DNA from: Haliotis cracherodii
Taxonomy: Eukaryota
NCBI RefSeq assembly: GCF_022045235.1
Contig: NW_027266275.1
Location: 27,280,001-27,344,000, forward strand
Length of the DNA stretch: 64,000 nt
Direction of reading: 5' to 3'
Shown: one piece after another, positions 1 through 64,000 of the stretch
Position numbering within the stretch: the stretch's first letter is position 1
Layout of the letters: each line of letters begins with the position of its first letter
Made by a program: the position numbers and the translations under genes
Notes under the pieces: model-generated
Told to the model about the DNA's origin: nothing
Seen by the model: only the letters and a program-made list of their open reading frames with translations
Databases searched by the model: none

Positions 1-430
1 AAAGACAACAACAAAATGCGTTACAGTAAACGTGATTATTCACAGGTTCTCATTGAATGTACAATCAGAAGTAGTATTGACATGACTGGAATCTCTGGCT
101 TTTCCCAAAGGTTCTAAAATACAGAGGATACACCACTTTAAACGTGCAACTGTGGAATTACTTTGCACATCAGCTGTTTGTTGAAAACCTCGACAAGAAA
201 GAGGAGTACCTTGAACCAAATCAAAGCTGACATGCTTTTATAATGCATACACCGTTATAATCAACACCAGCGAGCGTCACATCGTTACACTAGACCATGT
301 GTCGGTGATAAACGCTGCTGAAAATGTTTGTAAAAGATTACTTCAATTGGTAAATACTACACGATGATACAGGGTAATATACACCCCACTATCGCAGCAG
401 TCAGTGGTGCACTACCTACCCGTGGCAAGT

Positions 431-678
431 GGTTTGCTTGTTTAACGCCGCACTCAGTAATATTGACGGCGGTCTGTAAATAACCGAGTCTGGACCAGAC
501 AATCCAGTGAGTGACATCATGAGCATCGATCTTCGGAATTGGGATATGATGACATGCATCAACTAAGTCAGCGAGCCTGAACACCCGATCCCGTTAGTCG
601 CCTCTTACAAGCAAAGTTCCCTTTTACGGCAAGCATGGGTTGCTGAAGACCTATTATAACCCGGATCTTCACGGGTCT
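431..678 (-). mobile_element. SINE family S1 (core resembles Nin-domain SINEs; AAAC tail)
   Basis: ~250-bp repeat with core CGTAAGAGGCGACTAA and 3' end GAATATTGCTGAGTGCGGCGTTAAAC. At least 11 copies occur in the window. Confidence 0.8.
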
Positions 679-2369
679 GCCGCAATTAAGTGTGCAGAGT
701 TGCGTCCCTTAGACGTGCCAGAACGTGTGGTTGCCCTGGTGTTTCTTGGTTTGTTGGCACCATTCCCTTGGGTTTCACCAAAGTGGTACACGTCCCAGAC
801 CTTCATTACTTCGGATTTCCCTCACGTATTTCCGACACGACGACATATAACCGAGTTAGATTGGCGTTCAGCCAAACTCATGAACAATTAATCAAATTGT
901 CAAATGGTCGCGCAGGTCGACTCTTATCCATCAAAGGCTCCGCTAGACGTTAGTTTAAATCCTGATTATGATTCTTTATTTGTGAACACCATATCACCGC
1001 CAAGCCGTGATGTAACTGCAATGTACGCCAAAATGGCATCAAACATTCACTGAAAGTAGGTCATGATTGTGATATATCAATGCCAGATCCTACTTAATGT
1101 TTCAACGTGCTTCACCATGTCGTTCACTCACAAGACATTTCATGTGTGCATTCCTGATTTAATACAACGTCTGAAAATATCCGTCATTTTTCAGACACTT
1201 AAACCTGTATCTATATGCTTTCATCCCTAATACCATCTAACCGCCTCCGTGGTCTGGTAGAAAGAGCTTCTGCCCAGGGAGCGGAATGTCCGGGGTTCGA
1301 TTCCCAGCGGCGTCATACCAAAGGATGGTACTTAATGTTACCTAGGCTGGAGCTGGGCATTAAAGGGCTCAAACAAGGTCTGGTCGGCTCGGAATCGGTA
1401 TACTTCTTTTCTGAGTTGAGTATTCATGTTAATTTGTGGCAGGGTATCTTAGTGGTCCGGCACTATAAAACCGGAATAGCACGCACGCACACGTTGAGGC
1501 AGTGTAACGTCAATATCAGGTTTACTATCAGAAGACATAACAGTGTGAATATACATGATTGGTATTATTACATACTGATATTAAGTATAAAGTGCCTTCT
1601 TAGACTTGGAGAGTGTACGCCTTTCTTATGTATTTTTTGTTTGTTCTTTTACTCCGCACTCAGCAATATTCCACCTATATTACGGCGGCCCGCAAACAAT
1701 CGTGTCTGGACCAGACAAACATGTGACTGATATTATGAACAACGACTCACGCCGTCAGTGTACGAGTTAACGTCATCTACAACGTCACTGATGCTGAGTA
1801 TCCTATCCAGGTGGCAGACCAGCATTTGTTGCTGGGGTCCTGTTTTAACCCCGTACGGAAATGGCAAGTATCTAAAACATGAGGCTGTCTTATTAAAATC
1901 TCGTTCCAACATGAAAAATGTAATATAACGATAAAGAATGTTCTCAAACTCAAAGGCCCTTACACATGTCATATGTCATACGAGATGAAACTTTTGGTTT
2001 AACGCCGTGTTCAGCGTTCCAGCTCTATGACAGCGGCAAAGGTGTAGACTTGGCTTTATAGGTTACTCACTCTGGTATGTCGGAACAGCAATGAACATAT
2101 ATCTTAGTGAGTGTCAAAGACGTATTGTCCACCAAATTGAGGGCGACATATTATTGTTGGCTAGAATTACTGAAAATGCCACCGCTAAGAGCAATGTAAT
2201 GTTTTAGCTAGAGATATAATTCCCACCATATAATGAATCATCTACTGATGTGTCTACTAAATAGAAGGAAATCATCTGACTAAAGATGACACAAACACGC
2301 CTTTCTGATCATGCGCACCACACGAGACAGGCTGGAGCCCGGCTAACTGATGCATCCAGGAACATTTTA

Positions 2370-2725
2370 CAGGCGTTTCGCTGTCTTGGGCTGATAAACA
2401 TTAATATCTGGTAAACGGAGAAATGAGGTTCTCTCAACTAGATCTCGCCTCGGGCATTAAGGTCTTAATGCATATGCCAAGACTCTCAATAAAGACTCAA
2501 ATTGTACAGTTGGTAATAAGCTTGAAAATGACAGGTCTCTCAAAGGCCTAAATAGTGACCTCTCACTGACTGGTCTATTATGTTCTAGGAATATCGTTCC
2601 CCTTGAAGTTTAGAATGTGATTCTTGATATGGCAAAGGTATGGCCATTTTTGTCTGCTTTTATAAAATTTTGAGAAAATTAGCAAACGCTGATTATGGGC
2701 AAGGGCCTAGTTGTGCGAACGCCTG
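2370..2725. mobile_element. Probable Tc1/mariner-type MITE
   Basis: TA|CAGGCGTT...AACGCCTG|TA with short imperfect TIRs. Confidence 0.45.
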
Positions 2726-2904
2726 TAAAACTTCCAGATCAGTCAGACAAAAAAGATGTTCTTTTTATAGCAATTACGAATCAGACACTAATTAATATGA
2801 GTAACATAATTAATAACATCGCTCACTAGAAGATCCAGATCCATATCAGTCAGTCAGAAAAAAGGATATTCTTTTTATAGTAATTACGAATCTGACACTA
2901 ATTA

Positions 2905-3169
2905 GTTTTGTTTGTTTGTTGTTTAACGCCGCACTCAGCAACAGTCCAGCTATATGACGGCGGTCTGTATATAATCGAGTCTGCACCAGACAATCTAGTG
3001 ATTGACACCATGAGCATCGATCCACGCAATTGGGATCAATGACATGTATCAACCAAGTCAGCGAGCCTGACCACCCGATCCCGTTAGTCGCCTCTGAGGA
3101 CAAGCCGAGTCGCTTTTTACAGCAAGCGTGGGTTGCTGAAGACCTACCATCCCCGGATCCGCACGGGTC
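2905..3169 (-). mobile_element. SINE S1 with 13-bp TSD
   Basis: TSD CTGACACTA[AT]TTA at 2892-2904 and 3170-3182. An empty-site duplicate lies at ~2740-2835. Confidence 0.85.
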
Positions 3170-3557
3170 CTGACACTATTTAATATGAGTAGCCAATAGC
3201 CAATAACATCGCCCACTAGAAGAATGAGAAACTGATAACATCGCTCGAAGTTGTAAATGAACCTGTGGCGGTTACATGTGTGAACCATACTTGATCAGTT
3301 GGCCGATCATTGAAAGGTAACAATAACGATGTTTCAAATAAATACTAAGGTAGCTTCTTGGATTGTTGTAGACTGTAATTGTCAGTCAAGACATGGATGG
3401 AGTCGATACTACGATAGTGGATGTGTTCTACGTTTTGTTCACCAGGATGGGTCGTAGCGAGGATGGATATTCGTGAACGATCATGCAGTCAATCTCTCTG
3501 ACGTTTTTCAACGTATGCTAAAAAGCTGAGTTTAAGATTAAATTGTCTAAATGATCA

Positions 3558-4131
3558 CAATCTCATTAAAATCAGATCTGAGTTCTCGCTGGCGCTAAAC
3601 AAAGATCTGAGGGCATCCCATTACGGGTCACGTCAGGACGACCTTTCGCGAACTTTGACCGACCACTGAAACGACTAACAAGAAGTCGACATCAGCCAAT
3701 TAGAAAGCAGCTTTCTCGAGCTATAAGGCACTCGTTTCAACCTGGCGACTTCCATTTCAGACTACGCTTGAAAAATATGTTGACACAGTTCTCGGTTAAA
3801 ATTTTGAAAACTGAACAAACGAACATTCCGGAATGTCTCACGAACTGTGCAACGCCTCCTCCGTTCAAATGTTTATCCCACGGAAACGAGAGATAGACGA
3901 TACTTTTGACGGAATCAGTCGTATGGGCCGTAACTGTCGTTCGGAATACCCCGTGTTAACCTTTTCGAGGTTGCATGATTAGAAAACACATTCCGACTGT
4001 CACTTTCATGATCTAGTAAGCGACGCTTTGATTGGTCGGATGAAAGGTCGTTCTGACGTCACCCGTAAGGGGATGTCCTCAGATCCTTGTTTAGCGATAG
4101 CGAGAACTATGATTTGATTTTAATGAGACTG
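3558..4131. mobile_element. Non-autonomous DNA transposon with ~90-bp TIRs and a 9-bp TSD (Mutator-like)
   Basis: CAATCTCATTAAAATC... and ...GATTTTAATGAGACTG, flanked by AAATGATCA at 3549-3557 and 4132-4140. Confidence 0.8.
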
Positions 4132-4170
4132 AAATGATCAGAAACAACGCTTTTGTATGTATTCGTTCAA

Positions 4171-4289
4171 GGGAATTCCCAGGGTTTTCCCCAGGATTGT
4201 GGAAGTAGTCCGTCAATGTTTACGTCATTTCAAGAATAAATTGTGTCGTTCATACGCTTAGAAACGTCAGTTTCGCGGTCACGTGACCG
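4171..4289. promoter_or_regulatory. Tandem kB sites plus a CLEAR/E-box palindrome
   Basis: GGGAATTCCC at 4171-4180, GGGTTTTCCC at 4182-4191 and CGGTCACGTGACCG at 4276-4289. Confidence 0.4.
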
Positions 4290-4425
4290 GCCTCTCTTCC
4301 AATGGAAAAGCTGTATATCGTGTAAACTTCAAATTTAAAAAATTATGACATGATAAATCCGAAATATTACTGAATGTGGCGATAAACAATATACACTCAC
4401 AAAATTTAGTGACGAACACATTTAA

Positions 4426-4945
4426 AGGGGCACTGTTCTAACGCCATTCCCCGGACTGGTTGTTGCCTTTGTTATTGTTTTTTCCCCCGTGAGTACCCGG
4501 ATGATACGCAACGCAACTGAGCGTGACCAGAGACTGGGCTACCGTCTGCAAGGACAGCTAAATAAACTTGGAGGCTGGAGGCAATATTTGTTTTACGCAT
4601 TTTTGCATAAACACTGATTGGTTGCAAGTCAAAATAGTGTAAACGAAAATCGCAAAATTACCAAGCAAGTGACTTATCAAAACTTCGTCACCATTACCGA
4701 TGGTACCCACAAAGATGCCTACATTTCCTTATTATCTCGAAAACTGTATTTCATTTTGTTGATCAATGTGACCATACGCTCTTATTACTACCGGTATCCA
4801 TAAAAGTGACTAATGCGCTTACGAATGGCGCAACAGAGGTCGCGAGCTAGTCTAGATTTCTGCTCTACATCCGGGTACTCACTGGGAAAAAACAATTACA
4901 AAGGCAACAACCAGTCCCGGGGAATTGCGTTAGATCAGTGCCCCT
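4426..4945. mobile_element. Non-autonomous Kolobok-like DNA transposon
   Basis: TTAA|AGGGGCACTG...CAGTGCCCCT|TTAA with ~80-bp TIRs. Confidence 0.8.
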
Positions 4946-6166
4946 TTAAATCTCCCCTCTATCCGTGTAATACACATTAATTACAGCCTGTGCCAGCAAT
5001 CCTTCTACAACGCACTGATAGCTCCACCTGTTATCAAACTGCCTTTGTTGACAAACCTGTCAGTACACATGTATCAGACCGGAAATATCGGTGACACACA
5101 CTCTGTGCACATTTTTAAATCCTATCTCAGCTGGTTCTATTTCTGTCCCTGACAATCCCGTCATCAGGCATACAACCACGTGTTTACATTATTAGCTATA
5201 CATGTTGACAATATTCCTTGTGTAGGGTGTCGTAATATTACAGATATACGGTTGCACACGCGACGTCACTCGTTTCCCCGACAACACATACTTGGATGCA
5301 CGTGCAAATTGATTGTTTTGTTTCAATATATGGAGGGAACAGCAGACGACAGTTTCCAATTGTGTTCAGGTAAATCGATCTGAATTTTTGCCAATTGATT
5401 ATTGTCTTGTCATTTGAGAAATCGCCCCATGATTGTCGTAAGATATGACTAAAAGGAGGATCGGTTGGCTCCAATTAATGTTGACCTGACTCACCTGGGA
5501 AAGGTGAGGGGAATTGGGGTTTAACGTCGCGTCGAAGATTATTGCACTTATATAGCGATGTGCAAACACGCGTGCGTGTGCGTGCGTGCGTGCGTGCTTG
5601 TACTAGTCCGGACTGATGCTGATTTATAGTGCTAGCTCACTGAGATACCATGCTGCAGTTTAACATGAATACCCCACTCAGACACAGTTCCGACCAGTCC
5701 TTGTTTTAGCCCCTTAATGCCGAGTGCCAGGCAGGGTAACAAGTACCATCTTTTAACGTCACTTGGTGTGACGCGTGTCGAACCCCGGCGCTTCCACCAC
5801 TAGACAAAGGATGTGGTCGCAAGTGTAGGAAAGAGAAAAACCTTGTTTAACATGTCAGATAAGTTGTATACCAGTGGGCCCCAAAACGCCCTTATCTGAC
5901 GTCCTTTTAGCTGTATAAACGTACTTGTTTATCAGTGGGTCAGTGAGATTTTAGAAAAGTGAAATATGCGGCAAACATGGGGAAACACGAGGTTTGTCTG
6001 TATTGAAGAATTAATTTCCTCTTTAATTTGTCAATCGATAAACCATGTTGGTCAGCGAAACAACAGAATGTTCTCCCTACATTCATGATCTATTTTGGAT
6101 AAAACAAACAAGTTATTTTAAGACCTCTACAACAACCAGGACAAAGTTTGCCGGATATATGTATAT

Positions 6167-6412
6167 TTGTTTGTTTGATGTTTAACGTCGTACTCAGCAG
6201 CAATATTCCAGCTACGGCCCGGCGGTCTGTAAACAAATCGAGTCTGCACCAGAAAAGCCAGTGATTGACATCATGAGCATCGATGTACGCAATTGGGATA
6301 AGATGACTCGCATCAACCAAGTCACCGAGACTGACCACCCGACCCCGTTAGTCGCCTCTTACGACATATGCATGGGTTCCTGAAGACCAATCCTAACCCG
6401 GATCTGCATGGG
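6167..6412 (-). mobile_element. SINE S1
   Basis: Colinear with the other S1 copies. Confidence 0.8.
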
Positions 6413-7147
6413 GAGGAAATAATAATAATAATAATAATAATGTGCACTCATAATGCGGTAGCCTCCATGTATCAGTTCATGCTCAAAGCGCAAATGACTG
6501 ACTGGTCTTGTGAGATCCCAGGTCCTTCGTAGTAAGTAAAGACCGCGTGCTACATATAAGTATTGTTTATGAAAGGTAAGTAATATTAATAACCATCGAA
6601 TTGCGTTGCTTACGTGCTACTTCATATAAACTACTGGGCTAAAGTAAGTATACACCCCTGTTTGATGGTGGCTTAAAATGAAACCAACAAGAAATGGTTA
6701 TTCGATGGAGATGTATTTGATACCGGTATCGATACCGAGTTGTGTTTTGGATCTTAGATTTGCAGTGTTTCGGCGACGGTTTTCAGCCAAGTAACGTTTT
6801 GTTACATTTTTGTAAATTTTCGGTCAAATCAAATTCCTTTTGCCCAGTAGTTGTATTACATTCAGACTGGTAGGTGTAGACATATTACCGGCGATATATA
6901 AAAATCATACAATATTCTCTTGGTGTTCAAAGTTTTGTTTATCCCTATTTATCATTATTGGCCATCAAATATAGAATTTTTCAATTATTTTCAGTCTGAA
7001 TACAACAATCTCGTTAGGTTAAAAAAAAAGTTACGAAGCTTTTCGGCTTTGAACGATACATGCCAGAAGCCAGTTAAGTAATCTGAGAAATTGAATGTAG
7101 TTTAATTATTAGCTGAACTATTACGCGTTGAGGATGTACTGCTCCTA

Positions 7148-7415
7148 TATTTAAGATATTAACGACTAGTGGGAGTTGTTTATCGTACAATAAACACTAC
7201 AGGGAGAATAAACCATGATAGGCGCAGCCCGAGTGGTTTATCCTCCCTGCAGTGTTTTATTGTACGATAATCAACGACCACGAGTCGATTATTTCTTTTA
7301 TGAGATATCAATATTATGTACACCCTCTTTAAGGATGTTACTAGAAAGTACAAGCTTTTAAACAGTGTTTTAATGTACGATAAACAACTCCCACTCGTCG
7401 TTTATTTCTTAAATA
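7148..7415. mobile_element. Palindromic non-autonomous element (internal ~140-bp hairpin plus terminal inverted repeats)
   Basis: GTGGGAGTTGTTTATCGTAC occurs once forward and twice inverted. The hairpin centre is AGGCGCAGCCCGAG. Confidence 0.7.
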
Positions 7416-7576
7416 AACCATACCTCGTTCTTGTTCTTGGTTATTTATCGCGTAGCTATCTTATATAAGATGTTAATATTCCCGGTGTGTAACCGCCAGT
7501 TCATAATCGCCATGAACATACCGCCCCATCACTTCCACTTGGATCTCTTTCACATACTTTTTTTCATCCGAGATGT

Positions 7577-7739
7577 GGGAGTGGTCGGGTAGCCTAGTGG
7601 TTAAAGCGTTCGCTCGTCACGCCTAAGAGCGGGTTCGATTCCGGACATGTGTACAACGTGTGAAGCCCATTTCTGGTGTCCCCCATCGTGATATTGCTGG
7701 AATATTGCTAAAAGCGGCGTAAGACACAATTAACTCACT
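7577..7739 (+). mobile_element. tRNA-derived SINE family S2 with 12-bp TSD
   Basis: Pol III A box TAGCCTAGTGG, B box GGTTCGATTCC, (ACTC)n tail and TSD CATCCGAGATGT. Other copies: 7914-8045(+), 22908-23035(-), 29080-29185(-), 35378-35457(-), 40430-40520(+), 48436-48590(-), 51905-52070(-), 52920-53060(-). Confidence 0.85.
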
Positions 7740-8654
7740 CATCCGAGATGTACTTCTCAACAAAACATGGACAAATACAATATATATATTAAAACAACAC
7801 CACCCAGCGAAGATTGAATTGCTGATGAAAATGTAGTTTCAATGTTACACAGGCGTGGGAGGTAACCGGTCAATCAGGATATTTAGTAATACTAGGGTTC
7901 TTTTCAAAACGGGTGGTGGGGCAGCCTAGCGGTTAAAGCGTTCGCTCGTCCCAACATAGGTACAATGTGTGAAGCCCATTTCTGGTGCCCCCCAAATGAT
8001 ATTGCTGGAATAACGCTAAATGCGGCGTAAAACCAAACTCTCTCACGCTTTTACAAACCGGGTTATGTAATGTTTAATATCTTTATATACAAAGAAATAC
8101 AGCTTGTCTAAAACAGAGCGCATGCATTAAAACACAGTTGTATTATTTATGTCACTGGCATCCATGCTGTTTCCAGGTCGTTAAGGTTGCAGGACGGTGA
8201 AGACTGCCGGTGTATCTGGGCCTAGTGTGGGGTGTACGTGAGTACTGGACGGGGTATGGCAGACGAGTGGCAACCTGTTTGTCAAGGTATTTACATATAG
8301 GAAGATAAACAATGAAAACTTAATCACTTAACTGAAACTTCATTTTGACCATAAATTGCAAATCAACATTTTAAATAATATATATTAACATATATACGGT
8401 AATACCATTGCATGTAAAGTTATAAGCCTCAGAGCTATGCTATAATATCACTGCACTTTGCTGCCCGAGTTGGTGAGATTGCCCAGACGTTAAACCTTTC
8501 GTTCGCTACGCGACAAATATGTGTTCGATTCCCCACACGGATAGTGAATATATCTCATGCATGAGTATCTTATTTTAATGCAGGCAATTTAATCAGAATA
8601 AAAGGTTTAGACAAACTGTAAATTATGTATTTATGTCGTTTACATTTCTTTTAG

Positions 8655-8878
8655 ATCCGTCTTGTTCACCCTCAGACGAGATCGAGGCCCTGCGCCTGGT
8701 CCCCGGGATCTGGGTGGTCATCGTGTGTCTGTCTGTGTGTCTGCTACTGATGCTGCTCGTCCTCGCGTGCTTCAGGGACGTGTGTTTAAACACTGAACTT
8801 AAGACCTGTCCAAGCAGACGACACAAACAGTTTATAGAGGACAAGACGTTTACAATCAATGACGCGGATTTTGTGTGA
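8655..8878 (+). CDS. Terminal exon of a single-pass membrane protein (TM plus short cytoplasmic tail); upstream exons not resolved, possibly a pseudogene
   Basis: Acceptor TTTCTTTTAG, then DPSCSPSDEIEALRLVPG-IWVVIVCLSVCLLLMLLVLACF-RDVC...NDADFV*. The candidate upstream exon 8177-8286 has an in-frame TAG. Confidence 0.45.
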
Positions 8879-9739
8879 AAGAATTTCAAACCGATGTTAT
8901 TTACGACACAACAGATTGGAATATTACGATATATTGCCGACTGTTACTATAGGCATTCTGTCCCCGGGCAGTGTTGATACGTGTTAAGGAGTTAGACGAG
9001 TTATTAAAATTATTTTTGAAATTTAAGCAGGAGGTTGGAAGTTTTCAAACGTCCCATGAGTTTACAACCTCGCGTGGAGATGAAGGTGGCGCCTGCATCA
9101 TGTGTTCGACACTTGAAACCATCCAGACCAGTAAACTCTCCACCGGGCACATCTGATATTGACGATGTTGAAACTTCTAATCTGGTACATGGTGAACGGA
9201 GGCTCAGAGAAACTCAGGTGGAATATCTCAAATCAGGGTGGGTGACACAGCTCTGACATGGCGGCTGATTTCAGAGACGAGTTGTGTGACTATTTTACAA
9301 CTGATGGACAGGTCTCGTGTCTCAGTGGGATATATAGTGTGAATAAATCAGTGTTACATACATGTGCACGACAATCATCATCCACTTCGACTGGTAGCTG
9401 GTCAATCCTGCCCAACTGGACTTGTTGACCGTATGCTGATCTTTCATCTGAGACTGCTCAACTTCTTAGAGAGCTGATCTGCTATATCTAGATCCCAAAC
9501 CATATTGTGTTGCCTTTCGCCGTGCCCTAGCTGCAATGGTACAACTGTAATTGAAGCAGTCTAGATTTCCACAGGTTCTGAATCTCCCATCCCATTGGGG
9601 CTCCTTTTCAATTTAAATGTAGTTGCTTGGCTCTATAAACGATATTTCTGTGTCTATGCTATTTCATGCATTGTGTTTAAAGATCACATTTAAGTGTTGT
9701 ATAAGTTACATACATGCTCTCAGATAGGATATTTTTCAT

Positions 9740-9975
9740 GTTCGTTGTTTAAGACTGCACTCAGCAATATTATTGCTATGTAACTTCGGTCTGTAAATTA
9801 TCGAGTCTGGACCAAACAATCCAGTGATTGACATCATGAACATCGATATACCCAATTGGGATACGATGACATGCATCAACAAAGTCAGCGAACCTAACCA
9901 CCTGATCCCGTTACATCCCACTTACTACAAGCATGGGTTGCTGAAGACCAATTCTAACCCGGATCTTTTCGGGCT
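9740..9975 (-). mobile_element. SINE S1 (predates the duplication; paralogue at 15556-15792)
   Basis: Present in both duplication copies. Confidence 0.8.
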
Positions 9976-11283
9976 TTCTTTGTGCATGTATGGATAATTG
10001 ACCGACCATTTGTTATTCTTGGTGAGGGGGATGAATTATGCTTCAGTCTGGCGGGGAAAAAACTGCCTGCCACAAAAAAATTTGTAACTTTCTTGCAATG
10101 TTTTTTTTACAAAAAATCAGGATCATAGTTTCAAATAAAAATATATCTGGTTTAGTAGCTTTAGGTTAACTATATCTAATATCGATACTAGCACACACAC
10201 ACACACACACACACACACTCTAACACACACACACACACACTCTAACACTAACGCACACACACACGAATATCAAATGGTCGGTCCATGATGATATGTGATA
10301 TATTATATAATTCTGTGAGAAACGTGATATTCTCTTTGCAATGATCACACCGCTTGATATTTCACTGCAGTTTGCATACATTGTTATACAAGAGCTACCT
10401 CCCCGTAAATTGTCTCCCTTTATCGTATGTGTCCGGCCTTTACACAAACTGTTGACTTCCTTTCTTTACCTTTGTACCTCGTTAATGTCACTTGTTTTTC
10501 GTTGGAAAATGTTTCCTTATAAACTGTAAATGTCTCATTTAACTCGTCAATAGTGACTGTTCGTTTCGCAAAGCGCCATGCTTGTCTCGTTGCTTTCAAG
10601 AATATTTTGATTTTGATTTTAAGTTGATTTTGTGTATAATCATATCCAAATGAATGATGAAGAATTTTAGTGACCTCAAATATTTTTTAATTCTTTTGTT
10701 TATATTTTTAAGATTTTGCAAACTCGGGACTACCTTTTGAGTCGCAAATATAAGGTTTTGTGAAACGACCATGCGTGTTAGGTAGGGAGAATTTACGTTT
10801 CACGGTTTTACATTTGTAATAAATCCGATACACAACTACACAAAAGTATTTAATAAATAGCATATTCCATGTGTCTCGTGAAATATTATGTTTCTCTCAT
10901 CGCCACTCGTTTTAGTGTAACACAGTGCCCCAATAAACAACGAGTGTGAGTGAGTTTGGTTTAACGCCGCTTAATGACCAGTATTCCAGTTATAATACGG
11001 CCTGTCGGTTTCATGCGGGTGGATACCCGGAGTAATGCAGGTCTTAGACGTTTACCACTTGGGAGAAACTCACGAATACGGGTATAATGATGGCAAACCT
11101 AAAATCATGATCCGGAATTCGAACCCATAGGTTCGATCATATGTTTCTATCAAGCCCAAGAACGCAACTCTGCACATCGAATTGCGGCGCCTAAGCGACA
11201 GTGCTCATCTCCCAACCAGTGACGTTTTTCCGGGCTTGACGGAAACAGCCGAACGTGAGATTGGATGGTGCTCACATTGTGAA

Positions 11284-11308
11284 TGACGTCACAGTAGTAA
11301 TGACGTCA
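11284..11308 (+). promoter_or_regulatory. Two full CRE palindromes (TGACGTCA) upstream of the coiled-coil gene, copy 1
   Basis: TGACGTCA at 11284-11291 and 11301-11308, ATTGG (reverse CCAAT) near 11260, and the first donor at 11474. Confidence 0.55.
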
Positions 11309-12147
11309 TAGAATGGTTCCATGACGACGTTCCTGATCCCAAAGCCATCTGTTCACATCACACTGTCTTTGTGTTCAGACGTACTTGGTGTTTCGTGTCA
11401 CGAAGATCAGAATTTGTTACTGTTGACGATTGTTTGATTATTCATCCCATAACTTCCAACAACTGCTGATGAGGTAAGCAAATCTATTTAATTTATTCAA
11501 GTTGACTTAATGTTTTTCCGCTACGAAATAAGTGTCGTTACATAGAAATACTTTGACTTTAGAGCTCAGCTGCATTTGCTGCCAAATCGCGATAATGCCT
11601 ACAAAAGTGTGCTGATATGAACTGGCAGTAAGCAAAGTACTTGTTCAAATTTCGAAAAGCTAAAAGACAAAATATTTATCAATCAACAGATGGCTTTGAA
11701 ACAACGAAAGCTACTGTCTCCCATCCTCGAGACGGAAGAGAGAGAGTCTTGTCCGCCAAGTCCAGGATCAACCAAACTACACCATGATTTACTCGGTAGG
11801 TCATCAACTGTTGGATTAGAAGTATTTTGATATCATGTGTGCCAATGGAATAACGAAACATAATTAGATTAGCTGGCATTCTAGATGTTGGTGAATGAAT
11901 AAGAAAACATGCAACTTTAAGGTTAACAGTTTCAGGTTGTAAGTTTTCGAATAACTTAGACTGTTTTGTGTAAGAGTCACCTAAATTGAACTGAAAGTAT
12001 TGTAGGTAGCGGATGTAGAATGTTTATCAATACATGGACATTCAGGAGGGACTTGCTGTTGCGTTCACTCCACTTCGTAACGTGCAGATGTGGAACTTGT
12101 TTCCCGAGGTTGTACACAATTCACGTCTTTGTTTTTCAGGTCAATAC

Positions 12148-13063
12148 ATGGATCTAAAATCACGAGTTGGAGACACGGAGGAGAGGTAAGCAGAATCATG
12201 TGTAGCCATCTCTTAGTTCACCAGTAGCCTGATTTATAAATAAGTCATAAATGCATATTATGAAGATCGAGAGATTAAACTGGGCCGCTTTATGACACAG
12301 CAAGCAGAATCATGAAATTTTATTGCTCTGCACAAAAATAAACAAATTTAACCGTCCTACAGGTATTTTGAGAAAATGTCACGGTATTTTCTCTATAATC
12401 AGTATTTTCTGATGCAATCTTTTTCTCTTCCTCAGCCTCCTAGATCAAATTCTCAAAGAAAATCAGAGGCTGCGCCAAATGAATGAGCGACAGAGCTGCG
12501 AGCTCCGACATGAACGTGAGCTAAGACTGAAGGCTCAAGAAGAAAGACGCGAGTTCCGTGTAGAATATCTCAACTACAAGCTCAGTTTAACAATGGAACA
12601 TGCGGAGCTGCAGGAAGTGAGGAAGACGATGGAGGAGCTCGCCAGCAGCTGGGAGAAGGAGAAGCAGGCGGAGGTGGAGCAGAGGAAGAAGTTGGAGGAA
12701 GAGCTTAGGAACCTCAGATCTTCCCTCCAGCTTGCAACCCTCCAGCCCAAGACTCTGCCTCTGACCTGTCAAACTCCAGGCAAGATTAAGGCAAGTTTCC
12801 CGACAATAGCTCCTCCAGCCCACCCAAAGAAGGCACACAGACCGTATACTGGATATACAAAAAGCAAAGTTCCATGCACGGTCCAGCCTGCACAAAACAG
12901 GGACACACCCTCTTCTTGTGGGGACAGCAAGCTGAAGACCACAACTGAACGCAAGGGCAATGTCACTCCTGGCATAGAACTCACGTCGAAGGACACCCAG
13001 AGAGGCCAAAGTGTTCCTAAACGGTCACTAAGATTCTCAAGAAGAGTTCGCCAATTGCATTAA
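12148..13063 (+). CDS. Uncharacterised coiled-coil protein with basic Pro-rich tail, 221 aa (duplicate copy 1)
   Basis: Exon 12140-12185 (ATG at 12148, MDLKSRVGDTEE, donor GTAAGC) splices in phase 2 to acceptor TTCCTCAG|12436 and joins the 194-aa ORF (E/R/K/L heptad-rich). A probable non-coding exon upstream ends at 11473 (GTAAGC). Confidence 0.75.
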
Positions 13064-13543
13064 GATATATTCAATCGTTTTATGAAAACACTTTCTACAC
13101 AGTGTATGAACATTTCCACGTGAAATATTGTAGCTTTCATTTGATCATCACAATATATGTAAATTTGAATTTAATTTGTAAGTCTCCTTGAATTGTAGAA
13201 TTGTTCTGGCGATGATTATACTTACTGATCTATTACGTTTAGTGTTGTTTTGTTTTTTTAATTCGCCTATTTACGGCAACTTTAAATTACCTCATAAAAA
13301 TGTAAGTAAGTCTAGCGATCATGCGGTGGTACTGCTGAAGTGGGTCTACTGATCATGTAGTAAAACTGCTGAAGAGACATTACTGATAATATGGTGATAT
13401 TGCTCAGCAAGTTCACCAAACACCAGCTCTGCTAAATCTATACTATTGTAGTCACTGCTGTAGTCATTCTTCTGACCAGGTTCTCGAGGCTCTGTTGTAG
13501 TCATTCTACTGACCACGTCCTCGGACCATTCTAACCACAACAT

Positions 13544-13812
13544 TCTGGGTGGTCATCGTGTGTCTGTCTGTGTGTCTGCTACTGATGTTGTTCGTCCCCG
13601 GATGCTTCAGGGACGTCTGCTCAAACACTGAACTTAAGACCTGTCCAAGCAGACGACACAAACAGTATACAGAGGACAACCCGTTTGCAATCAATGACGC
13701 GGATTTTGTGTCAAAGAATTTCAAACAGATGTTATTTACGACACAACAGATTGGTATATTACGATATATGGCCGACTGTTACTATAGGCGTTCTGTCCCC
13801 GGGCAGTGTTGA
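13544..13812 (+). pseudogene. 5'-truncated duplicate of the 8655-8878 TM exon
   Basis: Begins mid-TM at the duplication junction, lacks the splice acceptor, has its stop codon changed (TGA>TCA), and carries helix-breaking substitutions (VLAC>VPGC). Confidence 0.6.
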
Positions 13813-14114
13813 TACGTGTTAAGGAGTTAGACGAGTTATTAAAATTATTTTTGAAATTTAAGCAGGAGGTTGGAAGTTTTCAAACGTCCCATGTGTTTAC
13901 AACCTCGCGTGGAGATGAAGGTGGCGCCTGCATCATATTGACGATGTTGAAACTTCTAATCTGGTACATGGTGAACGGAGGCTCAGAGAAACTCGGGTGG
14001 AATATCTCAAATCAGGGTGGGTGACACAGCTCTGACATGGCTGCAGATTTCAGAGACGAGCTGTGTGACTATTTTACAACTGATGGACAGGTCTCGTGTC
14101 TCAGTGGGATATAT

Positions 14115-15142
14115 AGAGGTTATCACGCGAGTGTGTTTGGGGATGGTAAATATCCTGCATTAGGAATAAACCTTGTATTTAGCGAGCCTTGGCGAGCTAT
14201 ATACATAGTGTTTATTCCTAAAACAGGATATCTACCATCCCCAGACACACAAGCGTGATAACCTCTTTATCATATAATGTCATTCTTTAAATCTGTGCTT
14301 TAAAATCGCTTTCCCTCTCTCACAAACATTACCGAAACATTGCGAGTTTTCCTGGAATGCGCGCATTATTATATATTACGTCACAGGGTAAGTGATGTGT
14401 CAGTCGGACAGTGACAGTAGCCAATATAGTTCCAACCGAAATCTGTTTCTTATACAGTGGTGGAGCAACATATACGCAAAACAACAATTGTTTTTAATTG
14501 CCTTACGCGGCAATCCATCGGTCTTTCCGCTAGAGTAACTGCCCTTTGTCAAAGGGAAGCTACTCTAACCATATTCTATGAGACGTCACGGCCACGGTCA
14601 GACGTTGTTGACAGTCGGTCTGTCCTGTCATAACGTTAAGAAGTGTAGTCAGATGTACACACAGCGACAAAACCAAACAAGGTAACAATTCAAACATATT
14701 TCGGCCAAATCCAACTATTTTAATTTGTGGAGAAGGTTTCAAGCCGCAGAGGTCTACAAGCACAGATTGGCTACTGATCCCGCTTGGCTAGGCCTCGTGC
14801 CCTCGCAAAACTGTTTCGAAATATATATCTCCAAAGTTGCCAAAAGTTATAAAATGCCTTAGCTACGTCACAGTTAGACACTGATTTTCAGTATATTAGA
14901 CTGTTCTTTTGATAATGATAGCAATTATCCCTGTAGTTTATCCAGATTCCCGATGGTTAATTCTGACTCGATCGCCGAATGACGAGGACGACGCCATGTT
15001 TGTTTATAAACAGTGAAAGTAGTCCTACTTGACCTTTGATGTTTGCATCTCCATCCGCATATGACCCCAACGGATATCGTTTTTATCCGTTGCAGACTAT
15101 TGGCTTTATCCTGCAGAGAAACCTACCCCTTATATGATAAAC
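14115..15142 (+). mobile_element. ~1-kb non-autonomous element with a 150-bp terminal hairpin (family H2)
   Basis: Absent at the paralogous site (~9335). Homologous over its full length to 49307-50222. Confidence 0.85.
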
Positions 15143-16647
15143 ATATATTTTGAGTATTACATACATGTACATGACAATCATTATCCACTTAGTCAGGTAG
15201 CTGGTCAATCCTGAGCAACTGGACTTGTTGACCGTGTGCAGATCTTTCATCTGAGACTGCTCAACTTTTAAGAGAACTGATCTGCTGATCTAGTCTGTCT
15301 CACAGTCCCTAAACCATCCTGTGTTCCCTTTCGCCGTGCCCTAGCTGCAATGCTACAGCTGTAAACGAAGCAGTCTAGATTTTTCACAGGTTCTGAATCT
15401 CCCATCCCATTGGGGTGCCTTTTCAATTTGAATGTAGTTGCTTGGCTCTATAAACGATATTTCTTGTGTCTGCTATATCATGCATTGTGTTTAATGATCA
15501 CATTAAAGTGTTGTATAAGTTACATACATGCTCTCAGATAGGATATTTTTTACATGTTTGTTCGTTGTTTGACTTTACTCAGCAATATTATTGCTATGTG
15601 ACTTCGGTCTGTAAATTATCGAGTCTGGACCAAACAATCCAGTGATTGACATCATGAACATCGATATACCCAATTGGGATACGATGACATGCATCAACAA
15701 AGTCAGCGAGCCTGAACACTTGATCCTGTTACATCCCACTTACTACAAGCATGGGTTGCTGAAGACCAACTCCAACACGGACCTTCACGGGCTTTCACAC
15801 ACACACACACACACTGACACACCCTCAAACACACACTCACTAACACACACACAATCACACACACACAATCACATAACATAACACTTGATATTTCACTGCA
15901 GTGAACATACACTGTTATACAAGAGCTACCTCCCCGTCAGTTGTCTCCCTTTATGGTATGTGGCCGGCCTGTTCACAAACTGTTGACTTCCTTTTTACGT
16001 TTGTTCCACATTGACAAGGCAAATAAATGACAGATGGTCATTTATGGCCTTAATGTTGCTTGTTTTTCTCTCGAAAATGTTTCTCTCGACCATGCGTGTT
16101 AGGTAGGGAGAATTTACGTTTCACGGTTTTACATTTGTAATAAATCCGATACACAACTACACAAAAGTATTTAATAAATAGCATATTCCATGTGTCTCGT
16201 GAAATATTATGTTTCTCTCATCGCCACTCGTGAAAATATCTCCTTTTCCGATCTTCACAATACACAACATACGTTTTAGTGTAACACAGTGCCCCAATAA
16301 ACAACGTGTGTGAGTGAGTTTGGTTTAACGCCGCTTAATGACCAGTATTCCAGTTATAATACGGCCTGTCGGTTTCATGCGGGTGGATACCCGGAGTAAT
16401 GCAGGTCTTAGACGTTTACCACTTGGGAGAAACTCACGAATACGGGTATAATGATGGCAAACCTAAAATCATGATCCGGAATTCGAACCCATAGGTTCGA
16501 TCATATGTTTCTATCAAGCCCAAGAACGCAACTCTGCACATCGAATTGCGGCGCCTAAGCGACAGTGCTCATCTCCCAACCAGTGACGTTTTTCCGGGCT
16601 TGACGGAAACAGCCGAACGTGAGATTGGATGGTGCTCACATTGTGAA

Positions 16648-16672
16648 TGACGTCACAGTAGTAATGACGTCA
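16648..16672 (+). promoter_or_regulatory. Two full CRE palindromes upstream of the coiled-coil gene, copy 2
   Basis: Identical to copy 1. Confidence 0.55.
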
Positions 16673-17512
16673 TAGAATGGTTCCATGACGACGTTCCTGA
16701 TCCCAAAGCCATCTGTTCACATCACACTGTCTTTGTGTTCAGACGTACTTGGTGTTTCGTGTCACGAAGATCAGAATTTGTTACTGTTGACGATTGTTTG
16801 ATTATTCATCCCATAACTTCCAACAACTGCTGATGAGGTAAGCAAATCTATTTAATTTATTCAAGTTGACTTAATGTTTTTCCGCTACGAAATAAGTGTC
16901 GTTACATAGAAATACTTTGACTTTAGAGCTCAGCTGCATTTGCTGCCAAATCGCGATAATGCCTACAAAAGTGTGCTGATATGAACTGGCAGTAAGCAAA
17001 GTACTTGTTCAAATTTCGAAAAGCTAAAAGACAAAATATTTATCAATCAACAGATGGCTTTGAAACAACGAAAGCTACTGTCTCCCATCCTCGAGACGGA
17101 AGAGAGAGAGTCTTGTCCGCCAAGTCCAGGATCAACCAAACTACACCATGATTTACTCGGTAGGTCATCAACTGTTGGATTAGAAGTATTTTGATATCAT
17201 GTGTGCCAATGGAATAGCGAAACATAATTTAGATTAGCTGGCATTCTAGATGTTGGTGAATGAATAAGAAAACATGCAACTTTAAGGTTAACAGTTTCAG
17301 GTTGTAAGTTTTCGAATAACTTAGACTGTTTTGTGTAAGAGTCACCTAAATTGGATTGAAAGTATTGTAGGTAGCGGATGTAGTATGTTTATCAATACAT
17401 GGACATTCAGGAGGGACTTGCTGTTGCGTACACTCCACTTCGTAACGTGCAGATGTGGAACTTGTTTCCCGAGGTTGTACACAATTCACGTCTTTGTTTT
17501 TCAGGTCAATAC

Positions 17513-18428
17513 ATGGATCTAAAATCACAAGTTGGAGACACGGAGGAGAGGTAAGCAGAATCATGTGTAGCCATCTCTTAGTTCACCAGTAGCCTGATTT
17601 ATAAATAAGTCATAAATGCATATTATGAAGATCGAGAGATTAAACTGGGCCGCGTTATGACACAGCAAGCAGAATCATGAATTTTTATTGCTCTGCACAA
17701 AAATAAACAAATTTAACCATCTGACAGGTATTTTGAGAATATGTCACGGTATTTTCTCTATAATCAGTATATTCTAATGCAATCTTTTTCTCTTCCTCAG
17801 CCTCCTAGATCAACTTTTCAAAGAAAATCAGAGGCTGCGCCAAATGAATGAGCGACAGAGCTGCGAGCTCCGACATGAACGTGAGCTAAGACTGAAGGCT
17901 CAAGAAGAAAGACGCGAGTTCCGTGTAGAATATCTCAACTACAAGCTCAGTTTAACAATGGAGCATGCGGAGCTGCAGGAAGTGAGGAAGACGATGGAGG
18001 AGCTCGCCAGCAGCTGGGAGAAGGAGAAGCAGGCGGAGGTGGAGCAGAGGAAGAAGTTGGAGGAAGAGCTTAGGAACCTCAGATCTTCCCTCCAGCTTGC
18101 AACCCTCCATCCAAAGGCTCTGCCTCTGACCTGTCAAACTCCAGGCAAGATTCAGGCCAGTTTCCCGACAATAGCTCCTCCAGCCCACCCAAAGAAGGCA
18201 CACAGACCGTATACTGGATATACAAAAAGCAAAGTTCCATGCACGGTCCAGCCTGCACAAAACAGGGACACACCCTCTTCTTGTGGGGACAGCAAGCTGA
18301 AGACCACAGCTGGACGCAAGGGCAATGTCACTCCTGGCATAGAACTCACGTCGAAGGACACCCAGAGAGGCCAAAGTGTTCCTAAACGGTCACTAAGATT
18401 CTCAAGAAGAGTTCGTCAATTGCATTAA
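17513..18428 (+). CDS. Uncharacterised coiled-coil protein, 221 aa (duplicate copy 2)
   Basis: Same structure as copy 1: exon 17505-17550 (ATG at 17513) and exon 17801-18428. The ORF is intact, with about 8 amino-acid differences from copy 1. Confidence 0.75.
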
Positions 18429-18739
18429 GATATATTCAATCGTTTTATGAAAACACTTTCTACACAGTGTATGAACATTTCCACGTGAAATATTGTAGCT
18501 TTCATTTGATCATCACAATATATGTAAGTTTTGAATTAATTTGTAAGCCTCTATGAATTGTAGAATTGATCTTGCGATGATTATACTTACTGATCTTTTA
18601 CGTTTAGTGTTGTTTGTTTTGTTTTAATTCGCCCATTTACGGCAACTTTAAATTACCTCATAAAAATCAGTTTGTAAGTCTAGCGATCATGCGGTGGTAC
18701 TGCTGAAGTGGGTCTACTGATCATGTAGTAATACTGCTG

Positions 18740-18992
18740 TTTGGTTTGGTTTGTTGTTTTACGCCGCTCTCAGCAATATTCCAGTGGCCTGTAAATAATC
18801 GAGTCTGGACCAGACAATCCAGTGATCGATATCACAACATCGATCCACGCAATTGGGATCGATGACATGCTTCAACCAAGTCAGCGATCCTGACCACCAG
18901 ATCCCGTGAGTCGCCTCTTACGACAAGCATAGTCGCCTATTACGGCAAGCATGGGTTGCTGAGGACCTATTCTACCCCGGATGTTCACGGGT
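18740..18992 (-). mobile_element. SINE S1 inserted after the duplication, 14-bp TSD
   Basis: TSD TAGTAA[TA]ACTGCTG at 18726-18739 and 18993-19006. Empty site at 13357-13370. Confidence 0.9.
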
Positions 18993-19094
18993 TAGTAAAA
19001 CTGCTGAAGAGACTTTACTGATGATATAGTGATATTTCCAGCAAGTTCACCAACCACCAGCTCTGCTAAATCTATGCTGTTGTAGTCCCTGCTG

Positions 19095-19565
19095 TAGTCA
19101 TTCTTCTGACCAGGTCCTCGGGGCTCTGTCATAGTCATTCTTCTGACCAGGTCCTCGGGGCTCTGTCATAGTCATTCTACTGACCAGGTCCTCGGGGCTC
19201 TGTCGTAGTCATTCTACTGACCAGGTCCTCGGGGCTCTGTCATAGTCATTCTACTGACCAGGTCCTCGGGGCTCTGTCATAGTCATTCTTCTGACCAGGT
19301 CCTCGGGGCTCTGTCATAGTCATTCTACTGACCAGGTCCTCGGGGCTCTGTCATAGTCATTCTTCTGACCAGGTCCTCGGGGCTCTGTCATAGTCATTCT
19401 ACTGACCAGGTTCTCGGGGCTCTGTCATAGTCATTCTACTGACCAGGTCCTCGGGGCTCTGTCATAGTCATTCTACTGACCAGGTTCTCGGGGCTCTGTC
19501 ATAGTCATTCTACTGACCAGGTCCTCGGGGCTCTGTCATAGTCATTCTACTGACCAGGTTCTCGG
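19095..19565. repeat. 37-bp minisatellite (TAGTCATTCTACTGACCAGGTCCTCGGGGCTCTGTCA), ~12.5 units
   Basis: Tandem array. The paralogous site (13461-13524) has only about 1.7 units. Confidence 0.95.
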
Positions 19566-20574
19566 ACCATTCTAACCCCGGATCTTTCCTGGTCGCAATA
19601 TAAGTACACGCATTATTAACGAAATGTGATTTTTCCCCCGTTTAACAAAGCTAATGACAAAACAAGGGAAACAAGTCACACAATTATGATGTCTTGTTTA
19701 GTGTTAGCAACGATGGAGGGCTTGTTAAGGGCTTGTTACATCTTCGCGCACGGGGGTATCGTATCGCATTAAAAGAACTGATTTCAGTGAAACTGAATTT
19801 TTGTAGTGTGATATGCCCTCCTTCTTGAAGCGTTCGTAAATATCATCAGTCTGCAAGTTTTAGAAATTGTAGTTGCATTCCTATCGAAAAAATAACATAA
19901 GTGAAACTTTGTTTAGGTGTATAGACACGCCTATGCGACGCTGTAAGGAAACACAACGCACTCATAACGCAGTTATTAAGCCACACATGTATGTTGTTGA
20001 ATGAATCGCCGTAAATGAAATAAACGACTACAAGTATATGTAGCACGTGTCTGCATTTTATGTGAATAACGTGCACCTCATCCCCACAGTGTGTCCACGT
20101 CCATCTCTTCGGGGAGGTGCGGCGAGGAGCGCAGAGATCACTGCCCGTCCCGGACAAGAACTCTCCATGTTATTGTCTTCTAGAGAATCAACTCTTTTAT
20201 TCAATCTCCAGGACTTACTTTCGACGGTCTTGTGCTACAGAGATCTGTACTCTGTATCTCACGCAGATTTGGTCAAATATCAACCAAGTTCATAAATACA
20301 AATTGCTATATAGTGTCACTGTTCATTCTTAAAATCAGCGTGGAAAACAAAAGTCAAAACAATTCCCAGATTTTATTACAAATGGAATGTTTTCTGCCAA
20401 CAAAGCAGCCAATGTCAGGTATAATCATCAATATAACAATATTTCATTTAAAACATTTGAAAATAGTTTTGTTTCACAATATTTATTGCTATAAGGCCAC
20501 AACAATGTATTCACCGGAGTCCTCGCCTCATATATAAGTTGCTTGTTTTGGGGTTGTGTTCTTAGTTGCTGTCT

Positions 20575-21550
20575 TTGCAATAGTCGAATGGTTATCTTGG
20601 CCCTAGTTAAATGGTCATCTTTGGAATAGTGAAAGGGTTATTTTTGGAAAAGCCAAACAGTTATCATTAGAATAGTCAAATGGTCATCTTTGGAATAGTC
20701 AAAGGGTTATCTTTGGAAAAGCCTAATAGTTACCGTTAGAATAGTCAAATGGTCATCTTTGGAATAGTCAAAGGGTTATCTTTGGAATAGTTAAAGGGTT
20801 ATCTTTGGAAAAGTCAAAGGGTTACCGTTATAATAGTCAAATGGTCATCTTTGGAATAGTCAAAGGGTTATCTTTGGAAAAGCCAAATAGTTAGCATTAG
20901 AATAGTCAAATGGTCATCTTTGAAATATCTAAAGGGTTATCTTTGGAATAGTCAAAGGGGTATCTTTGAAAAAGCCAAATAGCAGTAGAATGGTCATCTT
21001 TGAAATAGTCAAAGGGTTATCTTTGGAATAGTCAAAGGGTTATCTTTGGAAAAGTCAAAGGGTTACCGTTATAATAGTCAAATGGTCATCTTTGGAATAG
21101 TCAAAGGGTTATCTTTGGAAAAGCCAAATTGTTAGCATTAGAATAGTCAAATGGTCATCTTTGAAATAGTCAAAGGGTTATCTTTGGAATAGTCAAAGGG
21201 GTATCTTTGAAAAAGCCTAATAGTAATCATTAGAATAGTCAAATGGTCATCTTTGGAATAGTCAAAGGGTTATCTTTTGAAAAGCCAAATAGCAGTAGAA
21301 TAGTCAAATGGTCATCTTTGAAATAGTCAAAGGGTTATCTTTGGAAAAGCCTAACAGTTACGGTTAGAATAGTCAAATGGTCATCTTTGAAATAGTCAAA
21401 GGGTTATTTTTGGAAAAGTCAAATAGTTACCGATAGAATAGTCAAATGGTCATCTTTGAAATAGCCAAAGGGTCATCTTTGAAAGAGCCAAAGGGTCATC
21501 TTGGAATAGTCAAAGGGTTATCTTTGGAATAGTTATCGTTGGAATAGTCA
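20575..21550. repeat. 23-bp satellite with higher-order structure (TTTGGAATAGTCAAAGGGTTATC and variants)
   Basis: Three recurring monomer variants cycle in 69-bp or 92-bp blocks. Confidence 0.9.
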
Positions 21551-23754
21551 ACCAGAAAGAAACTTGAGGAACTCGAATGTTTCGTCAGTCCATGTGGGAA
21601 AGTAAGAGACTTTGTTGTGGCCTCACTCACATTCCTTACATTAAGTTTCGGTTAAATAACAGTAAATATAAGTAGAAATTACCCTGGCGGAAGTTGTTGT
21701 ATTGTTGAAACCATTGTTTATTGCTGCATTGTTTACATATCCCGTGACTATTGCTGCATTGTAAATATGTAGATACATGTATTCTGTCTCTCAAATTGTT
21801 TCAACACACCATACGACCAGTGAATCAAACTGAATCAACTACAGATGGTTTTATCACCATGTCTGTTATCGTAATTGTTGTTATTCATTTTCAATGGGGG
21901 CAGTTACTCACACATGGATATGGCAATTTCGTATGAGACGAACACACTTAAAACTAAAGCATACTGATTCGCTGTGTTCGCGATTTATCTGAGAACCGAA
22001 TAGAATTATGGCATCGTATATATTGCTGGAGCCCAGAAAGATGGTGGCTATATTCCAAATCAGTGTAATTTATTAACTTTCAAAAACTATACAAAACGGG
22101 ATGAGAAAGAAATGTTTAGTTAATCAACAATGAACGAAAACTTTGAATGGGTTGCAGTCTCACTCAGGAATTCATGAAGAAATGGTTGGAATGTGCACGT
22201 GTGAGATGCTACCTCATTGGCCGGGTAGAGGATGACGTAGCGAACCAAGCACCAATGAGAGCAGCTTAAGATGCACCACGTGGCACTAGTGATAAATCAA
22301 CGTCTGGTTTTGATGGTTTGTTGAAACAGTTTGGTCTATAACTTAAATACTGAGTCACCGTATAAACGCACCACCACTCCACTTGTTTACATACAGCATG
22401 TCTGGGTACAAACAGTCCTATCATGTTAAGTAGAAACCGAATAATTAGAAACAACAAATAAGTAGAAATGTTTGTTGGTCAGGACTGCTTCCGTTGAAAT
22501 CGGATAACTAGAATCCCGTAAGTACAAAACACCCCGTTAGCAAAACGTTTCCGTGGCCGCAAATAATTTTATATGGAGAATTAATTACAAAACTTGAAAA
22601 GGCTTTTTTATGTTACAATTCCGGTGGTGTCAACTCCTAGCAACTGAGCAACTATTAAAACATTTTGATGCAAGACAATGATTGGTATTTGCTGTCTTTA
22701 CCAATCTTTGCTTACAGTGCAAACACCTCACTAAGAAAAGACCCTCTGTAAATGGTGTTAACCACAGAAGTAAGTGATATACAATTTTGATGCCTTGTTA
22801 GATAAGTAGACACCTTAGTGCCTGATGATAGTAGATAGTAGACAGTCTATTGCCACTTAACGAGAGTCGGCTGTAGTGACGTTCGGTCTGAATTAACTTC
22901 AGTTAAGTGAGTGAGTATGGTTGTACGCCGCTTTTAGCAATATTCCAGCAATATTACAGCGGGGGACACCAGAAATGGGCTTCACACATTGTACCCATGT
23001 CGGGAATCGAACCCGGGTCTTCGGCGTGACCGCCCCCAGTTAAGTGAAAGGAAAGTGGGATCTGTTCGAGTGTCAGTGTTCTCACGTGTGTACCAGAGTT
23101 CATTATGCCCAAATATGCAAAACATGTTTAACGTGGATAACATGAGACCACATAAAACCGGACAACACTGAAAGTAAACAAATACTTGGACCTGAATCAA
23201 ATTTAAAAAAATATTAGAAATATTTGGATAAAGAGATGTTGTACATTTGTCAATTTATCTACAGCCATAAGGACGGTGCATCGCGTTAGTTTACAAAATC
23301 TAAAACTAAAATAGATAATTTTGGTTGAAAGTTATCAACATCCTGTTAAAATGTGCACTTTACTCCGTGACAATTTGTACATGACTACCACTCAAAATAT
23401 GAATATGACAATAATTAATATCATTACGTAACTTGGTGGTGCGTTTTTAAAGTGTCTCAATACACGTGCACAGTCAAAGGTACGTAGCTCACCTGACTCG
23501 GCTGTCTCACAGCATACATCTTTTTCAAAGACATAAAATGTAATGGATCTATGACGTAATAAGCCGCCAACAAAGCTGATTAACAGATGGCCCACCATAG
23601 TGGACGGCTTGACACGTAACACCGGAAGCAGCCCCACCGGAAGTAACCCCACCACCGCCTCATCATAGGGACCCCAAACACATCACCATACCCCTAGCCT
23701 ACTCAATGAGTGACTGAATGTTGTAAAACGCCAATGTCAGTAATATTCCAGCTA

Positions 23755-24125
23755 CCGTATTCGACGTAATAAGCGCCCCGCTCTAATAAGCGCCCACGGC
23801 GTTATTTGCTAATATATTGGCAAGTGAACAATCCCAGTTAGCACCCCTTCCGATTGATCAATGAACACAAGACTTATTTATTCGTGTGTAATACGCACTC
23901 GTTTGTTATATGCACCCTTAATTATGGGCAATTAAATTCTCGAAAATATATCTATCTTGTAAAATACACACAAATTCTTCTTTTATATCATTTCAGGCTG
24001 ACCACAAAATTTACAATCTTTCAACCTCGTTTTTAATCTCACCAAAATTATATTCTAATAAGAGCCCCCTATTTCTAGGGAGCGCCCTTTGAGAGCGCCC
24101 TGTGCGCTTATTACGTCGAATACGG
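23755..24125. mobile_element. Tc1/mariner-pogo-type MITE nested in a SINE tail
   Basis: TA|CCGTATTCGACGTAATAAGCG...CGCTTATTACGTCGAATACGG|TA, interrupting AATATTCCAGC^TATATCACGGCGG. Confidence 0.85.
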
Positions 24126-24434
24126 TATATCACGGCGGCATGCTAATAGTCGAGTAGGAGCTTGACATAAAATTGGTTCATATACTTCTCAAAAGAAGTA
24201 AAAGACCACCCGATTCTTTCATATGACAGATTAACTGTAGTAATGTGAAAGGATCGATCGGTCCTTAACTTCTTTCGAGTAGCATAATAAGATAAAACTT
24301 CCACATTGGGTACGATGACACGATACAGTTTAGTCGTCTTAACGACAACCGGGTCCGTACGGAGCGGTTTACACAATGAGAAGGTTCTATGCACTTTCGA
24401 TCTTGTTTGGAATACACCTGCAGGTTGTAATGGT

Positions 24435-24753
24435 GAGGTGAGGTGATTATTGCACTTATATAGCGACGTGCATGCACGTGTGTGTGGCTGCTTGTACTGC
24501 TCCGGATTGATGCCGATTTATAGTGGTAGCTCACTGAGATACCATGCTGCAGTTTAACATGAATACCCCACTCAGACACAGTATACTGACTCCGAGCCGA
24601 CCAGTCCTTGTTTTAGACCGTTAATGTCGAGCGCAGACAGGGTAACAACAAGTACCATCTTTTAACGTCTTTTGGCATGATGCGGCTGGGGATTGAACCC
24701 CGGACCTTCCCTTCTCCGGGCGGACTGTCTACCACTAGACCACGGAGGTGGTC
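24435..24753 (-). mobile_element. tRNA-headed SINE family S3 (core resembles Meta-domain SINEs)
   Basis: tRNA-like head (GGTCTAGTGG...GGTTCAATCC) and core GATGGTACTTG...GGACTGGTCGGCTCGG...GTGAGCTACCACTATAAA. Other copies: 1240-1590(+), 5505-5820(-), 54579-54730(-). Confidence 0.75.
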
Positions 24754-25907
24754 AGCAGGTTGAAATGTGTGACACATACAATGGTCTAATACTAGCTTGA
24801 CCAATTATATAATTAAACCTTAAATACAATTTGAGACATTTTGAGACAGACTAACCGCAAACGTTCAAGTGAACAGTCATCTCGTGAGCTTCACCTTTGA
24901 ACATGTGCCAAGATCAACATACTCTCATGATAATAATCCGTTGTGTCAATGAGTAAAATCACCTACAGTGGCGGTCAAAAAACAATGTATGATTGGCCCT
25001 ATGTTGGCCCACATGGTGTATAAAATTTAAATAAGGATTTACTGTACCCGTAAGAGAACTAGATGTGTTTGCAAGTTCATTAGCAGCCCCTTTCACGGCC
25101 ATTTCCCCAAAGCTCCCAGCAACTTAACATACCATGTCCTTCCAGTCCGAAAACACTACTTCTAGGCCTTGACCTTAATGAAGGCAACTTCTTCAGATGT
25201 ACCAAGTACCACGTCTCAGGATCATACCAGTTCCAGCGCAACAGAAATTGGCTATGAATGACAATTACGAACCTGAATACTGACCTTGTCCTTGACGTTT
25301 TTTTACCAAAAGAAGGTATGCACCAAGTTTCATGATAATGCAAGAATACTCTTTGAGAAAGTGTAACCACAAACATTTTAATGGTTTATTTCTATCTTGT
25401 GACCTTGGCCTTTGACCTTTTTATAGCAAGTGTGTTGATCAATACGTGTGACCTTTCATATCTGATATGTACACAGAAAAATCATTCGATTTTGACGTTA
25501 CTACGTTGCTAAAATAATATTTCATCTAATTCTTCTGTGTCTGTTGGGTTGGACGCTAGACCCATCCTCAGTCACCTTCACACCAGAAACTAGATGCGCC
25601 ATTTTGTTCGGCAGAACACAACATGGAAGGACACAACCAATATCGGCGCACGATGCCAGCCTTGGAGACAAACAATAGATCTATACCAGGCGAGTCGACT
25701 GTACCCGACTGAATTCTCATTATCACAACCACCGATGCACTATATATATAAATAAACCTTCTTATGATTTAATCTATGAATAGAAAATAGCTTTTAAGAG
25801 ATTCCTATGTGCATGTCCACTTAATAAGTTTATGGTTGCTTAACTAATGACCATGTATTTAAGCAGCTGTAAAGAACAATCTTGATGCAATGGATGACAT
25901 TTGAATG

Positions 25908-26069
25908 TGAGTGAGTATGGTTTGACGCCGCTTTTAGCAATATTCCAGCAATATCACGGCGGTGGACACCAGAAATGGGCTTCACACTTTGTACCCATGT
26001 CAAGAATCGAACCCGGGTCTACGGCGTGACGAGCGAATGCTTTAACCATTAGGCTATCCGACCGCCTCC
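25908..26069 (-). mobile_element. tRNA-derived SINE S2, full length
   Basis: A and B boxes are intact; TSD TTTGAATGTGA. Confidence 0.85.
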
Positions 26070-26545
26070 TTTGAATGTGATAAAACGCTAAAGGGATGAA
26101 GGTATTGCCCCAATTACCAGCGTAATCGTTAAACGTTGACAGACATGTTGTAAGATGGATGGATGGAGGATGGAGGCCACAGTCACCCGGCCCGGTGGGC
26201 TAGGCGGTACATTATGTGTAGACAGAGAGACAAAATACATGTACCGTTATCAAGAAACATGGTCCATTTGTTCGTATAAATAATAAAACATGATATTAAT
26301 ATGTGTGATAAATAGTATATATGGACTATGGACCTATGCATCCATCTAAAACAGTTTGTTTAACACGTCAAACATCAAGATTAGGCCACATTAAATTAAT
26401 CTTGTTTCTCATACATTTTGTATTAGTTACTTTATATATCTTTAAACTCCATCTGCTGTGCCACAACCGGCACTGCGAAATGGTAATATGCACTTCTTCA
26501 AACAAAGGAATCAAAAACGAAATATGCATATGTAACTATAGTGCC

Positions 26546-26881
26546 ATGACACTGTAGCTCACCTATAGGCAATATAAGGCATACAGTCAACAGCATTTGA
26601 GAGATTGGAAGGGCATAGTGAAGTTCGAATGTAAAAAAAAGTCCAATAGTGAAATTATGGCACAACCTTTAGAAGCATATGTAGTTACATTAAACATTTA
26701 CAAGATATTAAATTTAGATTCACTTTACAAAACCAATCTCTGGCTAAAGGTCATAAACAGGGTTCTCAAAATGTCTGTGTTGGCGAACATATTGAAAATC
26801 GAATTTCAAACAACTGAAGGCGCCCAAACAGGCAACGACATGAGCTCACTTTACCTTCGGTGAGGTGAGCTACAGTATCAC
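26546..26881. mobile_element. Possible MITE
   Basis: ~18-bp TIR TGA[CT]ACTGTAGCTCACCT, with GTGCC on both flanks. Confidence 0.45.
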
Positions 26882-29800
26882 GTGCCAGGCAATTTTTGTG
26901 CCCGATGACGACAAGAAACAAGATTTCTTTAATACGGCCATTTTATTACAAGTGATAATGATGTAATAAGGTCTTCTCAGAGTTCATAAACGTAAAGCAC
27001 CCACATTGAAATCACAGAGTAGTAAACACGCATGCAGCTGCTGAGAGAACGTTTGTATAACTACCACTATTATCTGCCATTATTTCGTGCCACGTGTTCG
27101 CCTTAGTGAGTCTTACTTCCTGAAATACACTTTACCTAAAACAATACTAATTCACTCTGAAGTGAGTTAAGATTTCGGCCCAGCTTGAAACCAAGTGACC
27201 TTGAGGTATCATGGCCACATTGCATGTAATGGTCCATATATGTCTAATTACCAGAATCTACGACCATTAGAATGTGCCTTTTCATTGATGAACTTCATTT
27301 TTAACAACGCAAAACTGACTGTTAAATTAATCAAACCCTCTTTTTCGTCAAGTTCTGATAATTTGGTACACCTTATATTGACGATGTAAACAGTTTTGTG
27401 TGGCTATCCATAGGAATGTAACCGACTCAATGTGTTCATCTGACTAGCCAATTTACTGATGTCTTGAGTTACATTTATTTAAAACAGTGTTAGAGAAAGT
27501 TTAAGTAGTGACACAAACGTTTCCCAGCAGCTTACTAAAATGTCAACAACTTAGGTCTTAAAATGAGTTTATACTTTTTTTTATTTTGTATATCAAAGTT
27601 ACAATTTAATCTGGCCATACTTTTCCAGAAAATATAACAACTATCTGAAAATTTTGGGGGGTAAAATTCACTGTTAATACATAGTTTGAGCCAATCAAAA
27701 TGACAAAGTGTTGCCAAAGTTACAGTATATAATATACACATCAATAACTCAGTACACATGGAGTCAGTAGATCAGTTCCACGGGACCAAAAGTTACTTAA
27801 CAAATATATTTTTAAAATAGCACGCATTTATAAGGTGTAAGTAAATAGGAACAATTACAAACGCTTCTATCATATGTTGTAAAAGTGGGAAAACTGTCTT
27901 TGGTCTAGTCGCCGGAATTCTCGCTTCACCTATCAGTGTACATGATCAGCTTACAGAGATAAGCTCCATACTATAACCTCCCAACACACTGACGTCTCGT
28001 CTACGGCGTGGCTTCCGAAGAAGTGAATATCACCACCTCTTCGTATTATATGACCAAATAAAGGGTAGAGAATTATAAAGATAATAAATCCTAAGAATGA
28101 AAATAGGATTCTCGTATTCTTGAAACATTTGAGAAATAATCTTTAAATTCACTTTCAACGAATGTTAAACATTTAGATATTTTCAACGAATCAATCCGCT
28201 TTAATATCATGTACATTATTCTGTATAGTTTCTAGCAAAAATCAGAGAGGCGAAAGAGGTAATGATTTTGCTTCTTGGGTGTCAACCGCCACTCGCTATA
28301 AAGATACCATGAAATAACGTTCAAGACATACGACATGTAACACGTGACATGACGGATCCATCTGGGACTTACAGGATGCGCAGACAAAGGTGAACTATTT
28401 AATATGATATACCCGTGTATACCCGTGTATACCCGTGTAAAACAAGTCAACCCGTACCCCTGGAATAATAGCGTGATCAGCATTCCTGGAAATTCACGTA
28501 CAAAAGGTCATAGTCATTTTGAACTTGACATGTTTGTTTTTTATAAACGTTGTTATAAACATATTGAACGGCCCGTATAAACATATTGAAATATGTTTAC
28601 AAACAGATATGTGATGCATACAATCTCCATAAACGTAAAAACAAGGATTATCTCCCCTGTCACTACAACAACTTGAAGCACAAACCTAAAATGATCAAAG
28701 GGTAATTCACCGAAAACATTTCTGACCCATTACGTATATTTAAAAGGTGTTGAGCAGGATTTTATTTTTGATACTAAAGCGTGTTCCCTTACGAGACCCC
28801 AGTATACAATAACAATGTTTATAGAGATTGTAAGGGTAAATTTTGACAGTTCCCAATACAAAAGAAATATATATATATATTAAAGTTTTACGGGGGTGTA
28901 TTCTAAATGTATATTTGAAGGCATTTATTAGAATATATTATTTCATAACATCATATTTTAAACATGTCAACTCTATTTCTCTATCCTGCATCCTGCTCGT
29001 CCATCGGGGAACGTACCATGCACGGTTGGCGTGGGGAGGTCACGACCTAGGAAACAGTCTTATAGTGTATGGTGTATGGAGTGAGTGAGTGAGTGAATAT
29101 GGTTTTACGTCGCTTTTAGCAATATTCCAGTACTTCACACATTGTACCCATGCCGGGAATCGAACCCGGGTCTTCGGCGTGACGATTTGGTGTATGGATG
29201 TTTTACCAATAGATTAGCCAGGTCAGGTGAAAGAAAGGTGGCTAAATCGATGTTTGTGAATATATATGTCCTGGCTTGACATTGCGTGGCCCGGCACGCT
29301 GTTTACGATCGATGCAATGCCATGAACATCAATACTTCACTTCTTGTACTTTAATTGGATTGGTACAATGGCGAGAGAAGTTCCTATGATTTTGATAAAT
29401 TAATATTTAATTTTTCTTGTTTCTTGATATCACATTTGCGCTAGTGTAATTTCAATTTTCTTATCAATAAAAAACAAAAAGGTCTGGAAATAAATAATTA
29501 GTTTAGAGTTACATTTATATTTTGACCGTTTGTTTTTCTATCCGGCCAGCTGACCCGTAATCCGAAAATGAAAACGAGTTTCCTTCAGTTAGTGTACTAT
29601 TGCAACACTGCACGGACAGAGAGGTCGGGGCGAATAGACCTAGAGACAGCTTTTGTTTTTAAGAAACCATAATTTATCAAACACCTCCGTATTACGTCAG
29701 TCACTTCACAATAGGTTGTTTTCTATCACCAGTCACAATTAATATTTAAAAAGCAATACACTTATCATTTATAGTTATATTAAACAACATAATTATTTCG

Positions 29801-31978
29801 GTGGCTCAAACTCATATCTTTGACATATCTGTCTTCGATTGTTGCTCTTGAATATTGCAAATCTCACTGAATATGCACAGTTCATTCTATGTTATCTGAA
29901 GGACCTTTACGTGTCATGTTTAAAACTACACATGACTCCGAGGTGGGGTAAATATACATAGCAAAACCAACGTAATGGAAATATCAATACGGAGGTGGTT
30001 TTATGTATTATGTTGCAGACCCGCACAGGTAATGCGTATACTATTTTTTCACATACAAACGTCTCATATACAAATGAATAATTTATATTCTTTTCCGCCT
30101 TTAAAAATGTATTGCAAATGACTTCATCAAAATTGACACAGCTAACAAACATGTTTTAGATTTATACAAATCGATCTCTATATATATATATACATATACA
30201 TTCTATATAAAGTGAGGTCACCTGATCTTGTTTATTTTTCATTTTACTGTTATACCAAACATTGCATGATGGGGGATGAAAGCAACACACGAATGAATAA
30301 TACTTGTTATTCGTCCTTACAGGCTTATAACATAAGACATTATTGTTTTAACAAATAATACATATAATAAAGTTGACTCTTATTCAATATGAAATAACCA
30401 TGGCACGACAGATTAACTATAATAATATGAAAGATTCGAGTGTTTTTTTACTTTATTTACAGTTTCCCTCGACCGATGTTAATATATAATTTACTTGTAA
30501 TTACTGTTAATCTCAAAAACATATTGTCCAGTCATGGAGGGAGGTTTCGATTCCGAAAGACAAATTATCAATCTAGTATGGTTTAACCTTTATTATAAAC
30601 CTCACAAACGTAGTTAAGAAATAATTGCTACAGTTAATTACTTTATTTTCATCTATATGAATATGTTAATATTCACCATCTACATGATATTTACTTATAA
30701 GATTACACCTAATTAATTTGCAACACTGAGCTAAATTAAAATGCTTAGCATACTTCCATGGACTATACACCTGCCCCATCATGCATTGTTGTTTTTTGGT
30801 ACATTCTGTTGATATTTATGGAGAGGGCTTTTTATTTAATAATTTGTTCTGTTTTTCATAAATATGAAACAAAATGTAATAAACATTTACACATTAATTG
30901 TGAAATGGGTTCTGAAATGCTAAAACCTTTCGCAATTTGAATATCATATTCAGCAAGCGTTAAACCAGGAATATATATCGTGATCTCTCCCCTCATGTAT
31001 GTGTAAATATACTACCAACAAAATGTTAAGTTCCACCCGATGCTTTCCTGGTACTGTAGTTAACTGTCATGGTATGGCAGATTAACTATAGTGATAGGAA
31101 AGGAACGGGTGGTCCCCAACTCCTTTTTGGTAACTTTTTTGGTAGTATAGAACACTTTTCAATAAACATTCTCTCTATATATATTGTCTTTAAACAATGA
31201 ACAAGAAACCAACGATGTCCCATATACATCATATAATAGTAAACTCCCAATACACCCGTCACACAGTACAAACACGGTGTTTGTGATGAGTTAGGTAGGC
31301 GCTATACTACAGGCGAGAAGCACCATACAGTACCGACACGCTCAGTGGGACGACTCACAGAGTTACCATACGTAGCATGGAACAAAAAGGATTCAACGCG
31401 CAGATGGGTCAGTCAGGCTTGCACTGGCAGCCGTACTTCTAGTTTCGTATTGATATGTCGAGTGGTTACGGAGTATCACGATGTATCGGTGAATCGGCCC
31501 ATCCGGAATTGACAGTACATAATTACTCATGCATTAAAACGCGCATACACACATGTAAGAATTTGCTATATATGATACATGTTGAGTGTTACCCATGGCT
31601 CATTGTCATTGACAGAAGCTGGATGACCACGAAGCTGCTGGACTTGACGACATCGGACTGATCCAGCGTCACGCCCATTGCGCATCACACACACCAGACA
31701 GGTCCTGTGGACATTAAACCAAAACGTGTCGGAAATACATTTAATACATGCATGACTCATCATATGACCTGCAGAACCGGATACCGAATTTTAACAAAAC
31801 TCACTGACTTGGTTGATGCTACTTCTTATCTCATTGCGATCTAGTGTGTGTTGTTTTACGCCGCAGTCAGTACAATACCAACTATATTACATGCGCTGAA
31901 AACAGTGCATGATTTAGTTGCCGAAGTGCACTGGCCAGGAGGACTTGTTAACAAAAGATGTTGCGAGCCCTCATCATA

Positions 31979-31990
31979 GTGTGTGTGTGT

Positions 31991-32021
<31 letters not shown>

Positions 32022-32082
32022 GGGGGGGGAAGAGAAAGGAAAGGGGGAGGAAAGGGGGGGGAGGGGGGGGGGCGGGGGGGGG
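31979..32082 (+). repeat. (GT)n microsatellite followed by a poly-G/purine tract
   Basis: About (GT)13, then ~25 G and further G-runs. Confidence 0.9.
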
Positions 32083-32764
32083 AGAGACCATAACGCGAAA
32101 CTGCTTGGTTGCTTGGTACTATACGTTTCTCTGACGTTTGTGGTGGATCTGTCGCTTTCACACGCACGGCTAATAACGCATACATGTACAAACCCGTTTA
32201 GTTCCGGGTCAAAATAGGTCTTCAGCAAACCATGCGTGCCGTAACCATGCGTGCCCGTAAAGGCAATTATGCTTATCAAAAGAGGTGACTAACGGCTGTC
32301 ATATAGCTGGAATATTGCTGAGTGCGGCGTTAAACAACAAACAAACAACAACAAAAAAACGTCAGTCATGATAATCAGGGTACATCAAAATCCAATTTTA
32401 CTACTTTATGTGGTTTATGGATAAACAACGAAATAAAAACAAAACGACAACAGACTGTGGCATTAAATGACGCCTTTACTGACTTGATGAGTCGTAAAAA
32501 TACATATGTATGGACAAGAATTTTCAACTGGACAGTCGGGCCAACGGCACGGAAATGTTACTAGCCCTATTTAAAAGTCACTAGCATTTGGCTACCGGGC
32601 AAGCATCTTTTTGAAAACAGGCTGAAAATGATCCAGCCTGGGCCCGGCAGATAACTGGTTGACAGCGTGATCAACAGTCCACGTGACATGGTGACACAGT
32701 ATCTGATAGGTCGGACATTGTAACCATCCGCTTCCCAACATGCATGGGATGCTTGGGACATACT

Positions 32765-35700
32765 CTACTCCGGAATCCCCGCGGAGGTTGTTCTCATATA
32801 TCCTTCAGTTGTTTCAAATGCATTCACTGGTGAATGATAGGGAATTTACAAGCATTGTAACAGAAAACCCCTTTAACTCGATATAATAATGGCTAGAATG
32901 TGTTTTTACTAATAAAAACATATGTCTCCCCCTTCTTTCTTGAGACATTACTTCAAGTTGTTGTGTTTGCAAATCCGAAAAACAATAATATGCAAATTAT
33001 AGCCTGGAAATATAACGGTTTCATGCAGAAATATTCATCGCAAACATAGAAACAACGCTACTTATTTGAGACTTAGTCCAAATTGTTCCCCTGGAAACAC
33101 AACAAATTAGAAAAAATAAAATTGAAAAATATGAAAGGCAATACTTGAGCATGTAAGCCAAGCCAAGAGTTGTTTGAGATTAAGTCCAAATTGTTTCCAT
33201 GGAAACGTAACAAAACAAAATTAAGAAAACTTTCAAAATATCCAAAGTCACCAGTGAAAAGGATGAGCAATGCATAACCCAAGTTTCGTTGAAACATGTT
33301 GGGCAGTTCAAGATATGGCACGGACACGAACGTACTAATCTATACGCTTGTTTAAAACAATACTGACCGTGGTGTTCAGTGTTGGTTTCCTGGACGCCCA
33401 CGAGTGGCACATCCTCTTCGTCCAAGTCTTCCTTCTCGCGGGGGTTACGGGAAGGTTGACATGCTGGGACGAACAGCCACATGAAGCCCACAACACTCAC
33501 AACACACAACATACAGCCCAGGGCGATGACGATGATGGCTGTCGTGCTCAGTGGTGGGGTGACTGGAAGCAACATACCAGCGTTGTGTGTACATGTATAT
33601 TATCATGTAGGCTCATTTAAAATGGGTTGTTTTCCACTGATATAAATATATACACAACGAAAAGGTAAACACCGCTTTACTATGTATTTTCCATATAAAA
33701 TAGTCAATTTGAAAATCTTATCGTTTTGAAATTCTTTACAAAACACATATTTATTTATTTTTTAAATGTGTCATGCACAATTGGTTTTTTTTACAGAACT
33801 CAAACATATTTTGCCACTGTTGTTTGTTTGTTTGGTGTTTGATGTTTAACGCCGCACTCAGCAATATTTTAGCTATATGACGGCGGTTTGAAAATAGTCG
33901 AGTCCGGATCAGACAATCTAGTGGTTGACATCATGTACGTCGATCTACGCACTTGGGATACGATGACATGCATCAACCAAGTCAGCGAGCCTGACCACCC
34001 GAACCTTAGATGATTATGTTATCTTTTCTCATCATCCGACAAGAGTTGGGGAAGTGTTCCAACTAGATGATGTGTATTCACTATAACTGACATGTTACCT
34101 TCCATCCCTGGGCTGGTTGTTGTCGTGGTCGGTGCTGACGTGGTTGTCTGGCAGTATGCTGAGCAGGGCTGGGGTATCGCTTCGTACCCTACCCAGGGGC
34201 ACAGTTGAACACAGCTATCGCACCGGGACAGCGCCGTGTCGAAGTATAGCCCATACTGACACTGCTCAGTGGGGACTGCAAGTCAAAGATCAAGCGTCAC
34301 GCCGCAATACAACTGACTTTCTGTTCCTACTACTAATAGTCTCCTTATATAGTTTACGGTGTGGAATTTATAAGGCCTATTTTAAACATAAATGCAAATT
34401 TACATTCACCAAAGTTCTGAGAGTAATTTAAACTCTTTGTAGGGAATATAATTTACTGGGTAGAAGAAGCATACATCAAACAAGAGAATGCTTTATTTGG
34501 ATAAAGTTATCTGGATAAATTTCAAATTTAATCAGATTTTAATGTCTCTCGTTTGAGTGAAAGATCCAACGTCCCCAAAAAACATTTTATGGCCTAAATA
34601 GTTATCATATCTATGACCATATGCATGTGATGTGGGTGAATATTGTCTAATGCCGTTGACAGCAATGCTCCATCTATGTCGTGTCGGACTGTAAATCATC
34701 ACGTATGGACATGGCAAAACAGTGATTAAAAGCAGATAGATAATCACATTCGTCAGTAAGGTCACAAACATCGAACTCCGGGGACCAGTGCTACCCCGGA
34801 ATCCCCACATGGACTTAACATCAGATACCGGCGTACGTTTACATGTTATAAACACACATATTCATTAATGGGTCTTAACAAAATTTGTACCCCTTTTGGT
34901 CCTGTTGAATAAACAAAATTATAACTTAAAAATTCCAACTTTTAGTGATTTAACAAGAAACATCTAAACTTAACAAGTAGTTGGGTAAATTATGACAATA
35001 CAAAGAAACATAATTTTTGTCATATTTTAAATACACCGGAGAAACAGTAGAAATTTATTGTCCTTGGTGTAACCATTATACTTACCGATTATTTGCAGAA
35101 ATAAAAAATATATACAATATTTCTTTCACCGTATTATTGTTACACTAATATTTTACCTCTGCCTAGAAAAGAAAAAAAATCTAACTTTTAATATCACCAC
35201 GTTTTAAAACCTGGATCATCACTCTTTGTGGGAAATGAAGAGAAATATTTATCATTTTCTTTTCTCTGTGTACCCACACATTGCCAAAATGATCGATATA
35301 ATTTCAATATTCTTTATTTATTGAAAATGTTCTTTGTAAATCATGGTATGCAATGTGCCTTAACCTGAATCATTGTCATGTACCCATGTCGGAATCGAAC
35401 TCGGGTCTTCAGCGTGACGAGCGAAAGCTTTAACCACCAGGCTCTCCGACCGCCCCGTTACACCAAAGACAAAACCATTACTCATAACGACTTTTCTTTC
35501 ACATCACAATAGTTTATCAGAAGGAAATGATGCACAATATTTGGTGTTGCATATTTGCAATGGCAATTGACTTTTTTGTTTCACAAAGTTTTCGTTGAAG
35601 TTAATACTGCTGATTTGAGGTAACACCAAGGACATATTAAGTAACACCAAAGACAATTAGTGATTATAAAGGGACCTAAGTGAGGGTGTTTTCATAAATT

Positions 35701-37329
35701 TAAGTGTTAATTATGAGTTAAGAGTTGTAATGACAAAGGCACAAGACATGTTTTACCCTTTAACACTAACTTCAAAATTATTACTTGCTGACTTGTGGTA
35801 ACACCAAGGACATATTTAGTAACACCAAAGACACTTAGCTTCATCTAACTAAAGTCAGAATGTTTTAATAAAACACAAATATAAGTGTTAATATGATTAA
35901 AGAGTTTTAATTTCAATGTCACAAGACATTGCCCATTCTATGTTAATAATTGCTGACTTGTGGTAACACCAAGGACATTTAGCTCCATCTAACCAGATGT
36001 CAGAGTGTTTTAATAACAATACAAATTTAAGAGTTAATAGGATTAAAGAGTTTTAATTTCAATGTCACAAGACGTTGCCCATTCTATGTTAATAATTGCT
36101 GACTTGTGGTAACACCAAGGACATTTGACATTACATCATTATTAAGTAATACCAAAGACATTTTGTCATGATTTAGGTAACATCAAGGACAGTAACACCT
36201 TTTATCATGAAATAAAAATACAATTGACTGCTCACTGTACAGTAGCCGACAACATTCATTACCAGTGCATTTAACTCTTCTATTATGCATGTAAGGATGT
36301 TTTGAAAATGAAATAGTTTTCTTTGTAACACGGTTACACCAAAGACATGGGCATTACATATAGTGATGCTTGGTGTTGCCTTTTGTTCCAGTTTAAATAA
36401 CGTTTACTTCTGTTGACTCAAAAGAAATTCTCCGTGAAAGAGAGAAATTGATGTGATACTGGAACATTCATTTACCTTCTGTCTACATAAAGATGGATAA
36501 CTCTTACACCTAACTAAACAAATGGTAACACCAAGGACAGAAACATTTTGGACAGGCAGGCTTTGCTTATTTTTCATTATTTAAAGACAGAAACATAGAG
36601 GAAACTGATGTTTATTTTAAAGATTCTAATCACATTAGTAAAATAACGACATAATAACTCGTGTATATGACACAAAATATGAAATATGTTCACTGAAAAA
36701 TGCGTTCGGTGTCTATTGACAGTGGTATTTCAATAATTCAGACTATATACCACTCCACCACAAGTAAATAAAGCATAAATAATATTTTATTTTGGTTCCA
36801 CATTGAAGGGATATTAGGGATGGAAGTTAAGGGCTATCTCAAACTTTATTTAAGATAGAGATTACTGCCATAAAAAGGGTACATAATTTGATAATGACCC
36901 TCATATAAAATGCAGAACAATAGTATGGAATGGAAAATAAGAAAAAACTTGTTTATTTTGTCTTCTTACTTCTCAAATGACCCGATAGACCACAGGCCTT
37001 AGCGTCTTGTGTTCGGGGCCAAAGAGAAACTAGGGAATTCCATAATACTGCATTAGATTTAACTGCGCAGTTCGTGTTTTTCATTTAATCAATATATTTT
37101 AATGTATGGATCTGTAATATGATCACCATATCCCGAGTTTGACATGTTTTCATTTACCTATCCAATCTTTACATTTAAGATAATCTAGTTCTACGTCAAG
37201 ATCACGAGGATTGAATGACTTTACGTGTAAGACAAGAAAAGAGCTCTTACCGCCTTCGACATTGACAAGCGTTGTGAAAAACACAGAAGTTACGTAAAGA
37301 TAAACAATATTCCACTCTAAATTCGTCAT
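32765..37329 (-). CDS. TNFR-like gene C: BCMA/Grindelwald-type single-CRD type I membrane receptor, 170 aa, 4 coding exons
   Basis: Exon 37329-37251 encodes MTNLEWNIVYLYVTSVFFTTLVNVEG (signal peptide; donor GTAAGA). Exon 34275-34099 encodes VPTEQCQYGLYFDTALSRCDSCVQLCPWVGYEAIPQPCSAYCQTTTSAPTTTTTSPGME (CRD plus Thr-rich stalk; donor GTAACA). Exon 33562-33368 encodes TM AIIVIALGCMLCVVSVVGFMWLFV and tail ...PREKEDLDEEDVPLVGVQETNTEHH (donor GTCAGT). Exon 32826-32765 encodes VNAFETTEGYMRTTSAGIPE*. All junctions are GT-AG, phase 1 and in frame. Confidence 0.85.
33825..34005 (-). mobile_element. SINE S1 (truncated) in intron 2 of gene C
   Basis: Matches the 3' part of the S1 consensus. Confidence 0.75.
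34868..36902. mobile_element. ~2-kb non-autonomous DNA transposon (possibly Sola-like) in intron 1 of gene C
   Basis: Imperfect ~30-bp TIRs (GGGTCTTAACAAAATTTGTACCCCTTTT and AAAAAGGGTACATAATTTGATAATGACCC), and more than 10 internal GTAACACCAA[GA]GACA motifs. Confidence 0.55.
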
Positions 37330-37412
37330 GATAATATGAGTCTTGCTGGCACAGGCAGAACACGTCCACGCATGTGATACCCCGTGTATTCCCTAGATTA
37401 TGTCGTCATGTC

Positions 37413-37420
37413 TATTTATA
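37413..37420 (-). promoter_or_regulatory. TATA box of TNFR-like gene C
   Basis: TATAAATA on the minus strand about 85 bp upstream of the ATG at 37329. Confidence 0.5.
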
Positions 37421-38192
37421 TCTTTTGTATACACACGCAATGATATGTCAATGTTCTATTTATGGGTTAAGCGTCAGTGCCCCTATATAACTGTTACTTT
37501 CACCAAAAACCGCCGCCGCCACCACCACCACGGCACACGAGAGAAACGGACGCTACATCTAGACCTGTGGTAAGCAGAATACATTGTGTTATTTGTTAAT
37601 TTTTGTTTATTTTTGACTAAATAAAATAAATATTAGAAGAAAATTAATGTTCTTATTAATTTTTTATATTATCAACATATTTTACCCTAGGCAATATAGT
37701 CAAGATAAGTAATACCAAAACGTTTCCTTTTTAACAAAGACAAAACAATTAAATTGTGCTCAATAATAGTTTCGAATATTATTTTAACTTTTAAGAAACA
37801 AGAACTAAAAGATATATCAATCAATGTCGCATTGTATACATCAGGAAAGACAAATAACAACTTATTCAAGGCTCAATTTGGTACTATGAGGGTACAACAG
37901 CATCGTTATTTCGGATGGCACCATATATCCATTTGAAAATCTGCCAGATCAATGAATCTTTTTTTCCATTTCTTCCATTTTATTGAACAGATTAACGAAT
38001 CTTATAGAACACAAGAATATTGGCGTTCACCCTGGGTTTGTCAACATCCGTGCTGCTTGTTTAACCAGATTGCACAACGTCCGCGTCACTTTCAGTTTTT
38101 TTCGATTATAAACACGCCGTGACATGAACACGTGTTCAAAGTCGCTGGTATGAATCACGGAACAATGCCTTGTCTGCACGCAGCGCAGCCAC

Positions 38193-38299
38193 GGCCCCGT
38201 TTCACAAAGCAGCCTTAGCGCTAAGGCTTTCGTAACTCCCATACTTTTGCACAGACATACGATAATCGTAGCGCTAAGATCGCTTTGTGCAACGGGGCC
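38193..38299. mobile_element. Small Harbinger-like MITE
   Basis: GGCCCCGTTTCACAAAGC...GCTTTGTGCAACGGGGCC terminal inverted repeats. Confidence 0.6.
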
Positions 38300-38609
38300 C
38301 AGGTCGACTTTGTTGCTATTTTTGGTATCCGGGCACAACATGGTATGAAACCTGTGTGGGTTGTTCTGGTGTTGCTGTACATGTAAAGTGAAACCTCATT
38401 CGTCCGATAACCCCGACTTCCGGGTGATTACTGTTAGGAACGTCTAGATAAAAACAACGGGACATTACCCCGAACCTCTTATTCGTTTAATCCTTACGAC
38501 TTCACTTGGAACAACTATGTCCGCCTTAAGAGGGCAGTGCTGTTCTTTCGAGAAGCTGATTTGGAAACCTCCATTCGCTTTAGATTAATTAATCATCCAA
38601 CCCAACTTA

Positions 38610-38828
38610 CGGAAGCCTTTTAGGGCCATTTGTTTCTACTAAGATACTATGTTGAAATTTCAAGATACAGAAGCTGAAATTTCAAGATAGTATCTTGAAA
38701 ATTCAACTTCGTATCTTAGTAAAAACAAATGGACCTAAAAGGCCAAAACATTTCAACTTAGTATCTTGAAATCTCAAGATAGTATCGAATTTTATTTTTT
38801 TTAAACAAATGGCACTAAAAGGCTTCCG
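38610..38828. mobile_element. TA-flanked palindromic MITE
   Basis: TA|CGGAAGCCTTTTAGGGCCATTTGTTT...AAACAAATGGCACTAAAAGGCTTCCG|TA, with internal AAGATAC/GTATCTT repeats. Confidence 0.75.
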
Positions 38829-40654
38829 TACACTACATGTATCATGACCTTTTTTCCCTAATGGCTTTGATGCTAATCACGCCTTTGTTTATGGGTTTTA
38901 GTTAACATAAGTAATATGAACATGATTATATAGTCTGGCCCCCTTCATCAACATAACTTGGTTTCGGAAATGAAGTCTCTATCCCCATCACCACATCACA
39001 GAATGTCTCTCGTTCATTAAACGGGTTCCATTGTTGGTACGCGACGCAAGCTTAGCGTTTTTAGCCAACAGAGGACGGTAAAACAATAGTAAAAATCTGT
39101 ACCATATCCTCTTATAGCTGTGCATGCGTAACATCCATAGCGTTGTTCCAAATGCAAATATTCATGGAGACATGCGTTCACCTCTAAAGTTAGTTTTGGC
39201 CGACAATAATTACAACAAACTGCTCTGCTAGTGTTAATTTTGTTGCGAGCACTTTTACTTCACAAACAAACTTAACGTAATCCTCTATTTATTTCATTCG
39301 ATACCGAGGACCAATGAATGCTATGTTTAGTGTCGTCCAATCGAAGCCTATGACAAATCGGCCTCCGCCTGTCTAGACAGGCGACCAGTCAACTTGCTCA
39401 GGCGCAGGAACACTATCAAATGGCTCTTCTAAACGCTTAAGTAATGCCGATGCGACGTTAAATTTAACTCACTCACTCATTCAAAACGATATTTAGGCAC
39501 GGATCAAATTAGAAACCGCGGCCTCGTACACGCGTGCTCAAGATACGTTTAGTCGAATGAATGTTATAGATTAAAATTTAAAAAGATCTTTCCTTGGTAC
39601 ATGAATTATAAGTATTAGAAGTCTGTATGCTACCAGGCGTTACACGTTGGGTCTAAGAGGGCACACAAGTCTTGTACTGGTGATACGGCCGCTTGTGTCA
39701 ATCGTAAAGATGCTGGAAATTTGGCTGGAGATTTTTATTTTTTTTATTGAGCCTGAATAAGGAAAACACTTGCAGCAATGTCATTTTTGTGGCAATTTCT
39801 TTTTTTTTCCATAGCGTAAAGCATAATTATTTTTTTCAAGAATATCGGACTATTTTTAATATTGTGTCATTCGAACCTGACTCAAAACGAAGCCATGGTG
39901 AATGGGTCTGGAATATAGTGTAAAAGAGTTAACTAATGGAGGTATGATCCACGACACTACTCATTTGCTGCCTTGTGATTCTTGGTCTCGGTAAATAACA
40001 ACAAACGGGACATTGTTTGATAGAAAATTTATTTGCACACTTAAAAACAATGTAACCAATACAATATTAAGTAGCAAAGGTAACAACAGTCATAATATAA
40101 TTAGCCACGAATGAACTCAACTAGTTGTACCAAATCATGTATTGCCAGCAACCACGAATGTGGAATATATGCATTTAATTTAATCATTAAAAAAAACATT
40201 CCAGATGAACACATATAGGCAAACCCAACTAGCCATATTCCACAATGAAATCAGCATAAGGCCGGTCCACATGCAGCCCAAAATTCGCATCCGTGTTTAT
40301 AGATCCCAAATAGATCTATTGTCACTGGTCTTGGTGTCTGTATGTTTGTTTATAGTAACGATGGTGTACATAAAACAAACAAGAATACTATATGTATGAC
40401 AAGCGTTATTTTTAAATGACACCTACAAGGGCGGTGGCGACAGACAAGCGGTACAAACGTTGTCCGGGTTCAATTTCCCACATGGGTACAATATCTGAAG
40501 CTTATTTCTGGCCGCACCCCCATCCCCTACATGAACAATAAGTAGAAAAATGAGCCATTGCTCTTAAAATGTGATCGTCAACCAAGTCGTTGTAGACGTC
40601 CATCTGGGAGTCGGGAAGGCGTCACTGCTGTCCCCGCCTCCATCTGGGACTTGC

Positions 40655-42549
40655 CTACACAGCCGTGGTAGCGGTCACCGTCGCCGAAGTCACCTCTACA
40701 ACATGAACGTCAGAGCACCGTCAAAACGGAAATTCTTTCTGAACTTATCACTTCAATTTTACAAATAATGTCAGTTTATCTTTTTAATGTATTTGAAAAT
40801 GTCCCTCTGTACGTTCTTCAACACAGAGAGTGAAGGCAGGCGATATTTGACAATAGTGTTCTTGTTGAAGAGTAGCAATCATAAAACACTTCATATTGTA
40901 CTTCAGTTTTACCAGTTTTCAATTATGATATATTTCCTTTTATTGTGTATTTGTATTTATTCACCTGGTGAATTCTCTTGAACGCCTCGTTTTAAAAGCA
41001 TCGGCCTCCCCTCCAGTGTGATCTGCTTATGTTGTCTGGGTCGACGGTATTTCCACCAGAACCATATGGTGGTTCCAGTAGTAGCGACAGCAGCCACACA
41101 GACAATCGTTATTAGTGCTATGGCAGTCAGAGATATCCCCTCAGTTTTTCTACGTGGTCCTACTTCTGGTGGAATTGTTGCTGAAGCAAATTGTAATCTT
41201 ACATCAATAACTCCAATAGTTACGTAAACTATATTAATAAACTGTTGTTACTTATCGACCTGTTGATCACAGATTAACAAAACATTGTCACATGGCCGCT
41301 GAATGTGTAAATATATTTGAAAAAGAACACACCTATACAGCAGGATTGGATATGCCTTATATCACCTAGGAGTGTACAGAAGATATAACCCAGTAAAGAA
41401 CATACAGTTCCCATTAATTTCGCGCGGATAAACGAATATCTAGATTAACGAATTCTGCCTACGGAGTACTCTCTTGACATATTCAGACGTTTCAAACATC
41501 GTACTGTTGACTGCACTACTGATGATGCATTAAGTATACCAAACGTACATATGTAGCTACTCACTCGTGCTTGACCTACGTCCATCTTGGCCTCTGGTTC
41601 GAGTGCAGTAATCACGACACTGGTCAGGGGGCACTTCCGCCGGTACTCGGTCACAGTGAGGACCGCAGAGGTCACAGTTCAGGGTGACGTCGTCATAGTA
41701 ACGATCTTCTGGGCAGTTGTGCTTGTCCGGTGACCTCTTCGCGCAATAGGCAGTGCAAGACGCAGGAGGCTGAACCAGTGGTGCTCGGTCACAGTGGGGC
41801 ATGCAGTCATCGCAGTGTTCCGTCACGTCGTCATAGTAACGACCTTCCTGACATTTGTCTTCTTGACCTGGTCTCCGAGTCTTTAGTCCTTGACCTGAAT
41901 ATGTAATTTGGTAAATGTGAAAAATAGACAAATCAGTATATTTTATTTTGATATGAGAGCGGCTGGGGAGGGAATAGGGGGCGCAGTTGGTGTTTAACGT
42001 TGTTAAAAATTAAAAACAGATTAGTTCTCGCTACGTAAAAAGAAAACTGACTTGCGCGATAACCACGACAAACAATTATCGGACAGGAGTTATCTTTTGA
42101 TTGCCGCTAGGTGGTACTACGTACCTAGACATCAAAGCGAAAGTAGAAACTGGCAATTCCCGATTAAGGTAGGACGGGACACTCATTGCCTGTTTGCTTT
42201 AAATAAAATATACAGACTGAATTCATCCACAAATTGTATAAAAGGTACAGTCAAAGATATTCGAAATTAGTCTGTGAATACGTCATCTTGTATTTCCGAA
42301 ATGGTGATTACAAAGAGCAGGAAGTCTAATTAAGAGTATCTACCTGCAAAGAAGTATATTTTTCCATATTTAAAGCAACATCTTTCGATTTGTTTTATCT
42401 TGATAGCTGTTCAGACACCTTTTCGAAAGCCGAAGGATAAGGTTACCTGTACCTGTAGGGATATTTCCGGCTTTTAATGGCCTGGCCGAAACATGGTAGA
42501 CTGTCATCACCACGAACAAAACCATTTTCAATGACTTCCTCGTCGTCAT
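40655..42549 (-). CDS. TNFR-like gene B: TACI-like two-CRD type I membrane receptor, ~229 aa, 4 coding exons
   Basis: Exon 42549-42447 encodes MTTRKSLKMVLFVVMTVYHVSA|RPLKAGNIPTGT (signal peptide; an alternative donor would end the exon at 42453). Exon 41894-41565 has two CRDs, CQEGRYYDDVTEHCDDCMPHCDRAPLVQPPASCTAYC and CPEDRYYDDVTLNCDLCGPHCDRVPAEVPPDQCRDYC (donor GTGAGT). Exon 41180-40965 encodes TM ISLTAIALITIVCVAAVATTGTTIWFWW, then KYRR and ...KRGVQENSP (donor GTGAAT). Exon 40695-40655 encodes EVTSATVTATTAV*. All junctions are phase 1. Minus-strand AATAAA at 40033-40028. Confidence 0.88.
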
Positions 42550-43679
42550 CTTGGTGTTGTTTGAATGATTCACAATTTGATACTATAATGAATACAATAC
42601 GCCGAGCACTGCCTACAGTTATGATGAATCGTCTGGAGTAAGTGATGAAACATGAAAGCTTTCTCGAAACGTCGAAAGGGATCTATTTTTGACATGACTC
42701 TACAATTATAAATAGAACATGGGAAATCCGGTCAGATGTGACAGTCACCCATTACATCATTGACTCTGCATTTCTAACCCCACCCCAGCCCCTAAATATG
42801 TTTGTCAACTCGTACAAAAGGGGAGATTGAGTGCGTGAAGATTGTGTTACGCCGCAGTCGGAGATGTTCCAGCTGTATCAGGGCGGCCCGTACCTGAACG
42901 GTTCTGGGCCCGTCAGTCGGGTTGTTGACAGCATGAGCTGACCCGTATATGAAGATCTGGCTTTTGGCTGGGATAGCACCTGCCAAATGTTTTCGCTCCA
43001 GTATCCGTTTATACGTTTACTTCGCTATTAAATACATGCTATGACGAAAGCTCGAGGTACAGGCGCCCCTCGAGTCAATCGTCGACGATGGCATGTATTC
43101 ATATTATTAAAAAATGTGTTTCAAAATCAAAGAAGATCCACGGTTGGCACACGACCTTTGGATGAAAACGAGACCCAATGAATATGGACATAGTGTGTTT
43201 CTTGTCTACGGGAAGTAGTCATCGCGAGAGAAAGCTAAAAGACAGCTAGTGTCCATACACGATTAATCATCAGGAGTTCACACATTTATCATGTAAGGGT
43301 GTGTGTTCTCGATGCAATAAAACAATCCAATGAAGCACAACAGGAAATACTTTCAAGCTCCAAATGTCTTTTTTTTGCAATGCCTTCTTTCTCAATAAAA
43401 AATTGAATAACGTTCCCAGTATGTTTAGATGAGGGGATTCCAATGTGTCTCCGAAAAATAGAAAAGGCGTCACCTTAAAAAATTGTTGTGGTGACAGACA
43501 TTAACAGTGAGTGAGTGAGTTGGGTTGAGCGCCACAGTGAACTTTATTTCGGTTTGTGGGCATTTGAATATCCCCTATTGGCACCAACGTTCTGTAAACC
43601 CAAATATTCCGATTACAAATTTATGAACCAGAAAAACTCGACAGATTCCAGTTTTTCCCTGCATCGTTCACGGGTTCTT

Positions 43680-43945
43680 AAAAGATAACATGTATGTACA
43701 ATTTGGGGATAGGACATTTAATCAAGAAGGAGACATCCTCATTGACACCAATGTACTCCCCTCTTTGCGAATCTATTTCTTTATGCATATGAATCGGGAT
43801 TTTTGCTCAGACTGGTAAAATCGAAACACGGGAATTTGGCAAAGAACTTCAGCTTCAGGTATGTCGATGATCCGATATTGTTTAATAATGGACATGTAGT
43901 CAATTCCATTTCACTGATTTACCCACCGGAACTAGAAAAAAAGAG
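43680..43945 (+). mobile_element. Degenerate Penelope-like retroelement reverse-transcriptase fragment
   Basis: Frameshifted translation QFGDRTFNQ...PLFANLFLYAYESGF.LRLVKSK..LAKNFSFRYVDD..LFNN..V.SISLIYPPELE, including the YVDD catalytic motif. Confidence 0.75.
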
Positions 43946-43974
43946 ACACGTGAACCCCCAAGTGAATTTAGGGT

Positions 43975-45470
43975 TTATCGTTCAGGACGCATGGTACACT
44001 CGGGTTATAATTCAGGACACGTGGTACAGGGTATAGGCCAAGGCACATGGTACAGGGGATAGTTCAGGACACGTGGTACAGTCAGGGTTTAGTCCAGGAC
44101 ACGTGGTCCAATCAGTGTATAGTCCAGGACAGGTGGTACAGTCAGGGTATAGTCCAGGACACGTGGTACTGTCGAGGTATAGTCCAGGACACGTTGTACA
44201 GTCAGGGCATAGTCCAGGACACATGGTCTAGTCAGGGTATAGTCCAGGACACACGGTACAGTCGGGTATAGTCCAGGACACATGGTACAGTCAGGGTATA
44301 GTCCAGGACACATGGTACAGTCAGGGTATGGTCCAGGACACATGGTCCAGTCAGGGTATAGTCCAGGACACATGGTTCAGTCAGGGTATAGTCCAGGACA
44401 CATGGTACAGTCAGGGTATAGTCCAGGACACATGGTACAGTCAGGGTATAGTCCAGGACACATGGTACACTCGGGTATAGTCCAGGACACATGGTACAGT
44501 CAGGGTATAGTCCAGGAAACATGGTCCAGTCAGGGTATAGTCCAGGACACATGGTCCAGTCAGGGTATAGTCCAGGACACATGGTACAGTCAGGGTATAG
44601 TCCAGGACACACGGTACACTCGGGTATAGTCCAGGACACGTGGTACAGTCAGGGCATAGTCAAGGACACACGGTACACTCGGGTATAGTCCAGGACACAT
44701 GGTACAGTCAGGGTATAGTCCAGGACACATGGTACACTCGGGTATAGTCCAGGACACATGGTACAGTCAGGGTATAGTCCAGGAAACATGGTCCAGTCAG
44801 GGTATGGTCCAGGACACACGGTACACTCGGGTATAGTCCAGGACACATGGTACAGTCAGGGCATAGTCCAGGACACACGGTACACTCGGGTATAGTCCAG
44901 GACACATGGTACAGTCAGGGTATAGTCAAGGACACATGGTCCAGTCAGGGTATAGTCCAGGACATATGGTCCAGTCAGGGTATAGTCCAGGACACGTGGT
45001 ACAGTCAGGGTATAGTCCAGGACACATGGTACAGTCAGGGTATAGTCCAGGACACATGGTCCAGTCAGGGTATAGTCCAGGACACATGGTAGAGTCAGGG
45101 TATAGTCCAGGACGCTTGATACAGTCAGGGTATAGTCCAGGACACTTGATACAGTCAGGGTATAGTCTGGGACACATTGTACAGTCAGGGTATAGTCCAG
45201 GACACTTGATACAGTCAGGGTATAGTCCAGGACACTTGATACAGTCAGGGTATAGTCTGGGACACTTGATACAGTCAGGGTATAGTCCAGGACACACGGT
45301 ACACTCGGGATATAGTTCAGGACAGGTGGTCCAGTCAGGGTATAGTCCAGGACACATGGTCCAGTCAGGGTATAGTCCAGGACACTTGGTACAGTCAGGG
45401 TATAGTCCAGGACACATGGTACAGTCAGGGTATAGTCCAGGACACATGGTACAGTCAGGGCATAGTCCAG
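43975..45470. repeat. 29/30-bp minisatellite (CAGGGTATAGTCCAGGACACATGGTACAGT), ~50 units
   Basis: Direct tandem repeats with interspersed 29-bp CGGG...TACACT variants. It accounts for the many overlapping ORFs in this region. Confidence 0.95.
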
Positions 45471-46743
45471 TATTGTGACACTTTCCATTCGCCAGTAGAT
45501 TTACACTTGTATGTAAAGTGCACACATGTTTATAGGTGTTAGCTGAATGTTTTTGTTCACATATGTTTACAATAGCAGGTATATATGTATCATTGCCCTC
45601 AGTGCTAATTTGCACGTAATGTGTAGTCAGACGATTCTGCGTAGTCGTGGTGACAGAAGCGGGCGTAAAATGTGGACTTTAGCACAAGCTGTGACAAATT
45701 ATCTCGATATCAACTTACAATAGTATTAGATGTGATAATGAAACATTATTGCCTGTGCACTAACTTCACTATAGGTTATGTACGCACGACAATATAGGTT
45801 GTGCGCCTTGCGACAAACTAGAATGTTCACCTTCAGCAATAAAGGTTGTGTATCTGCAACAATATGTACTATGCAGTATATGCGCAGTACAATATAGGTT
45901 GTGTAGCTACGTCAGCATAGGCTTTGACTACGGCTACAGAGGGTATACAATATACGATGTGCGATATATCGAACGTTTCTTGGATGTGCATGTGAGCAAG
46001 CATGCGTCAAAAGTTTATTTGTTGTTTTTTTAATTATAATTGAACATGAACTGAATTCAGCAAATGAATTTCCCAATGCTTCACTTTCTGCTTTGAGCTG
46101 ATAATAACTTGAATGCTCAAGATAAGAATTTGAATTTTCAAGATGAAAAATAATTATGTGGCCCATATGGGCTTCCGTACAAAATACGGAGATTAGCCTT
46201 TGTTTCAGTTGTCCCAGTAGTCGCCCGGATGTTGAATGCAAGACGATATAAACTGCAGATTTAAGCCCTCGGAGAGTCATTCGTTGCATCGCATTAACAT
46301 TTAAATTAATACTTGAAACATCGAAGTACAATGTAGGTAGATTAACGGAATTCAAGCATTGCAGTTCATTTGGCGGTAACAACAACAGTCTGATAAGCGA
46401 CGCCAAGGAAATAATACTATGCAGTCGTGATCCGAGCATCATGAAGTCAATATCCTAAGAAAGGTATATCCACCTCTTGCAGGTCACGTGGTATTCAACT
46501 CTCGCCAGAGACCGATAACACCATTTGCATGATATTGATTATAACATAAATGACCGTATAACCCGGGGAACAATAGTCGTCGCCATTTATGCAACAATAG
46601 CCCGTATATAATACCTATACGGCTGTAAGTAGCATATATGTACATTTATCTAAATCGATATGCGGCTTCGGGTTAGTGTTGTCACAGCGGAGGACGGACC
46701 GTAAGTCCTGTGGTTTTATCAGTGTAGCAGAAGAAGCGTCAAG

Positions 46744-47580
46744 ATGCCGTTCAGTTTGTTGAAGTTTTTTAAACTCCGTCAGGAGAAAGAGGACACCATG
46801 GCTGATCTCGATGCGGTGACCTCCGACATTGGGGAGATTAAAACAACTTCTTACAAACAGTTGGAGACCTCGGATACACCGCCCCCAGCTGCGCGCGGTG
46901 TTACTGATGCAGGCTGCAACAAAACAAGCGCTGAGGATCAAACAAACAACTACGTTCCTATCAGAAGATCGAGTACAAAGAAACGGACAGTTCCGTCCAT
47001 TTTGAAAGAAGATGTGTTCAAAACAGATGTTCCAGAAAAAAATGCAACGGCACCGGAAGCTGCTGGAATAGACAACAATTCAAAGAAAACACCGGACACA
47101 GACAAAACAGACGACAGTTCACTGAAAACTCCGGACACAAACAAAACAGACGACAGTTCACCGAAATCTCCCGACACAAACAAAACAGACGACAAATATC
47201 TTAAACCTCTGGACACGAACAAAACAGACAACTCACAGAAAACTCCAGAAACGGACAAAACAGAGGACAATTCACAGAAAACTTCGGACACGGACAAAAG
47301 TGAAAAACTAAAACATAAACAAAACGAAGCAAAGCTACAGAAGTGTAAGTCTAAAATACCCAAGTCGGTGTCATTTTCAAAGAATCTTATCCACGAGAAC
47401 GGTGCAGAAGACAACAGGCGCAAGGTTATCAGAAGATCCAGCACACGGACGAGAGCCATCCCCACCATTTTAAAAGCTGATTTTCTTAAAGGTGAGCAAC
47501 CTGGTCAGACGGAAGGACAAGAAAATGTTGGAAAGAGATTCTACTTCGGCTTCAAGGACAAAACAAAAGATCCTAACTGA
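46744..47580 (+). CDS. Intronless 278-aa low-complexity (K/D/T-rich) protein with candidate PP1-docking motifs (SILK, KSVSF)
   Basis: Longest non-satellite ORF in the window, with an ATG start and a TATA-like TATATAA near 46605. It contains about 6 degenerate KTPDTDKTDDSS repeats, a duplicated IRRSST-x4-[VI]P[ST]ILK-x-D-x-x-K block, and KSVSF at 47362-47376. Confidence 0.65.
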   Translation: MPFSLLKFFKLRQEKEDTMADLDAVTSDIGEIKTTSYKQLETSDTPPPAARGVTDAGCNKTSAEDQTNNYVPIRRSSTKKRTVPSILKEDVFKTDVPEKNATAPEAAGIDNNSKKTPDTDKTDDSSLKTPDTNKTDDSSPKSPDTNKTDDKYLKPLDTNKTDNSQKTPETDKTEDNSQKTSDTDKSEKLKHKQNEAKLQKCKSKIPKSVSFSKNLIHENGAEDNRRKVIRRSSTRTRAIPTILKADFLKGEQPGQTEGQENVGKRFYFGFKDKTKDPN

Positions 47581-48762
47581 TCATCCGCTCTGTGTTGTAT
47601 TATTTGTTTATTGTAGCCCCCGGCGGAGTAGATCAATGAGGTCACTTCAACTGCAACTAATCAATGACAATCGTGACTTCATACCAAGCGAGGCTGTTCA
47701 AACTAGCATTGTATGAGGTAGGAAGGTGATGACCTGTGACGTGTGCTGTTTGTGCACCGACATCGAGAGCTCAGTAACAGAGTAGGGAGTGAAGGTTATG
47801 CAGTGTGTAAGTATATACAGGGTGTTTTCGTTTCGGGAGTTTATGTGTCACACAGGACGTTACGTTGCCTTGTGATATGTCAACATCGTGGTCAAGACTT
47901 TCATGTGTACAAGGTATTGATAACCCACCGAAATAACCACCCCCGATAACTAAGAGGTTCTTCCAGATACATCAGGCACCATGCGGGGCTTCCCTTGTTG
48001 CCTAAGTGTTCCTCTTGTAGAAATACACGATTCGAGATCAAGGGACAAGACTCGTGCAGCTTGCTTTTCCTGCTTATTTAGATGTCATTGTGTTGATCCC
48101 TCTAGTGATTCAAATACCTTTATTACACAATGTCAAGCTTAGATCAAGGCTGGAAATCAAGGACCACAGTACCAAATGTAGCCCCAGACCGAATGTCTAG
48201 GACCATGGAGCCACGCCACACAGACCAAGACCGGAAATCTAGGACCACGGTGCCACATGTGAACGTAGTCCGGACGTCCAGGACCATGGTGCCAAACGTT
48301 GACCTAGACCGGAAGTCAAGTACGATAGCGCACACTCCCTGTAAGGATATGTCCCAGCGGGTGTGTACAAGAACTGGCACAACCAAATTGTTATTCTCAG
48401 GCGACAGACGTGGTGTTCGGCGGGAATGATACAGAGAGTGAGTTGTATTTTACGACGCTTTTTGCAGTATTCCAGCAATATCACGGCGGGGAACACCAGA
48501 ATTGGGCTTCACACATTGTAACCATGAGGGGACCCAGGTTTTCGGTGTGACGAGCGAACCTTTTCAGCACTATGCTTCCCCACCACCGCAGGGACTGATA
48601 CATTGTACAATCACTGTACATGGTGGATAAAGACTTATGCACACAACAGCTTAAAGTGACCAGATGTTGACGATGGTGTATGTGTGTTGCCGCATGTGGT
48701 CCCTATATGGTCATCACTGTCCTCTGTATAGATTTAAGTGACAGGATTACACAATGAAGAGT

Positions 48763-49306
48763 AAATAGAGAATCTCACCTGGGTGTCATTTGATGTTAAA
48801 TATATACAACTCAAAAGAAGTTAAGGATCAGTAGATTCTTTCAAATTACTATTGTTAATCTGTTATGGCATGAAAGATTAACTATAGTAATTGAAAAGAA
48901 TTGGGTGATCCTTAACTTCTTTTGAGTAGTATATCTATACGAGCCAATGAAGGTTTAAAATTCTGAGGCTTGCCGAGGAGCTTTAACCTTCAGTCGACTT
49001 GTGTGGATATATTTGATATCAAAAGACACAAGAATGAGATTCTATTCATCATCCAGGCACATTCTTACAACTGTTTCAGTTTGTGAACAATAATAACCAA
49101 TCTCTTGGGTGTGAACAATATAGTGAACCAGCTTCGGTGGAAGAGAGATAAGTGGTGCCATTTGATTGTGACGTCATATAATCGATGTCACAATGACCTG
49201 CAAAGTATATCGTTGCGATGGCATAACATGCCTGATAGTCTACTGTGACGTCTCACTTGATCTAACCCAAGCGATATCTCCCGTGGAAATAATTTGGATA
49301 ATAAAT
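48763..49306 (+). mobile_element. Hairpin-terminated element (family H1) with a nested TA-flanked palindromic MITE (48805-48932)
   Basis: Reverse-complement homologue of 62978-63398. The hairpin centre is TGAGGCTTGCCGAG. The nested MITE also occurs at ~24180-24285. Confidence 0.7.
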
Positions 49307-50222
49307 AGAGGTTATCACGCGAGTGAGTTTTGGGGTGGTAAATATATTGTATTGGGAACATACATTACATTTAGCGACCCTTGGTGAGGTAAATACAGAG
49401 TGTTTATTCCTAACACAGGATATTTACCATATTAAAACACACAAGCGTTGTAAATCCATTTTCATATATCATTTTTATTATTATGTCATCGGAAATAAAG
49501 TCTCTCACAAACGGTGCCTATACATTACAAATTGTACTAGAATGTGCACATTAATATATGACGTCAGAAGCTCAGTTATTAGTCAACAGGTAATATAGTT
49601 CCAACTGAAACCTGTTTTTAGACAGTGATTGTATCTACCATATTGGCAAAATTAATAAGTAATGTATGATACGCAAAAATGTTGTGACAATCTATAGGTC
49701 AGCCAGCAAGAGTAAATGCCCTTTATCAAAGGGGCTACTCTAGTCGATGAGACGTCACGTTTGTTCAGATTCTTCCGGGTCATATTATATTGTCATAACG
49801 ATGCGAAATGCAGTCAAATGTTCCACACTGGCTACAACATGAAACAAAGTAAAATTCTGGACAGGTTCCGGCCAAATCCAGTTGTGGTTTTAATTCGGGG
49901 AAAAAACAAGCCGCAGAGATCTTCAAAGGCATGGAAATAGATAGGCCTGTCGCCCTCGCTCCGTTTATGCCTCCAATGTTGCCAACACTTGTTTTAATAC
50001 AAGGCCTCAAATATTCCCTGATATACGCTGATACGCTGATTTTCGATTTCTTAGAATATTATTTTGATAATGATATCATTTATCTAGATTTGTCTAGATG
50101 ACCTATGTTCACTATACCTGACCTTTCTTTTTTTGCACATTAATCTGTAAAGGGACCCAACGCATATCGTTCTTACCCGTTGGCTTTATCCTGCCGAGAA
50201 ACCTACCCATTATATGATAAAT
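49307..50222 (+). mobile_element. Second copy of hairpin element family H2
   Basis: AGAGGTTATCACGCGAGTG...AACCTACCCATTATATGATAA is colinear with 14115-15142. Confidence 0.8.
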
Positions 50223-50529
50223 AAACATTGATTGTGTATTGATGTCAGAATCTGCTCAATGAAACGGACATGCAATTGATCTCTGTTGTAAATATGTTTA
50301 CTTAAATTTTGTATTAAAGTTACAATCCGTTCAATAAAATGGATATGCAATACGATCTCAAAGAAATATGTTTTAAATGGTTTCTTATTAAACTAGACCC
50401 TCGGGTCAGTTCGCAGTCGTGGCAAGTTTGATTCAATCCCACAAACACCACTCTATTTTTCTGTTACCTAACATGTTATGCTGAATATAATATCAGTCGA
50501 GCAGTTACTGATTAGCCTAATTTCAGGAA

Positions 50530-50870
50530 GTGAGAGTGAACTTCACGCAGTATTCCAGCAACATCACGGCGGGGGACACCAGAAATGGGCTTCACACATT
50601 GTACCTATTCATAATGGATCTGACCCCGGTCTTCGGCGTGATGAGCGAACGTTTTAAAGACTTGGCTATCTCATCGCCCCTAAGTTCATTAGGGAGTGAG
50701 TGAGTTGTATTTTACGCCGCTTTTAGTAATATTCCAGCAATATCACGGCGGGGGACACCACAAATGGGCTTCACACATTGTACCCATGTCGGGAATCGAA
50801 CCCGGGTTTCGGCGTGATGAGCGAACGCTTTAAGGACTTGGCTATCTCATCGCCCCTAATTTCATTAGGC
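50530..50870 (-). mobile_element. Two tandem S2 SINE copies
   Basis: Both copies end in GACTTGGCTATCTCATCGCCCCTAA.TTCATTAGG, which indicates a local duplication. Confidence 0.8.
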
Positions 50871-52041
50871 TGTCTCAGTTTCACACATTGCGCTATATAC
50901 AACGTCACAGTCTTGACATGTCATGGACACCAGAGAGTGGAACAATTTCTCTTCAAATGAAATTGTATTTGTAAGCAGGTGCCGGATGGCTTGGGATATG
51001 TATGACAAGCATGTCGGCACAATCCATAGTAAGAGTCCGCAAATATTTCCTCCAGTCATCTTGTTCTTGACTGAAACACGAGTCTGTACTGTCTAAGTGT
51101 CTGTCTTTATGAACAGGTGAGTGTGTAATGCATTAAGCTGTGGACACAAACATTATACCACAGCCTAAACAAGCAAAATTGTGGCTGATACAACGTCCAA
51201 GCCGTCCGAGTACGACGACGGTCGACGGTACGGTAGCTTTGTTGTTATATAGCGTTGGCCAGGTTCCCCACATGGGTACATTGTGTGAAGCGCGTGGTGT
51301 ACTATGAGCATGGTTAGAACAGTAAATGCAGGAGTAGTGGTGGTGGTAACTGACGTGCGCTACAGTGGCAAGTTCCACACAAGAGGTTCCAGTATTGGGT
51401 ATCCACGGAATATAAATACTCAACTCTGGGTCAGGTTGTATAGATGATAGCGTGAACAACTGACGGGTCACATGCCTTGACCACCCGATCCTCACTGGCT
51501 GGAACAGACAAGCATTGGATAATGGGTACCGATTACATCCCCTACTTCCCACGGGCATGGTGAATTATAAGTGAAGGTACCTTTAACTTTCAATGCTACT
51601 CGAATGCTTCCATTAAACACTGAGGGTACGATCAGAAGCCAAACCAATATTTCTTGGGGAATCCACGCGAAAGAAGAGAGTGTCCTCCAACTGATGCACA
51701 TGTATTAGCTGTGGCTGAAAATATAGGGAATAAAAATCCAGACTATTACCTACCAATGTTTAATTACTTGACTATATATTATAACCCCTAAGGGTGTAAT
51801 ACCTTAGGATTCTGGAAGATTCCAGCCAATGATTTACTGCTTGAGTACATCAGTACCCAGTTATACAATGCAGGTACCATGTGCAGTACCCTTATCTACA
51901 GATGTGTGAGTGAGTGAGTATGGTTTTTACACCACTTTTAGCAATAATCCAGCAACATTAGTAGGGGGACACCAGAAATGGACTTCACACATTGTACTCA
52001 TGTGAGGAATCAAACCCAGCTTTTGGTGTAGGAGTAGCAAC

Positions 52042-52470
52042 TGCATTAACCACTAGGCTACCCACTGTCTCCTATAGATGTGTAAGGTCCAAAGCATGTT
52101 TCTTGTCTCTCTAATGCACTGTTGCTTGTAATAGTTAAGAGCAACATATCTCGGGCCAGGCTTATTATCCTCAATACCAAACCTGAAGGAGTGGTTTAAC
52201 CTGCTCAGAATAGTATTGATCCGGGGTAGAATAGGCCTTCAGCAACCCATGCTGCATTAACCACTAGGCTACCCACCGTCTCCTATAGATGTGTAATGTC
52301 CAAAACATGTTTCTTGTCTCTCTAATGCACTGTTGCTTGTAATTGTCATAGTTAAGAGCAACATATCTCGGGGCCAGGCTTATTATCCTCCATACCAAAC
52401 CTGAAGGAGTGGTTTAACCTGCTCAGAAGAGTATTGATCCGGGGTAGAATAGGCCTTCAGCAAAACATGC
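52042..52470. repeat. ~210-bp tandem duplication between two SINE heads
   Basis: TGCATTAACCACTAGGCTACCCAC...GGCCTTCAGCAA occurs twice (52042-52251 and 52252-52470). Confidence 0.85.
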
Positions 52471-52690
52471 TTGTCGTAAAAGGCCACTATGCTTATGGTA
52501 AGAGGCAACTAACGAGATCAGGTGGTCACGCTTGCTGACTTGTTTGTTGCATGTCCTTGTATCCCAATTGTGTGGATCGATGCTCATGATATCACTGGAT
52601 TGTTTGGTCCAGAATCGATTATTTACAGACTGCCGTCATACAGCTGTAATATTGCTGAGTGTGGCGTTAAACAGCAAACAAAGAAAAACA
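52436..52690 (+). mobile_element. SINE S1
   Basis: GATCCGGGGTAGAATAGG...GAGTGTGGCGTTAAACAGC. Confidence 0.75.
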
Positions 52691-53579
52691 AAACTGAATA
52701 TTATTTCCATTATATTACCCTATGTTAGCTTAATGTAGGAGGAAAGCTGGTGTTGAAGCAGGTCTTAGACAATTACCACTTCAGTGAAACCCACAAATGG
52801 TTGTACTGCAAAACCAAGCTTTAAGTCAGTGTTGTGATCAATCTGGTCAGCAGAGTCAGATTTTTAATCAGCCAATGAAAACATCACAGCCAGCAACCTT
52901 GCCAACTCCTGCCATGTAATAGAGTGAGTGACAATATCATCCATATTTTGGTGGGGGACACCAGCAATAGGCATCACAAATTGTACCCATGTAGAGAACA
53001 AACCCAGGCCTTCTACTACATGATGAGCATACACTTTAACCACTAGGCTACCCCCCCAGCCTCTGTTATAGAATCCTAGTCCAAAGTAATGGCCTGTAGA
53101 CCATTGACAACAAAACACTGTTTAGTCAGTTTCCTTTATTGATATGTTCAATCAGTCACTTAGTGAATAACTAGCTCTTGAAACAATGGACACGAGCAAC
53201 AATTAATGTCCTTTAATCACAGCTAAATCAGTTGAATTAAAGCTTGTCTGACCAATATTTCAGTTACATCACAACATGTCAGCTTATTGGGTGGAGAAGT
53301 CAGAAGTGATGCAGGTTCTTGAGCTTTATCACTTTTTCTTTCATAAACATATTTATCCACAAGGTACGTTGAGTTTCTTGTTACATGGCCACTGTAAATA
53401 TGTCATCTGTGATAAGTCGGACTGAGAAACACAATGCCCATGATATCAAACAAATGGGTTTTATTAAAACTCAATGTAATTTGTTTTTTTGTTTTTTAAA
53501 TGAAATGGAAAAACTCTAATATAGATTGGCAACAAAAACAAGTTCTTAATCTGATCCCAAGAATTACCATTGTACCTAA

Positions 53580-53922
53580 GACAAAAAAACAGATTAGTCT
53601 TGGTTCTCAGGCAGCGCCCGCAATGTCATATCATAAAGTTTCATTTTTATTTCCATTTATTAAAAAAAAATATTTAAAAATCCTTAAATATTCCACATCC
53701 AACCGTAGTCAAATACTGTATTTCAGTATTTTACTCATCAAGGAGGCCCTTTCCCAGGTTGATTGTACACAACTGTTTATTTGGTTACACAACTGTTTAT
53801 TTGGTGACAAAACTGTCTATTTGGTTACATACTAGTTTGAACAACAACAAAAAACACTACCCGCCCGCGATATATTTTCAAAAGCCATTGCCTGAGAACC
53901 AATTCATTCATTTTTTAAAGCC
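53580..53922. mobile_element. PIF/Harbinger-like MITE (TAA TSD)
   Basis: TTGGTTCTCAGGC...GCCTGAGAACCAA inverted repeats with TAA flanks. A related copy lies at 55744-55964. Confidence 0.6.
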
Positions 53923-54418
53923 TAATAGCTCCTTTCTTTGAGAGACCTACATGTATCACCAGTACTCTTTTGTTTAAGTAAGCATGAGTATGGTGCTAAC
54001 AGACCAGACAGACTTCATATAAACATTGTGGGTAAGGCAATATTAAATCAATAAATAAACAACCTATTATAAATTTTAGTCTAAAACATCCACAACCTTT
54101 CATCTGTCAACACATTATCTGACATAATATCACTACACATCTGTGACACCAACATGTAAAAATATTTAAAAAATTGAAAAATAAAATCTGACTAATACAC
54201 AGATAAAATGTACTACACAAATAACATCAATATCCATACAGTGTGATAAGTATGTAAACCATCCTGTCAGTACATATTCCAGCCTCTTATTATATCACAG
54301 CACGTCACTTATTATACTTATGACATACACAAGGTATATCAATCGTTGGGGTTCCAAACTCTGTGTAGATTTAAACTTAACAATCCTCAGTAAGAACACT
54401 GATGTAGGACAAGACAGA

Positions 54419-54578
54419 NNNNNNNNNNNNNNNNNNNNNNNNNNNNNNNNNNNNNNNNNNNNNNNNNNNNNNNNNNNNNNNNNNNNNNNNNNNNNNNNNN
54501 NNNNNNNNNNNNNNNNNNNNNNNNNNNNNNNNNNNNNNNNNNNNNNNNNNNNNNNNNNNNNNNNNNNNNNNNNNNNNN
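54419..54578. other. Assembly gap (160 N)
   Basis: Run of N. Confidence 1.
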
Positions 54579-55743
54579 CTAGCCAACTACGATGCTATGC
54601 TGCAGTTTAACATGAACACCCCCTTGGACTCGGCATACTCACTCTGAGCCAACCAGTCCTTTAGCCCCTTAATGCCCAACACCAGGCAGGGTAACAACAA
54701 GTATGGCGTTGCTGGGGATCGAACCACGGAAGGATTGAATTTGTTTGAAGAGTATTTCAGTCATATCACAAGGTGTCCGCTAAGGGGAAAGAAAAGCCTC
54801 AAGTGATGCAGGTCTTAGCCAATAGACGTTTACCACTTGGGTGAAGCCCACAACTACAAACCTTCGAACATAATCAGCATTCAGACTCATTGAGGAAGCA
54901 CCATTTAGGACAAGTTGGCATAATTTTGGCACTGGAATATATTTCCCAACTGAGAAGACTTCTAAAGAATGTTAGGCCTCGATATCTATCGCTGTACACC
55001 TATATGTCGTCTGCGACTTCAGCCACTTATCTGAAGCCTGAATCTAGTGTAAATGTTTGTTTGGTCTAGCTAGAACACCCAGCTAAAAATAAATCCATAT
55101 CAGTCTGTGACTTGAGCCACTAATCCAAAGCCCGAGTCAAGGAAAAAGTCTGTTTGGTCTAGTAAGCTTAGCTAATAACAGTCTACAGTAAATAGTAACA
55201 CTAAAATCTACTAAAAGGTGCTGAGAGCCAAGTTCAGGTTAGTGGACTCATACGTAACCATAGAGTTCTAGATATTTTTTGTCATTAAAAAATATACCTC
55301 GGGTCCGGGTAGTCCTACTCAGTACCCACCCGACCCGAGTACCTAAGGTACCCGAGTTACCCGTCCCTGCCCTGGTAGACTCAAATGTTTTTAGCACAGA
55401 CTGCTATATATGAAACTAAAACCTGCTGAAAATGGTGGGAAGAGACATTTTGGGGTTAGCAAACTCCACTGTTTGGGCACAGACTGATATATATTTTTTA
55501 CAAAAATGTGTGAAATCATCTCATATGTAAGAAATATCACAAATTGTACTTGTAAATACATCTAAATGTTTAGTTCTAATGTCTCAAAGCCAAGCAACTT
55601 CATCTTGAGTCTCATCATATTCTTTACTGATAATAAAGTATGTTTAAATGAAATGCCACGGACATTGCATAGAGAGCTTGATTTGCAACAAAGTATAACA
55701 AAAGACCTTGAAAAGAAACTGTTTGACAGCAGGTGTCACTTAA

Positions 55744-55964
55744 GGCTAAAAAAATAATAGTCTTGGTTCTCAGGCACCACCCGCATCATCACAAAGTCTG
55801 CCACACCTTTTGTTTTTATTTCCATTTTTTTTTAAATATAAAAATCCCATTACTTTAACACAATGCACACAAAAATTGAAAATTGAAACAAAAACGAAAT
55901 GTGGGATGAACTTTATGATGATGTGGGCAGTGCCTGAGAATCAAGACCATTATTTGTTTTAGCC
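55744..55964. mobile_element. PIF/Harbinger-like MITE, second copy
   Basis: TAA|GGCTAAAAAAATAATAGTCTTGGTTCTCAGGC...GCCTGAGAATCAAGACCATTATTTGTTTTAGCC|TCA. Confidence 0.65.
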
Positions 55965-56470
55965 TCACCCAGGCATAAGCAAATGTTCAAATGACACACT
56001 GATACAGACTTGGGATGAAGTCTGTAGTTGCCATGGTGTATGTAACACGTACGTGCCATTCTCATCAGTTACTGTGCAACAACCTGTCATGTGAAAATCC
56101 TTTGTCCTCAGGAAGTCTATATATGTCTGGCTCACTTAGATGTTTTTGTGACCATTGACACTCTTTGGAAACATAGCAGCAGATTTCAGTAGTAACTTCA
56201 CGTAAAGGGAGCATAGTAATATACCACTAGTATCTGAGGAATGAATTGCTATTATGTGTGTTTGGTCTAGCGAATTACAATGGTTTAATGTGAAGGCCAA
56301 GATAACCTTTGGAATGATGGCGTGTGTTGAAACCTGACATTATGTAAGTTGAATTACCTCCCCTTGTCAACAAAGTACAACAGGCTGAATACATTGCTTG
56401 ACATCAATGAAAGGGAGTTTACACTTCCTGACAAATGGCATGGGTACCTTGTCATAACACTAATCTTAAA

Positions 56471-58533
56471 GCTCCTATATCTAGGGGTACCAGAGCTCCT
56501 ATATCTAGGGGTACCAGAGCTCCTATATCTAGGGGTACCAGAGCTCCTCTATCTAGGGGTACCAGAGCTCCTATATCTAGGGGTCCCAGAGCTCCTATAT
56601 CTAGGGGTACCAGAGCTCCTATATCTAGGGGTACCAGAGCTCCTATATCTAGGGGTCCCAGAGCTCCTATATCTAGGGGTACCAGAGCTCCTATATCTAG
56701 GGGTCCCAGAGCTCCTATATCTAGGGGTACCAGAGCTCCTATATCTAGGGGTACCAGAGCTCCTATATCTAGGGGTACCAGAGCTCCTCTATCTAGGGGT
56801 ACCAGAGCTCCTATATCTAGGGGTACCAGAGCTCCTATATCTAGGGGTACCAGAGCTCCTATATCTAGGGGTACCAGAGCTCCTATATCTAGGGGTACCA
56901 GAGCTCCTATATCTAGGGGTACCAGAGCTCCTATATCTAGGGGTACCAGAGCTCCTATATCTAGGGGTACCAGAGCTCCTATATCTAGGGGTACCAGAGC
57001 TCCTATATCTAGGGGTACCAGAGCTCCTATATCTAGGGGTACCAGAGCTCCTATATCTAGGGGTACCAGAGCTCCTATATCTAGGGGTACCAGAGCTCCT
57101 ATATCTAGGGGTACCAGAGCTCCTATATCTAGGGGTACCAGAGCTCCTATATCTAGGGGTACCAGAGCTCCTATATCTAGGGGTACCAGAGCTCCTATAT
57201 CTAGGGGTACCAGAGCTCCTATATCTAGGGGTACCAGAGCTCCTATATCTAGGGGTACCAGAGCTCCTATATCAAGGGGTACCAGAGCTCCTATATCTAG
57301 GGGTACCAGAGCTCCTATATCTAGGAGTACCAGAGCTCCTATATCTAGGGGTACCAGAGCTCCTATATCTAGGGGTACCAGAGCTCCTATATCAAGGGGT
57401 ACCAGAGCTCCTATATCTAGGGGTACCAGAGCTCCTATATCTAGGGGTACCAGAGCTCCTATATCTAGGGGTACCAGAGCTCCTATATCAAGGGGTACCA
57501 GAGCTCCTATATCTAGGGGTACCAGAGCTCCTATATCTAGGGGTACCAGAGCTCCTATATCTAGGGGTACCAGAGCTCCTATATCTAGGGGTACCAGAGC
57601 TCCTATATCAAGGGGTACCAGAGCTCCTATATCTAGGGGTACCAGAGCTCCTATATCTAGGGGTACCAGAGCTCCTATATCTAGGGGTACCAGAGCTCCT
57701 ATATCTAGGGGTACCAGAGCTCCTATATCTAGGGGTACCAGAGCTCCTATATCTAGGGGTACCAGAGCTCCTATATCAAGGGGTACCAGAGCTCCTATAT
57801 CTAGGGGTACCAGAGCTCCTATATCTAGGGGTACCAGAGCTCCTATATCTAGGGGTACCAGAGCTCCTATATCTAGGGGTACCAGAGCTCCTGTATCTAG
57901 GGGTACCAGAGCTCCTATATCTAGGGGTACCAGAGCTCCTATATCTAGGGGTACCAGAGCTCCTATATCTAGGGGTACCAGAGCTCCTATATCTAGGGGT
58001 CCCAGAGCTCCTCTATCTAGGGGTACCAGAGCTCCTATATCTAGGGGTACCAGAGCTCCTATATCTAGGGGTACCAGAGCTCCTATATCTAGGGGTACCA
58101 GAGCTCCTATATCTAGGGGTACCAGAGCTCCTATATCTAGGGGTACCAGAGCTCCTATATCTAGGGGTACCAGAGCTCCTATATCTAGGGGTACCAGAGC
58201 TCCTATATCTAGGGGTACCAGAGCTCCTATATCTAGGGGTACCAGAGCTCCTATATCTAGGGGTACCAGAGCTCCTATATCTAGGAGTACCAGAGCTCCT
58301 ATATCTAGGGGTACCAGAGCTCCTATATCTAGGAGTACCAGAGCTCCTATATCTAGGAGTACCAGAGCTCCTATATCTAGGGGTACCAGAGCTCCTCTAT
58401 CTAGGGGTACCAGAGCTCCTATATCTAGGGGTACCAGAGCTCCTATATCTAGGAGTACCAGAGCTCCTATATCTAGGGGTACCAGAGCTCCTATATCTAG
58501 GAGTACCAGAGCTCCTATATCTAGGGGTCCCAG
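56471..58533. repeat. 24-bp minisatellite (GAGCTCCTATATCTAGGGGTACCA), ~86 units
   Basis: Near-perfect tandem array that produces the 700+ aa repeat ORFs in three frames. Confidence 0.97.
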
Positions 58534-59892
58534 ATAAAAAAGTGCAGCAGCAAACCTCAAAGAACCCTGGACCCCAAAATTTCTAACACTGAGGAAATCA
58601 GACTGCAACTATTTCTTGAATTAGCCATTAATTGGCTGACATGGGAACAAAAAATAAATATATTCAAAGACACTCCATTATGACAATAGCTTAACAAAAA
58701 TATAATTTTGTATATATTAAGTACATTCATAAAATCCTGTACACCCTGAGTGTAGCACATGTAAAAAAATTATCATTACAATTTCAAAAGCTACAAAGAT
58801 ATGATTTGGTGGCATATTTCAATTTAACAATTAGATCTATTTTGTGACTGCCACTGGACTTTAAGTATGGTAATTCAAAGAACTATCTGGATAACTTTTG
58901 ACATGACAAGTAAGTGACGTCACAACACACATTATGATGTCATGATGTCTGTACAAGCCAGCCCCCTCGTATAGGTCTTTACGACATGAAGACTGGCCAA
59001 TCAGATGGCTACATTTTTCAACAAGTAATGTGAGAAATGGGGTTTAACGTTGTGTCCAAGTTTATTGCACTTATATAGCGTGTGTGCATGCATCCCAACC
59101 CAAGATGTGACTGTCAGTGGATTGTGTTGAGTGAGCGATTGTTCTTTCACGCTGTCAGCAGAATTCCAGCTAAATCATGAATATTTATAGGTAATGATTC
59201 TGGTCCAGGAAAACCAATCATTAGTGGTAGTGGGAGACTAGCATACAGTCTAGGAAAACTTTCATTACACACTTCAATTCTCGCCTCTAATTATTAAAGA
59301 CTTGCTTTTTTATATTCTAGATTGACTTGGTTTCATAAAATACAGATATTCCAGTCATGGTTCAGGACTACAGTAGTGGGGGAGCACGGACTGCTTGATG
59401 TTTCGGTGTGATGACACACAATCAGCCACGTCACGCCTTTTGATCACCCTATCCCCTCTTTAAGAGGCGTGGCCTAAATGTAAATGTCCGATTAGGATTT
59501 TAAATTTTCCGGACCCCTGCCCTCTTATCATGCGCCTCTTACAACAAGTAAGGGACGCTTGGGGCTCTCCCCATGGACTCCCAACAGGGTCAGGGCTGAG
59601 TTGAACACCACTGTCAGCAATGTTTAGCTATGAGCATAGTGGCTTGCACATTATCAACTGGGTTGGGATCTAACCAGTGATTGATGGTGTGAGCATGAAA
59701 CCACATATTGGTGTGTATGCTACAGTCAGCCAGGCCACGGCCTCAGGATTGTCTCCCCTATTGACCTTTCATCCAATCACTGTCCCTTCTTAGAGGACAT
59801 TGTCACCAACCAATTTTCATTTTAGTCGCCTCTTACAACAATCATGGGTTACTGGAACCTATTCTGCCCCAGAGGGCAAGCAGATTGCTGGT

Positions 59893-62349
59893 TTAATTCC
59901 CAGAATAGTCTTCGCCAGTCAAGAGATGATCACCAGCGCGACTTCCTGTAAAAGACAATTCCAAACATTAGTTTCAAAACATGAACATCATGATTATTTC
60001 TACAGCCAAACATTCTTAAACATCATGATTGTCAGCCATGTTTGTAGGTTCTCTATATTTTAGTTGTCATCATGGAAGAGTTCAACAAACATTTGGTGGG
60101 TGGAAACAAATCATTACGTGAGTTAAATACAAAGATGGTCATGAACAGGATCACAAAATTATTTGAGTACCATCTTGATGTGATGCAAACAAACCATTAT
60201 GTTTGTCAATAAACAGTTGGGTCATGTTTGTTTGTTTGTTGTTTAACGACGCACTCAGCAATATTCCAGCTATATGATGGCGGTCTGTAAATAATCGAGT
60301 CTGGACCAGACAATCCAGTGACTGATATCTTGAGCATCGATCCACACAATTGGAATTCGATGACATGCAATCAACCAAGTCGGCCAGTCTGACCACCAGA
60401 TCCTCTTAGACAAGCATAGTCGCCTTTTATGGCAAGAATTGGTTGCTGAGGACCTATTCTACCCCGGATCTTCACAGGTGAAGTTGGGCCATGAATAGGG
60501 TCACAAAGTTATTATACAGTAGTAGCAGTTCAGTGGGTTGCAAACAAACCAATTTGTCACATATTGCCCCTACCTATACACAGCTCAGCGAAGCCCATAT
60601 CATCCTGCTGCACAGGTGTGTTGTCACTGGGCTGGGCAACAAGTGCAGTCGCCTGGGCAACAAGTGTAGTTGCTTGGACAGCATTGGTAGAAGTCTGATC
60701 TGGGCGTCGGAACCTCCTCCAGAGAAACACCAGTACTATGACCATGACCACCATCACACCACAGGAGATGGACACTAGCATGGAGACATTCACCGGGGTA
60801 GATGCTGGTCCGTCCTGCCCCGCATGTCCAGCTTGGAAGAACTCTAGACAAGACATAACAATAAATGTACACAGTATTTTTTATTTTTTTTGTTTAACGC
60901 CGCACTCAGCAATATTCCAGCTATATGAAGGCAGTCTGTATATAATCAAGTCTGGACCAGACAATCAAGTGATTGACATCATGAGCATCGATCCACGCAA
61001 TTGGGATACGATGACATGCATCAACCAAGTCAGCGAGCCTGACCACCTGTTAGTCACCTCTTACGACAAGCATAGTCGCCTTTTACGGCAAGCATGGGTT
61101 GCTGAAGACTATTCAGGTATTGTACACAGTATAAACAGTGACTTAACATAAGTGAAACTGTAAATAAGGTAACCATACTCTGTTCATACTGCACTGCTAG
61201 GTTATTTTCAGATGGGATGATTCTAAATTCATATTAAATTGCCTGTGCTATTAAAGATACATGTATATGTGGACAATATTTCAAACTCTGGTGAGCTTAA
61301 CAAATTTGAAATACTCTCTAAATATATTTCCAACACATTTTCTGATCAAAATATCTTGTCACATACATGAGAAACAGTATTTTCCAGCAAATGGGCATTT
61401 TATAACCTTGATTTGACATTATGTTTTAGATGGAATCACTACCGACCTGGACTGAGTAAGATCATCTTCCCGAGGCAAGGGAGATAACTGACTATAAAAA
61501 GTCCAGTTTCCACCCTTGCCCAAATAGGCTGGAATTATGGAGTTATATTTTGGCTGAACTAATGAGACTATGCATAGTCCAATCAAAATTTTTCAACGAA
61601 ATTAACATCTGTTTCGTAAACTGCAGTGCAGTTTTTGGTCGATTGCAGGATTTGCAAAGCATGTGTACCAACAAACTTAGCATCAACAGATATTTTCCCA
61701 ATCATTTCATGTTTTGAATCAAGGTGCTCGTGTGATTTGACGCACTTCGTGTAGTAAAAACCCATTTTATTACAATATAGATCTTGATTATCAACCAGAC
61801 CATTTCACTGGGCGATGCCGTTTTAGTTGAAGCCAATGTAAGTGACATGAGAGGTGAAATCTGATTGGTCAATGGGAGGGACATAGAAGGGACATAACTC
61901 ATAATTGCCACTGGTGGCGCTACAGTCAAGCCCAGAAATTCCAGCCTTGTTTGGCAAGGGTAGAAACTGGACTTTAACAGTCAGTTAACTCCCTTGCCTT
62001 GGGAAGATGGCAAAGATGTGTTCTCGTTGGAATATTAGTTTCCATATTGAGGCATGTTTAAATATTCTGATCTTAAATCTTTGCAGTGAACATGCTGCAG
62101 GTTCATTGGGAGGCATACAATTACCTCTACATACAACTCATTTTACAATGTAAACAGACACACATTTTATATCTTTGACAGGGCAAATGTGTTAACAGTT
62201 ATGGCAACAGTGTTGGATGAAGTACCTGGACAAAACTTGTTGCAGTCAGAGTTAGGATCCTTCAAGTACTCCCAATAGCAGATCTCATTACACCCCTGGC
62301 ATCTGCTAACAGCCTTGTCATAGTACTGGCCACTTTGACAGTGCTTCAT
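59893..62349 (-). CDS. TNFR-like gene A: BCMA-like single-CRD receptor, probably type III (no signal peptide seen), ~148 aa
   Basis: Exon 62349-62226 encodes MKHCQSGQYYDKAVSRCQGCNEICYWEYLKDPNSDCNKFCP (donor GTACTT). Exon 60843-60574 encodes EFFQAG..., TM MLVSISCGVMVVMVIVLVFLW, RRFRR and ...TPVQQDDMGFAELCI (donor GTAGGG). Exon 59945-59893 encodes GSRAGDHLLTGEDYSGN*. Phase-1 junctions are in frame. The last exon and the true N-terminus are less certain. Confidence 0.8.
60227..60478 (-). mobile_element. SINE S1 in last intron of gene A
   Basis: Full-length copy with TSD-like AGTTGGG[TC]CATG flanks. Confidence 0.8.
60890..61112 (-). mobile_element. SINE S1 in intron of gene A
   Basis: Matches the S1 consensus. 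Confidence 0.8.
61463..62009. mobile_element. Non-autonomous DNA transposon with ~70-bp TIRs in intron of gene A
   Basis: CATCTTCCCGAGGCAAGGGAGATAACTGAC...GTCAGTTAACTCCCTTGCCTTGGGAAGATG. Confidence 0.75.
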
Positions 62350-62977
62350 GTCTGGAGAGGGATGTGGCTAGAAGAATCTGCTGTGAATGGAGACCATAAT
62401 GCTGATATGTGATCAACCATGAGATAAGGGACTTTATGGGCGAAAAATCACATTTTGACTTTTCATTATCAGTTAAGACTACAGCATCTTCGGAACACAG
62501 AAGTACAATTCACAAGTTTAAAGTCATATTTATTGGAGAGATACATCCCATCACACACATCGATCTTCACTGAAGTAAGTTGATGTCAAACGTCTTTATG
62601 ACATCATAGCACAATTGTATCCTAGCCCCCCTAAGGTCCCTTTTCTCCTGGTGGGTCACATATGTTGTTTGTTAGTTTGTTTGTTGTTTACATCCACATT
62701 TGGCAATTTTTAGCTATATGCGATGTTTGTCTGTAAATAAATTAATCTAGATCATAAAACCATTGATTGATGTTATAAGCAATCGTCTCTATCAACCAAG
62801 TCTGACCACCAGACCCGTAAAGTTGGCTGGTACGATCGACAAGCATGTTTCATTCATGAGACTGTTAACTATTTGTTCCTCCCACTTGTATGCACAGGAA
62901 CTCGTTATTGGTCAGTAAATAAAAATATAGAGATCTACCCCTGTAAGTTCTCTACTTACATACAGGGGGTATATATT

Positions 62978-63398
62978 TTTATTTATCATCCAAAACTGGC
63001 TCACACAGGAGATATCGCTTGGATGAGATCAAGCGATATCTACACTGTAGATATCGCTGCAATGAAATTACATCACAATGCTTTGCAGACCATTGTGACA
63101 TCACTGGTTACCATGACGTCACAATCAAATGACATCACTAATGGCTCTGCTACTGAAGCTGTTTGCAGTACTTTTTACACTGAAGACACTGCTAATTACT
63201 GTCTACAATTGAAAAAATTGAAAGAATGATGTTGGATGATAAATAAAATCTCACCCTCGTGTCTTTTGATATCAAATATATCAACACTCGTTGATAAAAG
63301 TGGCAAAAATCCTCGGCAAGCCTCGGATTTTTCCACTTTTATCAACTCGTGTTGATATATTTGATATCAAAAGACACTCGGGTGAGATTCTCTATTTA
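62978..63398 (-). mobile_element. Hairpin-terminated element (family H1)
   Basis: Near-perfect ~150-bp palindrome at 63246-63390 centred on CTCGGCAAGCCTCG. The body is homologous to 49050-49300. Confidence 0.75.
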
Positions 63399-63778
63399 CT
63401 GACCAATAACGAGTTACTGTGCTTGTATGTCATTTTATCAGATGATCACGCATTATCTACATTCTCACCCATTTTTCTACACTACGATTGCAAAGAATTT
63501 TGTTATCATGAACAAAATATAACGCATTGTGCACACAAACCTAAAAACATGAAGGCTAGATCGCTCCTGAACAGGTGTGGCTGTCTTCTTGGTGAAGGCC
63601 AACTAGTACCGAGTTGGGCTGATTTGTGCTTATAAAATATTCACCTTGCCAACATACACGCGCTAATGGGTAAATATACGTCTGTGTGATGAATGAATAC
63701 CTCGAAATATATCAAATAAATCTGATAATTACCTTGCTTAATATACTGCGCCTCTTGCGCAAGCAATAATTTCCACCA

Positions 63779-63788
63779 GGGAATTCCC
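63779..63788. promoter_or_regulatory. Palindromic NF-kB (kB) site upstream of TNFR-like gene A
   Basis: Perfect GGGAATTCCC, with an adjacent GGGGATTTTA on the minus strand and minus-strand donors AAG|GTAATT (~63732) and AAG|GTGAAT (~63644) just downstream. Confidence 0.45.
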
Positions 63789-64000
63789 CAGTAAAATCCC
63801 CTCAGTCAGCTGACAACATATAGTTCTCGCTGCAGCTCTTTCTGTCGTACAAATATCTCCACATGCTTATATATGACAGTTATGGAAAATAGATTGTGTT
63901 CACATTGATCAGCTGTTGTCAGTATTTTGACGTTCTCTCAAACCAAAAGCAAAACTCGAGGCCTATCAGTCGACTATTTCGTGAGGGTTACGGAAAGGGA

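Follow-up and report, generated by a model that had tools for sequence, protein, structure and literature searches.

Structure of the three putative receptor genes

Three genes, referred to here as 62k, 41k, and 34k, were found on the minus strand of the window, the 64,000-nucleotide stretch of Haliotis cracherodii DNA analyzed in this study. The original prediction of three co-oriented genes with GT-AG exons was confirmed: the exon models were identical, letter for letter, to three H. cracherodii proteins that NCBI annotates as "uncharacterized", and all eight introns were GT-AG and of phase 1. Each protein was predicted to have a cysteine-rich domain (CRD), a single transmembrane (TM) helix, a short tail, and no death domain. 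Each gene indeed encodes a single TM helix followed by approximately 45–65 aa of tail, and Pfam detected a death domain in none of the three proteins (0/3), but the middle gene, 41k, carries two CRDs before the TM helix.

Gene 62k corresponds to the NCBI protein P0172 (148 aa, listed without an accession). Its first exon (62226–62349) encodes the start Met and a single CRD (62340–62230), the second (60574–60843) a stalk, the TM helix, and a tail with PxQxxD and GF-x-E-L motifs, and the third (59893–59945, from the NCBI model) the tail end and stop codon. The model contains no signal peptide, as the Met directly precedes the CRD, and the Met stands three residues before the first cysteine in the NCBI models of all four Haliotis orthologues. 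In a scan upstream of the gene that recovered one of two positive controls and failed on the true exon of gene 34k, the first 1.6 kb contained no signal exon; a single weak candidate lay beyond the window, at a distance of 3.5 kb. Gene 62k is probably a type III protein like BCMA and TACI. A perfect palindromic NF-kB site lies at 63779–63789, 1.4 kb upstream of this gene.

Gene 41k (XP_071107139.1, P0001, 227 aa) begins with a signal-peptide exon (42453–42549), with a second donor site 6 nt downstream that yields isoform X1. Exon 2 (41565–41894) holds tandem CRDs (41853–41743 and 41715–41605), a pair that is an internal duplication. Exon 3 (40965–41180) encodes the TM helix and tail and was joined on both sides, the intron 41564–41181 and the joint 40695/40965 both being supported by sequencing runs X1, X3, and X5. 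In the model, exon 4 (40655–40695) ends in T-T-A-V, a PDZ-type C-terminus; H. rufescens isoform X2, the counterpart of this gene, has the identical end.

Gene 34k (XP_071107422.1, P0107, 156 aa) starts with a signal-peptide-like exon at 37251–37329. This NCBI-supported exon replaced a hydrophobic candidate at 37558–37498, where a stop immediately follows the ATG. Exon 2 (34099–34275) encodes one CRD (34261–34151) and a Thr-rich stalk, and was joined in run X5 to exon 3 (33368–33562), which encodes the TM helix and tail. The last six codons and the stop lie in exon 4 (31685–31704), as in the NCBI model; contig 1 of run X1 agrees, joining 33367–33562 to 31703–31446. The left limit of the cluster, originally placed at 32765, was thus incorrect, as the gene ends at 31685. 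For the candidate exon 32826–32765, whose stop coincides with that limit, no support was seen; it could be an alternative exon. Overall, transcript-like contigs joined four introns of genes 41k and 34k, from sequencing runs that are presumed, not labelled, to be RNA. The suggested check of junctions by reads covered these two genes and supported splicing in both.

Features and affinities of the cysteine-rich domain

All four window CRDs fitted the predicted minus-strand pattern C-x4-Y[YF]D-x5-C-x2-C-x3-C-x11-C-x3-C (x11 counted on translations), which occurred in none of 60 shuffles of the window. The domain is approximately 40 residues long, with six invariant cysteines in 35/35 abalone CRDs. 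A C1–C2 gap of 12 residues was found in all four window CRDs and in 146 of 192 cores, as was a C4–C5 loop of 11 residues (again 4/4 and 146/192). The aromatic-aromatic-Asp hairpin had been regarded as the hallmark of BCMA and TACI. Its spacing does match BCMA, but the ligand-binding hallmark given in PMC8024323 is the D-x-L hairpin tip, and Leu at D+2 was present in 0 of the 34 abalone CRDs scored, variable residues occupying this position instead. Across 177 cores, Leu was found in eight, six of them in TACI-like vertebrate-type rows. In a FastTree analysis of the 192 cores, relations between mollusc and vertebrate domains were not resolved, and the TACI-like rows formed no single supported clade. 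Judged by cysteine spacing, the abalone CRD is a BCMA-spaced hairpin joined to Grindelwald-spaced helices; because of this mixed spacing and the missing D-x-L leucine, the family is not considered orthologous to any one receptor.

The proposed resemblance to BCMA, TACI, and Grindelwald was borne out by the rankings of profile, fold, and language-model searches, although each score was weak. TACI and BCMA ranked at the top, followed by BAFF-R, Grindelwald, and Fn14. When a profile of 35 abalone CRDs was compared with PDB sequences, TACI or BCMA made up 12 of the top 13 rows (best E 0.0012); Fn14 appeared with E 2.5, and Grindelwald was absent from the 26 matches at E ≤ 10. The Pfam profile BCMA-Tall_bind matched gene 41k exon 2 with E 2.4e-5 and 24.8 bits (gathering cut-off 27). 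The best scores of PF09257 and PF09305 were both below cut-off (24.8 against 27 bits and 18 against 22.9, respectively), and in a genome scan with PF09257 none of 15 matches, mostly noise, exceeded it.

For fold comparison, an AlphaFold model of CRD1 was used (pLDDT 67, pTM 0.40); a single-sequence model of P0001 was discarded (pLDDT 51.6, CRDs under 50). The model comprises strands at 8–11 and 16–19 and helices at 21–26 and 36–40, the hairpin-plus-helices topology that PMC8024323 describes for Grnd, BCMA, TACI, and Fn14. Its nearest Foldseek matches did not belong to an unrelated fold, which would have spoken against the original prediction: ranks 1–11 were all BCMA (E 0.03–0.15), with TACI next and nothing at E ≤ 0.001. 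In the VIA comparison with 48,161 chains, only three rows reached Z ≥ 2 (range 2.0–2.2), namely BCMA, BAFF-R (Z 2.2), and Grindelwald. The predicted CRD thus appears to adopt a TNFR-type fold, with weak scores (Foldseek E 0.03, Z about 2). ESM features of P0172 gave 0.93 for TACI and BCMA, 0.91 for Grindelwald and BAFF-R, and 0.90 for Fn14. The proteins are also built like TNFR superfamily members, with one or more extracellular CRDs that have a CXXC core and precede a single TM helix. No single similarity score is strong; four different methods placed the same small-TNFR class first.

It was also expected that annotation based on TNFR_c6 (PF00020) would miss these genes. Consistently, the three proteins carry the label "uncharacterized", and the four window CRDs all went unmatched in a genome scan at E ≤ 0.1. 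That scan gave 31 PF00020 matches, 18 over the cut-off and only one in the small-receptor family, the classical CRDs lying on other contigs; 3 of 35 family members scored weakly on PF00020.

Family expansion and signaling potential

The window had been described as a local cluster of three genes. The expansion is real, but its size was understated more than tenfold, as the window trio is a satellite of a far larger cluster 2 Mb away with 40 further complete CRD exons. The abalone family comprises some 30 genes, which together encode approximately 45 complete CRDs and were all found on a single contig. A TM helix follows the CRD in 93 of the 121 relatives with a full CRD; relatives carry up to four CRDs per protein, and most members have a signal peptide. 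In the CRD exons, pN was lower than pS in all 14 closest paralogue pairs, and selection on them looks purifying rather than diversifying. NF-kB sites were rejected as evidence: the eight matches in the window were a count reached in 11 of 100 shuffles and hence chance, and the main cluster had 36 per 330 kb compared with 24 per 240 kb outside.

In the tails, dereplicated at 40%, the major TRAF motif was found in 24 of 65 (12.7 ± 3.0 when shuffled) and PxQxxD in 8 of 65 (1.3 ± 1.1 when shuffled); neither value was reached in 1000 shuffles, a test that overstates significance because the tails are partly related even after dereplication. TRAF6 motifs were not enriched (7/65 against 4.7 expected). 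The major motif was present in none of the three window tails, and PxQxxD, a canonical TRAF motif, only in gene 62k, where it is kept in two of four orthologues and absent in H. rubra and H. asinina. P[VIT][QE][EQ], C[ST][QE]E, and [AG]F-x-[DE]-L were also enriched but were not counted as tests because they were picked after viewing the tails. With their weak TRAF motifs, the three window genes may be low-signaling or modulatory members.

The genome contained 64 TNF-domain matches and four TRAF MATH domains; multi-exon TNF domains lie on contigs C31 and C10. Four abalone TNF domains or exons were compared with the PDB, and the best match was TRAIL/RANKL, CD40L, or TNF and never BAFF, APRIL, EDA, or Eiger; the ligand tree, in which one row was read on the wrong strand, was used only for clades. 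Taken together, the window genes probably encode functional, single-pass, small death-domain-less TNFR proteins of the BCMA/TACI/BAFF-R/Fn14/Grindelwald type that would signal through TRAFs and belong to a lophotrochozoan family that was expanded in abalone by tandem duplication. Of this reading, the analysis shows the gene structures, the splicing of two genes, the protein topology and fold class, the size of the family, purifying selection, TRAF-motif enrichment across the family, and genomic ligands and TRAFs, whereas ligand binding, the identity of the ligand, the downstream pathway, and an immune role are inferred. A trimeric abalone TNF ligand would bind three CRDs via the beta-hairpin and helical module and thereby cluster the tails. 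TRAF trimers would then be recruited by the tails, with PDZ scaffolds as additional partners in some members, and the signal would pass to JNK and/or NF-kB with no death domain recruiting caspases.

In one alternative, the fold is of the TNFR type but the members, above all the window three, serve as decoys, as scavengers, or as modulators that need no ligand, rather than as signaling receptors. The short, divergent tails, the major TRAF motif missing in the three window tails and in 41 of 65 family tails, and the tail end of gene 34k, which differs in the H. rubra orthologue, agree with such a role. TRAF motifs are nevertheless enriched across the family, and GVQEN and the T-T-A-V end (41k) and the YSGN end (62k) are kept across Haliotis orthologues, so that we consider it unlikely.

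Even less probable is that the genes encode diversified receptors that recognize something other than TNF, be it a microbial pattern or some other secreted protein, their rapid tandem expansion reflecting a recognition arms race. The dense tandem cluster with broken copies (six partial matches), the variable residues replacing the D-x-L tip, and weak scores of the N-terminal hairpin against the chitin-binding CBM_14 would suit this, but the CBM_14 matches span only part of the domain, the CRD exons look to be under purifying selection, and the same genome has expanded TNF ligands. Convergence of an unrelated disulfide-rich module (furin-like, EGF, toxin-like, or LDLR) on six cysteines might be suspected from so small a domain with weak scores, from some relatives annotated as "laminin alpha-like" or "PCSK5-like", and from the lower-ranking Foldseek and PDB rows, which include EGF, LDLR, and toxin folds. 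As the same small-TNFR class came first by four methods, with BCMA C1–C2 spacing and matching receptor architecture, it is very improbable. The TRAF-signaling small-TNFR reading was therefore preferred.

Comparison with known receptors

Section 11 of the preprint 10.1101/2021.12.26.474206 refers to four human TNFRs with one or two CRDs that could not be traced to an invertebrate ancestor; although that text does not name them, we infer that they include BCMA, TACI, BAFF-R, and Fn14. A molluscan family of this size that resembles them provides sequence depth for testing the origin of BCMA-type receptors and their link to Grindelwald, and suggests that the receptor type predates B cells and was multiplied in molluscs. 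A broader proposal, to which we give slightly less than even chances, is that a single pre-vertebrate receptor lineage gave BCMA, TACI, BAFF-R, Fn14, and Grindelwald and that the abalone-type family is its lophotrochozoan branch, with a CRD bridging vertebrate and insect forms and with signal-less type III members. Its approximately 30 receptors, all "uncharacterized" and more numerous than the classical TNFRs detected, would have co-expanded with approximately 55–60 TNF ligands as a combinatorial cytokine code. If molluscan TNF receptors are counted with TNFR_c6, at least half of the repertoire may be overlooked, and the overlooked small receptors could explain what the many molluscan TNF ligands bind. 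In addition, NF-kB activation by invertebrate TNF systems, treated as open in Marin 2020 (PMC7674686), becomes directly testable with tails bearing TRAF2/3-type motifs.

Classical molluscan TNFRs (TNFR_c6) belong to the same superfamily and share the CXXC core, but their CRDs lie on contigs other than that of the small-receptor family. Fn14 (TNFRSF12A) and BAFF-R (TNFRSF13C) are likewise small, single-CRD, TRAF-binding, and death-domain-less, although their sequence match is weaker. Fn14 has a signal peptide, as do most abalone members, and the BAFF-R CRD is only partial.

Compared with BCMA, the abalone six-cysteine CRD has an identical C-x4-aromatic-aromatic-D-x5-C-x2-C-x3-C spacing, and one or two CRDs, one TM helix, and the lack of a death domain are shared with BCMA and TACI. 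These two are type III proteins without a signal peptide (PMC6001812), as gene 62k probably is, whereas a signal exon is present in genes 41k and 34k. Further differences are the lack of Leu at D+2, the C4–C5 loop (8 residues in BCMA and 5 in TACI-CRD2, compared with 11 in most family cores), and the ligands, as no BAFF/APRIL-like one was identified.

Grindelwald, whose partners are Traf2 and Lin-7/Veli, is also a small-CRD receptor with the CXXCXXXC signature, a TM helix, and no death domain. Its disulfides, like those of Fn14, are nested, whereas BCMA and TACI have crossed ones. According to PMC8024323, its C2 consensus equals the abalone helical-module spacing C-x3-C-x11-C-x3-C, but it has eight cysteines with an X2 hairpin as opposed to six. 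The system had been suggested to be little-described; grnd-like receptors of molluscs (bivalves) and annelids are, however, already reported in bioRxiv 10.1101/2024.07.27.603686, which lists Crassostrea virginica, Mizuhopecten yessoensis, and Capitella (12 paralogues). The abalone genes show the CXXCXXXC signature and TM helix (within 80–120 aa) of its grnd-like definition, which also requires a match to an in-house HMM, and the abalone-type family probably overlaps with those bivalve genes. In its main text, BCMA and TACI occur 0 times and Haliotis for a ligand only, and the largest receptor number is 12, compared with approximately 30 genes in abalone. Thus, the scale of the family in abalone and its link to BCMA and TACI appear to be new.

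Splicing and structure of the window genes

The four cysteine-rich domains (CRDs) of the three window genes, named by position, were located on the minus strand by six-frame translation: one in gene 62k (62340-62230), two in tandem in gene 41k (CRD1, 41853-41743; CRD2, 41715-41605), and one in gene 34k (34261-34151). All four fitted the cysteine pattern given in the original prediction, which was matched 0 times in 60 shuffles of the window. The canonical gene structures it had proposed were also upheld, as all eight introns were GT-AG and in phase 1, and the exon models were letter-exact with NCBI proteins of 227 (gene 41k), 156 (gene 34k), and 148 aa (gene 62k) annotated as "uncharacterized"; these exact protein matches assign the window to the abalone Haliotis cracherodii.

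Splicing was assessed by aligning contigs of four public sequencing runs, presumed to be RNA and apparently from relatives of H. cracherodii, to 31000-44000, which covers genes 41k and 34k. Joints were recovered for both genes. Among the joints displayed, junctions 41180/41565 and 40695/40965 of gene 41k were joined in at least three of the four runs, and the intron between the CRD and transmembrane (TM) exons of gene 34k was joined in run X5. Run X1 joined the TM exon of gene 34k to 31703; therefore, its last exon was placed at 31704-31685 (minus strand), and the left boundary, previously set at 32765, was moved approximately 1 kb further left, to 31685. At 40625-40695, 30 nt were absent from H. 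rufescens isoform X1, in which the tail differs and the T-T-A-V end is missing, and run X16 showed a 30-base gap in the same region. This difference may reflect a splice variant that switches a PDZ-type end on or off, or an allele.

As modelled, gene 62k had no signal peptide, and its start Met was common to all four species models. Signal-less CRD proteins accounted for 15 of 127 non-vertebrate-type proteins (17 of 132 including two TACI-like ones), counts that may include isoforms or truncated models. A perfect palindromic NF-kB-type site (63779-63789, minus strand) was found 1.4 kb upstream of gene 62k, close to an AT-rich box and to a splice donor; NF-kB-type sites were not statistically enriched in the window or the main cluster.

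Elsewhere in the window, a 216-codon coiled-coil-like open frame occurred in two 97% identical copies (12413-13060 and 17778-18425, plus strand) within a 5.4 kb duplication, and had 45 matches genome-wide, many as tandem arrays on contig C2. A single-copy 291-codon open frame with a 39-bp repeat (46705-47580, plus strand) lay in the interval separating gene 41k from gene 62k. Neither frame matched a Pfam family. Minisatellites at 44027-45470 (30 bp x48), 56470-58534 (24 bp x86), and 20572-21533 (23 bp units) accounted for the window's longest open frames.

The family in abalone and beyond

The family is real and bigger than originally reported. When the double-CRD exon was searched against the H. 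cracherodii genome, further copies appeared at 25.1-25.3 Mb on contig C12. In addition, 600 kb of genome stretches and the window were scanned with a profile of 35 CRDs (threshold, at least 15 bits), and 46 matches were found at 25.04-25.37 Mb, 39 with six cysteines in one frame and six partial or broken; the remaining one, cut by the stretch edge, was complete in sequence L006. Together with the four in the window and one at 81.08 Mb, this gave 45 complete CRDs in roughly 30 genes, grouped by eye from adjacent exons rather than annotated. The predicted local expansion was real, but its size of three genes was too small. Querying the whole genome with a central member yielded 45 matches, 44 of them on C12. 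One outlying member, separated from the cluster by 54 Mb, carried one complete and one shortened CRD (G000:C12:81081626 and 81084147; L096 and L097).

The expectation that TNFR_c6 annotation would miss these genes was borne out, as PF00020 matched none of the window CRDs among the candidates scored. With 150 of 175 genome candidates scored, PF00020 gave at least 31 matches, 18 above the cut-off; only one belonged to this family and none lay in the window. Most copies look constrained, since each of the 14 most similar paralogue pairs, chosen from all pairs, had a pN lower than its pS. The window trio probably predates the split of H. cracherodii, H. rubra, and H. rufescens because in H. rubra the orthologues of genes 34k and 62k map to contigs of equal size, and in H. 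rufescens those of genes 41k and 62k carry LOC numbers next to each other.

The family profile matched 249 representatives at E<=0.001, with 150 of them listed. Among 161 proteins analysed, the full-length CRD was found in 121 and a TM segment behind it in 93; most remaining proteins were long repeat proteins matching the hairpin half only. The named sources among 20 looked-up proteins were Haliotis, Gigantopelta (5), Nucella, Littorina, Mercenaria, Potamilus, Solemya, and the nemertean Lineus. Five matches resembled vertebrate TACI, as judged by eye. The ESM Atlas held mollusc clusters of 62-123 members labelled "hypothetical" or "putative TNFR-Cys".

Tails, ligands, and a proposed mechanism

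We infer a function in which a TNF trimer would probably bind the receptor, followed by probable receptor clustering, TRAF recruitment, and JNK and/or NF-kB output. Of 65 dereplicated tails, 24 contained the major TRAF motif, scored in its wider form [PSAT]x[QE]E, and eight contained PxQxxD, compared with 12.7 and 1.3, respectively, after shuffling; TRAF6 motifs were not enriched in this comparison. As none of the three window genes carried the major motif, they are poor examples of such tails. The published form of this motif is Px(Q/E)E (PMC6125299). The C-terminus of gene 41k, T-A-V, is a possible PDZ ligand, recalling the Lin-7 binding of Grindelwald. A post hoc motif, [AG]-F-x-[DE]-L, was present in nine of the 65 tails against 0.1 shuffled (e.g., window 60574-60600).

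The genome contained four TRAF MATH domains and 64 TNF-domain (PF00229) matches. Because some of these matches are two halves of one split gene, they corresponded to approximately 55-60 ligand loci, in several tandem clusters (G000:C67 34.2-51.8 Mb, C7 33.9-34.1 Mb, and C31 0.19-0.30 Mb), exceeding the 27 given as the mollusc maximum in the accessible text of 10.1101/2024.07.27.603686. The C7 copies were almost identical, and those on C31 and C10 had the domain divided between two exons. The four ligands tested were most like TRAIL/RANKL, CD40L, or TNF; none came closest to BAFF, APRIL, or Eiger.

Identity of the domain and known receptors

Profile and fold comparisons were consistent with the receptors named in the original prediction. 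On Pfam, BCMA-Tall_bind and TACI-CRD2 were best or near-best, under the cut-off, and with the family profile TACI and BCMA filled 12 of the top 13 rows against PDB sequences (E 0.0012-0.017). For CRD1 of gene 41k, AlphaFold predicted a hairpin and two helices (pLDDT 67); Foldseek placed BCMA at ranks 1-11 and TACI at 14, with nothing at E<=0.001. VIA returned BCMA, BAFF-R, and Grindelwald only (Z 2.0-2.2), and ESM features of gene 62k gave TACI, BCMA, Grindelwald, BAFF-R, and Fn14 at 0.90-0.93. Each score is weak alone, and the evidence is their agreement.

This receptor class is already known in outline: 115 grnd homologues, some from two bivalves and 12 from Capitella, were reported for a set of 148 proteomes in a preprint whose main text, as accessible, mentions neither BCMA, TACI, nor gastropods, and whose supplementary table could list members of the abalone family (bioRxiv 10.1101/2024.07.27.603686). 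Searches of open-access literature, which largely excludes subscription journals, showed nothing on the abalone cluster or a mollusc link to BCMA/TACI (related work, in accessible portions: 10.1101/2021.12.26.474206, PMC8024323, PMC7674686, PMC6001812, PMC6125299, PMC3697994, and PMC11463336). The abalone expansion, hybrid domain, and probable type III member (gene 62k) appear undescribed in the searchable literature.

The abalone CRD has the hairpin spacing of BCMA, whereas the D-x-L leucine of BCMA/TACI is missing; it has the x3-x11-x3 helical-module spacing of Grindelwald (PMC8024323), whereas the extra disulfide of Grindelwald is missing. We infer that the domain works like these receptors, and it stands outside BCMA/TACI and Grindelwald proper.

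Follow-up and report, generated by a model that had tools for sequence, protein, structure and literature searches.

Several small receptors of the TNF receptor class are close enough to the locus described here to serve as references. In BCMA (TNFRSF17), TACI (TNFRSF13B) and Fn14 (TNFRSF12A), the ligand is bound by a hairpin (PMC8024323). The short form of TACI, which lacks cysteine-rich domain 1 (CRD1), binds BAFF and APRIL better (PMC6176016), and since binding is weaker with the extra domain, more domains need not mean more avidity. A title cited in PMC8024323 states that TACI uses a single domain for high-affinity binding. The tail of Drosophila Grindelwald is linked to TRAF and to polarity proteins, namely Traf2 and Veli/Lin-7 (PMC8024323). 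Grindelwald-like (grnd-like) homologs have been reported in molluscs and annelids and are described as single-domain proteins (bioRxiv 2024.07.27.603686); the main text of that preprint makes no mention of BCMA or TACI. According to section 11 of another preprint, four human TNF receptors with one or two domains, which are left unnamed there, could not be traced to any ancestor among invertebrates (bioRxiv 2021.12.26.474206). The literature searched, from which subscription papers were mostly absent, contained no account of molluscan BCMA-type receptors with several domains, and the supplements of bioRxiv 2024.07.27.603686 may include such proteins.

The window, a stretch of 64,000 nucleotides from the black abalone, Haliotis cracherodii, holds three related minus-strand genes, A, B (42549-40655) and C (Table 1). 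Gene B has four coding exons, which encode a leader, the ectodomain, the transmembrane segment with part of the tail, and the tail end. All three introns are GT-AG and of phase 1, with an AG acceptor and a GT donor bounding exon 2. The four exons joined give the RefSeq proteins P0004/P0006 exactly (RefSeq XP_071107139). Four of 24 runs (X3, X4, X5 and X12) were compared; they are RNA by presumption, and because they consist of contigs their depth ranks nothing. One X5 contig of 1252 nt spans the four exons, with GT-AG joints at the predicted places (40695/40965, 41180/41565 and 41892/42451). In runs X3 and X4, which come from other organisms, the greater part of exon 2 is uninterrupted, with 7 and 3 differing letters, respectively. 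The leader forms a helix (residues 4-22) in a single-sequence AlphaFold model, and the signal peptide was read from the sequence by eye rather than with a predictor. A single transmembrane helix follows the ectodomain and precedes a short tail (hydropathy; model helix 160-187). That model of the full protein has a pLDDT of only 52 and was left out of the fold comparison.

Table 1. Features of the window, with positions counted from its first nucleotide
Feature	Position	Strand	Support
Gene B exon 1, start codon and signal-peptide-like segment	42453..42549	-	exact match P0004/P0006; joint 41892/42451 in X5 contig
Gene B exon 2, 330 nt (phase 1-1), with CRD1 and CRD2	41565..41894	-	RefSeq match, X5 contig
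CRD1, six Cys first to last; beta-hairpin and two helices in model	41743..41853	-	
Linker between CRD1 and CRD2, 9 residues	41716..41742	-	
CRD2, first to sixth Cys; offset of 138 nt from CRD1	41605..41715	-	
Gene B exon 3 with end of the stalk, transmembrane helix (about 41136-41053) and basic stop-transfer	40965..41180	-	RefSeq match, X5 contig
G-V-Q-E motif in gene B exon 3	40986-40975	-	
Gene B exon 4, short C-terminal tail with T-A-V before the stop; PDZ-like end	40655..40695	-	RefSeq match, X5 contig
Gene A, single-domain paralog with signal peptide	31685..37329	-	exact match P0008
Gene A exons	37329-37251, 34275-34099, 33562-33368, 31704-31685	-	exact match P0008
Gene C, single-domain paralog, annotated without signal peptide	59893..62349	-	exact match P0010
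Gene C coding exons	62349-62226, 60843-60574, 59945-59893	-	exact match P0010
Tandem array, 37 nt x 13	19095-19565		
Tandem array, 23 nt x about 40	20572-21533		
Tandem array, 30 nt x 50	43976-45470		
Tandem array, 24 nt x 86 at 98%	56470-58534		

Tandem donors 6 nt apart (42447-42453) give isoforms X1 and X2 of gene B, the alternative donor at 42447 adding two residues in isoform X1. In the red abalone, isoform X1 has a different C-terminus, with loss of the PDZ-like end. Run X12, compared over 41025-41984 and 40525-42696, has a shallow contig that joins 41571 to 41878 (306 skipped, 2 letters between), a copy from which both domains are missing. The same run has deep contigs over exon 1 (20 other letters in 244) and over the tail exons, where the joint of exon 4 is altered; at 82% likeness they leave most of exon 2 uncovered, a gap that is by itself no evidence. 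The X12 contigs may derive from a B-like paralog with a different ectodomain and from a degenerate copy.

The preliminary description of this locus held that the two CRDs of gene B lie in one exon and are more alike than either is to those of genes A and C, and both observations stand. Exon 2 occupies precisely the interval it named (41894-41565) and is unbroken in the X5 contig, and the motif that it quoted (RYYDDVT..CD.C.PHCDR.P...PP..C..YC) is found. The two domains, B1 and B2, share the cysteine spacing C-x12-C-x2-C-x3-C-x11-C-x3-C, which recurs in genes A and C. They are identical at 23 of 37 residues (17 of them non-Cys) and at 73 of 111 nucleotides, compared with 10-14 residues and 42-56 nucleotides in the five remaining pairings of B1, B2 and the domains of A and C. 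When exon 2 is matched against itself, the best lag is 138 nt (95 of 192 identical), with the next best at 35%. B1 scored against B2 gives a BLOSUM value of 138; among 120 other non-TACI domains the mean is 58 (sd 14) and the highest value 88-89.

The repeat is old enough for its silent sites to be near saturation, as a dS of 1.43 indicates (dN 0.32; NG86), yet the seven-residue hairpin is identical in B1 and B2. Both domains are present in the ortholog of H. rufescens (34/37 and 35/37 identical to those of gene B), so the duplication predates the split between black and red abalone. Genes A and C are identical to their H. rubra orthologs (LOC124290508 and LOC124290512) at 24/37 and 28/37 residues; given similar rates, the duplication can be inferred to be roughly as old as the split from H. 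rubra. Orthologs of gene B were found only in H. cracherodii and H. rufescens (2 of 15 candidates; 2 of 146), a count that does not imply absence in other abalones.

The six-Cys domain with beta-hairpin and CXXCXXXC core that characterizes the BCMA/TACI fold is present in gene B (spacing 12-2-3-11-3). Pfam gives gene B 24.7 bits for BCMA-Tall_bind, under the cut-off of 27, and nearly as much (20.7) for the chitin-binding family CBM_14. CRD1 scores 21.8 bits for BCMA-Tall_bind and 18.6 bits for TACI-CRD2, both under cut-off, and CRD2 scores 15.8 bits for BCMA-Tall_bind, with no TACI-CRD2 match among those listed. Given that every Pfam match falls below cut-off, that CBM_14 scores close to BCMA, and that some vertebrate CRD receptors bind no TNF ligand (PMC6001812), gene B could be a membrane protein of another kind, an orphan serving in adhesion or pattern binding whose small cysteine knot is convergent, and no TNF receptor. 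This reading is improbable in the light of the following comparisons. A profile seeded with the window's genes retrieves ten TACI proteins and a protein annotated as Grindelwald. When 18 named molluscan proteins, with no vertebrate row among them, are made into a profile, it finds BCMA first in the PDB (9e-7), followed by TACI CRD2 (0.006) and Fn14 (0.016). An AlphaFold (AF2) model built on a 46-row alignment, of which 7 rows are TACI, has a pLDDT of 81 and shows hairpin, helix, helix, twice over. A fold search against 48,161 chains returned five at Z >= 2, all of them TNF receptors: BCMA twice (best match Z 5.3, rmsd 1.0, 35 aligned), TACI (4.1), Grindelwald (3.0) and Fn14 (2.0); such low Z scores are expected for 35-residue domains. 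Foldseek gave no match at E <= 0.001 (E-values were 0.06 or higher), though BCMA fills its top 11 rows. Look-alikes in the ESM Atlas were unnamed mollusc clusters first, then Fn14 (0.90) and TACI. The tails of the family are also enriched in TRAF-type motifs, as described below.

Out of the 1.84 billion searched, 96 representatives were retrieved by this first profile, whose only seeds were the genes of the window and a single ortholog from red abalone. Five of these without the family architecture (P0035, P0043, P0058, P0074 and P0096) were dropped, as was P0027 d3, a duplicate TACI domain of a fused record. Apart from the TACI proteins, identified as such by Pfam, there are 81 relatives: 49 have one domain, 23 two, 7 three and 1 four, and in 1 none was detected. 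P0098, in which no domain was found, is included in the count of 81 and absent from the trees. Taxa were looked up for 20 of the 96 matches, mostly picked for having several domains, and 18 of these could be assigned. Two-domain receptors occur in 8 further Haliotis clusters, several paralogs appearing to lie on one chromosome with gene B, and other multi-domain relatives come from Gigantopelta, Babylonia, Mercenaria, Potamilus and the nemertean Lineus. A hydrophobic leader is present in 30 of 31 multi-domain relatives by a crude hydrophobicity test. With the near-ortholog set aside, sibling domains are mutual best matches in 6 of 31: gene B, a pair of similar records of which one is from Gigantopelta, Potamilus, Lineus and one further record, which form five separate groups. 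In the remaining multi-domain relatives the sibling domains are old and unlike each other.

P0017 and P0022, a three-domain receptor of Gigantopelta and a record resembling it whose domains, numbering at least four, are nearly identical (38-39 of 40 alike), are a very recent repeat expansion in the family of gene B. A Mercenaria receptor and a similar record (P0032 and P0045) carry an extra small cysteine-bearing segment before each domain, with linkers of 37-40 residues. Fewer than 12 residues precede the first domain in 19 of 80 family members. Gene C is annotated in three Haliotis species as starting at the domain without a signal peptide, which would make it type III like BCMA; a phase-1 acceptor-like AG lies two bases before its ATG (window 62349-62400), so an upstream leader exon may have been missed.

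A phylogeny of the individual domains bears directly on the relationship with TACI. B1 and B2 group together in the best trees (computed without BCMA, BAFF-R and Fn14) rather than being split among TACI d1 and d2, the outcome that would have refuted the preliminary description. Support for B1+B2 is 99/90 in a tree of 144 domains, in which the group contains one very long branch, the bootstrap is unsettled and the gene A domain falls inside TACI d2 on a long branch. A mixture-model tree of 42 of the 144 domains, drawn from 24 chosen proteins and including TACI d1/d2 and Grindelwald but leaving out BCMA, BAFF-R and Fn14, gives 99/97, with TACI d1+d2 as a group of their own (93/81). The two-domain layout could instead be common to gene B and TACI by descent, with B1 equal to d1 and B2 to d2. 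Pfam calls on gene B do resemble the domains of TACI, and forcing these pairings, although it costs 14 log-likelihood units, yields an AU p of 0.127 jointly (0.051 and 0.138 singly), which does not reject them, 37 columns having little power. Common descent is nonetheless barely plausible: B1 and B2 score 138 with each other, and neither exceeds 74 with any of 20 TACI domains; both score higher with TACI d1 (means 62 and 57) than with d2 (47 and 42), and B2 has no TACI-CRD2 match. As far as the best evidence goes, the pair in gene B is its own and independent of TACI, and also of the other abalone two-domain genes unless conversion has occurred.

The preliminary description further proposed that the split between one and two CRDs arose here independently of vertebrates, as a convergent architecture. 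Independence from TACI is retained in the best trees; the event is, however, not singular. Among the relatives 31 of 81 have two to four domains, a share that is overstated because multi-domain proteins score higher, and together with the recurrent sibling pairs this makes the split a family-wide habit rather than a singular convergence. The likeness to the two domains of TACI is best explained as one of several parallel gains in domain number in the family of gene B. A change in avidity, which the preliminary description also considered possible, has the precedent of TACI pointing in the opposite direction.

On sequence comparison, the domains of gene B are best read as a 138-nt tandem duplication inside the domain exon, independent of TACI. 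The duplication probably arose by unequal crossing-over, and would have occurred after gene B left its paralogs and before black and red abalone split. Two other routes to the same layout were weighed. In genes A and B the domain exon begins and ends in phase 1 and is thus symmetric, in gene C it ends in phase 1, and such exons duplicate easily; CRD1 of TACI, moreover, sits on its own exon (PMC6176016). A whole single-domain exon could therefore have been duplicated and the intron between the copies then lost. With 13 codons before CRD1 and 14 after CRD2, however, about 27 residues would be expected between the domains, whereas 9 are observed, so that an internal duplication fits better than a fused whole-exon copy. 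No GTRAG donor or pyrimidine-tract acceptor occurs inside exon 2 either, and duplication of the whole exon seems distinctly improbable.

Alternatively, gene B may descend from an older two-domain molluscan receptor, its layout being inherited and its repeats later homogenised by gene conversion. Two-domain receptors are common in Haliotis, as noted above, and many relatives have a linker of 8 residues, near the 9 of gene B. The B1/B2 alignment contains exact DNA runs of 18 and 13 nt, and a tree placing both B domains among other d1 domains is not rejected (AU p 0.11). On the other hand, identity at the synonymous sites of the repeats shows no significant patchiness (p 0.22 by a runs test, 0.19 for the longest run), nor does it exceed saturation, identical codons numbering 13 of 23 (p 0.08-0.21). 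The family cap, x-[DEG etc.]-[YF], follows 82 of 119 family domains and is absent after both B domains, and the linker of gene B lacks its [DE]-Y form. Before CRD1 and after CRD2 lie 9-codon spacers that, in exact 2x138 register, agree at 15 of 27 nt (p 0.005, post hoc), as is expected of a spacer-plus-domain unit; the middle spacer matches these two at 12 and 5 bases. Placing B1 and B2 apart, with the d1 and d2 domains of six other two-domain receptors of vetigastropods, as inheritance from them would require, is rejected (AU p 0.0065; p 0.30 in the control that omits B). Conversion of an inherited pair is thus unlikely. Duplication within the exon, as first suggested for this locus, is favoured over both of these routes without being proven. 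To the explanation as a whole, a type I small TNF receptor whose tandem-duplicated domains are a gain parallel to that of TACI, a probability of about 0.7 can be assigned.

In its layout, gene B would be a membrane receptor of type I, one of many paralogs in abalone, and would belong to the small TNF receptors whose domains have the BCMA/TACI fold. A putative signal peptide and the two domains are followed by a Ser/Thr/Pro stalk, a single transmembrane helix and a tail of 42 residues that has no death domain. Each domain is predicted to bind a trimeric abalone TNF-family ligand via its beta-hairpin, with D-x-V replacing D-x-L. That the seven hairpin residues are identical despite near-saturated synonymous sites suggests that both copies are kept binding-competent and that, with hairpins under purifying selection, they bind the same ligand. 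Ligand-driven clustering might then recruit TRAF through G-V-Q-E and lead to JNK or NF-kB. Of 76 family tails, 28 contain the TRAF-type motif [PSAT]x[QE]E, whereas shuffling gives 15.6 and none of 500 shuffles reaches the observed count. The tail of gene B has only G-V-Q-E, which is outside the canonical TRAF motif; a looser pattern that includes it, written after gene B had been seen, occurs in 19 of 76 against 1.9. The T-A-V end, which we take to be class I PDZ-like, may anchor the receptor by binding a PDZ protein, recalling the link of Grindelwald to Veli/Lin-7.

The rest of the window contains repeats and open frames. Two near-identical open frames of 216 codons on the plus strand (12413-13060 and 17778-18425) have a charged, coiled-coil-like first half and lie in a local duplication; neither has a Pfam match. 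A plus-strand open frame of 291 codons (46705-47577) is built on a 39-nt repeat (6 copies) with a Lys/Thr/Asp-rich unit and likewise has no Pfam match. The 30-nt and 24-nt arrays of Table 1 form long repeat open frames and are probably non-coding minisatellites. At least two short interspersed repeat families (about 250 and 160 nt) have many copies across the window, e.g. 430-676, 2905-3169 and 7581-7741, and a run of 160 N occupies 54419-54578.

The doubling in gene B is real and its own, and its origin is probably the one first proposed. As doublings are common among the mollusc relatives, gene B is a modest variant and no surprise, and as a single gene it carries little weight, domain number varying freely among TNF receptors and in its own family. 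The family is an entry point of more interest than the doubling. It provides candidate receptors for the many molluscan TNF ligands, and allows one to test when a second domain adds avidity and when it remains as a remnant, as in TACI. Human BCMA heads the matches of a profile made from molluscs alone, which suggests that receptors of the BCMA type have an old root in the Bilateria. A wider proposal, to which we would give slightly less than even odds, places gene B in a large lophotrochozoan family of TNF receptors, mostly unannotated, whose 1-5 domains have the BCMA fold. That family would be what corresponds in invertebrates to BCMA/TACI (perhaps also to BAFF-R and Fn14), small receptors whose origin has proved difficult to trace. 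The six-Cys domain would then have existed in the bilaterian ancestor and multiplied independently in abalones, other snails, bivalves, ribbon worms and vertebrates, and both copies in gene B would be full binding sites, making the receptor bivalent and able to cross-link trimers, unlike TACI.

Compared with the known receptors, gene B shares with TACI two tandem domains of BCMA/TACI fold, a single membrane pass and the absence of a death domain. The label "TACI-like" given to it earlier holds for domain count only, because signal peptide, exon layout, hairpin tip and linker all differ. TACI is a type III protein, with no leader in any of 10 N-termini inspected by eye, whereas exon 1 of gene B encodes a hydrophobic leader. 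CRD1 of TACI is on its own skippable exon 2 (PMC6176016), while both domains of gene B share one exon. The linker has 4 residues in 9 of 10 TACI rows and 9 in gene B, and d1 and d2 are identical at 9-16 residues in TACI, against 23 of 37 in gene B. The hairpin tip is D-x-L in 18 of 19 TACI tips read and D-D-V (D-x-V) in both B domains; at this position V is commonest in non-TACI domains (33 of 115) and L occurs in 3 of 115. BCMA, the best match in sequence and fold, has the same six-Cys domain of hairpin plus helices and no death domain, but it has one domain, is type III (PMC6001812) and carries a D-x-L tip (PMC8024323), and the 11-residue loop of gene B is about 3 residues longer. Fn14 is similarly a small single-pass type I receptor (it appears in the list of exceptions in PMC6001812); it has one domain and gives weak matches only (E 0.016; Z 2.0, rmsd 6.6). 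Grindelwald resembles gene B in its compact CRD with CXXCXXXC core and its short tail, and differs in having eight Cys in an X2-C2 layout (PMC8024323) against six per domain, the fold match being Z 3.0. The uncharacterised molluscan and nemertean receptors (RefSeq LOC models) have the same domain, a signal peptide and one helix, with 1-4 domains counted; in most of those with several domains d1 and d2 are old and unlike, whereas the pair in gene B is alike, with a Pro-rich second module. Gene B would therefore work like a receptor of the BCMA/Grindelwald class; it is not a TACI, and only superficially TACI-like.
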